UHGV virus genome: UHGV-0115014
DNA length: 40,109 nt
Reading direction: 5' to 3' (one strand)
From: a virus
The position numbers and the translations under genes are program-made. Positions within the stretch are counted from its first letter, which is position 1; the number at the start of each line of letters is the position of its first letter. This document shows positions 1 to 40,109 of this stretch, piece after piece. Under the pieces are notes generated by a model. That model worked only from the letters and a program-made list of their open reading frames with translations, ran no database searches and was not told where the DNA came from.

Positions 1-49
1 AAGGTATACTCTCATACCGTCATGAAAATGGTTTCTATACGGGTGAATT

Positions 50-1306
50 GTGCTTACCGATACAAAATTAAAAAACCTCAAGCCGCAGGACAAACTGTAC
101 AAGGTCTCCGATCGTGACGGGCTGTATGTAGCTGTGCTTACGTCAGGAACGGTCTCGTTTCGCTATGACTACCGTATCAACGGTCGCCGCGAAACACTGG
201 TAATCGGGCAGTATGGGCGTGACGGTATCAGCCTGGCAGAAGCGCGAGAAGAACTGATTGCTGCAAAGAAGCTGCTTAAAGCAGGCCAGTCGCCGGCTGC
301 GGCTAAACGTGACGGTATCAAAAAGATTCGTGGTGCCGAGACGTTTGCGGTACATACCGACAGTTATATGAAACACGTCATCCTAGCTGACAGTACCCGC
401 GCAATGAAGCAGGCGGTGATCGACCGTGACATACTTCCTGTTCTTGGTAACAAAATGATGGCTGAAATTACCACATCGATGGTTCGTGATTTGTGTGACC
501 GGATTGTCGAACGCGGCGGCCGGGCAACAGCAGTGCAGGCCAGGGAGATCATCAGCAGCGTATACCGTCATGCCAATGACCGTGGTCATGGTTTGTTTAA
601 TCCTGCTGCTGACATTAAACCTTCGTCTATCGCCATATTTAAACCACGAGAGCGAACACTTACACCAGAAGAAATTGGTCTGTTCTTCCGCACGCTGGAT
701 GCCATTGGTGCTATGGGCACTATGAAAATGGCTTTAAAGCTGGTGCTTATCACTATGGTTCGTAAAGGCGAATTCACCAATGCAACGTGGGACGAAATAG
801 ATTTTAAAAAATGGACATGGACAATTCCTTCAGACCGCATGAAGGGAAGCCGGGCGCATGTTATTTACCTGCCTAAACAGGCACAGGATATATTGGTCGG
901 GTTGCAGATGTGCGCTGGTGGAAGTGAATATCTGGTTCCTGGTCGTTACAACTTCCGGAAGCCATTATCTAATGCCGCGCTGAACTCTCTGATCGACAGA
1001 ACGGTGAAAATAATAAATGAAGATGGTGAGCATATTCAGGACTTCACCGTACATGATATGCGCCGTACAGCCAGTACGTTATTGCATGAGGCTGGTTATC
1101 CTTCAGACTGGATTGAAAAGGCTCTGGCACATGAGCAGAAAGGTGTGCGCGCCGTATATAACAAAGCGGAATACGCCAGACAGCGCGCCTACATGTTGCA
1201 GCAGTGGGCCGATATGATTGATTCCTGGATTAACGGGGAGCATACGGATCTGATTCCGTTCTCCCCGTCGAAGTTTGAGAAGTGGATGGAAGACAGTAAT
1301 AAATAA
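50..1306 (+). CDS. int: Tyrosine integrase, P4-like prophage integrase family
   Basis: 418-aa ORF with GTG start; N-terminus MLTDTKLKNLKP typical of P4/CP4-57-type integrases; C-terminal catalytic block HDMRRTASTLLHEAGY and downstream Tyr region; located at extreme left of the phage gene set. Confidence 0.9.
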   Translation: MLTDTKLKNLKPQDKLYKVSDRDGLYVAVLTSGTVSFRYDYRINGRRETLVIGQYGRDGISLAEAREELIAAKKLLKAGQSPAAAKRDGIKKIRGAETFAVHTDSYMKHVILADSTRAMKQAVIDRDILPVLGNKMMAEITTSMVRDLCDRIVERGGRATAVQAREIISSVYRHANDRGHGLFNPAADIKPSSIAIFKPRERTLTPEEIGLFFRTLDAIGAMGTMKMALKLVLITMVRKGEFTNATWDEIDFKKWTWTIPSDRMKGSRAHVIYLPKQAQDILVGLQMCAGGSEYLVPGRYNFRKPLSNAALNSLIDRTVKIINEDGEHIQDFTVHDMRRTASTLLHEAGYPSDWIEKALAHEQKGVRAVYNKAEYARQRAYMLQQWADMIDSWINGEHTDLIPFSPSKFEKWMEDSNK

Positions 1307-1308
1307 TT

Positions 1309-1968
1309 CTATCCTTCCTGGACTTTGGTAAGCGTCAGATTTCCGCAGAACACTGCGCCGGTGTCGATGTACATTTGGTTTGCATACACCAGTGGGTGAT
1401 GTGCTGGCGTATGACCGAAGATGAACAAATCGGCACCGGTTATCTCCGAGACAATACCGTCCTGCGCGTCGCTAACCCGCTCACGATTCCATATCACCAT
1501 TTCTTCCGGTACTGGCTTATCGAATGCGTATTCGTTGTGCGGGTAGTCTGCGTGGCAGATGACGACCTTCTTATTGCCGGTAACAAGTTCGATAATCATC
1601 GGGAGGTTGGTAACCTTTGGCAGAAGGTATTTGAGTTGCACATCCTGCTCAGAATCAAGTTGGTGCCACCATCCACCGCCGTTTGACATCCAATGTCCGA
1701 AACTTCCGCCGTTGACCAGTGCATCCAGCATCATCTGCTCATGGTTGCCACGAACAGCTCGGAACCACGGCATAGTAATCAAATCCAGGCATTCGACGTT
1801 TTCAGCGCCGCGGTCAACAAGGTCACCAACGGAAATAAGCAAATCGCGCGCCGGGTCGAATGAAACTTTGTCGAGTTCGTTCATCAGCAGCGTGTAGCAC
1901 CCATGCAGATCGCCGACGACGAAGATATTGCACCAGTCAGCGCCATTGATGCGTTGATATAGGTTCAT
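1309..1968 (-). CDS. Serine/threonine protein phosphatase (lambda phosphatase / NinI-like metallophosphoesterase)
   Basis: Motifs GDLHG, GDLVDRG and GNHE in order, diagnostic of PPP-family phosphatases; start placed at MNLYQ (residue 41 of the 259-aa table frame 1309..2088); overlaps MTase stop. Confidence 0.85.
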
Positions 1969-2615
1969 GCTGCACGCTCCCGCCCCTGGTTGTCTGTTGG
2001 TGACAGCGGAGCATTGCTGAATGCATTTTTTAATCCGCCGATATCCAACGCGTATCCAGGGTGTAGTTGCACTGCCGGGTCTTCGCACTGATTACCCCAA
2101 ACATCGAAGCCATGAGACGTCTGGCGGGCGAACAGTTCAATGCGAGAAACATCGCCTAATAATTGCACAAGTTTTTCACGAACGATATCTGGCTTTCTTG
2201 AATGCTCAAGCCGCGGTGCGGTAAATGACTGAACGATCCCTGCATTAATGCGCGTAGGTAGTTTTCCCTTTACCGCAAACAGGCAATCTTCACTATTGGC
2301 GCGAGTCATGTGTCCCATACCCATAACCAGTTTATCTGGTTGTCGACTACCACATTTTATCCACGTGAAGCCCTTCATCGTCATCAGACGGAATCCCCAG
2401 GCTTCAACAACTTTTAGTGCTTCGAGTGGTTGTGTTGGCACCCACCACATGGCCAACAGACAGTTTTCATCGGCCAAATCCCACACAGGAAGGCGGCAGA
2501 TATCCAGCACACTCATAACCGGATATTTAAAACCGGCACCGCGATTACCATCTGCGGCTTTGTCCCGGTATACCCAGGGTGGATCTGCATAGATTAGTGT
2601 GTATTTCTTAGTCAT
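1965..2615 (-). CDS. DNA N6-adenine methyltransferase (orphan, phage-type)
   Basis: LIYADPPW motif (DPPW catalytic tetrapeptide) near N-terminus; start chosen at MTKKYT inside table ORF 1965..2627; translationally coupled to phosphatase gene. Confidence 0.8.
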
Positions 2616-2874
2616 AAACCACCCCACAACATCCTATGCCGCTATAGTCGCCACGGCGAAGGCCGTTACCTTTTGTGATACATTGGTCCCTGCGAACCGC
2701 GATCCTTGCACGTTCAACATCACCAGAAGCAACATCCATACACTGAAGCCAAAGGTGAGCGGCAATGCGGAATTGCCCTTTTTTCTCTCTTTCAATCGCG
2801 CGTTTTTCGATCTCTATCGCCGCAGGAGTAACGGCGACAATCTTTGACGGACTGCGCATTGAAACCTTATTCAT
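2608..2874 (-). CDS. Hypothetical small protein
   Basis: Table ORF 2608..2907 with start moved to internal ATG (MNKVS); same strand as and overlapping MTase gene start; no recognisable domain. Confidence 0.35.
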   Translation of the reverse strand: MNKVSMRSPSKIVAVTPAAIEIEKRAIEREKKGQFRIAAHLWLQCMDVASGDVERARIAVRRDQCITKGNGLRRGDYSGIGCCGVVYD

Positions 2875-3016
2875 GTGATATTTTTCAAGTCGGCTTAACT
2901 TTCTCACTTAATCCAACCCTCTCTGAAAATTAATGCCAGCAGATAAAGCCATGCTGAAACAGAGGCCAGGAATAAGTACCATCCTGACCATTTGCTCCAG
3001 TGCCTTAGCAGCGCAC

Positions 3017-3265
3017 TCATGCAGCGTTGCTCACGGGACGATATACACGTTGCTGAACAGGAGGCTTTTTACCCTGGAACTCTGCCGGGCTTGCTGCCTG
3101 ACGTTCATCAAGCCAACGCTCAACTTCATCACGGTTCCATGCGCAGCGTTTATCGGTGATATACCAGCGTTTAGGAAATTCCCCTGCGCGCTCCATACGG
3201 TCGATAGTGCTCCATGACAGTGGAACCACCGCCAGGAGTTCCTTCTTACCTAATGCACCTTTCAT
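3017..3265 (-). CDS. AlpA-family HTH regulator / excisionase-like protein
   Basis: 82 aa; pattern LAVVPLSWSTIDRMERAGEFPKRWYI...AWNRDEVERWL resembles MerR-like AlpA/Xis proteins that accompany P4-type integrases. Confidence 0.65.
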   Translation of the reverse strand: MKGALGKKELLAVVPLSWSTIDRMERAGEFPKRWYITDKRCAWNRDEVERWLDERQAASPAEFQGKKPPVQQRVYRPVSNAA

Positions 3266-3314
3266 AAATACCTCTCTTGGTTGCAGTGCGGCGCGCGTGG
3301 CGCCGCGGTGGTGG

Positions 3315-4256
3315 TTACATAGATGTTTCGTTTAATTCTTCCCGACGAACGCTGTAAACGTCGGTGGCTTTTGCCAGCAGTTCGTCATCATCTGAAAGTT
3401 TTTGTGCAATGTATTTGTAAGCCTTATCCAGTTCGGAGACAGTGCTGTAATTCATCGCTGCGCTGGTAAAGGCCATCAGCATTTCTTCTGGATCACGGCT
3501 GTCCGATTTACGCGTTTGCTCATCAGGCTTTTTCGCTGGTTTAGCGTTGATCAGACTGTTCATTCCCGCAGCAGTGGTCGTTTGCGGAGTAATGTCTCGC
3601 TCAACGCGCGGTGCCGTTTCCTGTAATTCGTCTGGGGTGTAGACGCCCATGATTACGTCAGGACAGTGCAGGCGAGACCAGCGTTTTGTCGCAAGGTATG
3701 CGAGTTGTTGTTTCGGATCACTGGCCCAAAGTGTGGAGTTTCTTACCTGTGCTTGAGACAGCATTAACTCAAGCACTCGAGGTTGATCCTCGCCCTTCAT
3801 GGTTGCCCATACGCGAACACCGCAGCCTTCTTCGTCTTTTAGAGTCCAGCCTGGTGCGATATATGGATTGCCGTTTTTGGATGTTTTCTCAACAAACTTA
3901 CCGATCACGCGTTCCCACGGCCCGAACCACTCGTAGTTGATGCGATCTTTTGTTGGCGACATCGTTGAGATAACTGCGTTTACTAATTGGGCTTCATAAC
4001 CTAGCGTGCCGTTCACAACATGGGTTTTCTGAGCCACGGCAAACGGGTTCATTCCCCACTGCGCAGCCTGCATTGCCACGGCCATGCAATCAGCTGGTTT
4101 CCCGGCGAGGTGCGCCGGTACCGTTACGCGGCTTTGCGCCATTACCTCGGCGAATTTCATCAGTTGGTTCAAGCCGTCTGGGCTGAAAATAGTTGCAGCA
4201 GTTCCAGCGATTGCTGTGTCTACTGGTGCGTTGATGTTTGCGATGTCGTTGCTCAT
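3315..4256 (-). CDS. recT: RecT-family single-strand annealing recombinase
   Basis: Table ORF 3315..4283, start placed at MSNDIANIN; RecT/Bet-like sequence character; ATGA overlap with upstream exonuclease gene. Confidence 0.75.
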   Translation of the reverse strand: MSNDIANINAPVDTAIAGTAATIFSPDGLNQLMKFAEVMAQSRVTVPAHLAGKPADCMAVAMQAAQWGMNPFAVAQKTHVVNGTLGYEAQLVNAVISTMSPTKDRINYEWFGPWERVIGKFVEKTSKNGNPYIAPGWTLKDEEGCGVRVWATMKGEDQPRVLELMLSQAQVRNSTLWASDPKQQLAYLATKRWSRLHCPDVIMGVYTPDELQETAPRVERDITPQTTTAAGMNSLINAKPAKKPDEQTRKSDSRDPEEMLMAFTSAAMNYSTVSELDKAYKYIAQKLSDDDELLAKATDVYSVRREELNETSM

Positions 4257-5074
4257 ATGTACATATCCTGTTTGCGTGCCCACTCAGGGCGTTTAATGAT
4301 TTCCACACCGCCCCATTCATCATTGATGCGGCATTCGTGATAGGTATTCAGATCCCGGCGGAACAGAGCGTGCCCGGCATCGACATCCGGCGCATCCAGC
4401 TCGAACACGCGTACCGGATACCGACCACAATCAATGCTTTCGCTCACGGCAAGAAAGAAAAAACCATGCGGCTGACCAGTAACCCTCATTGCGCCTTCGC
4501 GGTACATTGCGTCCTGCACGTGGTAGCGGAATTCCTCGATGTGGCGTGCAAAACGGTCCATATCTGCAACCTTTTTCACGTCGACGATCACGTTGTGCTC
4601 GTTCAGCCATTTGTCTGGACGAATGCGGCACAACTCACCAGTCTCTTCATCGTTCCAGTACATTGATGCTTCGCAGTAACCAGGTGCTTCCAGCATCCAG
4701 CGTGCCGCCGGGTGAGCCATTGCGCTATCACGCATCAGCTCCAGTTTCCGCCACTGCTCGGCATCAAGTACCGTAATCCCCATATCCGCTACATCACGAA
4801 GAAATGCTTCTTCGTCAGCTTTACCTTGTTTCGTCCGACGATCGAATTTCGGTGAAACAATGAAGCGTTTGTTGAATTCTCCAGGCTCCAGAAGCAGACA
4901 GTGCAATGCGGTTCCCATATCCAGTGCAGACTTTTTCTCTTCGTCTTCCGGAGCAGCCTTCACCCATTTCAGAAGGGCAGGGTTCTTAGCCACCATATCT
5001 AGCTGCGACTTACTCACGCCGTCACCGGCGTGGTAGTCCTCATTGCTGATGTCGAAATAGATGCCAGTATTCAT
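4253..5074 (-). CDS. RecE-like exonuclease (PD-(D/E)XK type, exonuclease VIII C-terminal-domain-like)
   Basis: 273 aa directly upstream of and coupled to recT, the usual exonuclease/annealase pairing of Rac-like prophages; acidic catalytic-looking block IVDVKKVADMD. Confidence 0.65.
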   Translation of the reverse strand: MNTGIYFDISNEDYHAGDGVSKSQLDMVAKNPALLKWVKAAPEDEEKKSALDMGTALHCLLLEPGEFNKRFIVSPKFDRRTKQGKADEEAFLRDVADMGITVLDAEQWRKLELMRDSAMAHPAARWMLEAPGYCEASMYWNDEETGELCRIRPDKWLNEHNVIVDVKKVADMDRFARHIEEFRYHVQDAMYREGAMRVTGQPHGFFFLAVSESIDCGRYPVRVFELDAPDVDAGHALFRRDLNTYHECRINDEWGGVEIIKRPEWARKQDMYI

Positions 5075-5277
5075 AACTTAACCTTGTATTCGTTCTGCTT
5101 GTTGGAACGGGTTCCATCGTGGAAATATATTGCGCTCCTGGTTACCTCTACCCATTTGCGACGTTCAAGCTCAACGATGAACCAAGAAACCTTCGATCTT
5201 GAGATACCAAGAATCTTTGCCATATCTCGGATGCTGTGTTTTCCACCTCGCAGCAATGAGAGGAGTGTTGGTTTCAT
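5071..5277 (-). CDS. Small DNA-binding protein (putative winged helix/HTH)
   Basis: 68 aa; segment IRDMAKILGISRSKVSWFIVELERRKWV looks like an HTH; coupled to neighbouring genes in leftward operon. Confidence 0.5.
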   Translation of the reverse strand: MKPTLLSLLRGGKHSIRDMAKILGISRSKVSWFIVELERRKWVEVTRSAIYFHDGTRSNKQNEYKVKL

Positions 5278-5573
5278 GCCGCGTCCTTCTGTCCATCAAG
5301 CTGATCCGCCAGATCCCAGCGGGCGATAATTGCCATTGCCTCTCGCCGATATGCATCCATCAGTTCTTCGAACTCAGGGCTGTCTTTAGCAGCCTCCAGT
5401 ACTTCCTGACGAACGCCTTTGCCTGTTACAACGTCGAAAGTTGAGGACAGTTGATGAAGCCGGATACTCTCAATCAGTTCAACTTGTCGGTCATATAGCT
5501 GTTCTGACAGGCGGTAGTCCTTGTCGAATGCCAGCATGATTTTTTGAAGATTTTTCTGCTGATTAACGTTCAT
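5274..5573 (-). CDS. Hypothetical protein
   Basis: Table ORF 5274..5588; start moved to ATG (MNVNQQ) which is preceded by GGGAGGG Shine-Dalgarno. Confidence 0.5.
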   Translation of the reverse strand: MNVNQQKNLQKIMLAFDKDYRLSEQLYDRQVELIESIRLHQLSSTFDVVTGKGVRQEVLEAAKDSPEFEELMDAYRREAMAIIARWDLADQLDGQKDAA

Positions 5574-5575
5574 TA

Positions 5576-5728
5576 TCAGCCCTCCCATATCTCGTTATCG
5601 TTGGCCACATCGCGAGCTTCTTTGCTGACGAAAGCCCACTTAATGCCTTCCTGTAAGGTGCGGAACTTCCAGCTCATGAATCCGCATGCAGTAACGCAGT
5701 ACCAACCGTTGATGATTTTCCACTGCAT
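5576..5728 (-). CDS. Hypothetical small protein (50 aa), first gene of leftward early operon
   Basis: Below ORF-table cutoff; ATG at 5726-5728 on minus strand gives MQWKIINGWYCVTACGFMSWKFRTLQEGIKWAFVSKEARDVANDNEIWEG; stop sits just before the SD of the next gene; 20 bp downstream of an operator-like palindrome. Confidence 0.3.
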   Translation of the reverse strand: MQWKIINGWYCVTACGFMSWKFRTLQEGIKWAFVSKEARDVANDNEIWEG

Positions 5729-5747
5729 AATTTGTTACCTCGGTCTG

Positions 5748-5824
5748 TTACCGTTGAGGTAATAATTATGCGTATTTGGTTTGATGTCAATAGATATGAG
5801 TTAAAAAAATTACCCGTTAGGTAA
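5748..5824 (-). promoter_or_regulatory. Leftward early promoter region flanked by two TTACC-N5-GGTAA operator-like palindromes
   Basis: TTACCGTTGAGGTAA (about 5748-5762) and TTACCCGTTAGGTAA (about 5810-5824) bracket a minus-strand TTGACA (plus 5785-5790) and AT-rich -10-like sequence; immediately upstream of leftward operon. Confidence 0.45.
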
Positions 5825-5834
5825 TCGAACAGGC

Positions 5835-5860
5835 AATAAAAAAGCCGCCAGAAGGCGGCT
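5835..5860 (-). terminator. Intrinsic terminator after repressor gene
   Basis: Minus-strand hairpin AGCCGCC-TTCT-GGCGGCT followed by T-run. Confidence 0.6.
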
Positions 5861-5881
5861 TACTTACTGAAAAGTATGATT

Positions 5882-6466
5882 TTATTGTTTGTTTTTTTCG
5901 TTCTGGTTGATGACAAATTCAATGTAACTTTCGATCTTTGCTTTCTCGGTTTCTGGTAACAAAGCGTAGCGCGAGCGGTCATAGTTGATAGTCGCAGGGT
6001 CGTGCGGGTGAATCAGTAATTCATAGCCGTGACGCCCGAATGCGGATGCAACATTCTCCAGGGTGGAAATGGAAACGCTGACCTCATTGTTTAACAGGCG
6101 GCTGATTGTCACCTGGGCGACGCCGGATGCGCGGTGAAGTTTTCCCTGCGTTGAAAGGTCGCGGCTTTCGCTCATCCAGCGTTCCAGGTTGTGAGCCGCC
6201 AGTTGACCAATGTCGCTTGGTCCGACAGGCTGAAAACCTTCCTGAGAAAGCGAGCGATCGATATCAAGCCAGTTACGGGGTTTATTGGCGGCAGCTTCAA
6301 TTTTTCGCGCAACCTGGTCGCCGATAACCTTCTTGCCAAGAGCCCAGCGGTTTACCAGATTTGCCTGAGTTCCAAGTTTTTCAGCCATCCGCGTCTGAAC
6401 ACCATTGAATTCACGGTCGATCAAGTCGTTGAGATTTTGCCTGCGGACGTCCTGGATACTTTTCAT
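5882..6466 (-). CDS. Phage repressor-like protein with two HTH (XRE/Cro-C1-type) domains, no S24 peptidase domain
   Basis: 194 aa; two helix-turn-helix blocks (GVQTRMAEKLGTQANLVNRWALGKK and ASGVAQVTISRLLNNEVSVSISTLENVASAF); divergent from Cro-like gene; followed by intrinsic terminator. Confidence 0.7.
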   Translation of the reverse strand: MKSIQDVRRQNLNDLIDREFNGVQTRMAEKLGTQANLVNRWALGKKVIGDQVARKIEAAANKPRNWLDIDRSLSQEGFQPVGPSDIGQLAAHNLERWMSESRDLSTQGKLHRASGVAQVTISRLLNNEVSVSISTLENVASAFGRHGYELLIHPHDPATINYDRSRYALLPETEKAKIESYIEFVINQNEKNKQ

Positions 6467-6620
6467 TTTCTGGAAAATCGCCTCATATCTGAATCAGAAG
6501 ATGATTCAATTTAAAGCAATATTACCCAACAGGTAAATGCACCTCATGGGTAACTATCCTTGATTTTTGTTACCTTATAGGTGAATATTTATTATCTGAA
6601 ATAAATATCAGGCAATAGCT
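6467..6620. promoter_or_regulatory. Divergent repressor / cro control region with operator-like palindromes
   Basis: TTACCCAACAGGTAA (about 6522-6536) and TTACCTTATAGGTGA (about 6570-6584) between divergent HTH genes; TTGATT -35-like element near 6560. Confidence 0.5.
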
Positions 6621-6851
6621 ATGAGCGATAACGGACATTTCGATTTCAAAAAGCACTGGCTTGCACTTACTCCGGATGAGCGTGAAGCCTTCGCACAGGA
6701 AGCCGGAACGACGAGTCACTATATCCAGACTCACTTAACAGGTAAGCGCAAAATGCCAGGTAAGGTATTGATGGATGGGCTTTTTAAAGCCTGTAAATCA
6801 AGACAATGGCTGCGCTCAAAAGCAGAACTGGCATACTTCTTCTACTCATGA
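6621..6851 (+). CDS. Cro-like / YdaS-family HTH regulator
   Basis: 76 aa, divergently transcribed from repressor gene across palindrome-bearing control region; FAQEAGTTSHYIQTHLTGKRKMP resembles YdaS/Cro-type HTH. Confidence 0.6.
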   Translation: MSDNGHFDFKKHWLALTPDEREAFAQEAGTTSHYIQTHLTGKRKMPGKVLMDGLFKACKSRQWLRSKAELAYFFYS

Positions 6852-6872
6852 TATCCAGCCACAACCCTCTGT

Positions 6873-6896
6873 AGACCGCCATCCGGCGGTCTTTTC
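6873..6896 (+). terminator. Intrinsic terminator after cro-like gene
   Basis: AGACCGCC-ATCC-GGCGGTCT hairpin followed by TTTTC. Confidence 0.55.
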
Positions 6897-6906
6897 ATAT
6901 CTATTC

Positions 6907-6921
6907 GTACCTCAAAGGTAA
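6907..6921. promoter_or_regulatory. Operator-like palindrome GTACC-N5-GGTAA upstream of zinc-finger gene
   Basis: GTACCTCAAAGGTAA directly after cro terminator, 80 bp before ATG 7002. Confidence 0.35.
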
Positions 6922-7001
6922 TAAAAAACCAAATATGGTTGATCTTTTTTTTGTGTCAGCACAAAATAACCGTAATCCCAATACTAATAACAGGGCTTAC
7001 C

Positions 7002-7202
7002 ATGGAAATCATTACACGTATTGATGCCGCAAAGCGCGGACTTAAACGCTACTACACCGGAAAACCATGTAAGCACGGACATGACAGTGAACGCTGGGTT
7101 TACAACGGACACTGTGTTGAGTGCACCATGGAATCAAACCGTCGCATCAGGGCAGAGATTAAGCAGATCATGATTAATTCCTCCCCACAACACTCAAACT
7201 GA
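7002..7202 (+). CDS. Small zinc-finger protein (Cys/His cluster), early regulator position
   Basis: Table ORF 6939..7202 with start at MEIITR; cluster KPCKHGHDSERWVYNGHCVEC; lies where cII-type regulators sit, between cro-like and replication genes. Confidence 0.45.
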   Translation: MEIITRIDAAKRGLKRYYTGKPCKHGHDSERWVYNGHCVECTMESNRRIRAEIKQIMINSSPQHSN

Positions 7203-7217
7203 TAGCGGAGATTAATC

Positions 7218-8033
7218 ATGAGCAGACATGCAACAGATTGGGCCTGGGAGACAGATCCAGGTAGCTCATCATTAAAGCTCATACTGCTCTCGATGGCTGA
7301 CAGAGCCGATGAATATAACCTCTGCTACCCCAGCATAGAACGCCTCGTTAAAGACACTTGCCTGAATAAAAAAACCGTGCAGGCCGGGCTTATATCGCTC
7401 ATGAAAATGGGGCTTATTTCAGATACCGGAGAGAGAAAGGGAGCGACAAAAAGAGTGCGGGTTTTCTCTCTTAATATAACCAAAAACGGGAACATTAAAG
7501 GCAACCGGGAGGGGGGCAATGAACCCGAAAACGGGAATATACCCGAAAACGGGAATATACCCAAAAACGGGATGTTGAATGATCCCAAAAACGGGATGTT
7601 GAATGATCCCAAAAACGGGATCCAGAACCAGTCATATAACCAGTCATTTAACCAAGAGAGGGAGAGCAGGACAAAAAGCGGGGATTCTGTGCCTCATGAC
7701 CCCGGAGCAAACAACGCCGTGATGAATAACTTTGTTCCTCCTGGTGGGCCAGGGCAATTAGGCAAATTTGTCATGCATGAACAATGGCAGCCATCAGATG
7801 ACTTTCTTCGGAAAAGCTCATTGCAGGGGATCTACCTGGACAGTCTGCCAACGGCACAGGAACTTGCAGAGTTCAGAATTTACTGGATGGCTGAGGGTAA
7901 GGCATACCATCAGGCACAGTGGGAGCAGAAGCTGGCAAGGCGGCTGCAGATTAGCAGACAGAAGCAATCAACATTACCTGATAACAACGTTCCGCACTGG
8001 AACAGCCCTGAAGCATGGGAGGATTTCTTGTGA
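7218..8033 (+). CDS. Replication initiator, lambda O-like (iterons inside gene)
   Basis: 271 aa; N-terminal HTH-like region; central peptide NGNIPENGNIPKNGMLNDPKNGMLNDPKNG is the translation of a DNA iteron array, as in lambda O/ori. Confidence 0.7.
   Translation: MSRHATDWAWETDPGSSSLKLILLSMADRADEYNLCYPSIERLVKDTCLNKKTVQAGLISLMKMGLISDTGERKGATKRVRVFSLNITKNGNIKGNREGGNEPENGNIPENGNIPKNGMLNDPKNGMLNDPKNGIQNQSYNQSFNQERESRTKSGDSVPHDPGANNAVMNNFVPPGGPGQLGKFVMHEQWQPSDDFLRKSSLQGIYLDSLPTAQELAEFRIYWMAEGKAYHQAQWEQKLARRLQISRQKQSTLPDNNVPHWNSPEAWEDFL
7523..7623 (+). repeat. Iteron array (putative replication origin) inside O-like gene
   Basis: Five tandem repeats with palindromic core CCCRAAAACGGG: two 18-bp copies ACCCGAAAACGGGAATAT, two 24-25-bp copies CCCAAAAACGGGATGTTGAATGAT and a partial fifth; followed by AT-richer sequence with AACCAGTCAT x2. 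Confidence 0.65.
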
Positions 8034-8815
8034 ACAACGTTTTTACCGCGATACAAAACCGTGACGGAGAAGCCCTTTCTCGCATGTCAGGTTATGAGCA
8101 TCAGTACGTCAACAATGACAATGTGGTGAACATGTCAGCAGAGAGGCTTGTTGATGCCCTTTTTAAACAGCTGAAACAACTGTTTCCGGCGGCAGTGGTA
8201 ACCAACCTGAAGACGCCAGAGCAGGAAGTTGCTGCAAAACAGCAGTGGATTGCTGCGTTTGCCGAAGGGGGGATCCGAACCCGTGAACAGGTTTCTGCTG
8301 GTATGCGCCACGCCCGCGCCAGTGAATCTCCGTTCTGGCCGTCTCCAGGGCAATTTATCAAGTGGTGCAAAGACAGCAAGATGGTTCTTGGCGTCACCAT
8401 TGACGATGTGATGGCGGAGTTTCACCGGTACAGCAAGGAAAAAAGTTTATATCCTGGTGGTCCCGAAAGATTCCCGTGGCGACATCCGGTTATGTACTGG
8501 GTCGTATGTGATACCCGCCGTGCAATGTATCAGCGCCAGCTTAGCGAGATTGAGGTTGAGAAACACGCACGCAGGCTGCTCGATGATTGGGCGAAAAAGG
8601 TGGCTTCCGGACAGCAGATACCCGATCCGGTGATCAGCATACAGGCAAAGCCAGAGCCCATGAGTACGCCTCCGGACACAGGGAGAGACGTTTACCATCC
8701 ACCAGGGCGAAGTTTCGGGTGCATGCCTAACGCCGCCACCCTTGGGGGAATAACACCGGCGCAGTGGCTGATGGAGGAATACAGGCGGGGAAAGGCGGCA
8801 GGATTTATCAAGTAA
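8015..8815 (+). CDS. Replication protein P-like helicase loader
   Basis: Block GIRTREQVSAGMRHARASESPFWPSPGQFIKWCKD matches lambda P block NGITTMEQVNAGMRVARRQNRPFLPSPGQFVAWCRE (recalled from memory); start ATG 8015 or GTG near 8030. Confidence 0.75.
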   Translation: MGGFLVNNVFTAIQNRDGEALSRMSGYEHQYVNNDNVVNMSAERLVDALFKQLKQLFPAAVVTNLKTPEQEVAAKQQWIAAFAEGGIRTREQVSAGMRHARASESPFWPSPGQFIKWCKDSKMVLGVTIDDVMAEFHRYSKEKSLYPGGPERFPWRHPVMYWVVCDTRRAMYQRQLSEIEVEKHARRLLDDWAKKVASGQQIPDPVISIQAKPEPMSTPPDTGRDVYHPPGRSFGCMPNAATLGGITPAQWLMEEYRRGKAAGFIK

Positions 8816-8843
8816 TACCAGCGCGATAGCGCATTTTTTTACG

Positions 8844-8929
8844 CCTCGACAATTACCTGTTAGGTAATAAAATATTCTAAAATCTATTGATTTCGTGTCT
8901 TATGTGGTTTTTAATTACCTCAGAGGTAA
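8844..8929. promoter_or_regulatory. Pair of TTACC-N5-GGTAA palindromes upstream of DUF1064-like gene
   Basis: TTACCTGTTAGGTAA (about 8844-8858) and TTACCTCAGAGGTAA (about 8915-8929, abutting ATG 8933) with TTGATT and TATGTGGTT between them. Confidence 0.45.
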
Positions 8930-8932
8930 ATC

Positions 8933-9277
8933 ATGAGAAAACAGATACAGGCTCTTGGTCGACTCAAAACAGGTCAGATGAACAAAACAGAATCTGCGTA
9001 TTGCCAGCACCTTGAGCTGCGTAAACGTGCAGGAGAAATCGTCTGGTATCGATTTGAGGGTATCAAGCTGCGGTTAGCTGACAACACGTTCTATACGCCC
9101 GATTTTGCTGTGATGCTCGCCACCGGCGAGATGGAACTGCACGAAGTGAAAGGTTTCTGGACCGACGACGCCAGGGTGAAAACCAAAGTCGCCGCAGATC
9201 AGTATCCGTTCCGAATCATCGGGGTAACGGTTAAACCAAAGAAAGCAGGTGGTGGCTGGATCATCGAAGAGTTCTGA
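8933..9277 (+). CDS. DUF1064-like phage protein (putative nuclease), nin-region-like
   Basis: 114-aa ORF; an operator-like palindrome abuts its start codon; family assignment from recalled similarity only. Confidence 0.5.
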   Translation: MRKQIQALGRLKTGQMNKTESAYCQHLELRKRAGEIVWYRFEGIKLRLADNTFYTPDFAVMLATGEMELHEVKGFWTDDARVKTKVAADQYPFRIIGVTVKPKKAGGGWIIEEF

Positions 9278-9338
9278 ATCGACGATCTTTTTAGTTATCA
9301 ATGTTATCAATAAGTTATGTGGATAAGCGAGGGTAAAG

Positions 9339-9590
9339 ATGGAAAGTAATATCAAATGGTTAGTTGCCGCCGGGCATGAGATGGCTTCGGAACTGAAAGC
9401 AGAATGTGGTGCCGTTGATATGCGCAGTGTGGCAAAGCTGATCAGCGATTTGGCAACGCAACTGGTGCGTGCTAATGCGCTGGCCGAAGACCAGCAGAAA
9501 GCGATTGAGTCAATTAAGCAGGCTGATGCAGCTGTTAAGTTGGCACACGAGAAGTTTTCGGCGCTGGCGTGTGCCTTACGAATTTGGTGA
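9339..9590 (+). CDS. Hypothetical protein
   Basis: 83-aa ORF with GAGGG SD-like sequence upstream. Confidence 0.45.
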   Translation: MESNIKWLVAAGHEMASELKAECGAVDMRSVAKLISDLATQLVRANALAEDQQKAIESIKQADAAVKLAHEKFSALACALRIW

Positions 9591-9627
9591 GTATATTGCG
9601 TTACTTATCCGCCAGGATGATGCTCGC

Positions 9628-9768
9628 GTGCACGGGCGTATAAAATCGATCAGCAGAAAACGTTGCGGTAAGTGCGGCGAGATAGTTCCTGTGAATTCAT
9701 GCCCGTGTAATGGTGACTCGCAATGCTGGGTGACCAAAGGCTGGCATGAAACGAAATTAATAGTGTGA
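9628..9768 (+). CDS. Small zinc-ribbon protein (start uncertain)
   Basis: C-terminal part of table ORF 9469..9768 lying beyond the stop of the overlapping upstream gene; Cys cluster CGKCGEIVPVNSCPCNGDSQC; possible GTG start near 9628 or frameshift/coupling from upstream gene. Confidence 0.25.
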   Translation: MHGRIKSISRKRCGKCGEIVPVNSCPCNGDSQCWVTKGWHETKLIV

Positions 9769-9776
9769 CATGTCAC
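9765..9776. repeat. 12-bp perfect palindrome GTGACATGTCAC (copy 1)
   Basis: Exact palindrome spanning stop of zinc-ribbon ORF and start of ORF 9765..9998. Confidence 0.6.
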
Positions 9777-9998
9777 GAAGGTGTTATGCCAAAAATACGC
9801 TACGACCTTGAAGATATGAGAGATAACTCAGCAAATTTTCCGAAAGAGGTTAAATTTCTCATGCATAAGTATGGTTGCGCCAGGAGGGATATAGTTATCG
9901 ACAGTCAGCACCCTTGCGGCGAGGATGTAATTTTCATTCGCGGTAAATGGGAAGGGTATCTTGACGAGAGTTTTTACGATGAATTTGATGGACTTTGA
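9765..9998 (+). CDS. Hypothetical protein
   Basis: 77 aa; GTG start lies inside the GTGACATGTCAC palindrome that also contains the upstream stop. Confidence 0.4.
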   Translation: MTCHEGVMPKIRYDLEDMRDNSANFPKEVKFLMHKYGCARRDIVIDSQHPCGEDVIFIRGKWEGYLDESFYDEFDGL

Positions 9999-10040
9999 AT
10001 ACTGCCGCCAACTATGGCGGCTTTATTTTGCATGGTACTA

Positions 10041-10055
10041 TTACCACAACGGTAA
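10041..10055. promoter_or_regulatory. TTACC-N5-GGTAA palindrome within direct repeat upstream of terminase small subunit
   Basis: TTACCACAACGGTAA inside repeat GGTA(N)CTATTACCAC x2, 18 bp before ATG 10073. Confidence 0.4.
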
Positions 10056-10072
10056 CTATTACCACGGTGGTT

Positions 10073-10669
10073 ATGATGCCTGCTGAACCTAAAACCTATA
10101 AACGCAAATCAACGCAATTTAAGCCGCTCACAGCAATGCAGGAGGCTTATTGCCAGTCATACATCAAAACGCCTGAAAACCAGACTCAGGCAGCGATTAA
10201 CGCAGGATTCTCCCCAAATACAGCGGCAGTTAAAGCCAGTGTCATGATGCGCGATGAACGCATTCAAAAACGGATTGCCGAGTTGATGGAGGAGCGCAAC
10301 AAACGAATGCGCGTCAGTGCTGATTACGTTCTCATGCGCTTGGTGGAGATCGACCAGATGGACGTGATCGATATCCTCAACGACGATGGGAGCCTTAAAC
10401 CAATCCGTGAGTGGCCGAAAATCTGGCGCACTACGCTTAGTGGCTTTGATCTGTCATCGACCATCATGAACATGAACGAGGATTCGATAGAGACAATCCT
10501 CAAAAAAATTAAATGGCCTGACAAGGTGAAGAACCTAGAACTGATTGGTAAGCATGTTGATGTCAACGCGTTCAAAGAACGTCTGGATGTTAATGTGAAT
10601 GTGACAATTGCTGATCGCATAGCAGCAGCCAGGAAGCGACTCAAAGAACGTCAGGATGGTAATCAGTGA
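10073..10669 (+). CDS. Terminase small subunit
   Basis: Table ORF 9995..10669 with start at MMPAEPK; block AMQEAYCQSYIKTPENQTQAAINAGFSPNTAAVKAS typical of phage terminase small subunits; stop overlaps start of large subunit. Confidence 0.75.
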   Translation: MMPAEPKTYKRKSTQFKPLTAMQEAYCQSYIKTPENQTQAAINAGFSPNTAAVKASVMMRDERIQKRIAELMEERNKRMRVSADYVLMRLVEIDQMDVIDILNDDGSLKPIREWPKIWRTTLSGFDLSSTIMNMNEDSIETILKKIKWPDKVKNLELIGKHVDVNAFKERLDVNVNVTIADRIAAARKRLKERQDGNQ

Positions 10670-12141
10670 CAGATACAGCGTTATCTCCTGAAGAGCAGTT
10701 GATCGAGGATATTGCAGGGTTCACTCACGATCCGCTTGGCTATGCCCTCTATGCGTTCCCGTGGGGGGAAGAGGGGACTGAATTAGCACATGCCACCGGT
10801 CCACGTAAGTGGCAGGCTGATGCGTTCCGAGAGATACGTGATCACCTGCAGAATCCAGAGACGCGCTATCAGCCGCTTATGCTGGCACGTGCTTCTGGTC
10901 ACGGTATTGGTAAATCCGCATTCATCTCAATGCTGATCAACTGGGGCATGTCCACTTGCGAGGATTGTAAGGTTGTGGTGACCGCCAACACCGACAACCA
11001 GCTACGAACGAAGACCTGGCCGGAAATTATCAAGTGGTCGAACCTTGCTATCACGAAAGACTGGTTTACCTGTACCGCTACTGCGATGTACAGCAATGAT
11101 CCTGGGCACGACAAGCGGTGGCGAGCTGACGCAATCCCCTGGTCTGAGCACAACACTGAGGCATTCGCCGGACTACACAACGAGCGCAAACGCATCATCG
11201 TGGTATTCGATGAAGCGTCGAACATTGCGGATCTGGTGTGGGAAGTTGCTGAGGGTGCGCTTACGGACGAAGACACTGAGATTATCTGGGTGGCGTTCGG
11301 AAACCCGACGCGTAATACCGGACGTTTCCGTGAATGTTTCCGCAAATATAAACACCGCTGGAAAACTGCGCAGATTGACAGCCGGACGGTGGAAGGTACT
11401 AACAAGCAGCAATTGCAGAAATGGGTTGATGACTACGGGGAAGACAGCGACTTCGTTAAAATCCGTGTGCGCGGCATATTCCCTGATGCATCTGAATTGC
11501 AGTTTATCCCTACCGGTCTTACTGACGAGGCAATGAAACGGGTGGTAACTGCTGCGCAGGTGGCACATGCACCGGTGATAATCGGTGTTGACCCGGCATA
11601 TTCAGGCGTTGATGACGCGGTGATATACCTGCGGCAGGGGTTGCATAGTAAGGTGCTATGGACTGGCAACAAGACCACCGACGATCTGATTATGGCGAAG
11701 CGCATCGCTGACTTTGAAGACCAGTATCAGGCTGACGCGGTATTCATCGACTTCGGTTACGGAACCGGTTTGAAGTCAATCGGTGATGGCTGGGGACGTA
11801 CATGGCAACTTGTTCCGTTCGGTGGTGCGTCAACTGACCCTCAGATGCTCAACAAGCGCGGGGAGATGTTCAACTCATGCAAGACATGGCTGAGGTTGGG
11901 CGGGATGCTGGATGACCAGGAAACAGCGGACGATCTGTCGGCGGCAGAGTACAAAGTTCGCGTGGACGGTAAAATCGTTATCGAACCGAAGGAAGATATC
12001 AAGGAGCGGCTTGGGCGTTCGCCGGGTAAAGGCGATGCGCTACTGCTGACGTTTGCGTTCCCTGTGTCGAAGCGTCTGCGAATTCCCGGGCAGCAGAACC
12101 AGCAAGGCAAGGCCATCACAGATTACGATCCATATGCTTAA
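10666..12141 (+). CDS. Terminase large subunit
   Basis: 491 aa; Walker A-like SGHGIGKS; directly follows small subunit and precedes head genes. Confidence 0.85.
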   Translation: MTDTALSPEEQLIEDIAGFTHDPLGYALYAFPWGEEGTELAHATGPRKWQADAFREIRDHLQNPETRYQPLMLARASGHGIGKSAFISMLINWGMSTCEDCKVVVTANTDNQLRTKTWPEIIKWSNLAITKDWFTCTATAMYSNDPGHDKRWRADAIPWSEHNTEAFAGLHNERKRIIVVFDEASNIADLVWEVAEGALTDEDTEIIWVAFGNPTRNTGRFRECFRKYKHRWKTAQIDSRTVEGTNKQQLQKWVDDYGEDSDFVKIRVRGIFPDASELQFIPTGLTDEAMKRVVTAAQVAHAPVIIGVDPAYSGVDDAVIYLRQGLHSKVLWTGNKTTDDLIMAKRIADFEDQYQADAVFIDFGYGTGLKSIGDGWGRTWQLVPFGGASTDPQMLNKRGEMFNSCKTWLRLGGMLDDQETADDLSAAEYKVRVDGKIVIEPKEDIKERLGRSPGKGDALLLTFAFPVSKRLRIPGQQNQQGKAITDYDPYA

Positions 12142-12191
12142 TCCGCTGGTGGGGATAATGTCGTTGATATCCTCTGATGAGGATAAAACAA

Positions 12192-12218
12192 AGCCAGCTC
12201 ATCGGCTGGCTGTTTGTG
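12192..12218. terminator. Putative bidirectional terminator between convergent terminase and Gp49-like genes
   Basis: AGCCAGC-TCATCG-GCTGGCT hairpin flanked by A-rich and T-rich runs. Confidence 0.4.
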
Positions 12219-12227
12219 ACATGTCAC
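12216..12227. repeat. 12-bp perfect palindrome GTGACATGTCAC (copy 2)
   Basis: Exact palindrome between convergent terminase-large and Gp49-like genes, adjacent to hairpin terminator. Confidence 0.6.
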
Positions 12228-12231
12228 GGTG

Positions 12232-12603
12232 TTATTGCTCGCTTAGCTTCTGCTTCAGCAAGTAACCTTCGAGCATCCAGATTTTGTTTACAGCATTCTG
12301 CCGGGCAATCTTCCGACCAATTTCTGCATCAAAGTTTTCCTGGCTTGCACAGGCGCTCTCTCCGGTGACGGTGAAGCCGTTGCGCAGCACCAGGACGCAG
12401 AACGTCAGCAGAGAAAGTGATTCGTGCGGCTGGTAGTTTACCTCTCCGCCAGTATGTTTCGCTTTTATGGCTTTGCCAAAGGCACCATCTTCTGCTGTGA
12501 AATATGCCTCCTGAGCAATAATGCCTTCGATATGGTCTGGCGTAACGCGCGGTGCCGTTTTGCCTTTCTCAACGATTTCTTTTTCGATTTGCTGGTCGTT
12601 CAT
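12232..12603 (-). CDS. Gp49-like phage protein
   Basis: 123 aa; convergent with terminase gene; family call by recalled similarity, function unknown. Confidence 0.5.
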   Translation of the reverse strand: MNDQQIEKEIVEKGKTAPRVTPDHIEGIIAQEAYFTAEDGAFGKAIKAKHTGGEVNYQPHESLSLLTFCVLVLRNGFTVTGESACASQENFDAEIGRKIARQNAVNKIWMLEGYLLKQKLSEQ

Positions 12604-12801
12604 AATCTCACCTTAAAAAAATGCCCGGCGAACCGGGCGAACTGGAAGCAATGAGTTATGCCTTCCGTGGCTGTACGGGTTTACAGCATGAAGTCATCGC
12701 AATGGCGTCCTGCTGTAAAAAGGGCGGTGATAGTCCTTCAAGGGAAACCATCACCGCCAAGCACCTGGAACTTCTGGTATCACGGTCCTTAGGCGTGATT
12801 C

Positions 12802-12878
12802 TGGCGTGGCATGCAGGATTCGAACCTGCGACCAACCGCTTAGAAGGCGGTTGCTCTGTCCAACTGAGCTAATGCCAC
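12802..12878 (-). tRNA. tRNA-Arg (anticodon UCU), phage-encoded
   Basis: 77-nt cloverleaf read on minus strand: acceptor stem GTGGCAT/ATGCCAC, D-arm GCTC...GAGC, anticodon stem ACCGC/GCGGT with loop CTTCTAA (anticodon TCT), T-arm GCAGG-TTCGAAT-CCTGC, discriminator G and encoded CCA. Confidence 0.85.
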
Positions 12879-13200
12879 AACGCTGAGAGCACTTAGCCTG
12901 TTAAGGCACCACACTTTGTCGCGGCTCCATAAATGCTCTCATCGTTGTACCCTCGTCTCTTCCGAGGCGTCACACCGAATCGCCGGGATGGTGAATCCCC
13001 GTGCGCGGAATAAAACCGCTCGACTTGCACATTCCGGCTACCTGGTTCGTTTGCCAGAGCAAGGGAGGGTGCCCCTTAAACGTATCCAGACCGCTATCGG
13101 CGCATGTGCCATACGCCGTACTGCTCAAAATAAAAGCTCACTCCACCTGTTCAATTTAACGACAAGCCAGTCAGGTTAGTAACCGGAATGAACTCTTTGG

Positions 13201-13215
13201 TTACCTGAAAGGTAA
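13201..13215. promoter_or_regulatory. TTACC-N5-GGTAA palindrome upstream of head gene block
   Basis: TTACCTGAAAGGTAA followed by AT-rich promoter-like sequence and ATGTGGTT (13260-13267), about 95 bp before ATG 13306. Confidence 0.4.
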
Positions 13216-13305
13216 TAATTTGTGCGTCAAATGTCAACTATCTACGATATATAAATCATATGTGGTTAAATTGGTAATAATTTAATTGCATACGGAGTCA
13301 TTGAT

Positions 13306-13512
13306 ATGTGCATGGGTAGCTCACCATCAGTGCCTGCAACACCAGAAGTTCAGGCAGCACCACAGGAGCAGGATGCCGCCGTTGTTGATGCCCGCGACGA
13401 AGAAACACGTCGCCGTCGCGCTGCTGCTGGTCGTAGTTCTACGCTGCTTACCGGTTCTCAGGGCGACACATCAACTGCTAATACCAGCGGTAAAACGCTG
13501 CTTGGTCAGTAA
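13306..13512 (+). CDS. Small virion-associated protein (possibly T7 gp6.7-like)
   Basis: 68 aa, MC N-terminus, Ala/Gln/Arg-rich, GGAG SD, immediately upstream of portal gene. Confidence 0.4.
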   Translation: MCMGSSPSVPATPEVQAAPQEQDAAVVDARDEETRRRRAAAGRSSTLLTGSQGDTSTANTSGKTLLGQ

Positions 13513-13526
13513 CCGGAGTCATTGAA

Positions 13527-15206
13527 ATGGCGGAAACAACTAAAGAGCGATTGAACAAACAGTTCGCACAACTTGAAAGCGAGCGTCAGTCGTTCGAGCC
13601 GCACTGGCGCGAGTTGAGTGATTACATCAACCCGCGTGGTTCCCGCTTTCTGACTTCTGAGGTCAACCGTAACGATCGACGCAATACACGCATTATTGAT
13701 TCGACCGGGACTATGGCGGCGCGCACTCTCGCCAGCGGCATGATGTCAGGCATCACAAGCCCCGCGCGTCCGTGGTTTCGCCTGGCTACGCCAGATCCTG
13801 AAATGATGGATTATGGCCCTGTTAAGTTGTGGCTTGAGGCGGTGCAGAACCGCATGAACGATATGTTCAATAAGTCGAATCTCTATCAGTCGCTGCCGCA
13901 GTTATACGGAAGCCTCGGCACATACAGCACTGGCGCAATGGCGGTGCTGGATGATGACGAGGACATCATTCGTACAATGCCATTCCCGATAGGAAGTTAC
14001 TACCTGGCTAACTCACCTCGTGGCAGTGTGGACACCTGTTTTCGCAAGTTCTCTATGACTGTTCGTCAGCTTGTTCAGGAGTTCGGACTAAATAACGTCA
14101 GCGAATCCGTAAAAAGCATGTGGGAAAGCGGCACCTACGAGAAGTGGATTGAAGTGATGCATTCGGTTTACCCGAACATTGACCGCGATACATCGAAGCT
14201 GGATAGCAAGAACAAGCCATTCAAATCGGTTTATTACGAGGTTGGTGGCGATAACGACAAGTTGTTGCGTGAGTCCGGATTCGATGAGTTTCCAATTATG
14301 GCTCCGCGCTGGGAAGTTAACGGCGAAGATGTTTATGGATCATCATGCCCGGGTATGCTGGCGCTTGGACCTGTTAAGGCATTGCAGCTTCTCCAGAAGC
14401 GCAAGTCGCAGTTGATTGATAAAGCCACCAATCCGCCGATGGTTGCTCCGACTTCCCTCAAGAATCAGCGCGCCTCCCTTCTTCCTGGCGACATCACGTA
14501 TATCGATCAGATTACTGGTCAGGATGGCTTCAGGCCTGCTTATCTGGTTAACCCCAGTACAGCAGATTTGGTGGCAGACATTCAGGACACTCGTCAAATC
14601 ATTAACAGCGCCTACTTTGTCGATCTGTTCATGATGTTGCAGAACATCAATACCCGCTCGATGCCTGTTGAAGCGGTGATCGAAATGAAAGAAGAAAAAC
14701 TTCTGATGTTGGGGCCGGTTCTGGAGCGTCTGAACGACGAATGTCTTAACCCTCTCATTGACCGCGCTTTCTCGATGATGGTGCGTAAAAACATGCTGCC
14801 GCCACCGCCTCACGCGATGGAAGGTATGCCCCTGAAGGTCGAATACATTTCCGTCATGGCTCAGGCGCAGAAGTCTATCGGCCTGTCCAGTCTGGCGTCC
14901 ACGGTTAACTTCATTGGTCAACTTGCGCAAGCGAAACCAGAAGCTCTCGACAAACTCAACGTTGATCAGGCGATCGATGCATTCGCTGATATGTCCGGAG
15001 TGTCTCCAACCGTCATTGTTCCGCAGGAACAGGTTGAGCAGGCTCGCCAGCAACGGGCACAGCAACAACAGCAGCAACAAATGATGGCGATGGGGATGGC
15101 GGCGGCACAGGGTGCCAAGACGCTAAGCGAAGCTAAAACTTCGGATCCGAGTGTTTTGTCAGCTATGGCGAATGCAGTTAGTGGTCAGGGTGGGCAATCA
15201 CAATGA
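13527..15206 (+). CDS. Portal protein (podovirus / T7 gp8-like head-to-tail connector)
   Basis: 559 aa; blocks MAARTLASGMMSGITSPARPWFRL and the Gln-rich C-terminus QARQQRAQQQQQQQMMAMGMAAAQGA parallel T7 gp8 as recalled; follows terminase genes. Confidence 0.8.
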   Translation: MAETTKERLNKQFAQLESERQSFEPHWRELSDYINPRGSRFLTSEVNRNDRRNTRIIDSTGTMAARTLASGMMSGITSPARPWFRLATPDPEMMDYGPVKLWLEAVQNRMNDMFNKSNLYQSLPQLYGSLGTYSTGAMAVLDDDEDIIRTMPFPIGSYYLANSPRGSVDTCFRKFSMTVRQLVQEFGLNNVSESVKSMWESGTYEKWIEVMHSVYPNIDRDTSKLDSKNKPFKSVYYEVGGDNDKLLRESGFDEFPIMAPRWEVNGEDVYGSSCPGMLALGPVKALQLLQKRKSQLIDKATNPPMVAPTSLKNQRASLLPGDITYIDQITGQDGFRPAYLVNPSTADLVADIQDTRQIINSAYFVDLFMMLQNINTRSMPVEAVIEMKEEKLLMLGPVLERLNDECLNPLIDRAFSMMVRKNMLPPPPHAMEGMPLKVEYISVMAQAQKSIGLSSLASTVNFIGQLAQAKPEALDKLNVDQAIDAFADMSGVSPTVIVPQEQVEQARQQRAQQQQQQQMMAMGMAAAQGAKTLSEAKTSDPSVLSAMANAVSGQGGQSQ

Positions 15207-15499
15207 CAGATTACGAAGATGATCAACTGAAAGAAGAAAACGCCCGTAAGCAACGTGACATGGCACAGCGTGAAATTGATGACATTCGCTTTGTCATGAG
15301 CAGTGAACAGGGGCGTCGCGTTGTCTGGTCGGTGCTGGAGAAAGGCCGTGTGTTTTCCGCTATCTCACCGATGGACGCTATGGCAATGGCATTTAATGAG
15401 GGGCAACGCAATCTGGCGCTGGAACTGTTTCAGCGCGTTATGGCGCATTGCCCTGAACAGTATTTGAAGATGGCCAAAGAGGCCAGTGAACAGGAGTGA
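15203..15499 (+). CDS. Hypothetical head-morphogenesis protein
   Basis: 98-aa ORF coupled by ATGA overlap to portal gene. Confidence 0.5.
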   Translation: MTDYEDDQLKEENARKQRDMAQREIDDIRFVMSSEQGRRVVWSVLEKGRVFSAISPMDAMAMAFNEGQRNLALELFQRVMAHCPEQYLKMAKEASEQE

Positions 15500-15501
15500 T
15501 C

Positions 15502-16197
15502 ATGAATTTATTTGAGCGTTTGCTGTATCGCCGTCTTTGCAATGAGCAACCAGTCGATGGTGGAGCAGCTCCGGCTGCGTCAGAACCGTCAGCGCCTGCA
15601 GGTGATAACCCTGCTCCAGTTGGTGATCCATCACAACAAGAAGGTGATAAGCCGCAACCTGTTGCTGATGGCGATAAACCTGCTGATGACAAAAAGCCTG
15701 AAAGCGATAAGCAGGGTGAAAAAAAGGACGGCGATAAACCGGATGGTGCGCCGGAGAAGTACGAGTTTCAGGCTGCCGAAGGCGTAGAGCTGGATACAGA
15801 AGCGTTGAAGGAATTCGAGCCAGTGGCGCGAGAACTTAACCTGACCAACGAGCAAGCGCAAAAGCTGGTTGATGCTTATCCGAAGATTCTGGCAGGTGTT
15901 CAGCAGCGCCAGGCAGAAGCCTGGCAGAAAACAACCGAGCAGTGGGCTGCGGATGTAAAAGCTGACAAAGAAATCGGTGGCGACAAGTTGATTTCTAACC
16001 TTAGCGCCGCACAGCGTGCGCTTGACCAGTTCGGGACACCTGAACTCAAAGAATATCTGAACACCACCGGGCTGGGTAATCACCCTGATCTGGTCAAAAC
16101 GTTCGTGAAAATCGGAAAGGCGATGTCTGAAGATGGCATGGTCACCGGTGGTAATGAAGGCCAGCGTAGTGCGGCCGAAGTGCTCTATGGCAAATAA
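15502..16197 (+). CDS. Putative scaffolding protein
   Basis: Acidic Pro/Asp/Lys-rich N-terminal half and helical C-terminal half; between portal and capsid genes; ATG 15502 preferred over GTG 15496 because of CAGGAG SD spacing. Confidence 0.5.
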   Translation: MNLFERLLYRRLCNEQPVDGGAAPAASEPSAPAGDNPAPVGDPSQQEGDKPQPVADGDKPADDKKPESDKQGEKKDGDKPDGAPEKYEFQAAEGVELDTEALKEFEPVARELNLTNEQAQKLVDAYPKILAGVQQRQAEAWQKTTEQWAADVKADKEIGGDKLISNLSAAQRALDQFGTPELKEYLNTTGLGNHPDLVKTFVKIGKAMSEDGMVTGGNEGQRSAAEVLYGK

Positions 16198-16211
16198 GAG
16201 AGGAAATGACA

Positions 16212-17198
16212 ATGGCTGTTAAAGGCTTAACTGCGCTAACGCTGGCTGACTGGGGTAAGCGCGTCGATCCAAACGGGAAAGTCGATAAGATTATCGAGCT
16301 TCTCAGTCAAACCAACCCAATCCTTCAGGATATGCCTTTTGTTGAAGGAAACCTTCCTACCGGACACCGAACCACCATTCGTTCTGGTTTGCCTTCCGCT
16401 ACCTGGCGTTTGCTGAACTATGGCGTACAACCGAGCAAATCAACAACGGTGCAGGTCACTGATTCCATTGGCATGCTGGAAACCTATGCTGAAGTCGATA
16501 AGTCTCTGGCTGATCTGAACGGTAATACTGCCGAATTCCGCCTGTCTGAAGACCGAGCATTTATTGAAGCGATGAATCAGGCGATGGCGCAGACGCTGTT
16601 TTACGGTGATTCCAGCGTTAACCCTCAGCAGTTTATGGGACTGTCCTCCCGCTATTCCAGCCTGTCTGCGGGTAATGCTCAGAACATCATTGATGCTGGT
16701 GGCACGGGTACAGATAACACTTCAATCTGGTTAGTGGTGTGGGGCGAAAACACCGTGCATGGCATCTTCCCGAAAGGGCAGAAGGCTGGCATCCAGATGG
16801 AAGATAAAGGCCAGGTGACACTGGAAGATGCTAATGGCGGCAAGTACGAAGGTTATCGTACCCATTATAAGTGGGACAACGGGCTGACATTGCGTGACTG
16901 GCGCTATGTTGTTCGCATTGCAAACATCGATGTCAGCAATCTTGACGCTCCTTCTACTGCTGCGAATATCGCAAAACTGATGATTCGTGCCCTTCATCGA
17001 ATCCCAAATCGTGGGATGGGACGTCCTATTTTCTACATGAACAGAACCATTAACGAAGTGCTTGACCTGCAATCTCTGGAGAAGAGTTCTCTGGCGATCA
17101 GCGTGAAAGAGACAGAAGGCGAATGGTGGACAGAACTTCGTGGTGTGCCGATTCGCGAAACTGACGCACTTCTGGAAACAGAAGCCCGCGTGGTGTAA
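16212..17198 (+). CDS. Major capsid protein
   Basis: About 329 aa between scaffold and decoration-like genes; ATG 16212 has better SD spacing than 16206; not T7 gp10-like in sequence. Confidence 0.65.
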   Translation: MAVKGLTALTLADWGKRVDPNGKVDKIIELLSQTNPILQDMPFVEGNLPTGHRTTIRSGLPSATWRLLNYGVQPSKSTTVQVTDSIGMLETYAEVDKSLADLNGNTAEFRLSEDRAFIEAMNQAMAQTLFYGDSSVNPQQFMGLSSRYSSLSAGNAQNIIDAGGTGTDNTSIWLVVWGENTVHGIFPKGQKAGIQMEDKGQVTLEDANGGKYEGYRTHYKWDNGLTLRDWRYVVRIANIDVSNLDAPSTAANIAKLMIRALHRIPNRGMGRPIFYMNRTINEVLDLQSLEKSSLAISVKETEGEWWTELRGVPIRETDALLETEARVV

Positions 17199-17249
17199 CG
17201 CCTGTTATTAACCTGTGGGTCGTAACAGACCCACTAATGGAGAAAGAAG

Positions 17250-17687
17250 ATGATCACCGACAAACTGTTGATGTTCTCCGAAGCTCAGGCGGTTACGAAT
17301 ACCGCGGCTTCTACTGACGTAATCGATCTCGGTCCAATTGACGGAAACCGTCGCGATATCGGTGTGGGTTACCCGCTTGAGTTTTGGGCGCTGGTTAACG
17401 AAGCCGCCACGGCAAGTGGTGAGGCAACTGTAAACATCCAGTTGCAGACGAGTGAGAATAACAGCTCATGGTCCACTATTTATGATAGTGGCGCACTGGC
17501 AAAGGCCACCCTGACAGCAGGTAAGCGAGTTGTTTCTGCAAAGGTGCCAGCCGGTGTTCAGCGATATCTGCGTGTTAACTACTCCGTCGCAACTGGCCCA
17601 CTAACGGCTGGCAAATTCACTGCGGGTATCAATCTTGATGTTGATGCCAATACGCCGTATCCGATCCGCTCAAAAGTAACTGGTTAA
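17250..17687 (+). CDS. Putative capsid decoration / cement protein
   Basis: 145 aa, directly after capsid gene with GGAG SD; function inferred from position only. Confidence 0.4.
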   Translation: MITDKLLMFSEAQAVTNTAASTDVIDLGPIDGNRRDIGVGYPLEFWALVNEAATASGEATVNIQLQTSENNSSWSTIYDSGALAKATLTAGKRVVSAKVPAGVQRYLRVNYSVATGPLTAGKFTAGINLDVDANTPYPIRSKVTG

Positions 17688-17697
17688 GGTGATATTG

Positions 17698-18033
17698 ATG
17701 TCAGGTGAGAAACCAAGATACCGCGTTCTGCGCCTCTCTCATATCCATAACACTCTGTGGCCGGAGGGGGCAGAAATCGAATACGAAGGTGAGCCTGGTA
17801 GCGCACTGGAACCTGTTAACGATGCAGCCAGACAGGCAAAAGCAAAGGTAGCAGGAAAGGTGTCTATGGCAGCAACCAGCACCAAAATCATCAACGATGT
17901 GTCAGATGATGGTGAACTGGATAAGCTCCGTGAAGAGTACGAATTGCTCTTTAACGAGAAGCCACACCATAACGCCAAAGCAGAAACGCTCCGCGAGAAG
18001 ATCGCAGATAAGCGTAAAGAACTGGGCGTGTAA
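17698..18033 (+). CDS. Hypothetical protein
   Basis: Table ORF 17689..18033; ATG 17698 preceded by AAGGTGA; followed by intrinsic terminator. Confidence 0.5.
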   Translation: MSGEKPRYRVLRLSHIHNTLWPEGAEIEYEGEPGSALEPVNDAARQAKAKVAGKVSMAATSTKIINDVSDDGELDKLREEYELLFNEKPHHNAKAETLREKIADKRKELGV

Positions 18034-18045
18034 GCCTCGCGGATG

Positions 18046-18072
18046 AGACAAGGGGCTTCGGCCCCTTTATTG
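18046..18072 (+). terminator. Intrinsic terminator inside head-tail gene block
   Basis: AAGGGGC-TTCG-GCCCCTT hairpin followed by TATT, after ORF ending 18033. Confidence 0.55.
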
Positions 18073-18083
18073 CAGGAGTGTAT

Positions 18084-18407
18084 ATGGAACTCGTAAACCT
18101 CAAAACCGGCACTGACAGCTACCAGGATGAGAGCGGAGAAACCAGAACTCGCGATGAATACCCGTGGGGGCTGTGCATCACGCTGAATAACGACACATTG
18201 AATAAGCTGAAGGCGCAACCTCAGGGCGTCGGAACAGAAGTGATGATAACTGCAAAGGCTGTTATTCGAGGCCTGTCTGCCAGAGAAACTGACGATGGCG
18301 TTAATCGCAGCGCCGATCTGCAGATCACTGATATGGCGATCGCTCCTGTTTCCGGGGATGTAGAAAAATCAGCGGCTGAAACTCTGTACGGTAACGGAGG
18401 TGAGTGA
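18084..18407 (+). CDS. Hypothetical virion protein
   Basis: Table ORF 18078..18407; ATG at 18084 downstream of GCAGGAG SD. Confidence 0.5.
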   Translation: MELVNLKTGTDSYQDESGETRTRDEYPWGLCITLNNDTLNKLKAQPQGVGTEVMITAKAVIRGLSARETDDGVNRSADLQITDMAIAPVSGDVEKSAAETLYGNGGE

Positions 18408-19012
18408 TGGCCTCTGTAGTAGAGATCTGCAATCGTGCGCTGTCCAATATTGGCAACAGCCGCAGCATTAACAGCCTGACGGAAGCCAGCAAGGAAGCGG
18501 GGGAATGTTCGCTGCACTTTGAGGCCTGCCGTGATGCTGTGCTTTCTGATTTTGACTGGAACTTTGCTACCAAACGCGTGGCGCTTGCAGATACGAGCAA
18601 TCCACCGCCTGACTGGGAATATGCGTACCAGTACCCGTCAGATTGTCTGCGCATTACTGAAATTATGCTTCCTGGTGTACGCAATCCAACAGCATCAATG
18701 CGCGTTCAGTACGAAGTTGGTGCAGACACCAACGGAACAGGAAAGTTGATCTACACAGACCAGCCTCAGGCATGGCTCAAGTATGTCTCTCGCGTTTCAG
18801 ATGTGAACATGTTTGATGCCATTTTTATGGAGGCGTTGGCCTGGCGTCTTGCGGCAGCTATTAACATGGCGCTGACTGGGAATGCAGACCTCGGTACGTT
18901 TGCCCTCAATATGTACAATCGCGTGATTCTTAGTGCTGGCTCGCATAGCCAGAATGAATCACAGGAACCACAGCCACCGGTTGACGAGTTTACCATTGCG
19001 AGGTTGTCCTGA
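18407..19012 (+). CDS. Tail tubular protein A-like adaptor (T7 gp11-like)
   Basis: About 200 aa; N-terminal region VEICNRALSNIGNSRSINSLTE resembles T7 gp11 N-terminus pattern (recalled); stop/start overlaps with both neighbours. Confidence 0.5.
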   Translation: MASVVEICNRALSNIGNSRSINSLTEASKEAGECSLHFEACRDAVLSDFDWNFATKRVALADTSNPPPDWEYAYQYPSDCLRITEIMLPGVRNPTASMRVQYEVGADTNGTGKLIYTDQPQAWLKYVSRVSDVNMFDAIFMEALAWRLAAAINMALTGNADLGTFALNMYNRVILSAGSHSQNESQEPQPPVDEFTIARLS

Positions 19013-21477
19013 TGGCTATCAGTTGGATCCAGCCCAGCTTTGCCGGTGGTGAGATTGGACCGTCTTTGTACGGTCGTATCGACATGGCGAAGTACCAGGT
19101 GGCATTGCGCAAGTGCGATAACTTTATCGTGCGGCAGTATGGCGGCGTTGAGAATCGACCTGGTACGCGTTTTGTCGGTGCCGCCAAATACCCAAATCGG
19201 AAATGCCGCCTGATCCCGTTCCAGTTCTCGACGGTTCAGACTTATGCTCTGGAGTTCGGACACCAGTACATGCGCGTTATCAAAGATGGTGCGTTGGTGC
19301 TGAACAGCAGCAATGTTATTTATGAAATTGCCACGCCATATACTGAAGCCGATCTGTTCCGAATTAAATTCACGCAAAGCGCAGACGTGCTTACGCTGGT
19401 TCATCCGGCATACCCGCCGAAAGAGTTGCGCCGCTATGCGCATGACAACTGGCAACTGGTTGATGTGGTAACGAAGAACGGGCCATTTGAAGATATCAAT
19501 ATTGACGAGTCAGTGACGGTTTATGCCAGCGCCAGCACCGGGACAATTACGTTAACGGCAAGCGCCTCAATTTTTGGCGCGGAGCAGGTAGGCAAATTGT
19601 TCTATCTGGAACAGCCTGCAGTGGATTCTGTGCCGGTATGGGAAACCAGTAAGAGTACGTCGATTGGCGATATTCGCCGTGCAGACAGTAACTACTATCG
19701 CGCCGTTACAGCAGGCAAAACAGGCACTTTGCGCCCTTCGCATACAGAAGGCACATCATGGGATGGCTGGGGCGGATCCGGTGATGATGATACCGGCATT
19801 GAGTGGGAGTATCTGCACAGTGGTTTTGGCATTGCCCGTATCTCTGCTGCAAATGGAACTACTGCAACTGCCGAGGTGATTTCCTATATCCCTTCGCAGG
19901 TAGTTGGCGAGGATAATGCCAGCTATAAATGGGCTAAATATGCCTGGAACAGTATTAACGGTTATCCTGGCACTGTTGTTTATTATCAACAACGCCTTTA
20001 CTTCGCCGCATCGACTGCGTTCCCTCAGACTATCTGGGCCAGCCGTACCGGGGATTATAAGGATTTTGGCAAAAGCAATCCTACGCAGGATGACGACAGA
20101 ATTATCTACACCTATGCCGGGCGTCAGGTTAATGAGATCCGTCACCTGATTGATGTTGGTTCGCTGGTGGCGCTGACTTCCGGAGGTGAGTACGTCATCA
20201 CTGGCGACCAGAACAAAGTGCTTACCCCATCATCATTTGCATTCAGCTCTCAGGGATCAAATGGCTCGAGCAATGTCCCACCAATTGCCGTGGCGAATAT
20301 TGCTCTGTTCGTCCAGGAGAAAGGCAGTGTTGTCCGTGATCTGGCCTACTCATTCGATGTTGACGGCTATCAGGGGAACGACCTGACCATCCTTGCCAAT
20401 CATCTTTTTCAGAAGCACAGCATTGTTGACTGGTGCTTCTCGATTGTCCCTTACTCCAGCGCCTTCTGCATTCGTGATGACGGTAAATTACTGGTGATGA
20501 CCTATTTGCGTGATCAGCAGGTTTTTGCATGGGCACCACAATCCAGTACCGGAAAATATGAAAGCACATGCAGTATCAGCGAAGGCAATGAAGATGCGGT
20601 GTATTTCGTCGTTAACCGAACCGTTAACGGGCAAACAGTGAGATACATAGAGCGACTGTCCAGCCGTTTATTTACCAGCGATGAAGATGCTTTCTTTGTT
20701 GATTCTGGCCTTAGCTATGATGGAAGAAATACGTCTGACAGAACGATGACCATCACTGGTGGTTCTGGTGAATGGGATTACCGTGCGGAATATACAATCA
20801 GTGTTTCTGGTGGTGCGTACTTCACCAGTAGTGATGTCGGCGCGCAACTACAGTTCCCTTATACCGGAACTGATCCTGATACTGAAGTGTCAAAAGAATT
20901 ACGTTGCGACATTATTTCTGTAACCAGCAATACCGCTGTAGTGGTTCGTGCTAACAGGAACGTCCCGCCATCCCTCAGGAATGTGGCCACCACGAACTGG
21001 CAGATGGCGCGCCGGACATTTGGAGGCCTGTCTCATCTTGAAGGCCAGACCGTAAACATTCTCTCTGATGCGAACGTGGAACCACAGAAAGTGGTTTCCG
21101 GAGGTGCCGTCACGCTGGAATCACCTGGGGCTGTAGTGCACATCGGCCTGCCAATAACTGCTGAATTCGAAACACTGGATATCAACATTAACGGACAGGA
21201 AACGCTGCTGGACAAAAAACAGGTGATCCCGTCCGTTACTCTGGTTGTGAATGCCAGTCGCGGCATCTGGGCGACTACGCCCGGCGGTAAATGGTACGAA
21301 TATCCACAGCGTGAATTCGAGTTCTACGATGATCCTGTTGATGATGCTACCGGAAAAGTAGAAGTGAAACTGGACAGTAACTGGGGCAAAAACGGGCGTG
21401 TAAAAATCCGTCAGCTTGACCCGTTGCCGCTGTCTGTTCTTGCCGTTATTCCTCGCCTTACTGTTGGGGGATTCTGA
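19012..21477 (+). CDS. Tail tubular protein B-like / nozzle protein (gp12-like position)
   Basis: 821 aa directly after gp11-like gene; size and position as in podovirus tail modules. Confidence 0.5.
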   Translation: MAISWIQPSFAGGEIGPSLYGRIDMAKYQVALRKCDNFIVRQYGGVENRPGTRFVGAAKYPNRKCRLIPFQFSTVQTYALEFGHQYMRVIKDGALVLNSSNVIYEIATPYTEADLFRIKFTQSADVLTLVHPAYPPKELRRYAHDNWQLVDVVTKNGPFEDINIDESVTVYASASTGTITLTASASIFGAEQVGKLFYLEQPAVDSVPVWETSKSTSIGDIRRADSNYYRAVTAGKTGTLRPSHTEGTSWDGWGGSGDDDTGIEWEYLHSGFGIARISAANGTTATAEVISYIPSQVVGEDNASYKWAKYAWNSINGYPGTVVYYQQRLYFAASTAFPQTIWASRTGDYKDFGKSNPTQDDDRIIYTYAGRQVNEIRHLIDVGSLVALTSGGEYVITGDQNKVLTPSSFAFSSQGSNGSSNVPPIAVANIALFVQEKGSVVRDLAYSFDVDGYQGNDLTILANHLFQKHSIVDWCFSIVPYSSAFCIRDDGKLLVMTYLRDQQVFAWAPQSSTGKYESTCSISEGNEDAVYFVVNRTVNGQTVRYIERLSSRLFTSDEDAFFVDSGLSYDGRNTSDRTMTITGGSGEWDYRAEYTISVSGGAYFTSSDVGAQLQFPYTGTDPDTEVSKELRCDIISVTSNTAVVVRANRNVPPSLRNVATTNWQMARRTFGGLSHLEGQTVNILSDANVEPQKVVSGGAVTLESPGAVVHIGLPITAEFETLDININGQETLLDKKQVIPSVTLVVNASRGIWATTPGGKWYEYPQREFEFYDDPVDDATGKVEVKLDSNWGKNGRVKIRQLDPLPLSVLAVIPRLTVGGF

Positions 21478-21941
21478 TGATCGATGTTCAAATTATTCCC
21501 GCTACCGAAGAGCATCTTCAGATGATTTTGCCGGATGTTCGTCAGGCTGATATTGACGAACTGTATGCGGTATCACTGATGACTACCGAAGATGCGCTGC
21601 GTGTTGGTCTGCGTACTGCGACTATGGCCTGGTCAGGATTTGCGAACGGAGAACTGGTAACCATGTTTGGCGTATCTCCGGCGTCAATGATCGGTGGCAA
21701 TGGTACGCCCTGGCTGGTCGGAACCGGCCGTATCGAAAAATATCAGAAGACATTTCTTCGCCACTGCCGCCCTGTATTGCAGCAGATGCTGGCAGTTTAT
21801 CCGCGCCTGGAAAACTATGTCGACGAGCGAAACCATGTTGCCAAAGCATGGCTGCACTGGCTTGGATTCAGGCTTGAAGAAGCCGCGCCTTATGGTGCTC
21901 TTGGTCTTAATTTCCACAGATTTCACATGGAGAGAAAATAA
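21477..21941 (+). CDS. Putative internal virion protein (gp13-like position)
   Basis: 154 aa; ATGA overlap with upstream gene. Confidence 0.4.
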   Translation: MIDVQIIPATEEHLQMILPDVRQADIDELYAVSLMTTEDALRVGLRTATMAWSGFANGELVTMFGVSPASMIGGNGTPWLVGTGRIEKYQKTFLRHCRPVLQQMLAVYPRLENYVDERNHVAKAWLHWLGFRLEEAAPYGALGLNFHRFHMERK

Positions 21942-22486
21942 TGTGCGATCCGGTTATTGCTGGTGGCGCAATGCTCGCCATGAGTGGCATTCAGGCATAC
22001 ACCCAGTACCAACAGGGAAAGTATGCCTCGAAGGTTGCAGAAGCGAACGCAGATATAGCCACAGCTCAGGCAAATGATGCAATAAACAGAGGTAACGCTG
22101 AAGCTGAGCAACGACGCAGAGAGACCCGACAGCGGCTTGGTACACAGGCGGCGACAATGGGGGCTACCGGCGCTGATTTATCTACAGGTAACGCGCTGGA
22201 TATATTTGGCGACACTGCCCAGTTTGGCGCTCTTGATTCGCTGACGACGGTGAATAACGCGCAACGCGAGGCTTACGGTTATCAGGTTCAGGCTGCCAAC
22301 TATAAAGCAGAAGCCAGTTCAGCCCGTAAACAGGGGAATGTGGGAGCAGCAACAACATTGCTCACTGCGCCTCTGAAGGCATACGGTGCGTACCAGATGT
22401 TTGGTGGGACGTGGAGTCCGTTTACTCAAAGCACTCCTGCGCCAATCGGGGCAGCAGCAGGAACCAGATTACCCGGAGGATTATAA
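21941..22486 (+). CDS. Internal virion protein (T7 gp14-like)
   Basis: 181 aa starting MCDPVIAGGAMLAMSGIQAY, Ala/Gln-rich like T7 gp14 N-terminus; position after gp13-like gene. Confidence 0.5.
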   Translation: MCDPVIAGGAMLAMSGIQAYTQYQQGKYASKVAEANADIATAQANDAINRGNAEAEQRRRETRQRLGTQAATMGATGADLSTGNALDIFGDTAQFGALDSLTTVNNAQREAYGYQVQAANYKAEASSARKQGNVGAATTLLTAPLKAYGAYQMFGGTWSPFTQSTPAPIGAAAGTRLPGGL

Positions 22487-24999
22487 TGCCAGTCGTACCA
22501 ACAGTATCCGGCCGTCAGGTTCAGAGCCGTGGAGTTCAGTCAGCAGGCTTGCAGACGTTTTCTCAGCCAGGTATTGGTGATGCTTTTGTTCGGGCAGGGA
22601 CAGAGGCAATTGATGTTTTTGGTCAGGCAAAACAGCGTGCCAATATCGCTCTGGCTCAGGAGGCATCTCTTAACCTCAGTCAGATAAGCAGTGATCTGCT
22701 GAATAATCCTGAAACAGGATTGCTTAACCTGAAAGGGAAAAATGCTATTGGAAAAGGCCATGAGTATACGCAGCAGTTTGATGCTCAGGTCGAACAACTG
22801 GCTATGTCGCTGCCGGATGAACAGGCTCGTAATGCTTTCATGCAGCAGGCGCAGCAGCAGCGCATTCAGTTCACTACGCAGGCAGGGCGGCACGAGATAG
22901 GGCAAATAAATGCCTACGAAGAAGGCCAGTTTCAGGCTACGCTGCTGAACAATGGTAAAAATGCCGCAGCATTGTATGGCGACAACGCCGCATACGTATT
23001 GGCTAATAAGCAAACTTTCCAGCAAATTGAGGATTACGGCATTGCACATGGCTGGAGTGACGAGCAAATCCAGGCCAAGAAAATCGAGTTTAAAGAGAAG
23101 GTTGCTGATGCTGCATTGTCCCAGTGGTCGGCAAACAATGCGACCGCATTCATCCAAAGTAATGGCGAGTTAAGTGATACTGCTGCTGGAGCTCGCCGTG
23201 CTGTAGCAGATAGTGACTCTTCCGAGCGTGCCCGTGGCATACGCAACAATAACCCAGGAAATCTCGAATACAGCAAAACTAATCCGTGGGTAGGCCAGAC
23301 CGGTGATGATGGTCGATTTGCTAAATTCGAAACACCTGAACACGGGATTCGTGCATTAGGGCGGAACCTGATGTCGTATCAGAGGCAGGGTATTGATACC
23401 GTCAGCGAGATAATTAATCGCTGGGCACCGCCTACTGATAAAAATGACACTATGTCGTATATCAAAGCAGTGTGCGAACAACTTGGCGTTTCTGCTGATG
23501 AGCCTCTCGATGCATCAAATCCTGATACCCTGAAGGCGCTTTGTGCAGCCATTATCCATCATGAGAACGGTAGCCAGCCATACAGTGATCAGCAGTTAAC
23601 TGCTGGTGTCAGTGCAGCACTTGGTTTATCAACAATTCCAACCAACACCAAACGCTATACCGGTAATGCAGCATTCGATGCGGCATCTCCTGAGGCTCAG
23701 GCAAGTTTTATGCGGCAGGCGGATCAACTGCGTCGGCAGCAGCAGGCTGAATATAAAACGATGATTGACAGCCAGGTTCGCGATGCGACGGCTGCGTATA
23801 TGCGTGGCGTTGAATTTCCTAACCCACCTGGTGAGGCTGATTTTATTGCAGCTTATGGAGTCAGAGAAGGAAACCTGCGATATACCGAGTTTAAGAATAC
23901 GCAGATCGCCGGACAGTATATAGGCTCTTTCCGCAACATGCCGACAAGCAGCATTACAGCATATGTTGAGCAATTACGCCCGGATACTGGTGAGACAGGG
24001 GAGGGTTATGCGGCTCGCGCAGCTCTTTATGACAACGTTGTTTCGGCTGCAAATCAGGTGATAAAGCAGCGGCAGTCTGATCCTGTGCAGTTCTCTCTTG
24101 CCTCTGGACAGGCAAAGCCTATCGACATGAGCAATAAGGATAACTTTGGACAGAGCGTTGCCTTGCGTGCCGCTCAGGTCAGTGACCTTGCTAAGTCATA
24201 TGGCACTCCACTGACGTTCTTTTCCAAAGACGAGGCCAATCAGATCGGTGTTTTTTTTCGTGATGCTCCAGTTTCCCAACAGGCAGCATATCTCGATACC
24301 ATCAGGCAGAGCACTGGTGGTGGGCAGGTGTATATGTCAGCACTACAGCAGATCAGTGCCAACGCTCCATCTGCTGCCGTTGCCGGGATACTGATGGACA
24401 AGCCTGGTGGTATTTTGGCAGAAAAAAACTGGTTTAATCCGGATGTTTCCGTGTCTCCTGAAACCGCTGCGCAGACAATTCTTACTGGCGCGGCGGCTCG
24501 TAAAGGTACTGATGATGCGAAAGGTATTCCGATGCCTAAAGATGCTGATCTTCGCCTTGAGTTTTCTGACATGGTGAAGGATGCATTTGCTGGTGATGCT
24601 CAGGGGGCATCAATGGCATACGAGATCGCAAAGGACTATTACGCTGGTGTGATGGCGAAAAAAGGCGTGGTATCAGGCGAAATTGACAATGATATCTGGA
24701 AACAGGCTGTTAACGTAGCTACAGGTGGCGTGCATGACTATAACGGAATGGGGAATGTTCTTTTGCCGTGGGGAATGTCTGCAGAGCAATTCGATAAGCA
24801 GGTTAATCAGGCTTGGAATGAACAAGTTGTTGGCACAGGGATAAAAACACCGCCTGGTCAGTATGGTTTGCAAAGTTACGGCGATAGTCAGTACCTGGTG
24901 AAACTTGGTACTGGTTATCTGCTAAAAGATGATGGTTCTCCCGTTGTTCTTGATCTGACACAGAAGCGTCAGAGATTCTCCGGAGATATTCCGCAATGA
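22486..24999 (+). CDS. Internal virion / ejection protein (gp15-like position), with RNNNPGNLEY motif region
   Basis: Start at ATG 22486 overlapping upstream stop (table ORF begins at 22411 in the same frame); 837 aa. Confidence 0.55.
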   Translation: MPVVPTVSGRQVQSRGVQSAGLQTFSQPGIGDAFVRAGTEAIDVFGQAKQRANIALAQEASLNLSQISSDLLNNPETGLLNLKGKNAIGKGHEYTQQFDAQVEQLAMSLPDEQARNAFMQQAQQQRIQFTTQAGRHEIGQINAYEEGQFQATLLNNGKNAAALYGDNAAYVLANKQTFQQIEDYGIAHGWSDEQIQAKKIEFKEKVADAALSQWSANNATAFIQSNGELSDTAAGARRAVADSDSSERARGIRNNNPGNLEYSKTNPWVGQTGDDGRFAKFETPEHGIRALGRNLMSYQRQGIDTVSEIINRWAPPTDKNDTMSYIKAVCEQLGVSADEPLDASNPDTLKALCAAIIHHENGSQPYSDQQLTAGVSAALGLSTIPTNTKRYTGNAAFDAASPEAQASFMRQADQLRRQQQAEYKTMIDSQVRDATAAYMRGVEFPNPPGEADFIAAYGVREGNLRYTEFKNTQIAGQYIGSFRNMPTSSITAYVEQLRPDTGETGEGYAARAALYDNVVSAANQVIKQRQSDPVQFSLASGQAKPIDMSNKDNFGQSVALRAAQVSDLAKSYGTPLTFFSKDEANQIGVFFRDAPVSQQAAYLDTIRQSTGGGQVYMSALQQISANAPSAAVAGILMDKPGGILAEKNWFNPDVSVSPETAAQTILTGAAARKGTDDAKGIPMPKDADLRLEFSDMVKDAFAGDAQGASMAYEIAKDYYAGVMAKKGVVSGEIDNDIWKQAVNVATGGVHDYNGMGNVLLPWGMSAEQFDKQVNQAWNEQVVGTGIKTPPGQYGLQSYGDSQYLVKLGTGYLLKDDGSPVVLDLTQKRQRFSGDIPQ

Positions 25000-26798
25000 G
25001 TTACTTTGGCCTTAATCCAGTAAACCAGAATCAGCAGCTTGACGAAGCAGCATCAAATCCAGCGGGCTTTAACAGCGATGTTGGTTTTTTCGACAATGCT
25101 GTAAGAGCGGCATTGTCTGGTTTGTACTCCGGGCTGGTGGCAAAGCCAGACCAGTTGCTATGGGCAGGAATGGATAAAATCGTATCCCCGATTGCTCAGT
25201 TTGTTAACGAAAACACCTCGTTCAATGATACTTCAGTTTCATACATTGCCGAGCAGAGAAAACTAGCAGAGCAGCAGGTTAAGCGGCTGACGCCTGATGC
25301 GGCGACAACCGGAACCGCCGGGCAGGTCCTTTATGGGTTGTTCGATATGGGCGGGCAGGCTGTTGTCGGTACAACGCTCGGTGGTCCGGTCGGAGGTGCT
25401 GCGGCGGTAACTTCGCTACAGGGTTTTTCTGAGTTTGAACGGCTGACAGCACAGGGTGTTGATTTCAGGACGGCGCAGGAAGCGGGATTAGTGCAGGGTA
25501 TTACTGCTGGTGCCGGAACACTGATCCCTATGAGCCTCGGGTTACGTGCTGGTGGTGCGCTGGCGGAAGGTGTGGCGGCTCAGCTTGCGCGGACGGGTGA
25601 AAGTTCAGTGCGACGCGCCGCAGCAACAGCAGTACGTGCAACGCCAGATATTGCCTATGCCGCAGGTACAAATATTGCGTTCGGTATGGCACAGCGTGGG
25701 CTTACTGCAAAAACGCTTCGTGATGGTGGCTATAGCGAAATGGCTAACCAGTATGATGTGTTGGATCGACAGGCAATTGCTATTGATGCTGTTCTTGGGG
25801 TGGCGTTTGGTGGTGTCGGCAGATTTATTAACTCTCGCGGCGAGTCTACAAACGCACCAAATTTTTCACCAGTTGATGTCGATGCTGCACTGGCGGCGAA
25901 TGCCGCTCATCATGCTGAAATTGATATTGCGCCCGGCGTGCCGATCAACGTGCTTTCGCGCAATTCTCACATTCAGGCTCTGCGAAAAGCTATGTCTGAT
26001 GTTAGCCAGGGGAGACCTGTAGACGTTGCCAGCATTGTTGAGTCTGCATCTTTCAGTGAAATTCCTGGGCGCAAGAGTCTGCTGTCTCAGGCAGTTAATG
26101 AGGCTCTGTCATCTGTAGATGATGGAGTAACGGCGCGCGCTATAGAAAATCGGTTGCTTGAAGAACAGGCCGCGCAGCTTTTGCCGCGTGGAGATAGACA
26201 GGTTTACCAGTCTGAAATCGCTAATAGCCAACGAATTATTGAAAATCTCACTAAACAGCGTGCACAAATTCTTGCAGAAGAGCCAACCGGTAGCGGTAAA
26301 GCTTTGTCTCGTGCTCGATCAGATAAACAGGCCAGACTTCGCGATATTGACCAACGAATCCGGCAGGCACAAGAACGCCTGGAATTTTCCCGTAACGCGT
26401 TGGCACCGCATGAGCCTGGCGGTCAGTTTTTTGAAGCTCGAGCAGAACTGGCACGGAGACAGCAGGCTGAAAGTGAACTTAATGCTCAGGCTGTTTCATT
26501 CTATAAAACAGCAGAGGTCAGGACGCCAGACGAAGTAGCTCCTTTTGAGCCTGATAAAATATTGCAACAGGCAGAACAAAAAATGATGGCGGATCAGGCA
26601 GGAGATATTGATCTGCGCATAGCTGAAGACTCGCTGCTTGAATCACCTGACATGATAATCACCGTGCTGGATGATGATGGTAATCCACAATCGCGCAGCG
26701 CGCGTGAAGTACTGGATGAAGCGAACAGGGAAAGTGAGCAGGCAATACAGGATTCCAGCCTGTTTGATGTCGCTGTGGCGTGTTTCTTGAGAGGTTAA
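24996..26798 (+). CDS. Internal virion / ejection protein
   Basis: 600 aa, Gly/Ala-rich central region, coupled to neighbours. Confidence 0.5.
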   Translation: MSYFGLNPVNQNQQLDEAASNPAGFNSDVGFFDNAVRAALSGLYSGLVAKPDQLLWAGMDKIVSPIAQFVNENTSFNDTSVSYIAEQRKLAEQQVKRLTPDAATTGTAGQVLYGLFDMGGQAVVGTTLGGPVGGAAAVTSLQGFSEFERLTAQGVDFRTAQEAGLVQGITAGAGTLIPMSLGLRAGGALAEGVAAQLARTGESSVRRAAATAVRATPDIAYAAGTNIAFGMAQRGLTAKTLRDGGYSEMANQYDVLDRQAIAIDAVLGVAFGGVGRFINSRGESTNAPNFSPVDVDAALAANAAHHAEIDIAPGVPINVLSRNSHIQALRKAMSDVSQGRPVDVASIVESASFSEIPGRKSLLSQAVNEALSSVDDGVTARAIENRLLEEQAAQLLPRGDRQVYQSEIANSQRIIENLTKQRAQILAEEPTGSGKALSRARSDKQARLRDIDQRIRQAQERLEFSRNALAPHEPGGQFFEARAELARRQQAESELNAQAVSFYKTAEVRTPDEVAPFEPDKILQQAEQKMMADQAGDIDLRIAEDSLLESPDMIITVLDDDGNPQSRSAREVLDEANRESEQAIQDSSLFDVAVACFLRG

Positions 26799-26803
26799 AT
26801 TAA

Positions 26804-29278
26804 ATGAGACAGGAATGTATACAAGCGGTCCAGCAGGCGGCGCAGCGCACGTTAACGGCGCGAGAAATACAGAACATTGAAGACCGCATTTATCGAAATA
26901 TGCGCTCCATTGCTCGTGATGACCCGATGTCGTGGCGACAACTTTCCGAATCAGAACGGTTGTATCGTGCAGCACAATTGGCATCTGAAGAATTACAGCG
27001 AGAAGCGGCATTAAAGAAACGTCGTGTGGCCCTCACTATAGCCGCACGTCAGAGATTGGATAAATTTATCAATAGCTATCAAGGGGCTGATGGGAAACTT
27101 GGCGCTCTTAACCGTACTATTGCTTTTAATGCAGACGGTAAATCGAATTTCCTCTCTGTTGAATCCAGAACAAAAGCCACCCGTGATTATGCATTGAGTC
27201 AATTGCAGGAGGCATTCGAAGCAGTTGATCCTCGCTTTTTTGGTCTGTTTGAAGATGAAGCGGGCGTACGTGACCTGGTATATGAAATGCGGGGGCAAAA
27301 TACTGGCAATGCTAAAGCAAGAAAAGGTGCTAAGGCGTGGAGAGAAGTTACAGAGCTGCTGCGCCGCCGGTTTAATGATGCTGGTGGGGACATTGGCTAT
27401 CTCGAAAACTGGGGGATCCCTCAACATCATTCTATGGAAAAGGTTGGGGCGGTATCAAAGGATAAGTGGGTTAGCGATGTTATAGGTAAGCTGGATCGCA
27501 AATATTATACCCGAGCCGATGGACAACTGATGAACGATGCCGAGTTGTCTGAATTTCTTGGAGAGGCTTATAACACGATCGCTACTGGTGGGCTGAATAA
27601 GCTTACTGATACCGGAATGCGAATTTCCGGCGCACGTGCTAACCGTGGTAATGCATCACGACAGATACATTTCAAAGATGCAGATTCCTATCTGCAATAT
27701 CAGCAACTTTATGGCGATCGCTCTCTATGGGAAATCATGGTCGGTCACCTTGAAGGTATCAGTAAAGATATTGCACTGGTGGAAACATATGGCCCAAACC
27801 CCGATCATGTTTTCCGCTCTCTTCTTGATCAGGTGAAGGCAGAAACGGCAACAGCTAACCCGAGTAAAACCGGTAGCGTCGAGCGTCTGGCGAACAAAAC
27901 AGAGAACCTGTACAACTTTATTTCCGGAAAAACACAGCCTGTAGCGAATCCGCACATCGCGCGATGGTCTGACAATATCCGCAACTGGCTGGTTGCCAGC
28001 AGACTCGGATCCGCGTTGCTGTCATCGTTCTCTGATCTTGGAACCATGTATCTGTCTGCGAAGGTTACCAACCTTCCAATGAACCAGTTATTCCGCAACC
28101 AGCTTGAAGCTATGGACCCAACGAACCGTACAGAACTTGCGCGGGCGCGCCGCGCTGGTCTGGCGATGGAATCTCTACTTGGCAGCGTTAACCGCTGGGC
28201 GATGGATAATATGGGGCCGTCTGTGTCTCGTTGGGCTGCAACGGCGGTAATGCGTGCCAGTGGGCTTACAGCATGGTCAGATGCGCACAAGCGCGCCTAT
28301 GGCGTAACCATGATGGGAAGCCTGGGAGAAGTAGTGTCACGGACACCAGACCTTCGTCGCCTCGATGACTCTGATTTTCGTATCCTGAAAAGCAAAGGGA
28401 TTACTGACACAGACTGGAGCGTATGGAAGTTGGCGCAACAGGAGGACTGGGGGAACGGTAATAATACGATGCTGACACCGGAAAGCATTATGCGTATCCC
28501 TGATTCAGCAGTTAAACATCTTGGTGAGCCTGAACGCGTGAAATTTGAGGCAATGCGTAAACTGCTCGGTGCCGTAACTGAAGAAGTTGATATGGCTGTT
28601 ATTACACCGGGCGCACGTGAACAGATGTTCGTAGGGTCTGGTCTTCAGCGTGGAACATGGAAAGGTGAATTAACGAGAAGTGTTTTCCTGTTTAAATCGT
28701 TCCCTATCTCTGTAGTTATGCGTCACTGGCATAGAGCTATGGGGATGCCGTCTGCTGGTGGGCGTGCAGCATATATAGCAACGTTTTTAGCAAGCACAAC
28801 CATGCTTGGTGCTCTTTCCATGCAGATTACTGATCTTATTAATGGGAGAAATCCAAAAGAAATGACCGGTGACAACATGGTTAAATTCTGGATGAATGCA
28901 TTTTTAAAAGGTGGTGGTGCAGGGTTGTATGGTGATTTTCTTTTCTCTGACCACACCAGGTACGGAAGCGGCGCGTTGGCGTCGATGCTTGGCCCGGTAG
29001 CTGGTCTGGTTGATGACGTAGTGAAGATAGCTCAGGGCATACCGCTAAATGCTGTGGAAGGGAAGAGTGAGCAGACTGGTGGTGATCTGGTTAAGCTGGG
29101 GAAGGGGCTGATGCCAGGTGCGAATCTCTGGTACTTGAAGGCGGCTCTCGATCATATGATCTTTAACCAGATGCAGGAGTATTTTTCACCAGGCTATTTG
29201 CGTAAAATGGAGCAACGTTCGAAGAAAGAGTTTAACCAGACATACTGGTGGCGACCTCAGGATGTCACTCCGCAATAA
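26804..29278 (+). CDS. Internal virion / ejection protein (gp16-like position)
   Basis: 824 aa; last of three consecutive large proteins in the core/ejection block. Confidence 0.5.
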   Translation: MRQECIQAVQQAAQRTLTAREIQNIEDRIYRNMRSIARDDPMSWRQLSESERLYRAAQLASEELQREAALKKRRVALTIAARQRLDKFINSYQGADGKLGALNRTIAFNADGKSNFLSVESRTKATRDYALSQLQEAFEAVDPRFFGLFEDEAGVRDLVYEMRGQNTGNAKARKGAKAWREVTELLRRRFNDAGGDIGYLENWGIPQHHSMEKVGAVSKDKWVSDVIGKLDRKYYTRADGQLMNDAELSEFLGEAYNTIATGGLNKLTDTGMRISGARANRGNASRQIHFKDADSYLQYQQLYGDRSLWEIMVGHLEGISKDIALVETYGPNPDHVFRSLLDQVKAETATANPSKTGSVERLANKTENLYNFISGKTQPVANPHIARWSDNIRNWLVASRLGSALLSSFSDLGTMYLSAKVTNLPMNQLFRNQLEAMDPTNRTELARARRAGLAMESLLGSVNRWAMDNMGPSVSRWAATAVMRASGLTAWSDAHKRAYGVTMMGSLGEVVSRTPDLRRLDDSDFRILKSKGITDTDWSVWKLAQQEDWGNGNNTMLTPESIMRIPDSAVKHLGEPERVKFEAMRKLLGAVTEEVDMAVITPGAREQMFVGSGLQRGTWKGELTRSVFLFKSFPISVVMRHWHRAMGMPSAGGRAAYIATFLASTTMLGALSMQITDLINGRNPKEMTGDNMVKFWMNAFLKGGGAGLYGDFLFSDHTRYGSGALASMLGPVAGLVDDVVKIAQGIPLNAVEGKSEQTGGDLVKLGKGLMPGANLWYLKAALDHMIFNQMQEYFSPGYLRKMEQRSKKEFNQTYWWRPQDVTPQ

Positions 29279-29307
29279 GGAAGTGTTGTGTTTTTAATTA
29301 TTTTGAG

Positions 29308-29463
29308 TGTGATAATTTCTGGTGGATTGTTATTTATTGACCGCTACAAATATTTTCTTAACCCTCAGACTCAAGCTATTTGCTGGTTCATCTTTGTTGT
29401 GCAGGGAGTAGTTCTTGTTGCAAGCCTTATTGAGGGGAGGCCTCTGATTTTTAATGGGTAAAT
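29308..29463 (+). CDS. Small hydrophobic protein (51 aa)
   Basis: Unlisted small ORF with GTG start; one TM-like segment AICWFIFVVQGVVLVASLI. Confidence 0.2.
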
Positions 29464-29473
29464 AGGTGACTAC

Positions 29474-29770
29474 ATGCAAGCTATAGGATTCATTGTTTAT
29501 ATCGTCGTTGGTCTTTTTCAGTTGGCAGCAATTATGGCTGGGCTTGAATCATGGTGGGGGTTGCACTGGGTAATTGCAGCTCCCGTTGCTTTTGTCGTGA
29601 GTTATATTCCGTTTGTTGGAGCGATTGTTGGTATGATTGGCGCTGTGGATGTATGGCGGTGGGAGTGGTGGCAGGCTGGCCTTCTCTTCTTTGGTGGGAT
29701 CATCTTTGCTATTGTCTGCGGTGGAATGTCATCATTTTTCGAACGGCTATCATTCAGAAAAGGAACGTGA
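29474..29770 (+). CDS. Small integral membrane protein (about 3 TM segments)
   Basis: 98 aa, strongly hydrophobic; stop codon lies inside a GTGACATGTCAC palindrome. Confidence 0.5.
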   Translation: MQAIGFIVYIVVGLFQLAAIMAGLESWWGLHWVIAAPVAFVVSYIPFVGAIVGMIGAVDVWRWEWWQAGLLFFGGIIFAIVCGGMSSFFERLSFRKGT

Positions 29771-29778
29771 CATGTCAC
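29767..29778. repeat. 12-bp perfect palindrome GTGACATGTCAC (copy 3)
   Basis: Exact palindrome containing stop of membrane protein gene 29474..29770 and ATG of plus-strand ORF 29772..29915. Confidence 0.6.
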
Positions 29779-29801
29779 AGGCCGCTTTCGCGGCCTTGTT
29801 T

Positions 29802-29963
29802 TTAACGAATGCCACCGCCACCCGGGCGGGAATCCGCAGAACGCCCACCGCAGCGGGAGCCGTCAGCGGCAGTATCGCTGTCGTGCTGACAACGACCGGC
29901 AAAGGCCTGAGTTGAAGCTACCAGAGACAACAAAACGAACAGTGCAGCAAATGCTTTTTTCAT
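29802..29963 (-). CDS. Small secreted peptide (signal peptide plus 31-aa Cys-containing mature part)
   Basis: MKKAFAALFVLLSLVASTQAFA signal peptide with AxA cleavage motif; TTGACG-N16-TATAGA promoter-like sequence upstream on minus strand; antisense-overlaps alternative plus-strand ORF 29772..29915, so strand assignment is uncertain. Confidence 0.35.
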   Translation of the reverse strand: MKKAFAALFVLLSLVASTQAFAGRCQHDSDTAADGSRCGGRSADSRPGGGGIR

Positions 29964-30032
29964 TGTGAAATTTCCATCTATAATCCACCTCAATGTGGCG
30001 TCAATGAGTGTAGCACTGACTTTTGTTTCGTC

Positions 30033-30057
30033 CACAAAAAAGCCCGCGGCGCGGGCT
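30033..30057 (-). terminator. Intrinsic terminator after YafO-like gene
   Basis: Minus-strand GCCCGCG-CCG-CGGGC hairpin followed by TTTTTTGTGG; overlaps stop codon. Confidence 0.6.
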
Positions 30058-30602
30058 TATTCCTTCCATTTATCAGAAAAAAGATCTTCTTCTAAAGGCA
30101 TTGGTTCTGTTTTTGTTTTCTCAAAGAATTGATAACTGATAGTGATTGCTGCCTCTTTAAACTCTTCTTGCTCAGTTATGTTGTGGGCATCTGCGTCAAC
30201 AAAAAACATAACCAGCGCATCACGATTGTGATTTACCGAATAAACTAAAAAGCAATTACTTGTTGGTATGCATTTTACTTGCACAGACGCTATTTTTTTC
30301 CATGCATCCCAAGATGATTTTTTACCAGTGTGTTTTTTATCACTATCTTCTGGAATATAGTCTTGGTTATCGACATGAGTATGCCTGACATTTAGTTTAA
30401 GCATTTCTGTCGGACGAGCAAATGCAGCATCTTTACCAAGAGATGGATGGTATCCCGTTTTCCAATACTGGGTAAAGGCATCAGATACTTTCTTCAGCTC
30501 AAGATCAGATGCACAAAGGGCCGAGAAATTTTGCGTATGCAATACTCGACCCTTATATCTGACAATTTGATTTTTATCATTCTGCGACGCAGACGAACTC
30601 AT
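30057..30602 (-). CDS. YafO-family toxin-like protein
   Basis: Table ORF 30057..30629 with start at MSSSAS; region DAFTQYWKTGYHPSLGKDAAFARPTEMLKLNVRHTHV and FLVYSVNHNRDALVMFFVD aligns with E. coli YafO blocks ADFISYKRDGVLPDIFGRDALY...LIKFERVAHIHL and HLVYCQGAFDEQAWLLIAIL (recalled from memory); intrinsic terminator at 3' end. Confidence 0.45.
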   Translation of the reverse strand: MSSSASQNDKNQIVRYKGRVLHTQNFSALCASDLELKKVSDAFTQYWKTGYHPSLGKDAAFARPTEMLKLNVRHTHVDNQDYIPEDSDKKHTGKKSSWDAWKKIASVQVKCIPTSNCFLVYSVNHNRDALVMFFVDADAHNITEQEEFKEAAITISYQFFEKTKTEPMPLEEDLFSDKWKE

Positions 30603-30756
30603 AATTTTCCTTATTGTTACGAGAATCAAAGAAAGCGCGGGATACGCGACTTGCGTGATCTTTTGTCATAGTAACTTTTACGCACTCTACGCTTCCATTG
30701 AAAGAACGTCTTGCGGCAGCTTGCGCTCTACGCATCTGCAATTTTTCGTTTCGCAT
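30577..30756 (-). CDS. Small basic ORF upstream of YafO-like gene (candidate antitoxin or leader peptide)
   Basis: Unlisted 59-aa ORF MRNEKLQMRRAQAAARRSF...; overlaps start of YafO-like gene in another frame; speculative. Confidence 0.2.
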   Translation of the reverse strand: MRNEKLQMRRAQAAARRSFNGSVECVKVTMTKDHASRVSRAFFDSRNNKENYEFVCVAE

Positions 30757-30816
30757 GACATTACCTCATATCTCATAAGTTCATTACACGGATTAATAAA
30801 AATGAAACCAATCCGT

Positions 30817-30831
30817 TTACCCTTGAGGTAA
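30817..30831. promoter_or_regulatory. TTACC-N5-GGTAA palindrome upstream of YafO-like cassette
   Basis: TTACCCTTGAGGTAA about 60 bp upstream (minus strand) of small ORF start 30756. Confidence 0.4.
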
Positions 30832-30903
30832 TAGTACGCTATTCACCCACAGTCTGCAATCTGTACAGAATTATTTAAAGGCACATCCCTGTGCCGCCGC
30901 CCG

Positions 30904-31599
30904 TCAGAAGAACCCTGCCTTGTCGTTGATGTACTCCGCGTGCGTCTGGATATCACGCAGGCATTTGCTCACACCGACGATGTAACAGAACATGGTGGTC
31001 AGCTCCGCCGCCGCGCCCGATACGTCGTGCCCGTCGTCCTGTAACTGGTTCAGCAGATTCATCAGCAGTGAGTTCTCCGTCAGGCCGAGAACACCAGACG
31101 GAGAATGAATCAGGCTGCGGTAGCCGGGCTTCAGCGGGGCACTGTAGGTTTTGTTCTCTATCTTCATTGCCTGCATTACTGCTGACGCCGTGGCGTTGGC
31201 TACCTGGTCGGCAACCATCTTTATGCGTTCTTCCTGCGGTAGCGAGTTTTTAATGTAACTTCCGGTGCGGCGGATCTGAGGAAGAACCTCACCTGTAACC
31301 CATTTACGAAAGCGGTAGGGGATAGTGCCTGGTGTCACCGCATCGCGGCAGCGGAGGATCAGTGTGTAGAGGCCTGACTCGGAGATGATGATCGATTCTT
31401 GCTCACCGCCAGGGGTGTCGGTTGAAGCGACGCCCTTCTCATCATCATCAAGTTTTCGAACAGCATCTCGATGGTTTGCTATGCCTATAGCCCGACAAAC
31501 ATCTGAAGCGATAAACCATGGCTCACCATTAATGACGATTACTCGTATATCGGCTTGGGATTCGAAAGAAAAAATGGACGTGCTTTTTGTAGCTGTCAT
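30904..31599 (-). CDS. Bro-N domain protein (antirepressor-like)
   Basis: 231 aa; N-terminal block VIVINGEPWFIASDVCRAIGIANHRDAVRKL is a Bro-N/antirepressor-type signature; C-terminal 70 aa are paralogous to ORF 32747..33004. Confidence 0.7.
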   Translation of the reverse strand: MTATKSTSIFSFESQADIRVIVINGEPWFIASDVCRAIGIANHRDAVRKLDDDEKGVASTDTPGGEQESIIISESGLYTLILRCRDAVTPGTIPYRFRKWVTGEVLPQIRRTGSYIKNSLPQEERIKMVADQVANATASAVMQAMKIENKTYSAPLKPGYRSLIHSPSGVLGLTENSLLMNLLNQLQDDGHDVSGAAAELTTMFCYIVGVSKCLRDIQTHAEYINDKAGFF

Positions 31600-31868
31600 A
31601 GTGGTTACCTTTTAGTCAGGTTAATCACCACTACCGACGCCAATCGGTTGGTGGTGAACTGTGCAGGGTTGGCGTAACCGGCTAAAAGGACCCGGCGCAC
31701 CTTTCGGTGCCCCCACACAGCCCACCATAATACGAATGTGGCCGTGCTATACGCATAAAAAAACCGCTTGCGCGGTGAATGCGCCTTTTAGTAATCCGGG
31801 ACGCCAATCCCGGCACTGGATTTTGCCAGTGCCCGATTACTATGGCACAAGAGGAGTGCAATGTAAAT

Positions 31869-31976
31869 TTACCGCAAAGGTAATGATAAACGCGGAGAAA
31901 TATTAAAATCAACCGCATTTGGTTGATTGCGTTTAACGCTTGATCACCTGAAAGCAAGATATTACCTTTAAGGTAA
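31869..31976. promoter_or_regulatory. Pair of TTACC-N5-GGTAA palindromes upstream of zinc-ribbon membrane protein gene
   Basis: TTACCGCAAAGGTAA (about 31869-31883) and TTACCTTTAAGGTAA (about 31962-31976), the latter 20 bp before ATG 31997. Confidence 0.45.
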
Positions 31977-31996
31977 TGTTATTGTGAGGAAAAGCA

Positions 31997-32725
31997 ATGG
32001 AAGTTTTCTGGATAGTTGTTGGTGTTGTTACGGTGATTATTTACGTTATCAACCAGAACAGGACTAAGGTCTCTGATCGCACAGTCGTTAATCATCGCAA
32101 AACGATAAAGACCGAAGATGGAGAAATAACGATTAATCGTACACAGGTGATAGACCACACCTCCACTCAGTTTCAAAAAACTGGAGGTAATGCGCCTAAT
32201 ATTTCCGCACCTCCTGCTTATGATAGTGCGGTAATCCAGACATATTATAAACAGCAGGAGTTAGCAAAAGAGAGGCAACTGATTCAGCCAAAGCCATTTA
32301 CAGCAGAGCTTCCACCTGGAGTGTCAACGCGTCCGGCATATCATGGAAGATTCCCTGGTGATGACATATCGTCTCAGTCATCTAAAAAAGCACCTCAGGC
32401 AGTATCAGAGCCAGCAAGAATACCTTCTGTATCGCCGCCAAAAGAAGAATCAGCTAACAGAGTTTCAAGTGGTAGCAAGCAGTGCTTGCGATGCAGAATA
32501 AACCTTCCATATGAAAAATTCAGGAAATCGTCAAAAAATCCAGATGGATTGACTAAGTGGTGTGCAAGGTGTCTCGATGGTCCAAAGAATACACGCCATA
32601 TGAAGTGGTGCCCAATTTGTAATGTCCGCAGAAAACGAACCAGCTTTTACCCTAATAATCAAAATGCGGATGGCTTAATGGCATGGTGCAAAACGTGCTG
32701 GGACGAGCACAAAGCGAAACGATAG
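31997..32725 (+). CDS. Membrane-anchored protein with two C-terminal zinc-ribbon repeats
   Basis: N-terminal TM helix VFWIVVGVVTVIIYVI, Pro/Ser-rich linker, then duplicated modules CLRC...DGLTKWCARC and CPIC...DGLMAWCKTC; several in-frame AGA/AGG codons; followed by intrinsic terminator. Confidence 0.55.
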   Translation: MEVFWIVVGVVTVIIYVINQNRTKVSDRTVVNHRKTIKTEDGEITINRTQVIDHTSTQFQKTGGNAPNISAPPAYDSAVIQTYYKQQELAKERQLIQPKPFTAELPPGVSTRPAYHGRFPGDDISSQSSKKAPQAVSEPARIPSVSPPKEESANRVSSGSKQCLRCRINLPYEKFRKSSKNPDGLTKWCARCLDGPKNTRHMKWCPICNVRRKRTSFYPNNQNADGLMAWCKTCWDEHKAKR

Positions 32726-32748
32726 GCCGCTCTAGCGGCCTTTTCTTT
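32724..32748 (+). terminator. Intrinsic terminator after zinc-ribbon membrane protein gene
   Basis: GGCCGC-TCTA-GCGGCC hairpin followed by TTTTCTTT. Confidence 0.6.
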
Positions 32749-33004
32749 ATGTGGTTTGTTTTCGTAATTGTTCGGCACAATAGTCGAGATGTGTTTGCAA
32801 ATCCTGCATAGACATCTGTGAGCTGGTGACGTAGTTAATCAGTGCAGTCAGTTCGGCAAGTGGGCCATCGACATTAAATCCATCCTTATCGAGATCCCGG
32901 AGTAATTTCATCAAGTGCGATCCCTCCACCAGTGACCTGACGCCTCCCGGCGTGTGAATCCTTTCGGTAAATCCGTCTTCCAGTGGATAGTGATACTGCT
33001 GCAT
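32747..33004 (-). CDS. Small protein homologous to the C-terminal domain of the Bro-N protein
   Basis: Table ORF 32747..33022 with ATG start at MQQYHY after GGAGAAG SD; about 40-45 percent identity over 70 aa with the C-terminus of 30904..31599 (LMKLLRDLDKDGFNVDGPLAELTALINYV...DLQTHLDY versus LMNLLNQLQDDGHDVSGAAAELTTMFCYI...DIQTHAEY). Confidence 0.55.
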   Translation of the reverse strand: MQQYHYPLEDGFTERIHTPGGVRSLVEGSHLMKLLRDLDKDGFNVDGPLAELTALINYVTSSQMSMQDLQTHLDYCAEQLRKQTT

Positions 33005-33080
33005 CTTATCTTCTCCATGCAATAACTGTATATTTATACAGTATCAAATAATTTGTTTGCTATCCAGCACGTTTTGCAAA

Positions 33081-33095
33081 TTACCCGAAAGGTAA
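33081..33095. promoter_or_regulatory. TTACC-N5-GGTAA palindrome upstream of tail fiber gene
   Basis: TTACCCGAAAGGTAA about 105 bp before ATG 33200, followed by ATGTGGTT at 33128-33135. Confidence 0.4.
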
Positions 33096-33199
33096 TATCT
33101 GTTCATATTCACAGTCTTTCTATCCATATGTGGTTTTTCAGGTAATAGAATAACCAGATATGCGGCGCAACGGGTGCTGCGACTATCTGGAGATTTAAC

Positions 33200-36049
33200 A
33201 TGACGGTCTCAACCGAAGTTGACCACAACGAATACACAGGTAACGGCGTTACGACATCATTTCCGTATACCTTCCGTATTTTCAAAAAATCCGACCTGGT
33301 TGTTCAGGTGTCTGACCTTAACGGTAACGTAACAGAACTAGTGCTGGATGCTGGTTATACAGTAACAGGGGCGGGAACTTATAGTGGCGGTGCAGTGGTT
33401 CTTCCGTCGCCGCTTGCTGCTGGCTGGCGAATCACGATAGAGCGTGTGCTTGATGTGGTGCAGGAGACTGATCTTCGCAATCAGGGAAAATTTTTCCCCG
33501 AAGTTCATGAAGATGCATTTGACTACCTGACGATGCTGATCCAGCGATGTTTTGGGTGGTTCAGACGTGCATTGATGAAACCATCTTTGCTTGCAAAATA
33601 TTACGATGCAAAGCAAAACAGAATTTCCAATTTGGCCGATCCGAAGAACTCTCAGGATGCTGTAACAAAAAAATATGTGCAAGACTTATATAGTGGGGTA
33701 GTTAGGCCTGATAACATCGACAACGCAATGTATGTTACAGATCTCGCTAATGGCAAATATGACAGCTCTCGCTTGGACATGTCTGTCGGGTATGAGATAA
33801 AAACCATTTCAAACTTTGTCAGGATTAATGGGGCTGTTTATCGTGTTACTCCTGCTGCAGTCGGCATAGTGACAGAAATAACCTCGCGTTACATTTTGGC
33901 CGGAGGGAAAAAAAGCTACCTGTCTCATATTTCCAGGCATGTCAGTGGTACGCGTAGGCCGCTGAACTGGAAATTAGAATTCAGCATCATAGACGATGAG
34001 ATTACCGCAGATCTTAAAGATCAGTATGGTTACACGACCATGGGATTTCAGGGGATTTACATAGACAGCAATGATGGAATGGTATACATCGGCTGGCAGA
34101 CGCTAGACCCCGCATCGGTATGGGTTACGGTGCATGACTGGGTAACAGGAGCATTGGTAACACGTCTTCATTTTCCGAATAACGTTGGTGCACCAGAAGG
34201 CATCCACGTTTACCGAGTGGCAGGACAGCGTTACATCCTGCTGCCGTACAGCCCATCTCGCACTATCAGAATTTACCCTATCGAAGATCCGCGTACGCTG
34301 GTTGATAAAACGCAGATTACAAACTTCACTGAATCAACACGCCTTGGAGTGCGATATCAGTTTAGTGGCTTTGGTAATACCCTGATATACGAAAATGCGG
34401 ATATGGGTTGGCCGAAAATTTTTGATGTTGAGACAGGTGTATCCAATATCTTTAACACACTGGATATTAACAGCCTTATAGAAGGATCTTACAGTCCAAT
34501 GGGGACTATTACGGTTGATGCAAATGTTGGAGGTCGCGGAGCCGGTAAACCAAAACGGCAGGGTGTCGCTCTTGGTTCTCAACGGATATTTGCTGGTATT
34601 GGTGCATCTACCACGGCGGGATCTGGAAATACTTTCGCAGGGTTGCAGGGTTATATTGAGTACAGCCTTAATGGTTCAGAATTAGGTCAGTACCTGCTGT
34701 CACCTGCAGATTTCAAAACATACTGGGATAGTTATTCAGGGAAGAGTGTTTACTCCACTGAAAATGAGGGGGTGCAGTCTTGTGATATTTCTGGCTCTGA
34801 GGAATTGTATCTTCTACAGTCTATTCGCTATGACAATGGGGGCGGATCAAATTATAGGACTTTAAACATCATTCGCGCTAACTGTCCATCTAATGAACCT
34901 GGAACAGTAGACATGACTCCGCTATCCAATGCCTCATCACAGTTATTTAACCCTCGCGGAAGGGTGATTAACGCTGGCCGTCACCCTGTAAACCCGGCTG
35001 ATGGTATTGCGCTATTTACATCGGCACAGGCTATTTGTGACTATTTGCGGAATACAGATGCAGGTAGATATGTGACATATCTTGAACAGGATATGCCACT
35101 GTTTGAAGGTGGGCCATCTGCGCCAGGACAGATGACGCTGCCAGCATTCTGCCTATTGCAGATCGACTTCATCAACGGCGATACCTGGGAAATTACAGTT
35201 AATGGAACTAACAGGGCTAATAATTATACAGGAAGGATTTCCAAAAACGGCGGGTACAACTCTTTTACTAAGGTGTCCTCCCGCAGCATGTCGATTCTCG
35301 GATCCCCTGGTCTGGTTGATGTATCAATTCGCTCACCTAACTCACTAAATCTTCCAGAATTTGCTGGAGACTGGTCTACTGGTGTAAGTATAGGAGCTGC
35401 AGGTGGGGTGACAAACTGGCAGCCAGAAGGAACAGGTAACGGAGCATTATGGGAGTCAGGATATGCAAAAAACCGTGTGTTGCAGATATTCATGTCCACA
35501 ACATCAAAACTGTTCTTCCGCTACGCAGACGATGCTATTCGCGCAGGTAACACAGGCTGGGCTGAGGCATGGTCGTCGCTGAACACGACCGTCGATTCAA
35601 GTGGTTTCATCAAAAAAGCCTCTCCGGTTGTGAAGATTTTCTCAGACGGTAGTAGTGAAACAAATCGCGAATCAGATGGGGTAACCGTCACACGGCTGGC
35701 ATTAGGGGAATATCTGATTGAGGGTTGCGTAGGTCTGAATGCAGATGCTTCATGGGGGGGGATTGATGGTGGATTTGAAATACCGCAGGACCGAAACAAG
35801 CAGCCGCTCATCTGGCTGGATTATGTTGTTAACCAAGATGGCTCTGTGTTGGTGAAAACGTTTCACCGCACTCATGATAACTCGCCAGTTTTTGCACGTA
35901 ACGACATCCCTGGTGTTTCGAACGGTGACCCGATCGACATTCCTGCTAATCAGTTCGTTTCTGTGCGAGTACAGATGCCTGAGGATTCAGCATGGAATAA
36001 GCTTAAGGAACAACTCAATAAGGCTGAACCAATGGAAAAAAATAAGTAA
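33200..36049 (+). CDS. Tail fiber / tailspike protein with T7 gp17-like N-terminal adaptor domain
   Basis: 949 aa; N-terminal 150 aa (EYTGNGVTTSFPYTF...VVQVSDLNG...LDAGYTVTG...GWRITIERV...NRISNLADPKNSQDAV) parallels the T7 gp17 N-terminus pattern as recalled; the remaining 800 aa are not recognisably related. Confidence 0.7.
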   Translation: MTVSTEVDHNEYTGNGVTTSFPYTFRIFKKSDLVVQVSDLNGNVTELVLDAGYTVTGAGTYSGGAVVLPSPLAAGWRITIERVLDVVQETDLRNQGKFFPEVHEDAFDYLTMLIQRCFGWFRRALMKPSLLAKYYDAKQNRISNLADPKNSQDAVTKKYVQDLYSGVVRPDNIDNAMYVTDLANGKYDSSRLDMSVGYEIKTISNFVRINGAVYRVTPAAVGIVTEITSRYILAGGKKSYLSHISRHVSGTRRPLNWKLEFSIIDDEITADLKDQYGYTTMGFQGIYIDSNDGMVYIGWQTLDPASVWVTVHDWVTGALVTRLHFPNNVGAPEGIHVYRVAGQRYILLPYSPSRTIRIYPIEDPRTLVDKTQITNFTESTRLGVRYQFSGFGNTLIYENADMGWPKIFDVETGVSNIFNTLDINSLIEGSYSPMGTITVDANVGGRGAGKPKRQGVALGSQRIFAGIGASTTAGSGNTFAGLQGYIEYSLNGSELGQYLLSPADFKTYWDSYSGKSVYSTENEGVQSCDISGSEELYLLQSIRYDNGGGSNYRTLNIIRANCPSNEPGTVDMTPLSNASSQLFNPRGRVINAGRHPVNPADGIALFTSAQAICDYLRNTDAGRYVTYLEQDMPLFEGGPSAPGQMTLPAFCLLQIDFINGDTWEITVNGTNRANNYTGRISKNGGYNSFTKVSSRSMSILGSPGLVDVSIRSPNSLNLPEFAGDWSTGVSIGAAGGVTNWQPEGTGNGALWESGYAKNRVLQIFMSTTSKLFFRYADDAIRAGNTGWAEAWSSLNTTVDSSGFIKKASPVVKIFSDGSSETNRESDGVTVTRLALGEYLIEGCVGLNADASWGGIDGGFEIPQDRNKQPLIWLDYVVNQDGSVLVKTFHRTHDNSPVFARNDIPGVSNGDPIDIPANQFVSVRVQMPEDSAWNKLKEQLNKAEPMEKNK

Positions 36050-36224
36050 TTATTTTCCATATCAGGCATGGCGGAGAAATCATAAGTTTAGTAATTACCA
36101 CGGCAAGGACGCCACTTATCAACAATGTAATTATCATTTAATTCTCTTGACATCCTCTACGCCAAGAAGAACTGGTTTTTACGGCGCACCGGATAAATAC
36201 GAATAATCAAGAATAATATTGAGT

Positions 36225-36260
36225 AATAATTATTCTTATATGGTTTGTTGTGTATAATTA
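36225..36260 (+). promoter_or_regulatory. Putative lysis-cassette promoter
   Basis: TGTATAAT -10-like element near 36251-36258 preceded by AT-rich upstream sequence, about 15 bp before holin frame start. Confidence 0.3.
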
Positions 36261-36273
36261 GCTGACAGTTTAA

Positions 36274-36711
36274 GTGGATCTGTATATACAAAATATGGTG
36301 CACATTATGTCAGCTCAACTAACCAGTGAATCTTTAAATCAATGGCTTAGCATGAGTTCTCTTGCTGCGGTTATAGCAGGAGTTCCTCCTGAGGTTGCTT
36401 TAGGGTCTTTGGCTGGTGCGGTAATTTTTGTTACCTCTGCGGTAGAGTACCCAATTCATCGTCGCGTACTCTTATCGATGCTTAGCTTTCTCTGCGGCCT
36501 TCTTTTTTATAAACCAGCAGCATCAATTCTTATCGGCATAGCCAGCCTGATCCCTACTATCACGCAGGACTCTTTTGAAAAAGGGATTGTTTTCTCTGCT
36601 GGCGCATTCGTGTCAGCAATTGTTGCTGTGCGTATTGGTATATGGCTCTACCACCGTTCCGATAATCCACGCGAGTTAATTCCGGGGAGAAAAGACGATG
36701 GTAACGCATGA
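36274..36711 (+). CDS. Holin (possible dual-start, 3-4 TM)
   Basis: 145-aa frame with in-frame starts at codons 1, 8 and 12 (MVHIM, reminiscent of holin/antiholin dual starts); multiple TM segments; first gene of lysis cassette. Confidence 0.55.
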   Translation: MDLYIQNMVHIMSAQLTSESLNQWLSMSSLAAVIAGVPPEVALGSLAGAVIFVTSAVEYPIHRRVLLSMLSFLCGLLFYKPAASILIGIASLIPTITQDSFEKGIVFSAGAFVSAIVAVRIGIWLYHRSDNPRELIPGRKDDGNA

Positions 36712-37006
36712 GTTTTTTTTGCTTATCACCAATGCAGTTATTTGTACTGGCATAGCAATTCGCGTTGTCACATTCCGGCGTAACGGATCTCAACATCGAA
36801 GATGGGGGGGGTGGCTTGCTTATTTCCTGATTGTTGCTGCGGCCAGTATTCCGATTCGTGTTGCCTATGCAATCTGGTTCCGCACGCCAATGGCTGTGGA
36901 TTTATCTGAGGTCATTATCAACGCTGTCATGCTCGCTGCGGTTATTAAAACGCGCGGTAACGTCGTTCAAATTTTCAAAGTATCGAGGTCTAAACATGGA
37001 GATTAA
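36698..37006 (+). CDS. Second small membrane protein of lysis cassette (holin-like)
   Basis: 102 aa, 2-3 TM-like segments, overlaps both neighbours. Confidence 0.45.
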
Positions 37007-37625
37007 ACAATTCCAGCGAGCTGCTGGTATCAGCGAGGCGCTGGCTGCACGCTGGTTCTCGTATATAACTTCTGCGATGAGAGAGTTTGGTATCAGCAAA
37101 CCAGAAGATCAGGCTATGTTTATTGCTCAGGTCGGGCATGAGTCTGGAGGCTTCACCAGGTTGCAGGAGAATTTCAATTACAGCGTCACCGGACTGGCTA
37201 ACTTCGTTCGTGCCGGTCGTCTCACTCAGGGACAGGCCAACGCACTGGGTCGCCGTGCTGGTGAACCGCCATTACCACTCGAGCGCCAGCGTGCGATCGC
37301 AAATCTGGTGTACAGCAAACGCATGGGGAACAATGCCCCCGGCGATGGCTGGAATTACCGAGGTCGCGGACTTATCCAGATTACCGGTTTGAATAACTAT
37401 CGTGATTGCGGAAACGGCCTGAAAGTGGACCTGCTGGAGAATCCTGAACTGTTGGCGCAGGACGAATACGCGGCTCGTAGCGCGGCGTGGTTCTTCTCCA
37501 GCAAAGGCTGCATGAAGTATACCGGAGATATTGCACGTGTAACTCTGCTTATCAATGGTGGCCAGAACGGCATTGATGACCGGCGCGCGCGATACATCAC
37601 TGCCAGTAAGGTGCTGGCGGTATGA
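36996..37625 (+). CDS. Endolysin, glycoside hydrolase family 19 (chitinase-like lysozyme)
   Basis: Table ORF 36831..37625 with start at MEIKQ; blocks [12 protein letters not shown] and [20 protein letters not shown] are GH19 catalytic signatures. Confidence 0.8.
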
Positions 37626-38119
37626 TCTGGGCATTCGCAAAAGCATACTGGAAACAGTTGGTTATCATGGCGATGCTTGCTGTTCTGGTCATATCAGGAG
37701 TTGTAGCCTGGAATGCACACGGCAGTCGTCAGTACGACGCCGGGTATGCGCAGGCACAGGAAGATCAGAAACAGGCTGATGATAAGGCCAGGTCACAACG
37801 TGATCAGGAGAAAACACAAATTGAACGTGAAACACAATCCCGTATCGATGTGGCGCGTGTTGATGCTGAGCATGCTAATGCCGCTGCTGACAGCCTGCGC
37901 GCCGAGCTTGACAAAACCAAGCGACTCGCCGAACACTATACCGGATCTTTCCCCACTGGCACGCCAGCCAGCAAGGTCATCGGTGTGCTCGCCGACATGC
38001 TTGAAGAAAGCAACCGAGTTTACAACGCAACAGCAGCTGAGGCTGAAAAGTATCGGATTGCAGGAGAATCCTGCGAACAGCAATACGATTCACTGAAGAA
38101 GCAAAAATCGTGGTACTGA
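37622..38119 (+). CDS. i-spanin (Rz-like)
   Basis: 165 aa; N-terminal TM anchor [18 protein letters not shown] then long charged coiled-coil; start overlaps endolysin stop. Confidence 0.7.
37848..38096 (+). CDS. o-spanin (Rz1-like lipoprotein) embedded in i-spanin gene in another frame
   Basis: Signal peptide [17 protein letters not shown] with lipobox LTAC, Pro-rich mature part; lies wholly inside 37622..38119 (part of table ORF 37713..38096). Confidence 0.65.
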   Translation: MWRVLMLSMLMPLLTACAPSLTKPSDSPNTIPDLSPLARQPARSSVCSPTCLKKATEFTTQQQLRLKSIGLQENPANSNTIH

Positions 38120-38245
38120 TTTTCGGTGACGGTATATAAAACGGTACGGTGAAAATCATGTTGCAGAAAGTTGTTATCAGTCAATTAATTATGCATGTCG
38201 TAAATAATTGAGTGGGAATGATTTGACCCTGCACTATGAATGAAC

Positions 38246-38276
38246 AAAACCCTCTGTTACTACAGAGGGTTTTTTA
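38246..38276. terminator. Bidirectional intrinsic terminator at right end of lysis cassette
   Basis: AACCCTCTG-TTACTA-CAGAGGGTT hairpin with A-run upstream and TTTTTTAT downstream; between spanin genes and convergent cargo genes. Confidence 0.6.
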
Positions 38277-38313
38277 TCTTCAAGAATTATAGGATTGAAG
38301 TTACTAACATCGA

Positions 38314-38853
38314 TTAATTAAACCAGCTGTCCGATTTGTTCTCTTCTGCTTTGCCCACGCTTTTCATCAGATCGCGACCGCCTTCAGTCATATTTCTGTT
38401 GGCGTCAGCTTCAGATTGCACCACATCGGTTTGCGCAGCTTTGTGCTTCAGTTCCTGATCGATAAATTCGTTTTCTCGCTTAACGCGGGCTTCTTCTTTC
38501 GCCAGCGCCAGTTTTTGTTTCTGAATCTCTAAGCTGCGTAGCTCATCTTCATAACTTTGATCGCGTTTTTTGTCCGCAGAGGCTTCGGCGTCCAGTTTAT
38601 CCTGACGAGCTTTCTTATTTGCCGCTGCCGTTGCCGCTCTTTTGTTAGCGGCGGCCTGGGCATTTGCGCGACGTTGCTTCTCTTGCTGGATTTCCCTGTT
38701 GCGCTCCGCGACCCATTCGTCATGCTGCCTTTGCTCTTCATTTTTACCTTGCTGTTCCGCTTCTGCGACAGCAGAGAGTTGATCCTGCAATGATGAGGCG
38801 ATAGCCGGATAGCTTAAGGAGGCTAAGATGGCGCAAAGAAAAACTTTCTTCAT
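38314..38853 (-). CDS. Secreted coiled-coil protein (signal peptide; Lys/Ala/Gln/Glu-rich)
   Basis: 179 aa; MKKVFLCAILASLSYPAIAS signal peptide; low-complexity helical body; outside the lysis cassette, opposite strand. Confidence 0.55.
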   Translation of the reverse strand: MKKVFLCAILASLSYPAIASSLQDQLSAVAEAEQQGKNEEQRQHDEWVAERNREIQQEKQRRANAQAAANKRAATAAANKKARQDKLDAEASADKKRDQSYEDELRSLEIQKQKLALAKEEARVKRENEFIDQELKHKAAQTDVVQSEADANRNMTEGGRDLMKSVGKAEENKSDSWFN

Positions 38854-38868
38854 GACTCCTCCTGATTA

Positions 38869-39387
38869 TTAGCTCTTTTCAGGACATTTGGTATTTGGCT
38901 GAATACGCGTTTCGTTATACGTCGTGGTAATAACAACGGCTAAACCTGTCGTAAACTGGCACTCTTTACCCACCTGGGTAGAGGTATACACTTTGGTGCC
39001 TTCCTTATAGGTTAAAGAAACACCTTCCACTAAGGTTTTATCATTCACCATAGAACCCGCTGCCGCGCCTACAGCTCCGCCGCCAACTGCACCTGCCGTC
39101 GTTCCGGAATTGCTGCCAGACCCGACGTTGTGGCCGATAACACCGCCAGCGACTGCGCCAATAAGCGCGCCGAAGGCTTGTGCGTTCCGTTTATTTTGGG
39201 AGTTGTCTACGGCAACTTTTGCGGGAAGAATGGAAATAATATTAACGGTTTTAGTTTCTTGTTTGGTATTCAGTTGATCGGTTTGATAAACATCGGCAGC
39301 ATGATCGTCAGCATTTGACTGGCATCCTGCCAGAGTGAATGACGCTAACATTGCCACAGGCAGAAGACATTTTTTAAATTTCATCAC
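38869..39387 (-). CDS. Glycine-zipper outer-membrane-type lipoprotein (SlyB/Pcp/YcfJ-like)
   Basis: 172 aa; lipobox LAGC after signal peptide; central GALIGAVAGGVIGHNVGSG...GAVGGGAVGAAAGS glycine zipper. Confidence 0.6.
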   Translation of the reverse strand: MMKFKKCLLPVAMLASFTLAGCQSNADDHAADVYQTDQLNTKQETKTVNIISILPAKVAVDNSQNKRNAQAFGALIGAVAGGVIGHNVGSGSNSGTTAGAVGGGAVGAAAGSMVNDKTLVEGVSLTYKEGTKVYTSTQVGKECQFTTGLAVVITTTYNETRIQPNTKCPEKS

Positions 39388-39697
39388 TATTCCTTGTTAT
39401 ACACATTACGAAAAATAAGACATTTAAGATCATCAAAAGAGGAAAGTAAATGTATTGCGTATAAAGGGATAGATTAAATTTATTAAAATTCACGCAGGGA
39501 ATAATTTATAAAAATATATCATTACAACATATATATTAATTTTATATTTATTTCGCAGCCAAACAGGATAAACATCAGTCAGGATAAAGACGTAAAATTT
39601 AAGATGAAAGAATATCTGCCGCTTTGATAATCCCAAACAGCAAAAGCATCCGACAGCGAAGTGCCGTTATGTTCTGTGAAAGTGGAGAAGGTAACCG

Positions 39698-39889
39698 CTA
39701 ACGTTGTACCGGTGATTCGACGGAGAGTGTGGATTGCTGAGCTTCTTTTTTGCTCTGATGGTGCTGCCAGGCACCGACGGACGAGTAGATAAAACGGCCA
39801 AAGAAGAAGATAAAGCTGATGAGCAGTACGATACGGGTCATGCGACTGTTAAATCGGTGTCGTTTTCGCATACTGGTTGCCTGACTCAC
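39698..39889 (-). CDS. Small hydrophobic protein (uncertain; antisense ORF 39734..40024 equally possible)
   Basis: 63-aa ORF with TM-like segment IVLLISFIFFFGRFIY; no homology recognised. Confidence 0.2.
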   Translation of the reverse strand: MSQATSMRKRHRFNSRMTRIVLLISFIFFFGRFIYSSVGAWQHHQSKKEAQQSTLSVESPVQR

Positions 39890-40109
39890 AAAAGGTTCCT
39901 TGAAGTATGTCCCACGCTGTGGACGGTACTTACATTAAGGCACAACAGGACAAAATGGTCAATTCTTCGTTATGTAAAAAAGCGTCAGTGGATACATATT
40001 TTAATGTTATGGAAGTTAATTTAATTATTTACAATGATGATGTAATAATGATGAATTAACATGATAAACGTAATAATTCATTAATCAGGGTTATTTTGTT
40101 TGATATATA

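Follow-up and report, generated by a model that had tools for sequence, protein, structure and literature searches.

A 15-bp palindrome, TTACC-N5-GGTAA, recurs through the 40,109-nucleotide virus genome UHGV-0115014 (the whole stretch analysed here, hereafter the window), raising the question of whether its copies form a distributed operator network and, if so, which protein they serve. The window represents a prophage of the phiV10/epsilon15 type (Uetakevirus), inserted beside E. coli guaA.

Abundance, placement and prior annotation of the palindrome

Scanning the whole window returned exact matches at 5748, 5810, 6522, 8853, 8915, 10041, 13201, 30817, 31869, 31962 and 33081, eleven where 0.02 were expected and where 100 dinucleotide shuffles yielded at most one. 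The original prediction of eleven exact and two one-mismatch copies was thereby confirmed, with all coordinates correct except 8844, the site in question lying at 8853. When one mismatch was allowed, 16 matches were found against 0.73 expected, the additional ones being 6570, 6907, 10059, 33313 and 36431; the last two fall within coding sequence, score poorly and are probably chance matches. A position-weight matrix trained on relatives only returned, at a threshold of at least 14 bits, exactly 13 sites in the window (the eleven exact copies plus 6570 and 6907), compared with 0.05 in shuffled sequence. Host DNA did not carry the motif at equal density: neither an exact copy nor a matrix match at this threshold was found in 150 kb of E. 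coli K-12, and no copy lies in the 1.9 kb of flanking host sequence that the window includes. Among 5+5 palindromes in the window, TTACC-N5-GGTAA was the only one enriched, as the next-ranked (TACCT-N3 with five copies, ATTAC-N7 with four) are offset readings of the same sites.

All 13 sites, together with 10059, are intergenic according to our own gene list, in which non-coding sequence makes up only 9.3% of the window. They are found at PL, OR, the post-replication junction, terS, the head gene, the accessory island and the tailspike, in keeping with the promoter-proximal placement that had been proposed, and pairs flanking -35/-10 elements were likewise recovered. The wider consensus reads (A/T)TTACC-(A/T-rich N5)-GGTAA(T/A), and two further degenerate sites were recognised, one at 6539 (two mismatches, position conserved) and one cut by the left edge of the window.

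The same sites are already on record for epsilon15. In its RefSeq entry (NC_004775.2; genome of Kropinski et al. 2007), seven ATTACC-N5-GGTAAT sequences are annotated as 'repressor' binding sites (the gp38 repressor) at positions matching those of the window: three at PL, and one each after the replication genes and upstream of terS (12-27), gp3 of the head region (2931-2947) and the tail fibre (19895-19911). Epsilon15 shares the identical consensus, the number of exact copies (11), syntenic sites at PL, OR, after the replication genes, terS, the head gene and the tail fibre, and pair spacings of 62 bp and 17-18 bp. It differs in having a repressor just 42% identical overall to that of the window, three PL operators rather than two, an exact site at the OR-b position that is degenerate in the window, and an exact site before the lysis cassette that the window lacks, whereas the accessory-island sites at 30817, 31869 and 31962 are absent from it. 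The network is thus a correct rediscovery rather than a new system, and the novelty implied by the original prediction does not stand.

Candidate binding proteins

The prophage master repressor Rep (5882..6466, minus strand, 194 aa) had been named as the likely binder, a proposal supported by the epsilon15 annotation and by two further lines of evidence. A phmmer search of the PDB identified Rep as a full-length homologue of the SPC32H repressor (5D50_A, E 4e-42, residues 1-190), and the protein is 100% identical to phiV10 p40, the phiV10/ZX5 repressor. Overexpression of Rep in the phiV10/ZX5 system abolished free phage and lowered endolysin and holin transcripts by more than 99.9% (PMC9782041). 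Rep hits were limited to HTH_3 in Pfam and SPC32H Rep in the PDB. Its earlier description as a 'two-HTH' repressor is upheld for HTH_3 at residues 106-147, which exceeded the Pfam threshold, while the second, a Cro/YdaS-like HTH at residues 21-61, fell below it; no S24 autocleavage domain was found by Pfam. As summarised in PMC9986798, citing Kim 2016, the N-terminal domain of SPC32H Rep binds DNA and its middle HTH-like domain serves dimerisation. By homology, the window Rep is predicted to comprise an N-terminal HTH DNA-binding domain, a middle HTH_3-like dimerisation domain and a C-terminal domain for tetramerisation and Ant binding. Within the N-terminal region, Q24, R26, E29, N36, R40 and W41 are invariant in Rep homologues of 42-76% identity; three of these, N36, R40 and W41, belong to the putative recognition helix N36-L-V-N/S-R40-W41, which is conserved even as the remainder of Rep diverges to 42% identity, a pattern that matches the invariant operator half-site.

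The small Cro-like regulator encoded at 6621..6851 (plus strand), a homologue of epsilon15 gp39, was also considered. It belongs to a PHROG family of transcriptional repressors (PHROG 35, E 9e-13) and is better conserved than Rep, with 54-79% identity across relatives; being 79% identical to its epsilon15 counterpart, it fits an invariant operator no less well than Rep does. The sites might then be mainly its targets or, as in lambda, serve both Rep and Cro, with Cro acting at dispersed sites during lytic growth, and the three-site layout of OR between rep and cro fits such an arrangement. We consider this unlikely, as the Pfam search detected no DNA-binding domain in the Cro-like protein, the epsilon15 entry names the repressor as the binder of these sites, and Rep overexpression alone silenced the lysis genes. 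The Cro-like protein is a possible second binder of the same sites, and sharing between Rep and Cro at OR is compatible with Rep being the main occupant of the network.

Probable operators and the transcription units behind them

In the immunity region, the exact PL-proximal operator (5748..5762) abuts the -10 of the predicted leftward PL (TTGACA-17-AATTAT, minus strand, 5790->5762), covers approximately +1 and lies 19 bp from the first leftward gene. Its exact partner (5810..5824), 62 bp away, is situated just downstream of the rep terminator (5842-5861), and the PL module is conserved in seven genomes. Between rep and cro lie OR-a (6522..6536, exact, position invariant in six phages), which by eye overlaps a candidate leftward rep promoter (TTTACC-17-TTAAAT); OR-b (6539..6553, GCACC-N5-GGTAA with two mismatches), 17 bp from OR-a, where epsilon15, SPC32H and Kp4865-1 hold an exact site; and OR-c (6570..6584, one mismatch), within the spacer and -10 of the putative rightward PR. 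The PR hexamers were read as TTGATT (6560-6565), 17 nt, GAATAT (6583-6588), an alternative hexamer pair also being found, and the PR -35 block TTGATTTTT is invariant in six phages. A single one-mismatch site (6907..6921) follows just past the terminator at 6873-6892; it precedes the gp40-like gene and the replication genes, and has a counterpart in phiV10 at 33112.

The layout had been described as unlike the two-operator lambda arrangement. This goes too far, since a three-part OR of the lambda kind and a PL with several operators both persist in the immunity region: as in lambda, rep and the cro-like gene are divergent, with three operators between them overlapping PR and a candidate PRM. 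The statement is right in that operators also occur elsewhere, apparently controlling late, tail and accessory units, and the window further departs from lambda in a Rep without the S24 autocleavage domain and in operator pairs that flank promoters at a fixed 62 bp.

That spacing recurs downstream of the replication genes, where the exact distal (8853..8867) and proximal (8915..8929) operators are again exactly 62 bp apart and flank a probable post-replication promoter (TTGATT 8887-8892, 17 nt, TTTAAT 8910-8915, read from the sequence). The first base of the proximal operator is the last base of the -10, and the operator contains the ribosome-binding site of a DUF1064 gene starting at 8933. 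This module is invariant in eight genomes, and a 62-63 bp spacing accounted for 136 adjacent pairs from 120 viral loci, being the dominant spacing in 120 viral contigs.

Among the remaining sites, the exact terS operator 1 (10041..10055) follows a terminator (10004-10021), and its epsilon15 homologue is annotated 'repressor'; operator 2 (10059..10073, one mismatch) lies 18 bp from it, with the terS ATG at 10076 following 2 bp later. This tandem is conserved in epsilon15 (positions 12/30) and phiV10 (87/105). The exact head-block operator (13201..13215), upstream of the gp3-like gene starting at 13306, likewise has an epsilon15 homologue annotated 'repressor'. The site at the left edge of the window (1..7), 57 bp upstream of int, is the right part of a conserved one-mismatch site, ATTACCTTAAAGGTATA, that is complete in E. 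coli TO6; homologous sites occur in epsilon15, SPC32H and phiV10, and one-mismatch sites at this position in BUCT554 and Kp4865-1. In the accessory island, an exact operator (30817..30831) precedes, by 60 bp, a pair of leftward genes (30057-30756) that includes a YafO-like toxin domain, and another (31962..31976), 93 bp from 31869, lies 20 bp upstream of a rightward gene (31997-32725). Promoter hexamers are weak or ambiguous at terS, the head gene, 6907, 30817 and 31962, and promoter-like matches across the window were no commoner than in shuffles.

The lack of convincing sigma-70 hexamers at several single sites, and the position of 5810, 6907, 8853 and 10041, each 10-25 bp past a terminator-like hairpin, would also suit a reading in which the single post-terminator sites (6907, 10041/10059, 13201 and 30817) are not promoter operators but Rep-dependent roadblocks to read-through, akin to stoperators. 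The L5 gp71 stoperators, 13 bp long and asymmetric, are aligned with the direction of transcription inside transcription units, where they block elongation. The window shares with L5 the presence of many repressor sites across the genome, outside the immunity region too, whereas its own sites, all of them intergenic, have a symmetric sequence and overlap promoter cores, so the stoperator analogy fails while the notion of a distributed operator system, with dispersed promoter-associated sites, is supported. Moreover, a roadblock behind an efficient terminator would be redundant, and at terS a TAACTA/TAATTA -10-like element lies between the tandem sites in the arrangement seen at PL (read from the sequence and epsilon15). 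We accordingly give the roadblock reading little weight and favour promoter operators bound by Rep.

The exact motif was present in 6-11 copies in every Rep-encoding relative (phage or prophage) examined, from Salmonella to Serratia, and the operator never varied within the family though the Reps diverge. It follows the entire Uetakevirus-like phage lineage across host genera rather than Rep alone, so that the association between Rep and motif is confounded with phylogeny. That the motif is instead bound by a host factor, or is a repeat with no regulatory role (one used in packaging, recombination or replication, for example), and simply travels with the lineage is nevertheless very improbable, given the lack of copies in the 150 kb of K-12 and the 1.9 kb host flank, the fixed position relative to -35/-10 elements and the classic location between repressor and cro genes.

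Predicted antirepression and a model of the lysogenic switch

Next to the tailspike, a small antirepressor gene, ant (32747..33004, minus strand, 85 aa), encodes a homologue of the SPC32H 'Anti-repressor protein' (5D50_E; phmmer against the PDB, E 1e-47). A LexA (SOS) box, CTGTATATTTATACAG, at 33026..33041, about 20 bp upstream of ant, is conserved in epsilon15, SPC32H, phiV10 and BUCT554, and the divergent ant/tailspike intergenic region carries a conserved exact operator (33081..33095) whose epsilon15 homologue is annotated 'repressor'. The system thus resembles the SPC32H Rep/Ant/LexA switch (Kim & Ryu 2013; Kim et al. 2016; PDB 5D50, 5D4Z) in Rep, Ant, the LexA box and the operator motif, of which SPC32H has 10 exact copies. 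In addition, the window prophage contains a Bro-N protein with a C-terminal Ant domain (30904..31599, minus strand; Pfam Bro-N, E 2e-21), whose residues 150-226 match 5D50_E (E 2e-13) and which falls in PHROG 450 and antirepressor families, making it a candidate second antirepressor. Upstream of its gene are a C4 antisense RNA (31647-31732, minus strand; Rfam RF01695, 77.7 bits) and an isrK-like sRNA (31757-31832, minus strand; RF01394, 77.9 bits), both above the gathering score. Both RNAs and the Bro-N/Ant gene would be expressed from a leftward promoter (TTGATT-18-TATCAT, 31912->31883), whose -10 is abutted by the exact operator at 31869..31883. phiV10 shares this arrangement (site 20497, isrK 20388-20463, C4 20278-20363).

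The comparison with P1 is apt in this respect. P1 has a primary repressor, C1, with dispersed operators, and its immI region consists of c4-icd-ant. Similarly, many operators of one primary repressor are scattered over the window and would control separate operons, and one of them stands at a promoter that precedes a C4-family antisense RNA and an antirepressor gene. The two systems differ in that P1 operators are asymmetric 17-bp sites, whereas those of the window are 15-17-bp palindromes, and in that induction in the window would go through LexA-controlled Ant. The fixed 62-bp geometry, the invariance of the operator across divergent Reps and the P1-like c4-ant module behind one operator may be previously undocumented.

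We consider it very likely that the palindrome is the operator of Rep in a dispersed network induced by antirepression. (A/T)TTACC-N5-GGTAA(T/A) would be recognised by a tetrameric repressor of the SPC32H/epsilon15 type, which does not undergo autocleavage. In a lysogen, Rep would occupy operators overlapping or flanking the core promoter of almost every lytic unit, shutting off PL, PR, the post-replication, terS, head-block and tailspike units, probably int, and the two antirepressor loci. With a terminator between most units and the preceding one, each would be shut off on its own, rather than a single lambda-style early promoter feeding an antitermination cascade. The SPC32H Rep tetramer is summarised in PMC9638917 and PMC9986798 (from Kim 2016) as binding palindromic sites, with two pairs of DNA-proximal domains approximately 100 Å apart. 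At PL and the post-replication promoter, where one operator lies at about -60 and the other abuts the -10 and covers +1, most likely one Rep tetramer, through its two DNA-binding pairs, or two interacting tetramers would clamp the promoter cooperatively; a 62-bp loop between binding pairs that far apart would need severe DNA bending. Upon DNA damage, LexA would leave its box at 33026-33041 and the small Ant would be made, stripping Rep from the DNA so that all units may be derepressed together.

The prophage and its probable dispersed operators

The window is ~97% identical to Uetakevirus phages (e.g. phiv142-3, PAS61 and phiV10) and is an integrated prophage. An attR core (ATTGAGTGGGAATGATT, 38207-38223) is followed by E. 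coli chromosomal DNA of the yfgI-yfgH-yfgG region (38224-40109), which a search of 5,426 complete E. coli genomes found in every one. The right prophage-host junction of E. coli TO6, in which the prophage lies directly after guaA, is 100% identical to the window, and two ORFs on the minus strand (38314-38853 and 38869-39387) belong to the host and are not phage morons. Within the prophage, a tRNA-Arg(TCT) gene (12802-12878, minus strand), annotated in the record of Salmonella phage SPC32H, overlaps ORF 12621-12872 (phiV10 hypothetical protein p04), making this ORF doubtful.

Scanning the window identified eleven exact copies of the operator palindrome TTACC-N5-GGTAA (first bases at 5748, 5810, 6522, 8853, 8915, 10041, 13201, 30817, 31869, 31962 and 33081), against an average of 0.02 in dinucleotide shuffles of the window. 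Allowing one mismatch gave 16 matches where 0.73 were expected, including 6570, 6907 and a site at 10059 that forms an 18-bp tandem with 10041. The original prediction of eleven exact and two one-mismatch copies (6570 and 6907), far above chance, was thereby confirmed, save that one coordinate (8844) was a miscount for 8853. Among all palindromes of 5+5 bases enumerated with spacers from 0 to 12, this family alone was enriched in the window. A weight matrix trained on relatives only recovered exactly the 13 predicted sites at ≥14 bits, compared with 0.05 in shuffled controls, the comparison that had been proposed as a check. An equal density in host DNA, named beforehand as refuting the idea, was not observed: the matrix found no site at ≥14 bits in 150 kb of E. 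coli K-12, and exact sites were absent both from three K-12 segments of 50 kb each and from the 1.9 kb of host DNA within the window. Two further one-mismatch matches (33313 and 36431) were dropped as operators, as they lie inside coding sequence and score <8 bits, with ~0.7 such matches expected by chance.

The claim of intergenic placement holds for all 13 sites, and also for 10059, in a window of which just 9.3% is non-coding. The resulting layout comprises at least 13 sites at ~9 intergenic loci over a span of ~27 kb, and at least five sites (5748, 6570, 8915, 31869 and 10041/10059) adjoin or overlap -10/-35-like elements.

Promoter architecture and the 62-bp pairs

Promoter-like matches in a generic sigma-70 scan were no commoner in the window than in shuffles, and promoter assignments therefore rest on conservation of the hexamers across genomes, with uncertain assignments at 6907, 13201, 30817 and 31962. 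A common plan, kept at every base in 7 or 8 genomes, underlies two modules: a terminator, an operator, 19-20 bp, a CTATTGA(C/T/A) -35 element, a 17-bp spacer, a -10 element and a second operator starting on the last base of the -10. One is the leftward early promoter PL (minus strand; TTGACA-17-AATTAT, operators 5810 and 5748) and the other is the post-replication promoter, downstream of the replication genes (TTGATT 8887-8892, TTTAAT 8910-8915; operators 8853 and 8915), where the proximal operator 8915 includes the ribosome-binding site for the gene that follows. Operator pairs flanking -35/-10 elements had been predicted, and in both modules the centre-to-centre distance of the pair is 62 bp.

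A scan of IMG/VR for pairs of operators whose centres lie 47-77 bp apart gave at least 120 loci. Among the matches listed, adjacent sites were 62 bp apart at least 117 times, 63 bp at least 19 times and 76 bp at least 9 times, with a few each at other distances within this range; a distance of 17-18 bp, outside the searched range, occurred at least 30 times among the same listed matches. Viral contigs with a pair at 62-63 bp numbered at least 120, most being ~40 kb long, indicating that the layout is widespread in uncultivated viral genomes.

The interval between the divergent repressor gene rep and the cro-like gene, the operator region OR, contains three sites that are positionally conserved in 6 phages: OR-a (6522, exact), OR-b (6539, degenerate in the window and exact in epsilon15) and OR-c (6570, inside the spacer and -10 of the rightward early promoter PR). 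All 6 phages have the same PR -35 block, TTGATTTTT. At the terminase gene terS, the tandem 10041 and 10059 follows a terminator and ends 2 bp before the ATG, with a TAACTA element (TAATTA in epsilon15) between both sites, as at PL. An identical 11-mer, ATGTGGTTTTT, is found at 8902-8912 and 33128-33138, immediately before the -10 region or half-site of the post-replication promoter and of a candidate tailspike promoter; its enrichment is marginal, being equalled in 2 of 100 shuffles.

Regulation in temperate phages is understood largely from lambda, whose repressor contacts two operator regions. Like lambda, the window has a three-part operator between divergently oriented repressor and cro-like genes, and the immunity region is thus conventional. 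The original view that the layout is not that of lambda therefore does not apply within the immunity region, but it stands for the placement of repressor sites at most lytic promoters.

Relatives and the probable binding protein

The RefSeq record of the type phage, epsilon15, carries seven features labelled 'protein_bind: repressor / lysogeny', and all seven read ATTACC-N5-GGTAAT, matching the window motif. Three lie in the PL region, between gp37 and the repressor gene, with one each after the replication genes, before terS, before gp3 (the first head-block gene) and before the tail fibre gene; exact copies beyond this annotation include a rep-cro intergenic pair and one before the lysis genes. 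Alignments and site tables showed the window sites to be syntenic with those of relatives at PL, OR, the post-replication promoter, terS, the head genes and the tailspike gene. A distributed operator network of the same sequence in the same places is thus already known for the epsilon15 group, and since these sites are annotated in epsilon15 the original prediction was a rediscovery. The records of phiV10 and PAS61 have none of these operators annotated.

The motif core was present in every relative examined. Exact copies numbered 11 in epsilon15, 10 in SPC32H, 8 in phiV10, 8 in PAS61 (in 34 of 39 kb examined), 8 in Enterobacter phage BUCT554, 10 in Klebsiella phage Kp4865-1, and 6-7 in each of the 17-21 kb prophage segments from Pseudocitrobacter, Pseudescherichia, Serratia and Raoultella. 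In addition, the left edge of the window (1-7) cuts a conserved one-mismatch site of the repressor type (ATTACCTTAAAGGTATA; uncut at 1026-1042 of locus L015), 57 bp upstream of the int start. Equivalents are located at 26882 in epsilon15, 26960 in SPC32H and 26870 in phiV10, and one-mismatch sites at 19769 in BUCT554 and 140 in Kp4865-1 apparently correspond to it, which suggests that int is also under repressor control.

The 194-residue repressor of the window (Rep; 5882..6466, minus strand) is 100% identical to phiV10 p40, a sequence shared by the repressor of phage ZX5 (PMC9782041). Overexpression of the ZX5 protein abolished free phage and lowered transcripts of endolysin by 99.99% and of holin by 99.97% (PMC9782041). 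Over its whole length (residues 1-190 aligned) Rep matches the crystallised SPC32H repressor 5D50_A (E 4e-42), and its full-length identity to the Rep proteins of epsilon15 and SPC32H is 42%. Two papers citing the structural work describe SPC32H Rep as a tetramer on palindromic sites, with an N-terminal DNA-binding domain, a middle dimerisation domain and a C-terminal domain for tetramerisation and Ant binding, and with two DNA-proximal domain pairs ~100 Å apart (PMC9638917, PMC9986798). A 2023 description calls the repression mechanism of tetrameric Rep not extensively characterised.

Rep had been termed a two-HTH repressor, a label that reflects a Pfam HTH_3 match at residues 106-147 and a Cro/YdaS-like HTH at 21-61; the former is above threshold and stands, and the latter is sub-threshold. 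In a difference from lambda-type RecA-stimulated autocleavage, Pfam matched no Peptidase S24 domain in Rep, whose C-terminal half instead aligns with the dimerisation and tetramerisation domains of SPC32H Rep. Kim and Ryu reportedly found in 2013 that SPC32H Rep is uncleaved in the SOS response and is inactivated by the LexA-controlled antirepressor Ant, and the missing S24 domain in the window protein fits this picture of a non-cleaved, Ant-inactivated repressor.

The N-terminal residues M1-I4, R8, R9, Q24, R26, E29, N36, R40, W41, K46, G49, A53, R54 and E57 are kept across Rep proteins down to 42% identity, a constant recognition surface that would fit the constant operator half-site. No covariation signal between recognition residues and operator was detected among homologs to 42% identity and the Pseudocitrobacter, Pseudescherichia, Serratia and Raoultella loci, because operator core and recognition helix are conserved throughout; nor can covariation tell Rep apart from the Cro-like protein (76 residues; 6621..6851, plus strand), which is equally conserved. 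The latter, a 'transcriptional repressor' in PHROG, is conserved even better than Rep across relatives and is a possible second user of the operator sites. Judged from these comparisons at the sequence level, the core interpretation of the sites as dispersed operators of Rep appears to be right.

Antirepression, likeness to known systems and a model for repression

The small antirepressor Ant (85 residues; 32747..33004, minus strand) matches the SPC32H antirepressor 5D50_E (E 1e-47), and a near-consensus LexA box (CTGTATATTTATACAG, CTGT-N8-ACAG; 33026-33041) conserved in 5 phages lies ~20 bp upstream of ant. A second LexA-like box (CTGT-N8-ACAG; 33099-33114), beside operator 33081, is probably fortuitous and is not conserved in epsilon15, SPC32H, phiV10 or BUCT554. 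All sequence-level features of the epsilon15/SPC32H Rep-operator-Ant family (Rep, operator sequence, syntenic sites and Ant with its LexA box) were thus found in the window, and by every such test its system would belong to this family.

Within the accessory island, operator 31869 adjoins the -10 of TTGATT-18-TATCAT, a promoter-like element that points leftward and is followed on that side by an isrK-like Hfq-binding sRNA (31757-31832) and a C4 antisense RNA (31647-31732, 77.7 bits), both on the minus strand and above their Rfam gathering scores, and then by a Bro-N gene (30904-31599, minus strand) whose C-terminal third is an Ant domain (E 2e-13 to 5D50_E). The prophage thus has two Ant-domain proteins under different controls, a LexA box and a C4 RNA. 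The same arrangement is found in phiV10, whereas epsilon15 and SPC32H are without the isrK/C4 pair. Operator 30817 sits 60 bp upstream of a leftward two-gene unit with overlapping stop and start codons (30057-30756, minus strand); the product of its second gene matches a YafO toxin below threshold, and the unit may be a toxin-antitoxin-like moron.

The proposed likeness to the stoperators of mycobacteriophage L5 failed. L5 stoperators are asymmetric, oriented and inside operons, away from promoters, whereas the window site is a perfect 5+5 palindrome, and so without orientation information, and its intergenic copies include those at -10/-35-like elements. In phage P1, the immI locus consists of a C1-controlled promoter, then c4, then ant. 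The likeness to P1 that had been suggested was borne out for the many dispersed operators of one primary repressor over separate operons and for a C4 RNA upstream of an antirepressor gene behind an operator-adjoining promoter (31869), but not for the operator itself, which is palindromic where that of C1 is asymmetric and 17 bp long; Rep matched only HTH_3 in Pfam and SPC32H Rep in the PDB. As the layout of operator 31869, C4 and Bro-N/Ant parallels immI, P1 is a more fitting comparison than L5.

In the mechanism that the evidence favours most, Rep bound at its operators would occlude, or lie beside, the promoters serving most lytic transcription units, most of these units being insulated from the preceding one by a terminator; upon induction, release of LexA would allow Ant to be made, and Ant would remove Rep. 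A spacing of 62 bp corresponds to ~5.9 helical turns, placing both operators on the same DNA face, and together with a tetrameric Rep having two DNA-binding pairs it suggests that Rep may clamp the promoter cooperatively. With binding pairs ~100 Å apart, spanning 62 bp would need either strong bending or two interacting tetramers. We tentatively put forward a wider reading, while considering it rather unlikely as a whole. Here, one Rep tetramer or a tetramer pair would bridge operators at exactly 62 bp around a promoter core, and the entire lytic programme, structural and tail genes included, would be under direct Rep control with no transcriptional cascade. Moreover, operator and Rep recognition helix are constant to 42% Rep identity and in hosts of at least seven genera, and so a single immunity specificity may be common to all epsilon15/SPC32H-type phages at the DNA level, specificity having shifted to the contact between Rep and Ant.

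Several features may be previously undocumented: the 62-bp geometry found throughout the family, an operator that stays invariant while Rep proteins diverge and host genera change, the operator before the C4/Bro-Ant module and the conserved site before int. The geometry offers a testable handle on how tetrameric Rep represses transcription, and the ~15 operators, their promoters, the two antirepressor loci and the c4-type RNA provide a ready regulon map for phiV10-type prophages. Phages of the epsilon15/phiV10/SPC32H group are common prophages in E. coli, Salmonella, Klebsiella, Enterobacter, Citrobacter and Serratia and, unlike lambda, they place one repressor at most lytic promoters and are induced by antirepression.

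Follow-up and report, generated by a model that had tools for sequence, protein, structure and literature searches.

The 12-bp palindrome GTGACATGTCAC occurs three times in a phiV10/epsilon15-like (Uetakevirus) prophage integrated at guaA of E. coli. Sequence comparison makes it reasonably probable that this palindrome is the operator of the phrog_536 regulator, a predicted ribbon-helix-helix (RHH) protein, at operon boundaries, where it would probably serve as a roadblock or insulator. In the best reading the operator is unreported, and no mention of the motif was found in the published literature. We infer that the regulator binds the motif and, more weakly, that it does so as a roadblock.

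Palindromes between stop codons and terminators

The window is the whole stretch of 40,109 nucleotides that was analysed (UHGV virus genome UHGV-0115014). The three exact copies of the 12-mer picked out by the first-pass annotation were recovered at the same coordinates, with no other copy in the whole window and none in 100 dinucleotide-preserving shuffles. A single version with one mismatch, GTGACATGGCAC, lies at 15255 within a coding gene, and the exact sequence is absent from ∼60 kb of host chromosome flanking the prophage. As had also been claimed, the TGA of the palindrome is the upstream stop codon at two copies (ORFs 9469-9768 and 29474-29770). That the palindrome provides the downstream start is doubtful. 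The likeliest start of the ORF past copy A is the ATG at 9786, which follows a GAAGG Shine-Dalgarno sequence and is also the PGAP choice in the near-identical prophage of E. coli TO6, and copy B is intergenic.

Table 1. Features at the three palindrome sites of the window
Feature	Position	Strand	Remarks
Palindrome copy A, GTGACATGTCAC	9765..9776		Overlaps the stop of the regulator remnant (G, TGA, CATGTCAC)
Regulator gene 3' remnant, pseudogene	9565..9768	+	C-terminal ∼67 codons, the Cys-rich half; RHH half deleted
Eae-like accessory gene, 5' fragment	9339..9590	+	Fused to the regulator remnant by deletion
Optional 70-aa ORF	9786..9998	+	Between copy A and its terminator; no family match
Intrinsic terminator of early-right operon	10004..10021	+	3' of copy A; equivalent annotated in epsilon15 at 39646-39672
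Palindrome copy B	12216..12227		Intergenic; terL terminator on one side, stop of the convergent accessory gene on the other
Terminator hairpin and T-tract	12192..12211	-	Right after copy B; on the plus strand follows terL
Accessory gene, N4 Gp49 / Sf6 gene 66 family	12232..12603	-	Pfam PF13876, E 1.8e-34
Palindrome copy C	29767..29778		Closes the virion structural (late) operon; its TGA ends ORF 29474-29770
Intrinsic terminator	29779..29796	+	Begins at the base next to copy C

Each copy lies past the stop codon of a gene and ahead of an intrinsic terminator, and in Uetakeviruses the distance from palindrome to terminator is 0-41 nt. Copy A is the exception in the window: the gap is 227 nt because of the inserted 70-aa ORF, which is missing from phiV10, TL-2011b and epsilon15, where the gap measures 22-41 nt. 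On the minus strand at copy B, 4 nt separate the gene stop (12232) from the palindrome and another 4 nt separate the palindrome from the terminator hairpin, at whose equivalent (2238-2257) phiV10 annotates a terminator. Equivalents of the copy C terminator are annotated in both phiV10 (19505-19522) and epsilon15 (19531-19556).

In relatives from the four host genera Escherichia, Salmonella, Enterobacter and Klebsiella the identical 12-mer occupies the three syntenic positions, with DNA only ∼75-80% identical and different flanks around the palindrome. Exact copy A is syntenic in epsilon15 (39612), SPN1S, Tyrion, PAT1, Kp4865-1 and TL-2011b and is kept in almost all of 80 IMG/VR relatives. Only G and TGA of this copy are coding; the remaining 8 nt past the stop are conserved to the same degree, so coding constraint does not explain it. 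Copy B is syntenic in phiV10 (2262), epsilon15 (2142), SPN1S, Tyrion, BUCT554 and Kp4865-1. Copy C is shared by phiV10 (19493), epsilon15 (19517), SPN1S, Tyrion, PAT1, BUCT554 and TL-2011b, with unrelated upstream flanks. The order of stop, palindrome and terminator extends to prophages of Serratia, Symbiopectobacterium, Citrobacter and Rosenbergiella.

The gene that ends on copy A belongs to the epsilon15 gp49 / phiV10 gp55 family, phrog_536, and is damaged in the window. In alignments with phiV10 and TL-2011b, homology ceases upstream of ∼9565, and PGAP labels the equivalent gene of E. coli TO6 “incomplete; missing N-terminus.” The fragment fused to the remnant corresponds to the PAS61 “Eae protein” and is annotated as a pseudogene missing its C terminus; this junction was found in only one of 5426 complete E. 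coli genomes. Because the regulator gene is an N-terminally truncated pseudogene that lacks its RHH half, the three sites would therefore be orphan operators in the window, unless a related phage supplies the protein.

Association of the motif with the regulator family

The regulator gene comes last among the early genes (epsilon15 gp49 / phiV10 gp55 / N15 gp46-like family). The protein is predicted to comprise a basic N-terminal arm, an RHH domain and a C-terminal Cys-rich tail that probably binds zinc. Sequence searches of Pfam, NCBIfam and the PDB with the regulator returned nothing significant. A model of the regulator has MatP among its best fold matches, with no sequence similarity detectable between the two proteins. 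Members of the family, which comprises ∼150 clusters at 50% identity, carry no annotation beyond “hypothetical” or “transcriptional regulator”; they occur in Uetakeviruses and in P2-like, N15-like, ZF40-like and Vibrio phages.

Loci for the co-occurrence analysis were collected through regulator homology alone and not via the motif. Homologs in unrelated phages (ZF40, Yersinia P2-like, N15/phiKO2-like and Vibrio K303) have GTGAC-NN-GTCAC at or near the stop codon and also elsewhere. ZF40 contains three exact copies of TGTGACATGTCACA, one of them 3 bp past the gp22 stop. The stop codon itself carries GTGACGCGTCAC in 51 of 55 Yersinia P2-like loci and GTGAC(TG/GG)GTCAC in all 51 N15/phiKO2-like loci; where the stop is TAA, the motif is kept but shifted 2-14 nt downstream. 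Across 29 species-representative bacterial genomes, the motif is present at 28 of 29 loci, with ∼48 copies against ∼0.5 expected in 570 kb. Some sites in ZF40 and N15-like phages lie inside coding sequence (a cII-like gene, gp08 and repA) rather than at operon ends. The SPN1S group has a different N-terminal arm and the same motif, and an Aeromonas homolog with 30% identity has no such motif within the 23 kb examined. The earlier suggestion of a regulatory or translational-coupling element is supported as regards a protein-binding DNA site, the motif being tied to a predicted RHH gene in at least four unrelated phage lineages, but not as regards a coupling device.

The geometry of the motif is strict. 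Inverted half-sites separated by 2 bp number 155, 57, 110, 8 and 5 in five phage groups, in which spacings of 0, 1 and 3-7 bp and everted or direct arrangements are close to zero; only the 2-bp spacing is enriched. No 1-, 3- or 4-bp spacing occurs at the 29 bacterial-genome loci (570 kb), and 3-bp spacing is absent from the phiV10-like, Yersinia P2-like and N15-like groups, with one instance each in the small ZF40 and K303 groups. The central dinucleotide tracks the protein subfamily and its predicted β strand, pairing RKLE(L/I)xLD with AT, NEIRARLE with GC and TRRDWVLE with TG, a covariation that spans four or five lineages, which is few. It is independent of host, as the Klebsiella phages phiKO2 (TG) and Kp4865-1 (AT) differ. 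Both the presence of this dyad-symmetric motif and its variation thus follow the protein, as expected of an RHH operator.

Proposed mechanism and alternatives

In the operator model, a symmetric RHH dimer would read two inverted GTGAC half-sites set exactly 2 bp apart. Gene and site move as a cassette, since the stop codon of the regulator is itself overlapped, or directly followed, by one of the putative operators. The three Uetakevirus operators would each close one unit: copy A the early-right operon, copy B the accessory gene that converges on terL and copy C the virion operon. Bound regulator would act on elongating RNA polymerase at these boundaries, and the resulting roadblock or insulator may curb read-through from one adjacent or convergent unit into the other after the last early product has built up. 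However, a position just upstream of an intrinsic terminator looks redundant for a roadblock, and no convergent transcription faces copy A. One mechanism may not fit all sites, given the ZF40 and N15-like sites within coding sequence.

A broader version of this model, to which we give rather little weight, is that podo-, myo- and siphoviruses of Enterobacterales and Vibrio share a portable “boundary element” system made up of the RHH/Cys-rich protein and its GTGAC-NN-GTCAC sites. Roadblocks, or MatP-like bridging of the three sites, would then partition the phage genome into domains of transcription or topology that are insulated from one another: terminase, morphogenesis and the remainder. 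As matS half-sites are used at a different spacing, such a system might also evade or interfere with host MatP.

A different role on the same transcripts, terminator-proximal antitermination, seems unlikely. Here the palindrome-bound regulator would be loaded onto RNA polymerase at the end of the early operon, rendering it terminator resistant into terS and the late genes and making the regulator the early-to-late switch of Uetakeviruses, like lambda Q. The regulator is indeed the last early gene, one terminator from the late operon, which is the position of Q in lambdoid phages; the palindrome precedes the terminator on the transcript at all three sites, and a Cys-rich tail is found in many polymerase-binding factors. 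But the distance from palindrome to terminator at site A varies (22, 41 and 227 nt), and read-through at B and C would yield only RNA antisense to terL or accessory genes. ZF40 and phiKO2 already have Q-like antiterminators and P2-like phages have other late activators, the late promoters of epsilon15 have their own repressor operators, and the prophage type persists with a truncated regulator (the window and E. coli TO6). A Q-type binding element, a DNA site in or beside a late promoter with a promoter-proximal pause, was rejected, as no promoter-like sequence was found at sites A and B; the distance from the palindrome to the presumed late promoter ranges from ∼75 to ∼300 bp among relatives.

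The palindromes had also been described as lying at borders between core genes and apparent insertions and as possible module-exchange junctions. All three copies do lie where conserved DNA meets variable DNA: among relatives that are 97% identical homology stops exactly at the palindrome edge at every site. A short conserved sequence is thus found exactly at the homology break, which concerns location and not mechanism. In the hypervariable slot at copy B, at least eight different, unrelated accessory genes end 4-7 nt from the palindrome in relatives, and the contexts after copy A and before copy C are of several kinds. We nevertheless regard as improbable that the 12-mer and its adjoining terminator act as a crossover point for swaps of accessory cassettes between phages. 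Any conserved functional element beside dispensable genes resembles a junction, 12 bp offers very little length for homologous exchange, and the strict spacing and subfamily-specific center point to protein recognition. Exchange is unlikely as the primary function because the motif also lies within conserved coding sequence, free of mosaic breaks (ZF40 and the N15-like repA), and no site-specific recombinase travels with it. A homing-endonuclease or restriction target, likewise proposed at first, is unsupported, since no nuclease co-occurs and the site is conserved instead of avoided.

It is highly improbable that the palindrome is a site for a host protein, matS-like for MatP or of SlmA type, that links the phage to host chromosome organization. 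The four central bases of the SlmA consensus, GTGAGTACTCAC, are unlike those of the palindrome. The half-sites match those of matS, a 13-bp sequence with a 3-bp spacer, GTGAC[AG]N[TC]GTCAC (PMC3603311); MatP, a top fold match of the regulator model, likewise contacts matS with an RHH domain (PMC12756933); and the hosts of motif-bearing phages are all Enterobacterales or Vibrio. Identity with matS was nonetheless rejected, because every palindrome copy has a 2-bp spacer and the 3-bp spacer is essentially absent. The center varies within one host genus and tracks the phage protein, the motif is physically tied to a phage gene, and prophages avoid true matS.

An RNA-level element, a 3'-UTR hairpin that stabilizes mRNA, aids termination or couples translation of a downstream ORF, is equally hard to credit: the motif is always in the transcribed 3' end ahead of a terminator or closely precedes a Shine-Dalgarno sequence (copy A of the window; N15-like and K303-like phages) and can stack beside the terminator hairpin in predicted folds, but alone it folds into a 4-bp stem of -1.2 kcal/mol that shuffles equal, in most families the palindrome extends into the “loop,” a symmetry for which RNA has no need, it works in either orientation and is found where different strands are transcribed, it has no Rfam match, and it is linked to a DNA-binding-type protein. 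With this weak fold and no T-tract, the 12-mer was rejected as an intrinsic terminator; the adjacent hairpins are the real terminators.

Relation to known systems and implications

The proposed operator shares with the matS/MatP system its inverted GTGAC/GTCAC half-sites, an RHH binder (predicted for the phage) and few sites over long DNA. MatP bridges distant sites, which suggests looping as an alternative for the phage sites. In contrast to the strict 2-bp spacer and subfamily-specific center of the phage motif, beside its own phage gene, matS has a 3-bp spacer and a degenerate center and lies on the chromosome, only in the Ter region; the regulator, moreover, lacks the four-helix bundle and coiled coil of MatP.

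The stoperators of Cluster A mycobacteriophages (L5 gp71) are protein bound, lie in short intergenic stretches and gene ends, and are thought to act on elongating RNA polymerase. The palindromes resemble them as short, dispersed putative protein sites in such places rather than at promoters. However, stoperators are asymmetric 13-mers, ∼20-30 per genome, oriented with transcription and bound by the immunity repressor, whereas the phage has three symmetric sites whose presumed binder is an early lytic RHH protein. A stoperator network was rejected on this count and because the immunity repressor has its own operator, annotated in epsilon15 as ATTACC-N4-GGTAAT and present in the window at 10040-10055, away from the palindromes.

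Operators of the RHH repressors CopG, Arc/Mnt, Omega and ParG are also short dyad sites co-inherited with the gene for a small RHH binder (here predicted). Those operators coincide with promoters in front of the gene under control, often the repressor's own, in contrast to the phage site at the 3' end of the regulator gene, by terminators; the phage protein has an extra Cys-rich C-terminal domain. The SopB centromere sites of N15 and phiKO2 are likewise few, scattered palindrome copies, including some within repA and the late-gene region. The annotated phiKO2 partition sites differ in position from the GTGACTGGTCAC copies, and Uetakeviruses integrate and have no ParA/SopA partner. A ParB/SopB centromere was rejected, as these partition sites are distinct from the motif and neither the window nor other Uetakeviruses contain partition genes.

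The operator reading accounts for the window, in which the predicted DNA-binding half of the regulator has been lost and all three sites kept, and the sites flank slots for the exchange of accessory (moron) genes. It predicts binding, a strict 2-bp spacer, a center preference that differs between subfamilies and altered read-through at three defined terminators, and has practical relevance in that phiV10- and epsilon15-type phages serve as reporter and typing phages. A family so far annotated as “hypothetical” or “transcriptional regulator” is given a candidate DNA target, and the finding points to control at operon 3' ends instead of at promoters, a mode that has received little attention in enterobacterial phages.

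Conservation of the palindrome and its place at operon ends

The window is a phiV10/epsilon15-type podovirus prophage of the genus Uetakevirus, sharing ∼97% identity with phiV10 across most of its extent, with an integration site that adjoins guaA. A prophage of E. coli TO6 is almost identical, and its flanks (guaA and yfgI/yfgH) agree with the ends of the window. As the first-pass annotation had reported, the 12-mer palindrome GTGACATGTCAC occurs exactly at three sites (copies A, B, and C) and nowhere else in a scan of the whole window; none of 100 dinucleotide-preserving shuffles held any copy. Allowing mismatches adds one site within a coding gene, GTGACATGGCAC, in a small gene after the portal gene. 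Its conservation extends to phiV10 and TL-2011b, whereas epsilon15 lacks this one-mismatch site, which therefore probably reflects chance or coding sequence.

Each copy in the window lies at the 3′ end of a transcription unit, in the order last stop codon, palindrome, intrinsic terminator, and this order is also found in unrelated prophages of Serratia, Symbiopectobacterium, Citrobacter, and Rosenbergiella. In relatives, the terminator lies 22–41 nt downstream of copy A; its displacement in the window results from an inserted 70-amino acid ORF. The palindrome had also been proposed to supply codons to the adjoining genes. Its TGA is indeed the stop codon of two ORFs, but the proposed start after copy A is doubtful, since that ORF more plausibly begins at the ATG at 9786, with a GAAGG Shine-Dalgarno upstream, rather than at the GTG of the palindrome. 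Rfam returned no RNA family at the palindromes, and the hairpin that the 12-mer forms as RNA is marginal, at −1.2 kcal/mol.

Features of the window, with positions on the whole stretch
Feature	Position	Strand	Context
Copy A	9765-9776		Overlaps stop of last early-right gene; terminator at 10004-10021
Copy B	12216-12227		Read on minus strand, 4 nt after stop of Gp49/Sf6-gp66-family gene; 4 nt before hairpin 12211-12192 with T-tract
Copy C	29767-29778		Directly adjoined by hairpin 29779-29796
ORFs ending in the palindrome TGA	9469-9768; 29474-29770
Inserted ORF	9786-9998
GTGACATGGCAC	15255-15266
GGTGTTA	12228-12234; 9780-9786		Directly after copy B; 3 nt after copy A
Regulator pseudogene	9339-9768		Eae-like 5′ part 9339-9590; regulator C-terminal half from ∼9565
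ATTACCACAACGGTAA	10040-10055		Second half-repeat to ∼10075; after early terminator, before terS
tRNA-Arg(TCT) gene	12802-12878	minus	Variable region between terL and portal operon
YafO-family toxin gene	30057-30629	minus	Island after copy C, which also carries the BRO-N gene
BRO-N gene	30904-31599	minus
RF01695 and RF01394 matches	31647-31832	minus	Adjacent; just upstream of BRO-N gene

The palindrome is retained in related phages of Escherichia, Salmonella, Enterobacter, and Klebsiella. Despite a DNA identity of only ∼75%, epsilon15 has an exact copy at each of the three syntenic positions, as do SPN1S, Tyrion, and Kp4865-1. phiV10 carries the exact 12-mer at the equivalents of copies B and C, and a third copy, with one mismatch, spans the ends of its linear record. 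PAT1 and BUCT554 each have two exact copies and one single-mismatch copy, and TL-2011b has two copies. The immediate flanks of the 12-mer vary from phage to phage among these relatives. In copy A, coding sequence is limited to the first four bases (the G of the last codon and TGA), and the conservation is therefore not accounted for by coding constraint. The suggestion that the 12-mer might be a host-wide repeat found no support in the sample searched, ∼60 kb of flanking chromosome, which contains no copy. In the GenBank record of epsilon15, the annotated sites include those for repressor, IHF, RNase III, and terminators, but the palindrome positions have no annotation; full-text literature searches with the 12-mers and a 14-mer gave no relevant paper, and searches on Uetakevirus transcription gave nothing useful.

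The heptamer GGTGTTA near copies A and B includes, at copy B, the complement of the accessory gene's TAA stop, and TAACACC before the palindrome ends several unrelated accessory genes in relatives. Either the conserved element extends this far or these sites share a scar of recombination.

The regulator gene and its association with the motif

The gene that ends in copy A is that of epsilon15 gp49 and phiV10 gp55, a 112-amino acid protein assigned to PHROG 536, "transcriptional regulator." Pfam and NCBIfam searches with the regulator and neighboring ORFs gave one significant match, PF13876, for the accessory gene next to copy B. A PDB profile search likewise gave no relative. Across the Pfam, NCBIfam, and PDB searches, the regulator had no more than a weak match, to the ribbon-helix-helix (RHH) protein YbfE, and structure prediction, run on database homologs, gave only a moderate model.

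Homologs of the regulator are present in quite different phages, and the motif, GTGAC-NN-GTCAC, is present there too. Pectobacterium myovirus ZF40 contains three exact copies of TGTGACATGTCACA, including one located 3 bp downstream of the homolog's stop. At the regulator stop codon, a Yersinia P2-like phage has GTGACGCGTCAC and phiKO2 has GTGACTGGTCAC, the latter with two further copies, and Vibrio phage K303 has three motif copies, one immediately upstream of terS. Using tblastn, we placed the regulator stop codon in 203 phage loci, which came from a search that returned close relatives and from separate queries for the distant subfamilies. Among Yersinia-type loci, 51 of 55 have the motif over the stop, as do all 51 N15-type loci and almost every phiV10-like locus; where the stop is TAA, the motif is kept, a few bases further downstream. 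Downstream of the motif, the sequence varies widely across the 203 loci.

The spacing is strict: inverted GTGAC/GTCAC half-sites with a 2-bp spacer number 155, 57, 110, 8, and 5 in the five groups of loci, whereas any other spacing, and everted or direct arrangements, stay at background level. A separate set of 29 species-representative bacterial genomes has the motif in 28 of 29 loci (∼48 copies versus ∼0.5 expected) and no motif with a 1-, 3-, or 4-bp spacer. The central dinucleotide tracks the protein subfamily and its predicted β-strand, being AT with RKLE(L/I)xLD, GC with NEIRARLE, and TG with TRRDWVLE, and it is not constant among phages of one host genus, which argues for a phage-encoded rather than a host-encoded reader.

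In a Providencia alcalifaciens prophage (locus L225, 10355–10398), two GTGACATGTCAC copies 32 bp apart lie around the regulator stop, the second within a 26-bp perfect palindrome, cactatcGTGACATGTCACgatagtg. In Citrobacter, Enterobacter, and Rosenbergiella prophages (L213 at 232, L215 at 3890, and L216 at 4164), one copy of the palindrome is inside a small minus-strand ORF of ∼107–136 amino acids in what looks like the early-left region, and ZF40 has a copy within gp08 (162 amino acids), at 5125. These may represent a conserved intragenic operator.

The regulator gene of the window is a pseudogene, in which a deletion has fused an Eae-like gene to the C-terminal half of the regulator and so removed the predicted RHH domain. 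PGAP annotates each of the two fragments as incomplete in E. coli TO6, the one genome of 5426 complete E. coli genomes with this fusion junction.

ATTACCACAACGGTAA matches ATTACC-N4-GGTAA, the annotated immunity-repressor operators of epsilon15, and suggests that the late operon promoter is directly repressor controlled. The toxin and BRO-N genes are annotated by PGAP in the E. coli TO6 equivalent. With the Rfam matches to C4 antisense RNA (RF01695) and isrK Hfq-binding RNA (RF01394), the BRO-N gene resembles an antirepressor module under antisense control, of the P1/N15 immI type, within the accessory island; the equivalent slot of TL-2011b carries an Arc/Ant module.

Readings of the palindrome

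The palindrome is most economically read as the operator of the predicted RHH regulator, with gene and site moving as a pair. Given the placement of the palindromes at operon boundaries, the bound regulator would most probably act on elongating polymerase, as a roadblock or insulator. We infer both the binding and the mechanism from sequence relationships. The main alternative is that the regulator acts by terminator-proximal antitermination. Some ZF40 and N15-like sites are within genes, so boundary control may not be the whole role.

The palindromes had been suggested to be mosaic junctions, and the homology of close relatives does end exactly at the palindrome edge; copy B is adjoined by at least eight different accessory genes. 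Any conserved element with dispensable neighbors is expected to look this way, and elsewhere the motif also lies inside conserved genes. The half-sites are equal to those of matS (GTGAC[AG]N[TC]GTCAC), whose reader, MatP, contacts DNA through an RHH domain, the fold also predicted for the regulator; however, the spacer is 2 bp rather than 3 bp, so the palindrome is not matS. A late-promoter activator site was rejected, as the palindrome lies at a variable distance from the promoter region and a 213-bp ORF intervenes in the window. Immunity-repressor operators (annotated sites differ in sequence), pac/cos function (copies are also found far from terminase genes and in P2-like phages of the cos type), and partition sites (those annotated in phiKO2 differ from the motif positions) were likewise rejected, as was a CRP-like site, the motif being TGTGA-N4-TCACA; a CRP site requires N6 spacing. 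An endonuclease or restriction target, also raised initially, finds no support, with no nuclease associated with the motif.

For the operator reading, the nearest systems in function are mycobacteriophage stoperators or RHH plasmid operators, which differ in symmetry, copy number, binder, and position. With three intact operators and a regulator pseudogene, the putative operators of the window would be orphaned. The palindrome and its predicted reader would form an unreported operator/regulator pair with an unusual 3′-end placement.

Follow-up and report, generated by a model that had tools for sequence, protein, structure and literature searches.

A stretch of DNA whose early genes resemble those of lambda and whose tail genes resemble those of T7 raises the question of whether a new kind of hybrid phage has been found. 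The window analysed here is a 40,109-nucleotide stretch, and the original prediction described positions 13306-36049, from the ATG of a 68-aa ORF immediately 5' of the portal gene to the stop codon of the 949-aa tail fibre gene, as part of a mosaic temperate phage that joins lambdoid control and replication genes to a T7-like structural module. Our analysis leaves very little doubt that the window is a temperate, short-tailed Uetakevirus prophage (phiV10/epsilon15 group) integrated into an E. coli chromosome at the guaA 3' end and, within the same judgement, that the ~1.9 kb at its right is host DNA. The homologies, the synteny, the att sites and the absence of an RNA polymerase gene all favour this reading. 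The original prediction correctly recognised a temperate prophage of podovirus type that carries a T7-type module. The mosaic was not newly noticed: Uetakevirus genomes, such as those of phiV10 and epsilon15, are organised in this way throughout. This is an ordinary, well-described prophage type whose distant kinship with the T7 tail is real and was published before: the relationship of the tail and internal proteins of the epsilon15 group to those of T7 was reported by Hardies et al. in 2016 (PMC4819975).

Features of the prophage and flanking host DNA, with window coordinates, strand and basis of assignment
Feature	Position	Strand	Basis
Tyrosine integrase (P4-type per phiV10 annotation)	50-1306	+	Pfam Arm-DNA-bind_3, Phage_int_M, Phage_integrase
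Ser/Thr phosphatase	1309-1968	-	Pfam Metallophos; PGAP name
MT-A70 DNA methyltransferase	1965-2615	-	Pfam MT-A70; PGAP name
PerC-family regulator	2608-2859	-	Pfam PerC 30 bits; PGAP name
AlpA-like HTH protein	3017-3265	-	Pfam Phage_AlpA 24 bits; PGAP name
RecT	3315-4256	-	Pfam RecT 152 bits
PD-(D/E)XK exonuclease VIII-like nuclease	4253-5074	-	Pfam DUF3799; phrog_412 'exonuclease VIII' 421 bits
Immunity repressor, two HTH motifs	5882-6466	-	Pfam HTH_3; PHROG transcriptional regulator families
Cro-like small regulator, divergent from repressor gene	6621-6851	+	phrog_35 'transcriptional repressor' 50 bits; position
Replication initiator, O-like N-terminus (HTH_36) and DnaT-like C-terminus	7218-8033	+	Pfam HTH_36, DnaT
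Six iteron-like repeats CCC(A/G)AAAACGGGA within initiator gene	7472-7624		Direct repeat family D1
Lambda P-family helicase loader	8030-8815	+	PF06992 Phage_lambda_P 191 bits
Terminase, small (9995-10669) and large (10666-12141) subunits	9995-12141	+	phrog_51, phrog_2
tRNA-Arg, anticodon TCT	12802-12878	-	ARAGORN; phiV10 has same tRNA
Portal protein, T7 gp8 family	13527-15206	+	PF12236 622 bits; Carin-1 portal 8CK0_A 597 bits
Scaffold/protease candidate, epsilon15 gp6 homologue	15502-16197	+	phrog_458 372 bits; phiV10 record: similar to epsilon15p06
Major capsid protein, epsilon15 gp7/BPP-1 type	16212-17198	+	PF20911 494 bits
Bbp16-type cement protein	17250-17687	+	Pfam Bbp16 165 bits; PGAP name
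Capsid accessory block member without assigned role	17698-18033	+	Position in 17250-18407
Epsilon15 gp10-type staple	18084-18407	+	Pfam Gp10-like 174 bits; PGAP name
Head-to-tail adaptor, predicted T7 gp11 fold	18404-19012	+	8CK1_E 'Connector' E 2.6e-26; AlphaFold and Foldseek
Tail nozzle (tubular tail protein B), probable T7 gp12 counterpart	19012-21477	+	8CK1_A 'Tail Nozzle' 729 bits
Internal virion protein A, T7 gp13-like	21477-21941	+	phrog_308 210 bits
Internal virion protein B, T7 gp14 family	21941-22486	+	PF24072 (T7_gp14); PGAP 'virion core protein, T7 gp14 family'
Three large internal/ejection proteins (second: 24996-26798)	22486-29278	+	phrog_992, phrog_1145, phrog_684
First large internal protein, with muralytic domain	22486-24999	+	phrog_992
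Third large internal protein, epsilon15 gp17/IVP-D counterpart	26804-29278	+	phiV10/epsilon15 synteny
Non-structural accessory (moron)/anti-repressor block	29474-33022		Pfam, PHROG scans; PGAP names
YafO-like gene	30057-30629	-	Pfam/PHROG scans, PGAP names
Bro-N anti-repressor	30904-31599	-	Pfam/PHROG scans, PGAP names
242-aa zinc-ribbon-like protein	31997-32725	+	Pfam/PHROG scans, PGAP names
Accessory block gene	32747-33022	-	Within 29474-33022 block
Tail fibre/spike (949 aa)	33200-36049	+	PHROG, PDB and tblastn-by-segment matches
Lysis cassette: two holins, endolysin, spanin	36307-38119	+	Pfam Phage_holin_8, Phage_holin_3_7, Glyco_hydro_19, DUF2514; PGAP names
GH19 endolysin	36996-37625	+	Pfam Glyco_hydro_19
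Rz-type spanin	37622-38119	+	Pfam DUF2514
attR core, prophage right end	38207-38223	+	One exact match in window
Host chromosome genes yfgI, yfgH, yfgG (non-phage)	38314-39889	-	PGAP annotation of 99.9%-identical TO6 locus; Pfam DUF5384, Gly-zipper

The whole-genome comparison with temperate podoviruses that had been proposed as a check yielded close relatives. phiV10 is 97.5% identical over 95% of positions 1-25000 of the window, and phiV10, HEMP4 and phiv142-3 are ~97% identical over 78-81% of 13306-36049; most of the genome is ~97% identical in nucleotide sequence to phiV10 and its close relatives HEMP4, phiv142-3, vB_EcoP_ZX5, PAS61 and TL-2011b. A prophage in the E. coli TO6 chromosome matches positions 1-25000 at 99.9% identity over 100% of their length, and 402 of 5,426 complete E. 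coli genomes carry comparable prophages. Gene for gene, the window is syntenic with annotated phiV10 and with TO6 as annotated by PGAP. In common with the phiV10 group it has the order of genes between the integrase and the lysis cassette, the att core, the guaA site and the tRNA-Arg gene. The 17-bp core ATTGAGTGGGAATGATT has its second copy at the 3' end of guaA in TO6 and is the published attP/attB core common to phiV10, epsilon15 and ZX5 (PMC9782041). The integrase, annotated by PGAP as 'tyrosine-type recombinase/integrase' in TO6 and, for its homologue in the phiV10 record, as a member of the INT_P4 family, would recombine this core. The prophage is delimited by its att sites, outside which lie guaA and yfgI, so no phage gene can hide beyond the window.

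The T7-type order of portal, adaptor, nozzle, gp14-like protein and fibre N-terminus was borne out by PF12236, the gp11 fold, PF24072 and shared PHROGs. Indeed, the full succession of portal, scaffold, capsid, adaptor, nozzle, gp13, gp14, large internal proteins and fibre is that of T7 and the Autographiviridae, with the portal and gp14 Pfam families, the gp13 PHROG, the adaptor fold and the fibre-anchor PHROGs in common. T7 gp8 also belongs to PF12236 (379 bits), and gp8 and the window's portal reciprocally match PHROGs 332 and 449. T7 gp13 matches phrog_308 as well (147 bits), the gp14-family protein scores 31.2 bits against PF24072 (cutoff 27), and residues 1-162 of the fibre and 5-150 of T7 gp17 all match phrog_1640, 27277 and 2710; against the Pfam model of the T7 fibre N-terminus, PF03906, the fibre is sub-threshold (19.6 vs 25.2 bits). 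Pfam and PHROG scans found no family that the adaptor or nozzle has in common with its T7 counterpart. The AlphaFold model of the adaptor (pLDDT 86.6) matches the gp11 fold: Foldseek aligned it to T7 gp11 7BOX_M (E 1e-6, probability 1.00, TM about 0.6), returned 7BOX, 6R21 and 7EY7 at probability 1.00 together with many other T7-type adaptors, and the model superposes on Carin-1 8CK1_E with a TM of 0.83 at a sequence identity of only 33%. For the nozzle, whose predicted structure reached a pLDDT of only 39, profiles suggest the gp12 assignment: hhalign gave a weak match to the T7 gp12 family (P 2.7e-4, probability 42%, spanning gp12 residues 335-465), and an HMM-HMM match between epsilon15 gp12 and T7 gp12 has been published (E<1e-10; PMC4819975). 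We envision a short tail on the T7 plan, with a presumably dodecameric portal, a gp11-fold adaptor and a gp12-type nozzle, to which six fibres, probably trimeric, would be attached via the gp17-type N-terminal anchor.

Direct pairwise comparison with T7 proteins gave nothing significant, so the T7 'sequence patterns' of the original prediction hold at the level of profiles or folds and not pairwise. Because pairwise similarity is lacking, the T7 link is ancient, and a likeness detectable only by profile or fold marks an old lineage and not a fresh hybrid. The solved virions of Carin-1, a Cobetia marina phage (8CJZ, 8CK0, 8CK1), and LME-1, a Legionella phage (9EFK), are built in the same way and are called T7-like without sequence similarity to T7, the paper on LME-1 applying the term to Carin-1. 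The portal, connector, nozzle, fibre N-terminus and capsid of Carin-1 are sequence homologues of those in the window, although Carin-1 and LME-1 have other hosts and other receptor-binding domains. Unlike lytic T7, the window encodes a temperate phage without a single-subunit RNA polymerase, DNA polymerase or primase-helicase; its capsid family and terminase are different, and its terminase genes precede the portal gene instead of following the fibre gene as in T7.

The capsid protein falls in PF20911 (epsilon15 GP7) and not in the gp10 family PF21703, as had been predicted. Its PDB matches are 3J4U (430 bits), 8CJZ (299 bits) and epsilon15 gp7, 3J40 (285 bits); it thus scores higher against 3J4U, which we take to be BPP-1, than against epsilon15. 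Pairwise comparison found no similarity of the terminase subunits to T7 gp18 or gp19, and the scaffold/protease candidate matched no Pfam family. A terminase unrelated to that of T7 would fill an HK97-like capsid of epsilon15/BPP-1 type bearing cement and staple proteins, and the annotated similarity to P1 PacB suggests headful packaging. Epsilon15, the Salmonella phage that is the type member of the group and a cryo-EM model system, has the same architecture and gene order, is 75-76% identical in DNA across the head-tail genes, and shares the capsid gp7 family, the gp10 staple and the fibre anchor (71% identical); its host and its tailspike differ. Could the window instead hold a P22-like (Lederbergvirus) phage, the other common type of temperate, short-tailed enterobacterial phage? 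Such a phage would fit a temperate podovirus whose tailspike receptor-binding domain is exchangeable and whose spike gene has a moron beside it, and Hardies et al. assign P22 to the same wide 'transient tail' group (PMC4819975). We consider a P22-like phage extremely improbable. The near-identity is with phiV10 and not with P22-like phages, the portal is in the T7 gp8 family PF12236, the capsid is of epsilon15 GP7 type, profile searches revealed neither a gp4/gp10/gp26-type tail set nor a P22-type portal, and the significant fold matches of the adaptor carry the labels of Carin-1, LME-1, T7 and other non-P22 podophages, none that of P22.

The Uetakevirus reading also accounts for the one match that could suggest a long tail. 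Residues 214-446 of the 862-aa internal protein match phrog_2276, 'tail length tape measure protein' (115 bits), as would be expected of a siphovirus or myovirus prophage with a misread tape-measure or sheath gene. However, this stretch is the muralytic domain, common to an endolysin and the N-terminus of phage E1004 Gp29 (residues 274-423 match 9VVP_L Gp29 and the endolysin 7Q47), and over its full length the protein matches phrog_992 and epsilon15 gp15. The window holds no tape-measure, tube, sheath or baseplate gene, the att boundaries leave none outside, and electron microscopy of ZX5, a 97%-identical relative, shows a head of 60 nm and a short tail of 15 nm (PMC9782041), in line with the short-tailed particles that the original prediction expected. 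A long-tailed phage is accordingly as improbable as a P22-like one. The roles of the large internal proteins were assigned from PMC4819975 through phiV10/epsilon15 synteny; in this scheme the gp13-like, gp14-like and three large proteins, one of them muralytic, would form an internal stack that is ejected to build a trans-envelope conduit.

The lambdoid character of the early genes held for the repressor/Cro pair, the O-like initiator with lambda P, RecT with an exonuclease VIII-like nuclease, and the lysis genes; it failed for the P4-type integrase. The window shares with lambda, phi80 and Stx phages a divergent repressor/Cro arrangement, RecT-type recombination, a holin-endolysin-Rz cassette, an initiator gene that contains iterons and precedes a gene of the lambda P family, and small patches of DNA. 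Against these likenesses stand the integrase type, the DnaT-like C-terminus of the initiator and structural genes that are entirely different; none of the ORFs scanned matched an N or Q antiterminator family. The initiator matches phrog_1032 (363 bits) and the O-like phrog_391 (70 bits). The iteron-like repeats, spaced 18-45 bp apart, are the probable origin, at which replication would begin with the help of the P-type helicase loader; RecT and the nuclease may promote recombination. A promoter-like site lies at 6567-6595, by the Cro-like gene. The two-HTH repressor would keep lysogeny, which the Bro-N anti-repressor could lift. The repressor's homologue in phiV10, p40, is annotated as resembling the putative epsilon15 repressor, and the ZX5 and phiV10 repressors have been reported as the same sequence (PMC9782041).

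Lambda-family early proteins (P, RecT, the phosphatase and an Eae/Ea22 remnant) beside a late region in T7 order are also what would remain if a lambdoid prophage had recently recombined with a lytic T7-like phage (Autographiviridae) and the RNA polymerase had later been lost. This scenario is essentially refuted already, and we regard it as very unlikely. The DNA common with true lambdoid phages amounts to ~90 bp of Eae/Ea22 remnant and the phosphatase gene (79% identical to phi80 ppp), the capsid and terminase are not T7-type, no T7 protein shows pairwise similarity, which argues for ancient divergence, and the same complete architecture is found in phiV10, Tyrion, PAT1, epsilon15 and ~400 E. 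coli prophages.

As predicted, no single-subunit RNA polymerase is encoded: tblastn found no trace of a T7-type enzyme in the window (best E 1.7), and no polymerase domain was detected in any of the seven ORFs of at least 400 aa that the Pfam scan covered. With no phage RNA polymerase, host RNA polymerase must therefore transcribe the prophage, presumably from sigma-70-type promoters and punctuated by intrinsic terminators; promoter-like sites are no commoner than in shuffled sequence, and those in the window are putative. This part of the original prediction stands by inference. Its other part, a dedicated distributed palindrome system steering the host enzyme, is very improbable in our view. 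The right half of the window is enriched in terminator-like hairpins (35 observed vs 18.9 +/- 4.3 expected), and two, at 29779-29796 and 32724-32741, have the stem AGGCCGC/GCGGCCT in common. Yet the left half is unenriched (25 vs 19.9 +/- 4.7), hairpin analysis of the window found no repeated palindrome family, and the strong hairpins are intergenic, GC-rich, followed by T-runs and unrelated in sequence. The phiV10 record has rho-independent terminators annotated at comparable gene boundaries, and the palindromes look like ordinary intrinsic terminators.

Within its group the prophage is set apart by several differences. Relative to phiV10, a phosphatase gene takes the place of p32, and RecT and the nuclease are separate ORFs where the phiV10 annotation has a single fused CDS; the ea22/eae block is shorter than in the group and has decayed in part. 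The fibre retains the T7-type anchor (aa 1-168; 103 bits to the Carin-1 fibre for the N-terminus), beyond which the receptor-binding part is replaced: the centre has no close match and the C-terminus is of side-tail-fibre type (209 bits to the SU10 fibre). The O-acetyltransferase (oac) gene found 3' of the fibre gene in the group is missing. Finally, 29.3-33.2 kb, though inside the interval first described, is non-structural and mostly on the opposite strand, and this moron block differs from that of the phiV10 group in its YafO-like gene and 242-aa protein.

The element in UHGV-0115014 is a Uetakevirus, one of the phiV10/epsilon15-like temperate podoviruses, and agrees with this genus in every membership trait that could be tested. 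The window (40,109 bp, ~50% G+C) is laid out as a leftward early operon and a rightward operon for replication, packaging and structure. In the annotated phage collection, Escherichia phage phiV10 covers 95% of nucleotides 1-25000 at 97.5% identity (megablast) and 50% of 25000-40109 at 93.8%; the parts of the latter that have no phiV10 alignment are the receptor-binding domain of the tail fiber, a block of accessory (moron) genes and host DNA. The phiV10 annotation, read together with PHROG assignments, corresponds gene by gene, in the order terminase, portal, capsid, tail, internal proteins, fiber, lysis, integrase and early genes. Across 13306-36049, where the original prediction placed a mosaic of lambdoid and T7-like modules, phiV10, HEMP4 and phiv142-3 cover 78-81% at ~97%, and more distant matches come from Enterobacter phage Tyrion (81%) and Salmonella phages PAT1 and epsilon15 (75-76%). 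The ICTV demarcates genera at ~70% genome-wide nucleotide similarity. This interval does hold the structural genes, except that 29.3-33.2 kb is a moron/anti-repressor block and not structural. When complete E. coli genomes were searched, the chromosome of strain TO6 proved 99.9% identical over the whole of 1-25000, and at least 80% of this stretch is present in 402 of 5,426 genomes.

In TO6 the element is flanked by guaA and yfgI, and a 17-bp core, ATTGAGTGGGAATGATT, lies at the 3′ end of guaA in that chromosome, at a point ~158 bp before the window begins, with a second copy, attR, inside the window. This is the published att core of phiV10, epsilon15 and their relative vB_EcoP_ZX5 (ZX5) (PMC9782041), and integration at the guaA 3′ end through ATTGAGTGGGAATGATT is thus shared with the Uetakeviruses. 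The window begins inside the prophage, with attL to its left in guaA, and for this reason no pair of att repeats was found within the window alone. The core copies in guaA and at attR place the prophage end at 38223, so that 38224-40109 is host DNA.

Features of the element and adjoining host DNA (positions in the window; strand entered where reported)
Feature	Position	Strand	Remarks
Integrase	50-1306		Arm-binding and tyrosine recombinase domains; phiV10 homolog annotated P4-type
RecT	3315-4256	minus	
Exonuclease VIII-like PD-(D/E)XK nuclease	4253-5074	minus	
Two-HTH repressor	5882-6466	minus	Faces the Cro-like gene
Cro-like gene	6621-6851		
Initiator	7218-8033		O-like HTH N-terminus, DnaT-like C-terminus
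Iteron-like repeats	7472-7624		Within the initiator gene
tRNA-Arg(TCT)	12802-12878	minus	Between terminase and portal genes
Portal	13527-15206		
Capsid protein	16212-17198		
Adaptor	18404-19012		
Nozzle	19012-21477		
gp13-like protein	21477-21941		
gp14-like protein	21941-22486		
YafO-like toxin gene	30057-30629	minus	
Bro-N anti-repressor	30904-31599		
242-aa protein	31997-32725		phrog_6762
Tail fiber	33200-36049		Three-part chimera
Lysis cassette			Two holins, GH19 endolysin, Rz-type spanin
attR	38207-38223		
yfgI	38314-38853		Host gene
yfgH	38869-39387		Host gene
yfgG	39698-39889		Host gene

Each of the likenesses to T7 that had been proposed for the portal, tail and fiber was checked against T7's own proteins. 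Pairwise comparison of 17 T7 proteins with the window and its proteins (phmmer and tblastn) gave nothing significant, and the likeness therefore exists only at the level of profiles or folds. The T7-type sequence patterns of the original prediction stand at that level and not in pairwise alignment, and the blank comparisons rule out a close T7 kinship or a recent chimera. The portal falls in Pfam PF12236 (622 bits), the family of T7 gp8 (379 bits), and the two proteins match each other's PHROGs, which bears out a T7-like portal. The adaptor is gp11-like in fold and not by sequence family. It matched no Pfam family, PF17212 included, shares no PHROG with gp11, and its profile gave a negative result against the single T7 gp11 sequence (hhalign); a homolog is the 'Connector' in the solved virion of the Cobetia marina phage Carin-1 (8CK1_E, E 2.6e-26). 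Its AlphaFold model (pLDDT 86.6) matched T7 gp11 (7BOX_M; E 1e-6, probability 1.00, TM ~0.6 in Foldseek) and many T7-type adaptors, with no P22-labelled entry among the fold matches, and it is in this comparison only that the kinship becomes visible. The nozzle belongs to a family of 18,308 representatives and matches the Carin-1 'Tail Nozzle' at 729 bits; Pfam PF25675 was unmatched. Against T7 gp12 profiles its match is weak (hhalign, P 2.7e-4 or ~3e-4, 42-44% probability) and covers gp12 residues 335-465, mostly inside the central domain (354-556) of a strong HMM-HMM match published between epsilon15 gp12 and T7 gp12 (E<1e-10; PMC4819975). This published match and the Carin-1 score give a gp12-type nozzle strong, though indirect, support. 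The AlphaFold model of the nozzle, built from a shallow alignment (82-99% identity), had a pLDDT of 39, too low for a fold search. NCBIfam provided no name for any structural protein.

Further along the module, the first gene after the nozzle shares phrog_308 with T7 gp13, and the product of the next matches Pfam PF24072 (T7_gp14) at 31.2 bits (cutoff 27); PGAP independently names it 'virion core protein, T7 gp14 family', in agreement with the gp14-like internal protein that had been proposed. These two genes are followed by those for three large internal proteins, the first of which has a muralytic domain (aa 274-423), as T7 gp16 likewise does. A 'tape measure' PHROG match was set aside as spurious, being explained by this shared domain. 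At the far end, fiber residues 1-162 and T7 gp17 residues 5-150 match the N-terminal parts of three common PHROGs (phrog_1640, 27277 and 2710), which upholds a T7-like N-terminal domain; the Pfam model of the T7 fiber, PF03906, scored below threshold (19.6 vs 25.2). From portal to fiber the genes follow one another as T7 genes 8 to 17 do, as had been claimed.

This kinship has a published precedent. Hardies et al. 2016 assigned the epsilon15 group, to which BPP-1 and BcepC6B belong, to a 'transient tail homology group' together with T7, and observed that in epsilon15 the terminase and capsid go with those of siphoviruses (PMC4819975). Several features of that tail group are present here: a gp8-family portal, an adaptor of gp11 type by fold, gp13/gp14-like proteins immediately after the nozzle and ahead of large internal proteins, one of which is muralytic, and a gp17-type fiber anchor. 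The paper on the Legionella phage LME-1 similarly refers to Carin-1 as 'another T7-like virus' and describes a portal, adaptor, nozzle and fiber-proximal domain that resemble those of T7 without sequence similarity. In light of the published kinship, the description of a mosaic temperate phage is an accurate rediscovery: it is right in outline, and what it describes is the plan of a known genus and not a new hybrid. In the epsilon15/phiV10 lineage a T7-type tail module is the rule, and this lead is closed. A short-tailed virion is indicated indirectly, by ZX5, which at 97% identity has a 15-nm tail in electron microscopy (PMC9782041), and by the homologous virion of Carin-1, whose structure is solved. 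The element is a common, named type of E. coli prophage; its genome plan, its morphology, the site where it integrates and its remote kinship with T7 have all been published already. The feature is real, already known and very common, and has little significance as a discovery.

The capsid protein belongs to the epsilon15 gp7 family PF20911 and not to the gp10 family PF21703, as anticipated, and the terminase, assigned to phrog_51 and phrog_2, resembles neither T7 gp18 nor gp19. The predicted absence of a single-subunit RNA polymerase was confirmed, with a best E of 1.7 for T7 gp1 against the window (tblastn) and none of the large ORFs carrying a polymerase domain by Pfam, and transcription would therefore fall to the host enzyme. 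Nothing significant was found in the window for the T7-type DNA polymerase (gp5) or primase-helicase (gp4). Membership of the Autographiviridae can be rejected on the RNA polymerase, the lytic replication genes and the gp10/gp19 families; moreover, members of that family are strictly lytic, whereas this element has an integrase, a repressor and att sites. The capsid protein scores 430 bits against PDB 3J4U, which we take to be the capsid of Bordetella phage BPP-1, 299 against Carin-1 8CJZ and 285 against epsilon15 gp7 3J40, and its gene is followed by one for a Bbp16-type cement protein. These observations suggest that, in its head module, the phiV10 branch lies closer to BPP-1 than to the type phage epsilon15.

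The early half had been described as lambdoid, and this is true of its organization and of several protein families. The O-like PHROG matches of the initiator are weak (70 bits). Between its HTH and DnaT-like domains the gene contains six iteron-like direct repeats, CCC(A/G)AAAACGGGA, spaced 18-45 bp apart, which are probably the replication origin, arranged as in lambda O. A gene of the lambda P family comes after it (PF06992, 191 bits), and an iteron-bearing initiator followed by a P-family loader has the composition of a lambda-type replication module. The label fails at the level of shared DNA, of which true lambdoid phages have in common with the window only a ~90-bp Eae/Ea22 remnant and a phosphatase gene, whereas the whole early arm is conserved with other Uetakeviruses, and the phiV10 homolog of the integrase is annotated as P4-type. 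Lambdoid phages are also marked by N/Q antitermination and by recombining with lambda along a common gene order in which the structural genes are of lambda or P22 type, and those of the window are of neither. Among the ORFs scanned, which took in part of the small ones, no N or Q antiterminator family turned up. The remnant (9479-9569) shares 94-98% identity with Stx-converting and other lambdoid phages and lies among decayed Eae/Ea22-like sequences at 9339-9780, marked by PGAP as two partial pseudogenes in TO6; the window and TO6 differ in length by 12 bases somewhere between ~9277 and 9995, a range that includes them. The RecT and nuclease genes are separate ORFs with a 4-nt overlap and together encode 586 aa. 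The one CDS annotated in phiV10 as a 'RecE-RecT fusion' (29722-31482) has exactly this length, and behind the discrepancy lies either a frameshift difference or an annotation or sequencing issue in the phiV10 record.

The phage collection offers a close counterpart for every part of the element except the receptor-binding part of the fiber. The anchor, residues 1-168, is 87-89% identical to those of other Uetakeviruses and 71% to epsilon15 gp20; for residues ~170-680, 50,697 phage records yield no close match; and residues 684-949 are 47-59% identical to the side-tail-fiber C-termini of lambdoid siphoviruses (HK544, mEp234), with 783-928 also matching the fiber of phage SU10 (PF25670). In phiV10 the fiber gene is followed by oac, encoding an O-antigen-modifying O-acetyltransferase, whereas the window has no oac there. 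On the basis of the unmatched middle, the side-tail-fiber tip and the missing oac, we consider it conceivable, if rather unlikely, that the prophage uses a non-enzymatic fiber or an uncharacterized receptor in place of a tailspike that degrades O antigen, as is typical of epsilon15 and phiV10. If so, this would be a different mode of adsorption within a known modular receptor-binding system. Exchangeable receptor-binding domains on the conserved Uetakevirus anchor are documented, and the platform has already been used in host-range engineering (PMC10408124); the practical value here is one more such domain.

From this anatomy we infer how the phage would work. The integrase would act on the att core to insert the genome at guaA, the repressor would maintain lysogeny, and the Bro-N anti-repressor could release it, as has been argued for ZX5 (PMC9782041). 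Replication would begin at the iterons with the P-type helicase loader, host RNA polymerase would transcribe the genes, and a terminase unrelated to that of T7 would package DNA into a capsid of epsilon15/BPP-1 type, probably by the headful route, with the Bbp16-type cement and a gp10-type staple to stabilize it. The tail is envisioned as a portal-adaptor-nozzle stack bearing fibers on a T7-type anchor. The internal proteins would be ejected and form a bridge across the envelope, in line with the published account of the T7 group and the proposal made for epsilon15 (PMC4819975).

A distributed palindrome system, which the original prediction had put in charge of transcription, did not survive scrutiny. 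The strong palindromes (5842-5861, 6873-6892, 12723-12758, 29779-29796, 30040-30058, 32724-32741 and 38246-38273) are intergenic GC hairpins of unrelated sequence, each with a T-run after it, and the phiV10 record has rho-independent terminators at comparable gene boundaries. No repeated palindrome family was found in the window, and there is accordingly nothing here beyond ordinary intrinsic terminators. The tRNA-Arg gene recurs in phiV10 (2853-2929), where RefSeq annotates no tRNA but an overlapping hypothetical CDS on the opposite strand, p04 (2672-2923). In the moron block, the YafO-like gene scores 23.2 bits against Pfam YafO_toxin (cutoff 25), is called a YafO family toxin by PGAP and has no antitoxin gene annotated upstream. 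The C-terminal half of the 242-aa protein weakly matches zinc-ribbon, endonuclease VII, HNH and Lar-like families, and nothing equivalent to it is annotated at the matching place in phiV10. The hairpins at 29779-29796 and 32724-32741 have the same 7-bp stem (AGGCCGC...GCGGCCT) and differ in their loops. They flank the moron block, which separates the last gene for an internal protein from the fiber gene, and may be module boundaries used in recombination.

Follow-up and report, generated by a model that had tools for sequence, protein, structure and literature searches.

A probable anti-immunity region with two predicted antirepressor circuits and exchangeable cassettes in an epsilon15-like E. 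coli prophage

Described antirepressor systems and their counterparts in the region

Known kinds of antirepressor switch include one controlled by DNA damage and one controlled by a small RNA. The first kind is represented by the Rep-Ant antirepression system of the Salmonella phage SPC32H, reportedly the work of Kim and Ryu in 2013 and of Kim et al. in 2016, with PDB 5D4Z and 5D50 as its structures; SPC32H, which we take to be a close relative of SPN1S, presumably has no second, larger antirepressor. Systems related to the second kind include the immI region of P1/P7 (c4 RNA, icd, ant), the isrK-orf45-anrP locus of Gifsy-1, and a module of the APSE phages of Hamiltonella.

Both kinds of switch are present in a 3.9-kb region of the virus genome UHGV-0115014 (the window, 40,109 nucleotides in full), which lies, as originally placed, between the end of an 824-aa internal virion protein at 29278 and the tailspike start at 33200. 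Epsilon15-like prophages always carry an anti-immunity region between the ejection-protein and tailspike genes, and the region is most probably that of an epsilon15-like (Uetakevirus) E. coli prophage, with two circuits inactivating Rep and a set of exchangeable cassettes. A first-pass annotation had instead proposed an inserted locus chiefly for novel defence, anti-defence or lysogenic conversion, a proposal not supported here in view of an invariant Ant switch, a P1-immI-type circuit, operator-overlapped promoters, and the lack of any PADLOC match among the eight island ORFs and ten alternative cassette proteins. Because it combines two known kinds of antirepressor switch with exchangeable cassettes, the region is mostly ordinary and not a new defence system. 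The switches are of known kinds, and the passengers, none with an assigned role, consist of a toxin-like pair with a predicted RelE fold, a protein with two Zn ribbons tethered to the membrane, a 53-aa peptide with a secretion signal, and two short membrane proteins. All eight ORFs first listed exist, and hydropathy and Cys patterns fit, including those of the short membrane proteins of 57 and 98 aa, the 53-aa signal-peptide protein with two Cys, and the anchored double zinc ribbon. The description of part of the content as moron-like without assignable function holds, and five of the eight ORFs have no assigned function. The core consists of the two antirepressor circuits.

The 85-aa Ant aligns with that of SPC32H over residues 2-85 at high identity and Rep aligns over its full length (Table 1), and the two systems share a predicted LexA box adjoining ant and the position of ant beside the tailspike gene, while the second, larger antirepressor with an Ant-like C-terminal domain is absent from SPN1S. 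The second circuit shares with P1/P7 immI a C4 RNA with a' and b' elements, a1/b1 sites upstream and a2/b2 sites downstream with b2 over a ribosome-binding site, an antirepressor gene downstream, and tandem promoters, one under the predicted operator of the prophage repressor, which we take to parallel P51a/P51b and Op51 of P1. Unlike P1/P7 immI there is no icd-like ORF, so that b2 lies on the antirepressor's own ribosome-binding site, and the antirepressor is a Bro-N and Ant-like fusion unrelated to P1 Ant. The Rfam relatives of this circuit are C4 (RF01695), c4-a1b1 (RF03163), and IsrK (RF01394). In Gifsy-1, transcription that reads through the IsrK terminator continues into the antirepressor gene (Hershko-Shalev et al. 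2016, PMC4825925); the region likewise has a self-terminated IsrK RNA ahead of an antirepressor gene, but lacks orf45, has a C4 RNA between the two, and has no AntQ gene identified next to it, as there is beside the Gifsy-1 locus. Matches to a' and b' upstream of a Bro-N gene have already been reported in the APSE phages (PMC7313666), where the order IsrK, C4, Bro-N gene is the same, although the phage family and genomic position differ and no LexA-controlled Ant is adjacent. The immI/sieA region of P22 (sieA, mnt, arc, ant, sar; gene 16 to gene 9) is also a secondary immunity region between ejection-protein genes and tailspike with an antirepressor under RNA control, but none of its immI proteins, nor sar RNA, was found in the window. 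Features are collected in Table 1, among them the LexA box and the IsrK and C4 RNAs, which the first-pass annotation had overlooked.

Table 1. Features of the region and the rep gene outside it (window coordinates)
Feature	Coordinates	Strand	Details
rep, 194-aa two-HTH repressor	5882..6466	-	outside island; predicted Ant target; PDB 5D50_A, E 4e-42, full length
57-aa protein, two hydrophobic segments	29288..29461	+	continues late operon; positional equivalent of phiV10p21
98-aa protein, three hydrophobic segments	29474..29770	+	PHROG 3075, function unknown
Intrinsic terminator-like hairpin	29779..29796	+	ends late-operon segment
53-aa signal-peptide protein, 2 Cys	29802..29963	-	PHROG 14503 'membrane associated protein', moron category
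Intrinsic terminator	30040..30058	-	after YafO-like gene
181-aa YafO-family-like protein	30057..30602	-	predicted RelE/HigB-type toxin fold
59-aa partner ORF	30577..30756	-	candidate antitoxin; 26-nt overlap with toxin-like gene; PHROG 6685
Cassette promoter	30817..30859	-	TTGCAG (30859-30854), 17-nt spacer, TACTAT (30836-30831), fused to operator 30831-30817
231-aa antirepressor (putative)	30904..31599	-	Bro-N (residues 17-107) and Ant-like C-terminal domain (residues 150-226)
C4 target sites, Bro-N leader	31608..31643	-	a2 TTGGCGT (31643-31637), b2 CTAAAAGG (31615-31608)
C4 antisense RNA	31647..31732	-	RF01695, 77.7 bits (gathering score 45)
C4 elements	b' loop 31689-31682; a' region 31675-31669	-	
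IsrK-type RNA	31757..31832	-	RF01394, 77.9 bits (gathering score 50); terminator at end
Terminator-like hairpin in IsrK	31776-31763	-	fourth in region
IsrK decoy sites (putative)	a1 31807-31801; b1 31791-31784	-	
Tandem promoters, IsrK-C4-BroN transcript	31839..31912	-	
P1, TTGATT-18-TATCAT	31912-31883	-	fused to operator 31883-31869
P2, TTTACA-17-(TG)CATAGT	31867-31839	-	predicted start is IsrK 5' end
TTACC-N5-GGTAA operator	31962..31976	.	21 nt upstream of Zn-ribbon gene, 93 bp from 31869 operator
242-aa Zn-ribbon protein	31997..32725	+	N-terminal membrane anchor, low-complexity linker, two CxxC-x22-CxxC zinc ribbons; PHROG 6762
Terminator-like hairpin	32724..32741	+	Zn-ribbon gene/ant gap
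ant, 85-aa SPC32H-type antirepressor	32747..33004	-	predicted lytic switch; PDB 5D50_E, E 1.3e-47; PHROG 450
LexA (SOS) box CTGTATATTTATACAG	33026..33041	.	22 nt upstream of ant ATG
TTACC-N5-GGTAA operator	33081..33095	.	near ant; fixed 54-55 nt from LexA box

Two predicted antirepressor circuits

The invariant element of the slot appears, from its sequence, to be the phage's own lytic switch, Ant under a LexA box. The 20-mer at 33024-33043 agrees with the E. coli LexA consensus at 18 of 20 positions, and the box and operator recur at their fixed spacing in ten of ten named relatives (E. coli, Enterobacter, Salmonella) and at 82 of 83 further loci. The 85-aa ORF had been described as a standalone paralogue of the Bro-N protein C-terminus; the resemblance holds (42% identity with residues 150-223 of the Bro-N protein; E 1.9e-13 for the match of that C-terminus to Ant), but the ORF itself is an SPC32H-type Ant (5D50_E). 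By homology, host LexA bound next to the ant start would keep ant off, and upon DNA damage LexA would be cleaved, Ant made, and Rep pulled off its operators, four of which are predicted to flank rep (5748, 5810, 6522, and 6570).

The IsrK-C4-BroN unit is a P1-immI-type circuit and the second largest unit of the island. The 400-bp Bro-N leader, taken as "non-coding", encodes IsrK and C4 antisense RNAs (Rfam) and folds with z = -5.25, and the Bro-N domain, called correctly at the outset, scores 76.7 bits. C4 and IsrK were present in all six named relatives with a Bro-N gene and in none of the three without, and in the larger set they occur together with an Ant-like C domain at 68 of 69 loci. Across 15 modules from 15 phages, a'/a1/a2 and b'/b1/b2 co-vary (four a-classes, at least nine b-classes), and the end of b2 lies 8-16 nt from the start codon in the modules compared; here, the Shine-Dalgarno sequence, 8 nt ahead of the Bro-N ATG at 31599, falls within b2. 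A single transcript would carry IsrK, then C4, then the Bro-N protein, whose Ant-like C-terminal domain suggests its function. The covariation shows that the two single-stranded C4 elements pair with the leader sites a2 and b2, and because b2 overlies the ribosome-binding site the second antirepressor would go untranslated while C4 is abundant. The a1/b1 sites of IsrK are identical to the leader sites and may act as a decoy for C4. A point against the scheme as a whole is that P2 could drive constitutive transcription of the unit. ORF4 of ZX5, equal in length to the 231-aa protein and equivalent in slot position (the region aligned at 97.1% DNA identity), lowers prophage titre about 1000-fold when overexpressed (PMC9782041), which bears indirectly on the Bro-N protein here.

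The TTACC-N5-GGTAA palindrome and its probable role in promoter control

The four TTACC-N5-GGTAA sites ascribed to the island are all exact (30817, 31869, 31962, and 33081) but are not island-specific, as ten exact and six one-mismatch sites occur window-wide (16 versus 0.73 expected). SPN1S and phiV10 keep the positions of the sites, among them those of pairs spaced by 62 bp, and the density within slots is 0.9 per kb. The palindrome abuts the PL -10 and occupies the spacer at both PR and the 8846 promoter (the third early promoter); at the island promoters, the -10 hexamer is fused to it, a fusion that recurs in relatives. The case for promoters of the island's own is weaker than first stated, as the region has about as many consensus promoter matches as expected (8 versus 7.6). 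Terminator-like sites in the region number 14 versus 4.3 expected, and the three intrinsic terminators first called are joined by the fourth in IsrK.

Judged by position and geometry, the palindrome is most likely the operator of Rep, gating the island promoters; tetrameric Rep binds palindromic sites according to published descriptions (PMC9638917). It overlaps the start sites of PL, PR, and the third early promoter, and also three island promoters; on the basis of this overlap three island units (the Zn-ribbon gene, the Bro-N unit, and the cassette of the 59-aa ORF and YafO-like protein) would belong to the derepression regulon and be off in the lysogen. Besides ant, three of four island transcription units start at promoters overlapped by the PL/PR palindrome, which favours repression in the lysogen over lysogenic expression. 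Cro probably shares the operator, and Cro or another factor could bind the palindrome. It is unlikely that the palindrome is not a Rep operator but the site of Cro or of a middle or late activator through which the island genes are activated. Further sites near the terS start, ahead of the portal gene, and close to the lysis genes would accord with this, as would the site at ant, which sits upstream of the likely promoter and not over it, its centre ~45-60 nt ahead of the probable start, a typical activator position; yet sites over the -10/+1 or spacer at PL, PR, 8846, and the three island promoters have repressor geometry, rep has clustered sites on either side, and palindromic binding by tetrameric Rep (PMC9638917) fits the conserved 62-bp pairs.

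Slot variability and the passenger cassettes

The slot is indeed a hotspot of recombination, in line with the first proposal. Among 36 complete slots from prophages with an Ant at least 71% identical to that of UHGV-0115014 (most 99-100%), sizes span 645-5634 bp with at least 25 layouts, and at least 80% of the exact island is present in only 11 of 5426 E. coli genomes. The expectation that ejection-protein genes are normally followed directly by the tail fiber gene fails for this family, with genes occupying the slot in ten of ten relatives examined; in TL-2011b, P22-type arc, ant, and sar RNA occupy the equivalent slot. The cassette promoter and operator are conserved while downstream cassettes, many of them two-gene (a small ORF then a larger one), diverge from the first base past the operator, and recombination at this junction would swap cassettes between prophages. 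The island is AT-richer than the rest of the window, as had been remarked (45.4% versus 49.2% GC), but only at the 5th percentile among 3.9-kb windows, with uneven per-gene values (36.8-57.4%) and an adjoining tailspike gene equally AT-rich (46.2% GC).

RelE/HigB toxins are ribosome-dependent mRNA endonucleases. The protein first called a YafO-like toxin homologue probably has the RelE/HigB fold (structural model of medium confidence, pLDDT 72), but its weak, family-wide match to Pfam YafO_toxin (23.2) is just under the gathering score of 25. It resembles E. coli yafN-yafO in its small overlapping upstream partner gene and differs in being ~50 residues longer, in a partner without a recognisable antitoxin domain, and in a phage operator on the promoter with no obvious autoregulation. 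Both a Serratia prophage and a siphovirus tail module have the pair conserved, the 59-aa upstream ORF being called on only one of the two Serratia contigs; at the Cedecea locus of the YafO-like gene, no upstream partner was among the called genes. The second ribbon of the Zn-ribbon protein matches the PHROG of Lar-like restriction alleviation proteins (2.8e-09), over ~40 residues only, and resembles zinc ribbons of endonuclease VII and HNH proteins.

Possibly, if somewhat doubtfully, the variable cassettes are early counter-defence or host-takeover genes switched on with the Rep regulon at infection or induction; the RelE-fold nuclease might, for example, shut off translation, or the Zn-ribbon protein might alleviate restriction. 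Operator-gated promoters, the exchange of cassettes beneath one conserved promoter, the ribbon resemblances, and the presence of the same Zn-ribbon gene in the equivalent Providencia slot are consistent with this, but the Lar-like resemblance is confined to the zinc ribbon, and a toxin with an overlapping small partner is more toxin-antitoxin-like than a shut-off factor.

A moron/defence hotspot, with prophage-expressed genes protecting or converting the host (abortive infection via the YafO-like toxin, superinfection exclusion via the membrane proteins and the membrane-tethered Zn-ribbon protein), is unlikely. The exchange of contents, the two-gene layouts, and the predicted toxin fold would suit it, and sieA occupies the equivalent slot on the P22 map; against it, PADLOC gave no match for any of the eight island ORFs or ten alternative cassette proteins from relatives, the promoters of the toxin-like cassette, Bro-N unit, and Zn-ribbon gene lie under the PL/PR palindrome and are predicted to be silent in the lysogen, and the invariant gene is an induction switch and not an accessory gene. 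Within the anti-immunity region as preferred here, the 57-aa protein has no match in PHROG, Pfam or PADLOC, and the 98-aa protein has a weak holin-like Pfam match under the cutoff. The 53-aa peptide, whose moron category and own promoter (TTGACG-16-TATAGA, read by eye) with no TTACC operator upstream also speak for prophage expression, is the leading candidate for a product made in the lysogen.

The slot in epsilon15-like prophages

The window is an epsilon15-like (Uetakevirus) prophage, and its island (29279-33199) is 100% identical to positions 1368722-1372642 of E. coli NZ_LS992166.1. The nearest named phages are TL-2011b, phiV10, ZX5, phiv142-3, and HEMP4, with TL-2011b sharing 96.8% identity across 74% of a 4.9-kb query. 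The island lies between the gene for an 824-aa protein ending at 29278, the counterpart of the phiV10p20 'virion structural protein', and the tailspike ORF starting at 33200. The first-pass annotation had regarded it as interrupting a module in which the tail fibre gene directly follows the ejection proteins; this order does not hold in the epsilon15-like family, as slot genes occur at this place in every relative examined. The minimal slot, found in SPN1S, PAS61, and 65FD, consists of a ~46-aa membrane protein and a single leftward small gene (~0.65 kb in total), and larger slots in phiV10, ZX5, phiv142-3, EC.W1-9, and Tyrion hold the Bro-N gene and further cassettes. The 5.9-kb slot of TL-2011b additionally includes the P22-type Arc, Ant, and sar RNA. 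In P22, the immI/sieA region likewise separates the ejection genes from the tailspike gene, and the slot is its counterpart; homologues of P22 immI (mnt, arc, ant, and sar) were not found in the window and Rfam returned no sar match there.

A further 85 loci were collected based on identity to the window Ant, the small antirepressor described below (71-100%, mostly 99-100%), five from a genome collection, where a single-sequence pattern recovers close relatives only, and 80 from a viral collection. Slot statistics are based on the 36 of these loci for which both flanks were matched. The shortest slot measured 645 bp and the longest 5634 bp, and at least 25 layouts were distinguished by content and size. 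Of 5426 complete E. coli genomes, only 11 contained at least 80% of the island, while some part of it occurred in ~1000. This variation confirms the predicted hotspot behaviour. The prophage family is widespread in E. coli, and the reassignments below correct its annotation.

The original observation is largely real. All eight ORFs are present and their sequences bear out the membrane-segment, signal-peptide, and zinc-ribbon assignments, and the three terminator-like hairpins occur where they had been placed, joined by a fourth at 31776-31763 (minus strand). The AT-richness of the island is genuine but modest (45.4% GC compared to 49.2% in the rest of the window, the 5th percentile of equal-sized windows), with individual island genes ranging from 36.8 to 57.4% GC and the tailspike gene at 46.2%. 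The proposal of a defence or lysogenic-conversion locus was right as to the hotspot, but PADLOC-DB 2.0 gave zero matches (E ≤ 0.01) for the eight island ORFs and ten alternative cassette proteins, two of which contain DUF2335 or DUF4760, and NCBIfam had no match for the island ORFs. As a whole, the island fits best with an anti-immunity region of the phage. At its core are two antirepressor circuits, both of known kinds, that are linked to LexA and to the C4/IsrK RNA pair, and the TTACC palindrome putatively connects the island to the central repressor network of the phage, that of the Rep operators. The unexplained remainder is a set of exchangeable cassettes.

Rep, Ant, and the SOS response

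The repressor Rep of phage SPC32H reportedly escapes cleavage in the SOS response and is instead dismantled by Ant, and the SPC32H ant promoter is said to be overlapped by a LexA box. Secondary descriptions of this Rep-Ant system are given in PMC9638917 and PMC9986798. Its elements have counterparts in the window. The 85-aa ORF (32747-33004, minus strand), with its start at the ATG at 33004 in agreement with the phiV10 annotation, aligns over residues 2-85 with the antirepressor chain of PDB 5D50 (5D50_E; E 1.3e-47), structures of which derive from Salmonella phage SPC32H, and a 194-aa ORF at 5882-6466 aligns over its full length with the repressor chain 5D50_A (E 4e-42). This two-domain Rep lacks a LexA-like cleavage domain, with only HTH-type regulator families matching in PHROGs and NCBIfam and no match to peptidase S24 in either. 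Further, a near-consensus LexA box (CTGTATATTTATACAG, 33026-33041) lies 22 nt 5' of the ant ATG and matches 18 of 20 consensus positions. The arms of the box are unchanged in ten of ten phages from E. coli, Enterobacter, and Salmonella, and 82 of 83 further loci have the box at a constant 54-55 nt from a TTACC-N5-GGTAA site.

Based on this homology, the 85-aa gene annotated as 'hypothetical', the invariant gene of the slot, is predicted to be an SOS-controlled lytic switch, with LexA repressing ant and Ant expected to bind Rep and release it from DNA.

In Serratia and Cedecea relatives (L107 ~2160-2190 and L110 ~1520-1545; L numbers denote stretches of DNA compared with the window) the left half of the ant box is degenerate, with ATGG or ATGT in place of CTGT, and a Providencia relative (L020 4491-4640) has no clear LexA box and no TTACC palindrome before ant, such that ant control in more distant members may differ from that in the window. 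A second CTGT-N8-ACAG at 33099-33114, which resembled a LexA box on a rightward tailspike promoter, was kept in none of nine relatives and was taken as chance.

The Bro-N gene and its leader RNAs

The 231-aa Bro-N protein (30904-31599, minus strand) has a Bro-N domain at residues 17-107 (Pfam 76.7 bits, cutoff 25.6; PHROG 130 'anti-repressor Ant', 2e-62) and a C-terminal domain (residues 150-226) that matches the crystallised Ant (E 1.9e-13) and shares 42% identity with the window Ant. The C domain occurs without the window-type N domain in 13 loci, and in other E. coli genomes the slot antirepressor gene is annotated as Ant, AntA/AntB, or ORF6N rather than Bro-N. Due to these varied N-terminal contexts, the C domain looks like the conserved, presumably Rep-binding part, and the Bro-N protein is, by homology, a predicted second antirepressor. 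ORF4 of ZX5 has the same length and slot position as the Bro-N protein and lies inside a region aligned at 97.1% DNA identity; its overexpression lowered prophage titre ~1000-fold and repressor transcripts by 75% (PMC9782041).

The 400 bp from the Bro-N start (31599) to the gene for a zinc-ribbon protein contain two RNAs identified with Rfam on the minus strand, IsrK and the C4 antisense RNA, and the stretch that they span has a folding z of -5.25. Both RNAs were present in six of six named relatives with the Bro-N gene and neither in three of three without it, and the larger set has C4/IsrK together with the Ant-like C domain at 68 of 69 loci, a distribution that supports a functional link. 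The IsrK-C4 pair is also located 5' of antirepressor genes in Stx, Klebsiella, Hafnia, and APSE phages, and an earlier study had described the a'/b' matches of the APSE phages (PMC7313666).

The pairing elements are perfect matches of 7 nt (a) and 8 nt (b) at all three places, C4, IsrK, and the leader. The 15 modules compared fall into four a-classes and at least nine b-classes, with the three copies changing together within each module. The arrangement of a'/b' with a1/b1 upstream and a2/b2 downstream is shared with the c4 system of P1/P7, and the Bro-N unit is of the P1 immI type, with a predicted RNA-controlled antirepressor. P1/P7 differ in having an icd-like ORF between C4 and the antirepressor; in the window no such ORF is present and the gap from C4 to the Bro-N ATG is only 47 nt, pointing to the ribosome-binding site of the antirepressor itself as the target. 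C4 is predicted to block translation of the second antirepressor directly. The CACCACCA at the 3' end of C4 is compatible with its processing from the leader by RNase P.

Coordinates of operator-like palindromes, island promoters, RNAs, and pairing elements
Feature	Position	Strand	Remarks
TTACC-N5-GGTAA outside the island	5748, 5810, 6522, 6570, 6907, 8853, 8915, 10041, 10059, 13201, 33313, 36431		motif search
Promoter TTGCAG-17-TACTAT + operator	30859-30817	minus	59-aa ORF / YafO-like cassette
Upstream promoter TTGATT-18-TATCAT + operator	31912-31869	minus	IsrK-C4-BroN unit
Second promoter TTTACA-17-TGcCATAGT	31867-31839	minus	predicted start exactly at IsrK 5' end
IsrK	31832-31757	minus	Rfam 77.9 bits, gathering score 50
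C4 antisense RNA	31732-31647	minus	Rfam 77.7 bits, gathering score 45; full-length model
a1 (UUGGCGU)	31807-31801	minus	in IsrK
b1 (CUAAAAGG)	31791-31784	minus	in IsrK
b' (CCUUUUAG)	31689-31682	minus	C4 loop; complementary to CUAAAAGG at b1 and b2
a' (ACGCCAA)	31675-31669	minus	complementary to UUGGCGU at a1 and a2
a2 (UUGGCGU)	31643-31637	minus	in leader
b2 (CUAAAAGG)	31615-31608	minus	in leader; covers AAGG Shine-Dalgarno 8 nt before Bro-N ATG

At three loci (L013 988-1671, L016 825-1661, and L003 1779-1892), the conceptually translated IsrK/C4 region gives a match to Pfam PF10554 (Phage_ASH, 'Ash protein family'); in L013 the match comprises residues 68-161 (~nt 1189-1471), a stretch that includes IsrK (1201-1275) and C4 (1299-1385). 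Annotations of an 'Ash family protein' at these places may be translations of the conserved RNA locus and not real proteins. Additionally, TL-2011b has three antirepressor systems in a single slot (L001 1780-2964 and 1951-2018), namely a P22-type system of Arc, Ant, and sar RNA (Rfam 44.8 bits), the IsrK-C4-BroN unit, and the LexA-controlled Ant.

The TTACC palindrome and the exchangeable cassettes

The four TTACC-N5-GGTAA sites reported for the island (30817, 31869, 31962, and 33081) are real, though they are not particular to it and form part of a window-wide set of ten exact and six one-mismatch copies, compared to 0.73 expected. Two palindromes lie on each side of rep (5748 and 5810; 6522 and 6570), and others are located at the early promoters PL and PR, downstream of cro, ahead of the DUF1064 gene (8853 and 8915) and of the portal gene, within the start of terS, and close to the lysis genes. 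Across the 36 slots, the density of exact palindromes is 0.9 per kb. In phiV10 and Salmonella phage SPN1S the motif is found at equivalent positions, including pairs exactly 62 bp apart (L010 and L011), and the retention of these pairs in phages of both E. coli and Salmonella is suggestive of DNA looping through a tetrameric repressor.

At PL (TTGACA-17-AATTAT) the palindrome starts at the final base of the -10 hexamer, and at PR and a promoter at 8846 it falls inside the spacer, positions that correspond to the geometry of a repressor site. Taken with the binding of tetrameric Rep to palindromic sites, as described in PMC9638917, this geometry makes TTACC-N5-GGTAA a putative operator of Rep, and probably of Cro as well. 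Two island promoters have the -10 hexamer fused to the operator as at PL; one of these is the upstream promoter of the IsrK-C4-BroN unit, where the fused palindrome is a candidate equivalent of Op51 of P1. Another palindrome is positioned 21 nt before the zinc-ribbon gene. In relatives, promoter and operator are kept and the sequences diverge from the first base past the operator into at least eight unrelated cassettes, so the operator also acts as a recombination boundary.

These arrangements favour expression of the cassettes on derepression and not in the lysogen. In a speculative and rather unlikely full scheme, the slot would be an operator-bounded expression site, in which unrelated cassettes are exchanged directly after a conserved promoter-operator fusion; if the palindrome is the Rep operator, these cassettes would be a diversifying payload fired on derepression only. 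The scheme also has a dual-input switch, with a Rep-binding domain common to two antirepressors, the first governed by LexA and the second by an RNA titration circuit. Were this scheme true, the cassettes would constitute a class of induction-coupled or early counter-defence or host-takeover genes, unlike classical morons, which the lysogen expresses. The conserved promoter-operator junction marks a place from which many uncharacterised cassettes can be harvested and predicts the timing of their expression.

Several other features were observed. In the 5' region of the tailspike gene (33140-33182), an invariant CAGGTAATAGAAT combines an operator half-site with a -10-like TAGAAT and is followed by the hairpin GCGGCGCAACGGGTGCTGC, the stem of which is retained with different bases in the Salmonella version, ATGCGCGCCGGGCGCAT; the tailspike gene may have a promoter and leader structure of its own here. 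The best match to a consensus promoter in the island (TTTTCA-16-TATAAT, 10/12, at 29957-29984 on the plus strand) points rightward, antisense to the 5' end of a 53-aa peptide gene and facing a bidirectional hairpin at 30040-30058, and could give rise to a short antisense or intergenic transcript. A tRNA-Arg (anticodon TCT; 12802-12878, minus strand) occupies the gap between the terminase and portal genes, near the palindrome at 13201.

Many of the exchangeable cassettes consist of a small ORF followed by a larger one, RelE-fold toxins included. The 181-aa YafO-like protein of the island (30057-30602, minus strand) scores 23.2-23.4 bits against Pfam YafO_toxin, below the gathering score of 25, with a match at E < 0.01 in all 23 of its homologues, and is modelled with a RelE/HigB-like fold. 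In E. coli, in one of two Serratia contigs (59 aa), and in the tail module of an unrelated siphovirus (63 aa), the toxin-like gene shares its 5' end with an overlapping ORF of 59-63 aa, and none is called in the other Serratia contig or the Cedecea locus; neutralisation of YafO-like toxicity is a candidate role for the 59-aa ORF. Homologues of the zinc-ribbon membrane protein are all hypothetical proteins of Enterobacterales, and in a Providencia prophage its gene occupies the same slot. The ribbons are similar to the ones in endonuclease VII, HNH, and Lar-like proteins. PDB sequence searches with the YafO-like and zinc-ribbon proteins returned only chance-level matches.

In two slots (L051 and L058) a YafO-like motif was recognised by eye at a second, plus-strand position, in the place of the zinc-ribbon gene; the protein of that cassette had no match in Pfam. 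The cassette of small ORF and YafO-like gene is itself mobile and is also found in the tail module of the unrelated siphovirus-like contig (L109 3817-4537).

Follow-up and report, generated by a model that had tools for sequence, protein, structure and literature searches.

The window analysed here is a stretch of 40,109 nucleotides (UHGV virus genome UHGV-0115014) and is a phiV10/epsilon15-like E. coli prophage. Two genes encoding related domains lie between positions 30,904 and 33,004, with the following arrangement.

30904..31599, minus strand: Bro-N protein gene, the predicted large antirepressor (231 aa; Bro-N domain, linker helix and Ant-like domain).
31279..31551, minus strand: Bro-N domain (Pfam PF02498), aa 17-107 of the large protein.
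30922..31152, minus strand: Ant-like C-terminal domain, aa 150-226 of the large protein (phmmer against 5D50_E, E 1.9e-13).
31997..32725, plus strand: zinc-ribbon membrane protein gene (phrog_6762), between ant and the Bro-N gene.
32724..32741, no strand: G+C-rich hairpin, a probable bidirectional terminator where ant and the zinc-ribbon gene converge.
32747..33004, minus strand: ant, the predicted small SPC32H-type antirepressor, a standalone Ant domain (85 aa; ATG start with an upstream GGAG Shine-Dalgarno).

The ant open reading frame in the ORF list runs to a TTG at 33022, and the ATG at 33004 is used here. A sequence-only reading of this DNA had described the Bro-N gene and the small gene as flanking the zinc-ribbon gene, and this arrangement is confirmed. 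The zinc-ribbon gene is an insertion relative to phages ZX5 and phiV10, neither of which has one between ant and isrK, and it is outside the antirepressor system. Its stop codon and that of ant are separated by 21 nt that hold the terminator-like hairpin. The locus is a recombination hot spot, and its cargo differs in every relative.

The same reading had proposed that the C-terminus of the Bro-N protein and the 85-aa protein are homologous, with 40-45% identity and a shared motif, and pairwise alignment bears this out: residues 150-223 of the Bro-N protein align with residues 8-81 of the small protein without gaps, and 31 of the 74 positions are identical (42%; BLASTP, E=3e-19). Both also match phrog_450, a family of small proteins (small protein, E 7.5e-48; Bro-N C-terminus, E 6.3e-36), and the whole Bro-N protein matches phrog_130 'anti-repressor Ant' with an E value of 2.2e-62. 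The Bro-N domain itself is well supported (aa 17-107; E 2.3e-21; 76.7 bits, with a cut-off of 25.6), and the C-terminal part of the protein has no Pfam match.

Structural modelling of the C-domain points the same way. An AlphaFold2 model of the isolated C-domain (aa 140-231, pLDDT 76) has 5D50_G/H as its sole meaningful PDB match in Foldseek (probability 1.00, TM 0.70-0.78). The full-length model is of low confidence (mean pLDDT 62.5, with values of ~80 in the Bro-N part and ~50-60 in the C-domain), and a Foldseek search of the PDB with it returned nothing significant (best E 0.1), leaving the C-domain model as the usable one. In Foldseek the Bro-N part of the full-length model weakly suggested a SKI/Dachshund-like winged helix. 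Standalone members of the Ant family are 85-86 aa long, and an alignment of the family (alignment A4) contains 17 invariant columns; G21, L25, S29, G42 and E51 (Ant numbering) are invariant across standalone and fused members and are kept in the Bro-N C-domain, and Y4, L34, L35, Y58 and H72 are nearly invariant over both groups.

The small protein matches the PDB entry 5D50_E 'Anti-repressor protein' over almost its entire length (aa 2-85 on 3-86; phmmer, E 1.3e-47). It is ~87% identical to the Ant protein of Salmonella phage SPC32H, the two lengths agree within one residue, and dN/dS between the two genes is 0.06. The gene also lies where SPC32H ant does and in the same orientation, diverging from the tailspike gene. 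As related in PMC7380047, which refers to Kim & Ryu 2013, the LexA-controlled Ant of SPC32H inactivates a Rep that is not cleaved, and Ant has been crystallised together with its repressor (PDB 5D50). The reference entries for this system are Kim & Ryu 2013 (J Virol 87:11775), Kim et al. 2016 (PNAS 113:E2480) and PDB 5D50 and 5D4Z. Counterparts of the other two components of the SPC32H system are present in the window.

33024..33043, minus strand: candidate LexA (SOS) box TACTGTATAAATATACAGTT, near-consensus, 20 nt 5' of the ant ATG.
5882..6466, minus strand: Rep, a non-cleavable repressor of 194 aa and the presumed target of both antirepressors.

The candidate LexA box overlaps a TATAAA -10-like hexamer of ant and has its CTGT-N8-ACAG core at 33026-33041; the window holds four matches to this core, against 0.61 expected. 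The box is kept in SPC32H and phiV10 and, as a variant with one mismatch, in a Klebsiella phage (alignment A2), and it is seen upstream of ant in TL-2011b, Tyrion and L007 too. A second CTGT-N8-ACAG (33099-33114) was considered as a LexA site and dropped, being conserved in neither SPC32H nor phiV10.

Residues 1-190 of Rep match 5D50_A 'Repressor', the SPC32H Rep, with full-length homology (E 4e-42). Rep is identical to the ZX5/phiV10 repressor and ~42% identical to that of SPC32H, and because of this lower identity the Ant-Rep contact is extrapolated here. A Pfam search with Rep returned HTH-type matches only and no Peptidase_S24 domain, in agreement with the earlier claim that the repressor lacks an S24 autocleavage domain. 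The accompanying suggestion that induction is antirepressor-driven is likewise supported.

Because the 85-aa gene encodes an orthologue of SPC32H Ant, has a LexA box and is accompanied by a Rep homologue without S24, we predict that it is the primary SOS antirepressor of the prophage and not a decoy. The sequence-only reading had offered the free copy as a decoy, anti-antirepressor or immunity factor; its orthology, its own LexA box and its occurrence independently of Bro-N genes (SPC32H, SPN1S and epsilon15-type phages have ant and no Bro-N gene) all argue against this. A more general version of the idea is antagonism between the paralogues through mixed oligomers of the shared domain, with either the small protein as a decoy or anti-antirepressor or the Bro-N protein as a dominant-negative on Ant. 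We regard this as quite improbable. Ant of SPC32H is reported to be a tetramer (PMC9638917) and to contact two Rep dimers via the Rep C-terminal domain, so the paralogous domains could in principle co-assemble, and the small and Bro-N genes co-occur in many phages. However, hetero-oligomers are not assured at 42% identity, the small protein is orthologous to an antirepressor that is sufficient alone, and neither its own LexA box nor its occurrence without a Bro-N partner fits a decoy. Moreover, the Bro-N protein is pro-lytic on overexpression in ZX5, a phage that also has the small gene. As far as the evidence goes, each of the two proteins favours lysis, and antagonism between them is unsupported.

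The region upstream of the Bro-N gene contains two structured RNAs and a target site.

31757..31832, minus strand: isrK-type RNA (Rfam RF01394, 77.9 bits, gathering score 50, E 3.8e-16).
31647..31732, minus strand: C4 antisense RNA (Rfam RF01695, 77.7 bits, gathering score 45, E 1.2e-14).
31608..31643, minus strand: downstream C4 target, composed of TTGGCGT (31643-31637) and CTAAAAGG (31615-31608), which are reverse-complement matches.

The C4 loop elements are CCTTTTAG (31689-31682) and ACGCCAA (31675-31669), and exact 7-8 nt complements of both are found upstream as well, within isrK (TTGGCGT, 31807-31801; CTAAAAGG, 31791-31784). The isrK RNA is closed by a terminator hairpin at 31776-31763, and an Rfam c4-a1b1 match at 31793-31845 scores 45.1 bits, just below the gathering score of 46.7. 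In the downstream target the element at 31615-31608 covers the Shine-Dalgarno of the Bro-N gene, 8 nt before the ATG at 31599, and a 37-codon GTG ORF (31718..31605), a putative leader, stops 5 nt ahead of that ATG. The C4 RNA would thus be expected to repress the Bro-N gene. Seven loci have the fused gene, and in each of them the cassette lies ahead of it; SPC32H has neither the fused gene nor the cassette. The antirepressor located 3' of an isrK/C4 cassette in an Stx2a phage has no significant similarity to the Bro-N protein (E 0.097), and the many matches to Stx phages therefore come from the RNA cassette and not from the Ant-like domain. A P22-type immI organisation was rejected, as there is no sar match and no Arc/Mnt gene in 29000-33400. 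The relative TL-2011b has a P22-type immI module elsewhere in its genome.

A short palindrome, TTACC-N5-GGTAA, is a candidate operator for Rep. The window has 11 copies of it where 0.02 would be expected, and it occurs doubled in the rep-cro intergenic region of SPC32H. Three copies are relevant here.

6522..6536, no strand: candidate operator in the rep-cro intergenic region.
31869..31883, no strand: palindrome ~37 nt 5' of the isrK start.
33081..33095, no strand: candidate Rep operator, 5' of the ant promoter region.

The position of the copy upstream of ant is kept in all four phages of alignment A2, with one mismatch in the Klebsiella copy. The copy upstream of isrK abuts the -35 hexamer TTTACA (31867-31862) of the isrK promoter, and each of the six other loci with both the cassette and the fused gene has one at the equivalent position; it was looked for at the isrK/C4 cassette of the Stx phage, where it is absent. 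Because a candidate Rep operator adjoins the isrK promoter, Rep itself probably also regulates the isrK/Bro-N operon.

The Ant-like domain of the large protein is under purifying selection, with a dN/dS of 0.23 at a dS of 0.6 in comparison with Tyrion. Over 100 clusters, from six genera, have an intact copy, and in related prophages the domain is retained while Bro-N is exchanged for AntA or Rha in the same genomic slot. All 32 phage records with an Ant-like domain also encode the Rep family, which is found in 37 of the 50,697 phage records. Among 5,426 complete E. coli genomes ant is present in 529 (about one in ten), annotated 'hypothetical protein', and the Ant-like C-domain of the large protein in 470.

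These observations bear on whether the C-domain could be a passive, functionless relic of mosaic recombination, with the Bro-N protein acting via its N-terminal DNA-binding module alone. Consistent with a relic are the recombinational character of the region, with varied cargo in each relative, and phiV10, in which the large gene is frameshifted within the C-domain. Nonetheless, we find it barely credible, given selection on the domain at this divergence, its integrity across so many clusters, its constancy while the N-domain is swapped, and its limitation to Rep-bearing phages; a pseudogene or relic reading of the large gene as a whole was likewise rejected on dN/dS and the N-domain swaps. 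The phiV10 frameshift does imply that the large gene is dispensable. The Bro-N protein is best seen as the accessory member of the pair, being variable, with a swappable N-domain, a frameshift in phiV10 and predicted isrK/C4 gating, and it would act on Rep through its C-domain. At 42% identity to Ant, this domain could have switched partner.

Functional information on the large protein comes from E. coli phage vB_EcoP_ZX5, whose ORF4 is identical to the Bro-N protein at 230 of 231 residues (99.6%). Overexpression of ZX5 ORF4 reduced lysogens from 10^9 to 10^6 (~1000-fold) and rep mRNA by 75% (Li et al. 2022, Pathogens 11:1445, PMC9782041). This was a crude overexpression of the whole protein as a GST fusion, read out as lysogeny and rep mRNA (PMC9782041). 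ZX5 also contains an unnamed ORF that matches the small protein at 84 of 84 residues.

A further possibility is that the Bro-N protein is mainly an anti-immunity or cross-talk factor directed against the heterologous Reps of co-resident prophages, as P1 and P22 Ant are during superinfection, leaving self-induction to Ant. The phiV10 annotation, 'putative anti-immunity protein', is in keeping with this, and C4-type cassettes underlie the heteroimmunity of P1/P7 immI. The antirepressors of Gifsy phages work across heteroimmune repressors (PMC3121763). In addition, Ant is 87% identical to its SPC32H counterpart and Rep 42%, implying that the effector family tolerates divergence of Rep. We nevertheless judge it unlikely that this is the main role, as ZX5 ORF4 altered the lysis-lysogeny balance of ZX5 itself, Rep is identical in all E. 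coli phages carrying the fused gene, and a candidate Rep operator next to the isrK promoter links the operon to the phage's own repressor. The anti-immunity reading differs from the two-input reading below in emphasis only, and both are compatible.

We consider it likely that the prophage uses two antirepressors that respond to different signals and act on one non-cleavable Rep via paralogous effector domains. In the first route LexA would repress ant via the SOS box over its promoter; upon DNA damage LexA would be removed, Ant would accumulate and bind the Rep C-terminal domain, and the DNA-binding Rep tetramer would be broken up, inducing the prophage. In the second, the Bro-N gene would be transcribed behind isrK and a C4 cassette of the P1 immI/Gifsy-1 isrK-anrP type. 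The C4 RNA is predicted to pair with two elements, one of them over the Shine-Dalgarno, so that Bro-N translation is off in the lysogen, and the short isrK RNA, bearing both C4-target elements, may titrate C4 or remodel the mRNA. The Bro-N protein would then provide a route for SOS-independent induction, or for anti-immunity on superinfection. For antirepressor activity of the two proteins, LexA control and the Rep-Ant complex, we rely on published work with near-identical or orthologous proteins.

We suggest, more tentatively, that phiV10-like prophages possess a class of modular, RNA-gated antirepressors in which an interchangeable N-terminal module of DNA-binding type (Bro-N, AntA or Rha) is fused to a paralogue of the SOS antirepressor and the operon is wired to Rep by way of an operator beside the isrK promoter. 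If so, Rep would integrate DNA damage (through LexA and Ant) with an RNA-based immunity or physiological signal (through IsrK, C4 and the large antirepressor). The N-terminal module might then bring the Ant domain to Rep on the DNA, or might contribute another activity. The components are known, and the domain link and the wiring appear to be undescribed; the gain is in connecting individually known mechanisms and involves no new principle. Recognition of the two genes would correct the annotation, the small gene being an SOS antirepressor and the large 'Bro-N domain protein' a second antirepressor under isrK/C4 control, and the C-terminus of one group of BRO/AntA/Rha 'antirepressors' gains a structural identity and a predicted target in the Rep C-terminal domain. 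A further prediction is a route for SOS-independent induction or anti-immunity in a widespread group of prophages, among them phages of pathogenic E. coli such as O157.

Five known systems provide points of comparison. The window shares with SPC32H the Ant orthologue, gene position, LexA box and a full-length Rep homologue without S24; it differs in Rep sequence (~42% identical) and in that SPC32H has neither a second antirepressor nor an isrK/C4 cassette. What the window adds to the SPC32H arrangement is the paralogous Ant domain fused to Bro-N. ZX5 has the near-identical ORF4, an identical Rep and the matching small ant, and its ORF4 shifts the phage toward lysis when overexpressed. However, it lacks the zinc-ribbon insertion, and the ZX5 study recognised only the Bro-N domain and not the Ant-like C-domain or the RNA cassette (PMC9782041). 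The ZX5 small Ant gene is annotated as hypothetical, and a CDS annotated 'ash family protein' overlies the C4 RNA.

Gifsy-1 (isrK-orf45-anrP; Hershko-Shalev et al. 2016, PMC4825925) similarly has isrK and a C4-type cassette directly 5' of an antirepressor, AnrP, with a KilA-N/Bro-like N-terminal module, and also has a separate small LexA-controlled antirepressor. It differs in that the AnrP N-domain is ORF6N and the repressor belongs to a different family. AnrP (STM2616) has no similarity to the presumed GfoA (STM2621.1n, as deduced from the gene order dinI-gfoA-irsA; E 8.2) and none detectable to the Ant domain. In Gifsy-1, then, the large antirepressor does not share its C-domain with the presumed small SOS antirepressor, so this relationship is no general rule, and the shared effector domain is specific to phiV10-like phages.

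The P1/P7 immI operon (c4 - icd - ant1/ant2) likewise has two C4 loop elements complementary to sites up- and downstream, the downstream site occluding a ribosome-binding site before the antirepressor. In P1 the primary repressor C1 acts on this operon as well, which parallels the candidate operator for Rep next to the isrK promoter here. In contrast to P1/P7, there is no icd homologue in the window, and the C4 target coincides with the Shine-Dalgarno of the antirepressor gene itself; that antirepressor is not related to P1 Ant, and it is encoded by a podovirus. Iyer, Koonin and Aravind (Genome Biol, 2002) reportedly described BRO/KilA-N/Rha/AntA regulators as modular. The large protein conforms to this pattern, with an N-terminal module of DNA-binding type and a variable C-terminal domain that are shuffled between phages, but here the C-terminal module is identifiable, as the SPC32H Ant fold with a known protein target.

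The window holds an entire E. coli prophage of the phiV10/epsilon15-like (Uetakevirus) type. Its genes for the Bro-N protein and the 85-aa protein (here ant) lie at 29.8-33.3 kb, in a slot flanked on one side by the last large virion protein gene (26804..29278) and on the other by the tailspike gene; every relative has different cargo there. Over this stretch the identity with phage TL-2011b is 97.5%, and phiV10, HEMP4, ZX5 and others match parts of it. The window includes the following features.

50..1306, integrase
RecT/exonuclease region, and virion genes
about 5.9-6.9 kb, rep-cro
30904..31599 (-), Bro-N protein, 231 aa
31647-31732 (-), C4 antisense RNA (Rfam 77.7 bits, gathering score 45)
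31757-31832 (-), isrK RNA (Rfam 77.9 bits, gathering score 50)
32724-32741, terminator hairpin of the zinc-ribbon gene
32747..33004 (-), ant, 85 aa
33043-33024 (-), near-consensus SOS box TACTGTATAAATATACAGTT (ant strand), 20 nt 5' of the ant ATG
33200..36049, tailspike gene

The 85-aa protein matches a single PDB sequence by phmmer, aligning end-to-end (E 1.3e-47) with 5D50 chain E, an 86-aa 'Anti-repressor protein' that is Ant of Salmonella phage SPC32H. Likewise, the 194-aa HTH protein Rep (5882..6466), which lacks an S24 domain as the sequence-only reading had stated, matches 5D50 chain A, 'Repressor' (E 4e-42 across aa 1-190). SPC32H is described as SOS-inducible without Rep cleavage, with the small Ant inactivating Rep and LexA repressing ant (Kim & Ryu 2013, cited in PMC7380047). 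Ant is reported to be tetrameric, engaging the C-terminal domains of two Rep dimers and breaking up the DNA-binding Rep tetramer (PMC9638917, PMC9986798). The ant SOS box is kept in SPC32H and phiV10, occurs also in TL-2011b, Tyrion and one metagenomic relative, and has one mismatch in a Klebsiella phage variant; CTGT-N8-ACAG is present four times in the window against 0.61 expected. SPC32H ant is the sole gene in its slot, divergent from the tailspike gene, and dN/dS of ant between the window and SPC32H is 0.06. Because of these two matches to PDB sequences, the conserved SOS box, the lone SPC32H ant and the low dN/dS, the 85-aa gene is predicted to be the primary, SOS-controlled antirepressor. 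The earlier proposal that its product is a decoy or anti-antirepressor is unsupported, since this is an SPC32H-type Ant with its own SOS box that stands alone in the SPC32H slot, and the same observations rule out a by-product of the Bro-N gene.

A second CTGT-N8-ACAG (CTGTTCATATTCACAG), at 33099-33114 between ant and the tailspike gene, is not kept in SPC32H or phiV10 and may therefore be a chance or strain-specific extra LexA site. Among 5,426 complete E. coli genomes, 529 carry ant with its LexA box (window 32747-33050) and 470 carry DNA for the Ant-like C-domain of the large gene; ant is annotated there as 'hypothetical protein', a label that persists although the orthologue has a crystal structure. 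From SPC32H to the window Ant keeps about 87% identity but Rep only about 42%, which suggests that what Ant recognizes is conserved among repressors that have otherwise diverged and may be heteroimmune; cross-induction of the kind known from the Gifsy phages is then a possibility.

The homology between the Bro-N protein C-terminus and the 85-aa protein holds up: aa 150-223 and aa 8-81 align ungapped with 31/74 identities (E=3e-19). Pfam identifies Bro-N at aa 17-107 and no domain C-terminal of it, and both proteins hit phrog_450, whose members are phage proteins of roughly 88 aa with the label 'unknown function'. The C-domain matches 5D50_E directly (E 1.9e-13, aa 150-226), and its AlphaFold2 model (aa 140-231, pLDDT 76.3) resembles the 5D50 Ant chains, which are the only meaningful PDB matches (probability 1.00, TM 0.70-0.78, 38% identity), all subsequent ones having E>5. 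Between the window and phage Tyrion its dN/dS is 0.23.

The entire Bro-N protein is identical at 230 of 231 residues to ORF4 of vB_EcoP_ZX5, whose repressor is 100% identical to Rep and whose small gene product is identical to Ant (84/84). ORF4 overexpression reduced lysogens from 10^9 to 10^6 and rep mRNA by 75%; the authors noted only Bro-N in ORF4, and named three lysogeny proteins while leaving the small gene hypothetical (PMC9782041). The fused Bro-N::Ant-like architecture is widespread, the best 120 clusters (query coverage 97-100%, identity 68-100%) spanning E. coli, Shigella, Salmonella, Citrobacter, Enterobacter and Klebsiella. In phiV10 a frameshift breaks the large gene (local coordinates 1795-2474) into p23 (194 aa) and p22 (29 aa), which tblastn recovers as two pieces, and the Ant-like domain is thus interrupted in the type phage.

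An exhaustive search with the small protein of 1.84 billion cluster representatives found only 44, all either standalone (82-95 aa) or the C-terminal domain of a longer protein with an N-terminal Bro-N (P0138), AntA (P0137) or Phage_pRha (P0130, P0134). The AntA-fused C-domain is almost identical to that of the window, and the AntA and Rha fusions occupy the same slot, with the order tailspike, small ant, large fused gene. The Ant-like domain is present in 32 of 50,697 phage records, all 32 being among the 37 that encode a Rep homologue. Salmonella members (SPC32H, SPN1S, epsilon15-type) have one copy, and the E. coli phiV10-likes, Tyrion and three Klebsiella phages have standalone and fused copies together. 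It is the C-domain that stays constant and goes with Rep, and the N-module that is exchangeable.

The 400-bp 'intergenic' stretch 5' of the Bro-N gene encodes isrK and C4, both on the strand of the gene, and a c4-a1b1 target scores slightly below the Rfam threshold there. The C4 loop elements CCTTTTAG and ACGCCAA have exact complements within isrK (31791-31784 and 31807-31801) and downstream (31643-31637 and 31615-31608), the last spanning the Shine-Dalgarno sequence, 8 nt 5' of the ATG at 31599. Gifsy-1 has the same cassette 5' of its antirepressor gene anrP; in that prophage the read-through mRNA is translated once short IsrK RNA activates it, and induction by AnrP does not depend on SOS (PMC4825925). 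All seven loci with a fused gene (the window, TL-2011b, phiV10, ZX5, Tyrion, a Klebsiella phage, and the AntA and Rha variants) have the cassette ahead of it, and neither cassette nor fused gene was found in SPC32H. The cassette is a mobile module; 278 phage records have it, among them those of Stx phages, APSE and SfV, which accounts for the Stx-phage matches to 29.8-33.3 kb. The antirepressor that follows it in the Stx phage is not related to the Ant-like domain. Protein-coding calls overlying the cassette, an 'ash family protein' in ZX5 (1522-1635, over C4 at 1508-1593) and the start of a 319-aa Rha-fusion call (4001-4960, over isrK/C4 at 4003-4189 of locus L008), are probably annotation artefacts. 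TL-2011b has an additional P22-type immI module (280-1464; Arc-like repressor, Ant and sar RNA at 451-518), absent from the window, giving three antirepressor genes in one 45-kb phage.

The window has 11 copies of a 15-bp palindrome, TTACC-N5-GGTAA, where 0.02 are expected (5748, 5810, 6522, 8853, 8915, 10041, 13201, 30817, 31869, 31962 and 33081), always in intergenic or promoter-like positions, including the following.

6522, rep-cro intergenic region
30817, 5' of the YafO-like operon
31869, at the isrK promoter
31962, 5' of the zinc-ribbon gene
33081, beside the ant promoter

In SPC32H two copies lie side by side between rep and cro, and every Rep-bearing locus has one about 37 nt 5' of isrK, a position at which the Stx-phage cassette has none. 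We infer that the palindrome is a candidate dispersed Rep operator, and that Rep may also control the isrK-C4-antirepressor operon.

The zinc-ribbon gene (31997..32725, +) is an insertion between ant and the isrK cassette relative to ZX5 and phiV10, and its hairpin probably uncouples ant transcription from the downstream cassette. Its 242-aa product (phrog_6762) has a hydrophobic helix near the N-terminus and, at the C-terminal end, two zinc-ribbon repeats of the CxxC type, with weak matches to Endo VII, HNH and Lar-like families; the TL-2011b equivalent bears no annotation other than a misc_feature. The stretch 30057..30756 (-), which lies downstream of the Bro-N gene and has its own palindrome at 30817, holds a gene for a 190-aa YafO-like protein (phrog_1651; Pfam YafO_toxin E 7.6e-5, below cut-off) overlapping an upstream 59-aa ORF (30577..30756); TL-2011b annotates the former as 'type II TA system YafO family toxin', and the two may be a toxin-antitoxin or moron pair. 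Beyond these, 29802..30035 (-) and 29474..29770 (+) are moron-like cargo encoding two small predicted membrane or secreted proteins, one of 98 aa (phrog_3075) and the other a 77-aa ORF with a signal-peptide-like 'MKKAFAALFVLLSLVAS' segment.

The best reading is that one repressor, Rep, receives two inputs. In the first, DNA damage would act through LexA and Ant on Rep; in the second, another signal, either superinfection or a physiological stimulus of the kind described for IsrK, would act through isrK/C4 and the Bro-N::Ant-like protein on Rep. The paralogous domains of Ant and the Bro-N protein might still form hetero-oligomers, an unlikely route to a decoy or anti-antirepressor. The same paralogy was sought in Gifsy-1 (AnrP against the presumed GfoA) and not found, and the shared effector domain is therefore peculiar to this phage group. 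As regards the two-input reading, the large antirepressor C-terminus as an Ant paralogue, the strict co-occurrence of the Ant-like domain with Rep, and the predicted isrK/C4 gating of the large antirepressor together with a candidate operator at the promoter appear undescribed in the literature searched. The mechanisms themselves are all known ones, namely the Ant/Rep/LexA switch of SPC32H, antirepressor control by C4/IsrK, and domain shuffling of the BRO type, and the near-identical ZX5 ORF4 has been tested by experiment. The immI regions of P1 and P7 share the design of C4 loop complements on both sides, with a downstream one covering a ribosome-binding site. In P1, C1 controls immI, paralleling the proposed control of the isrK-C4-antirepressor operon by Rep, and the many C1 operators of P1 resemble the dispersed palindromes of the window.

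Follow-up and report, generated by a model that had tools for sequence, protein, structure and literature searches.

In phage P22, the inner-membrane protein SieA is encoded, along with immI, in the stretch that separates the ejection-protein genes from the gene of the tailspike, an interval that we take to be equivalent to the one described here. A 'ball on a tether' design, in which a flexible linker joins an anchor at the N-terminus to a binding domain in the cytoplasm, is found in E. coli ZipA and in phi29 p16.7, in which an N-terminal TM helix is combined with a C-terminal DNA-binding domain. A further slot, immediately downstream of the repressor gene cI, is the home of the prophage abortive-infection genes RexAB and BstA and has been described as a defence hotspot under the strongly transcribed repressor promoter (PMC8585504). 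With respect to zinc domains, fission yeast Stc1 functions as a protein-protein adaptor (PMC2875855), and phage HNH nickases that lose their extra zinc-ribbon domain exhibit weaker activity and relaxed specificity (PMC3592412). Here, we compare with these systems a gene located in a 40,109-nt stretch of viral DNA (UHGV virus genome UHGV-0115014; hereafter, the window), which represents a phiV10/epsilon15-like (Uetakevirus) prophage. The product, a predicted membrane-anchored protein with two zinc ribbons, belongs to a family that is catalogued yet uncharacterized, and its architecture appears unlike that of any described exclusion or defence protein.

The open reading frame starts with ATG, encodes a protein of 242 residues and is a genuine gene (Table 1). 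To its left lies a P1/P7 immI-like unit on the minus strand, consisting of isrK, the C4 RNA and the antirepressor gene ant. The genes of the large internal virion proteins are situated upstream of the immI-like unit, the cassette containing our gene and the tailspike gene. The window copy thus adjoins ant, and the repressor gene (5882-6466) is found about 25 kb away. Comparison with related phages pointed to an optional insertion. Over region 31600-33200, the window and E. coli phage TL-2011b share 96.8% identity, and phiV10 together with about ten other related phage records matches the flanks only. The cassette itself (31861-32745) is 100% identical in two complete E. coli chromosomes. When we surveyed the complete E. 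coli genomes (n = 5426), the cassette was present in 134 and the gp24-tailspike junction in 531, and it is therefore an optional module carried by about one quarter of the related E. coli prophages. All carriers among the phage records and viral contigs examined look temperate, and no virulent phage was found among them. In most lineages, moreover, the G+C content of the gene is below that of its flanks. Taken together, these features make the gene look like a 'moron', a self-contained and optional accessory cassette, in a temperate podophage of the phiV10/epsilon15 type. The resemblance of the gene to P22 sieA is one of position and general type: both genes lie between the ejection or internal-virion genes and the tailspike gene, in an interval that also houses the antirepressor (immI), and both encode small inner-membrane proteins of short-tailed temperate prophages, by prediction in the case of the window protein. 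In contrast, SieA lacks a zinc domain and is predicted to have three TM segments; we detected no sequence relation between the two proteins, and no superinfection-exclusion family was among the PHROG matches.

Table 1. Features of the locus and of the encoded protein (positions refer to the window, residues to the 242-residue protein).
Feature	Position	Strand	Basis or remark
Optional cassette, 886 bp	31860..32745	.	Three-way alignment; also in TL-2011b, ~66 bp instead in phiV10
Coding sequence	31997..32725	+	242 aa + stop codon
Shine-Dalgarno GAGG	31986-31989	+	Read from sequence; ATG 7 nt further on
Predicted sigma-70 promoter: -35 TTGATC (31940-31945), 17-bp spacer, -10 TACCTT (31963-31968)	31940..31968	+	Inferred from sequence
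Operator palindrome TTACCTTTAAGGTAA	31962..31976	.	Overlaps -10 and transcription start; one of 16 phage-wide copies
Intrinsic terminator hairpin AGGCCGC-TCTA-GCGGCCT, then TTTTCTTT	32724..32741	+	Terminator scan
Divergent leftward promoter, predicted: TTGATT, 18 bp, TATCAT	31869..31912	-	Scan; own operator 31869-31883
Single TM helix, residues 3-20	32003..32056	+	Kyte-Doolittle, AF2
Long two-stranded beta-hairpin, residues 22-59	32060..32173	+	AF2 on 52-sequence alignment
Helix 77-93, then disordered Pro/Ser/Ala/Gln-rich linker; residues 77-158	32225..32470	+	Composition, AF2
Zinc ribbon 1 (predicted), residues 159-200: C163, C166, C189, C192; DGLTKWC	32471..32596	+	Invariant Cys, pLDDT above 93
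Zinc ribbon 2 (predicted), residues 201-242: C205, C208, C231, C234; DGLMAWC	32597..32722	+	
isrK	31757-31832	-	77.9 bits
C4 antisense RNA	31647-31732	-	77.7 bits
a1b1-like target	31793-31845	-	
Antirepressor gene (ant)	31599-30904	-	
Small gene homologous to antirepressor C-terminal part	32747-33022	-	Right of cassette
Tailspike gene	33200-36049		Right of cassette
tRNA-Arg(tct)	12802-12878	-	

An earlier note, made from the DNA letters alone, had described the protein as having a single N-terminal TM helix, a Pro/Ser-rich linker and two repeated C-x2-C...DGL(T/M).WC..C modules, and had recognized no known phage family in this architecture. Our topology, composition and homology analyses agree with this description in every part. 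The sole hydrophobic segment of the 242-residue protein comprises residues 1-21 on the Kyte-Doolittle scale, and AF2 placed a helix at residues 3-20 with a pLDDT of about 90. Because Met-Glu alone precedes this helix (E2), whereas a cluster of Arg and Lys residues follows it (R22, K24, R28, R34, K35 and K38), we infer from the positive-inside rule an N-out/C-in topology with a cytoplasmic C-terminal part, the predicted periplasmic exposure being limited to two residues. Cys4 zinc sites are stable in the cytoplasm. We also considered that the segment might be a signal peptide rather than an anchor and rejected this option, given that it has neither a basic n-region nor a cleavage motif. The product is accordingly modelled as a bitopic inner-membrane protein. 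Adjacent to the membrane, strands 22-39 and 42-59 form the beta-hairpin, which was predicted with a pLDDT of about 90 across residues 31-50, bears the conserved motif TIxTxxGExxIER and is possibly an oligomerization element. The 102 residues of the linker (57-158) include 14 Pro, 13 Ser, 11 Ala and 9 Gln, and the AF2 model based on the 52-sequence alignment left residues 94-158 disordered; among homologues, the linker varies in length from 59 to 102 residues. In the same model, residues 160-242 form a compact domain with a pLDDT above 93.

PHROG 6762 was the sole full-length family match (E 2e-149; all 242 residues aligned with all 242 profile positions) and is annotated as 'unknown function'. 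The protein has 33 close homologues, and an exhaustive profile search collected 1866 proteins at E <= 1e-3, about 55 cluster representatives of which are full-length family members of 180-240 residues; the others have just the zinc module in common with them, often in 3-10 tandem copies. Every database name among the homologues was 'hypothetical protein', the NCBIfam scan returned nothing significant, and no homology to a virion or assembly protein was found. Literature searches by protein accession and by architecture or exclusion themes retrieved no publication on the PHROG 6762 family. Across 38-52 full-length homologues with identities of 21-68%, the conserved elements are the start of the protein (M-E-TM-N.xK), the hairpin motif and all eight Cys residues.

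The eight Cys residues of the protein (163/166/189/192 and 205/208/231/234) repeat with a period of exactly 42 residues. A gapless alignment of both 42-residue modules yielded a score of 68, compared to -13 +/- 10 for shuffled sequences, none of 1000 of which reached 68, and the motif DGL..WC..C is present in both modules. We infer that each of the two Cys4 ribbons binds zinc. Together, the ribbons carry a net charge of +14, and in all homologues examined the zinc domain is strongly basic (+9 to +17), with conserved Lys and Arg residues. Regarding the origin of the module, the best Pfam match was Stc1 (PF12898), which at 21.0 bits (E 5.2e-4) remained below the gathering cutoff of 24.8 bits and which was matched at E < 0.01 by only 9 of the 38 family representatives; apart from Stc1, two RING-type zinc-finger models were the only Pfam matches at E up to 10. 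The structural comparison pointed in the same direction: the top PDB match in Foldseek was 2LUY, the tandem zinc finger of Stc1 (E 4.2e-3, probability 0.91), but the TM-scores were low. Other near folds of the zinc domain were Hpy99I and PacI, the latter being also the only, weak match of the PDB sequence search (E 0.19), and the viral fold library returned HNH endonucleases together with "Zn-finger proteins" from giant viruses and phages. A similar picture emerged from 98 partial relatives of this kind, with the zinc module alone. Pfam Stc1 was found in 50 of these proteins, HNH, HNH_5 and Endonuclease_7 in 9-10 each, and helicase domains in single members. According to these comparisons, the zinc module would be Stc1-like and of a type common in phage HNH endonucleases. 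Like S. pombe Stc1, the window protein has two consecutive Cys4 ribbons, both following the pattern K-x-C-x2-C...F...DGL...C-K-x-C; in contrast to the Stc1 relatives, it combines the module with a TM anchor and a beta-hairpin instead of a nuclease, helicase or eukaryotic adaptor tail. A partial match to the Lar-like restriction-alleviation family (phrog_5558) covered residues 201-241 only, on profile positions 7-47 of 130; it reflects the common zinc ribbon, and we rejected it as a functional assignment.

The domain has the Cys4 zinc-stabilized core fold of HNH/beta-beta-alpha-Me nucleases. We also considered an active HNH nuclease. No HNH-family Pfam model matched at E up to 10, and no His or Asn was invariant or nearly invariant within the modules across the 38-52 homologues. 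In this respect the window protein differs from Hpy99I, PacI and the T4 endonuclease VII family, being devoid of the catalytic His and Asn, and we rejected the possibility. The protein is thus almost certainly not a nuclease, judging from its residues, and it represents a non-catalytic relative of the beta-beta-alpha-Me nuclease zinc scaffold, as it has no invariant His or Asn. DNA binding by the zinc domain is not assured, because the zinc finger of yeast Stc1 belongs to a protein-protein adaptor.

We then asked where diverged homologues are encoded. In at least seven diverged lineages of lambdoid type, the gene comes directly after a Peptidase_S24 cI gene, is co-oriented with it and is separated from it by 15-55 bp. 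The seven lineages so defined (phiARM81mr, L091, L094, L096, L098, L099 and L110) encode proteins that are 21-30% identical to the window protein. This same-strand arrangement downstream of cI was seen in Aeromonas phage phiARM81mr, in the three metagenomic lineages L091, L094 and L096, and in Marinobacterium and one Acinetobacter genome. L110 is a lambdoid prophage in which P22_Cro is divergent from cI and the gene comes right after cI. Gaps of 15-55 bp appear too short to accommodate a separate promoter and terminator. In other genomes the surroundings vary. In Oceanobacter and Pseudoalteromonas, the gene and cI are arranged tail-to-tail. In Acinetobacter corruptisaponis, it comes after an Arc-like gene, with a KilA-N gene alongside, and in Haemophilus it and a Bro-N/P22_AR_C antirepressor gene point away from each other. 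Its neighbours in the Enterobacter and Serratia phages of epsilon15-like type are Bro-N, KilA-N or pRha genes. The Buttiauxella copy resides in a small element, with an S24 repressor gene 3.3 kb away, and the Providencia copy is flanked by a small ORF of gp24 size and by the virion genes, no Ant gene being close by. Overall, the homologues are nearly always encoded beside phage repressor or antirepressor genes. The position of diverged homologues next to cI, which would correspond to the RexAB/BstA slot, appears to be a new finding. Like RexAB of lambda and BstA of BTP1, these homologues come right after cI on the same strand; they differ from both systems in sequence and architecture, and the window copy differs in being placed beside ant/immI under its own operator-bearing promoter. 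Synteny with a hotspot is circumstantial evidence, as such slots also house non-defence genes.

The earlier note had attributed to the gene a palindrome-bearing promoter and a terminator of its own. Both elements are present, whereas the palindrome is not specific to the gene, as it is one of 16 operators distributed over the phage. The predicted promoter was not called by a simple consensus scan; its layout (-35, 17-bp spacer and TACCTT) is kept in the orthologue loci of Enterobacter, Citrobacter-type and Serratia genomes, whose proteins are 52-64% identical. When one mismatch was allowed, TTACC-N5-GGTAA occurred 16 times in the window versus 0.73 times expected, and 14 copies were found in phiV10. 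The copies precede most transcription units: two are located between the HTH repressor gene (5882-6466, minus strand) and the cro-side operon, and two more lie on either side of a promoter with a perfect TTGACA, downstream of the repressor gene. In diverged epsilon15-like orthologue loci, the operator is positioned 32-39 bp upstream of the ATG. TTACC-N5-GGTAA is therefore the general operator of the phage, presumably bound by the repressor encoded at 5882-6466, and given its phage-wide distribution, the gene is wired into the phage regulatory circuit. The leftward promoter (31912-31883) would drive the divergent unit of isrK, C4 RNA and antirepressor, and the terminator is common, tail-to-tail, to our gene and the convergent gp24-like gene. 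Since a perfect copy of an operator that is also found in the repressor/cro region overlaps the -10 element, the lysogen may keep the gene repressed, with expression confined to the early period that follows infection or induction. This argument is not decisive, because a similar site is present about 40 bp upstream of oac in phiV10, a gene that is active in the lysogen and was described by its annotators as acting in superinfection immunity. The GenBank record of phiV10 contains no operator annotation.

The coding sequence also differs from the remaining phage in composition. AGA and AGG account for 9 of its 18 Arg codons (5 AGA and 4 AGG), or 37 per 1000 codons, the highest density among the 36 ORFs of the window (mean 9.8 per 1000; Fisher p = 0.001), with the replication gene at 7218-8033 being almost as rich. 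The at least six in-frame AGA/AGG codons mentioned in the earlier note are thus an undercount of a genuine feature. The proposed match of these codons to a phage-encoded tRNA-Arg(UCU) holds insofar as the tRNA gene exists and the codons are enriched; the link as such is not specific, because phiV10 carries the same tRNA-Arg(tct) and not the gene. A dedicated pairing of tRNA and codons was rejected for this reason, and the tRNA-Arg(UCU) belongs to the phage backbone equipment. Phage ZX5 has one tRNA and likewise does not carry the gene. The G+C content of the gene is 0.44 versus about 0.50 for the phage, and other Enterobacterales orthologues have AGA or AGG at 6-11 of 13-19 Arg positions and a G+C content lower than that of their flanks. 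The codon bias is thus real and most plausibly reflects the base composition of a mobile cassette that is AT-rich.

What might such a protein do? Based on synteny and domain logic, we tentatively consider it a candidate membrane-tethered exclusion or defence protein, a reading that is possible rather than probable. The main point in its favour is the cI-operon position in the seven other lineages. It is further suggested by the fact that the gene is optional and confined to temperate carriers, and that its product is membrane-anchored and presents a very basic cytoplasmic domain via a flexible tether. Against a function exerted in the lysogen, the main point is the operator that covers the -10 element in the window phage. 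Also counted against exclusion are the scan of the PADLOC-DB v2.0.0 defence models, which gave no significant match (TniQ alone, E 1.8), and the TM helix, which is wholly hydrophobic and has no obvious pore-forming surface. If the protein acts in exclusion, its single TM helix would anchor it in the inner membrane, with the conserved beta-hairpin on the cytoplasmic side, perhaps mediating oligomerization. The flexible tether of 60-100 residues would carry the rigid, very basic tandem Cys4 domain, lacking nuclease residues, and this domain could capture a protein or a polyanion where the inner membrane faces the cytoplasm. The likeliest ligand would be phage DNA on its way in or else the cytoplasmic end of the conduit through which DNA is ejected, and its capture would block or abort superinfection. 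Such a protein would be comparable, in role and in genome position, to P22 SieA and to the cI-downstream systems RexAB and BstA. In this form, the protein would constitute a new system of superinfection exclusion or abortive infection, encoded by a single gene in temperate phages of Gammaproteobacteria, in which an oligomeric anchor with Stc1-like ribbons intercepts DNA or the conduit tip; this detailed version is rather doubtful. To our knowledge, no described exclusion protein acts via membrane-tethered zinc ribbons that intercept DNA or the conduit.

The neighbourhood of the gene can also be interpreted in terms of immunity itself. Since the gene nearly always adjoins cI, Arc or Ant genes, and since in the window it has a divergent, operator-controlled promoter region in common with the isrK-C4-ant module, the tethered zinc domain might sequester or present a repressor, an antirepressor, or host RecA, LexA or FtsH, and thereby tune the establishment or maintenance of lysogeny. 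The adaptor function of yeast Stc1, the protein that defines this zinc-finger domain, would fit with such a role. However, the gene is dispensable, being absent from phiV10 and about 75% of the close prophages; the repressors encoded next to it are of unrelated types (S24 cI, non-S24 HTH and Arc), which makes a specific partner hard to name; and the extreme positive charge of the domain favours a polyanion as ligand. We therefore judge a modulator of immunity or of the lysis-lysogeny decision to be unlikely.

A polyanion could equally be the DNA of the phage itself. The TM anchor, spacer and basic, possibly DNA-binding domain match the architecture of phi29 p16.7, and a promoter under operator control would suit an early lytic gene, such that the protein might tether phage DNA to the membrane during replication, transcription or packaging. 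Several observations make this improbable. The gene is optional among near-identical phages and was not found in virulent ones, and lambdoid relatives place it for co-transcription with cI, that is, in lysogens. Moreover, no sequence or fold relationship links the protein to p16.7 or ZipA, whose genomic context is different as well. The PDB includes p16.7 entries, and a PDB profile search at E up to 10 gave no p16.7 chain.

The features of a moron, namely its own promoter and terminator and its low G+C content, are also those expected of a lysogenic-conversion factor aimed at the host, which could influence envelope physiology, cell division or the stress response via a host partner. The predicted membrane location of the product and the wide distribution of the gene in clinical and animal E. 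coli would agree with this function. On the other hand, the Pfam, PHROG and NCBIfam searches detected no similarity to a known conversion or virulence factor, just two residues would be exposed to the periplasm, and the module family is tied to nucleic-acid enzymes, so that we give little credence to a host-directed role. Finally, a functionless selfish cassette left by a decayed mobile HNH (homing) endonuclease is very improbable, as there is neither an HNH Pfam match nor an invariant His or Asn, and as the TM helix, the hairpin motif and the eight Cys residues are kept down to 21-30% identity across Gammaproteobacteria, a degree of conservation that points to purifying selection on a non-nuclease protein.

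Should the exclusion or defence reading prove correct, the gene would represent a compact single-gene phage-exclusion determinant of new architecture; about 2.5% of complete E. coli genomes carry it, and it is spread over prophages of hosts ranging from Aeromonas to Acinetobacter. With it, a further mechanistic type would join the few proteins that act at the step of DNA entry, and it would be relevant to phage therapy and phage typing of E. coli. The family also offers a clean case of an Stc1/HNH-associated zinc ribbon outside a nuclease, and as such could reveal the ligand of this module. In addition, the placement of the gene, within an immI module resembling that of P1 and subject to an operator found throughout the phage, clarifies the regulation of phiV10-like phages.

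The palindrome TTACC-N5-GGTAA, a putative operator counted with one mismatch allowed, occurs 16 times in the window, vs 0.73 copies expected, and 14 times in phiV10. Copies are located at or beside the promoter-like sequences of most transcription units in the window and are frequently paired, with 48–93 bp between members. Such scattering is reminiscent of P1, in which the C1 operators are likewise dispersed.

Features around the cassette and along the window
Feature	Position	Strand	Remark
Operator copies 1–8 (putative)	5748, 5810, 6522, 6570, 6907, 8853, 8915, 10041
Operator copies 9–16 (putative)	10059, 13201, 30817, 31869, 31962, 33081, 33313, 36431
tRNA-Arg(UCU)	12802–12878	-	same backbone position kept in phiV10
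ORF, phrog_1651	30057–30629	-	unknown function; G+C 0.37
Antirepressor gene ant	30904–31599	-	after the isrK, C4 and a1b1-like RNA elements
C4 antisense RNA	31647–31732	-	77.7 bits
isrK sRNA	31757–31832	-	77.9 bits
a1b1-like target	31793–31845	-	45.1 bits, slightly below cutoff
Small gp24-like gene	32747–33022	-	phrog_450

The cassette, an optional module carrying the zinc-ribbon gene, is flanked on its left by RNA elements (31647–31845) that, together with ant, give this epsilon15-like podophage a module of the P1/P7 immI-like kind; a stretch of ~200 bp within the module shares ~81% identity with sequences in many Stx-converting phages. The gp24-like gene, which converges on the zinc-ribbon gene, shows homology to residues 148–229 in the C-terminal part of the adjoining antirepressor and is a stand-alone copy of this Ant domain. 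Another ORF of low G+C content, that of phrog_1651, has AGA/AGG for half of its arginine codons and an operator copy upstream (30817), and is probably a second accessory cassette.

With respect to codon usage, the replication-initiator gene (7218–8033) contains 33 AGA/AGG per 1000 codons, slightly fewer than the zinc-ribbon gene. The latter is absent from phiV10, which has tRNA-Arg(UCU), and from ZX5, which has one tRNA, counted without regard to identity. Among the profile-search matches are large proteins (e.g. P0045, 2046 aa) in which as many as 10 tandem copies of this zinc-ribbon module are combined with ResIII/DEAD helicase, HEAT-repeat and winged-helix domains, a combination that is an unexplored multi-ribbon architecture.

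In the Enterobacter/Citrobacter-type orthologue loci (L065–L070 and L005), the perfect palindrome TGTGACATGTCACA lies directly upstream of the promoter's -35 element, ~62–75 bp before the ATG. It is not present in the E. coli cassette, which has in its place the hairpin AATCAACC-GCATTT-GGTTGATT at 31907–31928. The window (31860–31885, TTACCGCAAAGGTAA) and phiV10 (~4260–4300 of its locus, L002; TTACCTTTGCGGTAA) carry, at the left cassette junction, the operator core in opposite orientations, and in phiV10 the core supplies both the loop and the inner part of the stem in a perfect palindrome of 41 bp. The comparison suggests that operators act as recombination joints between modules.
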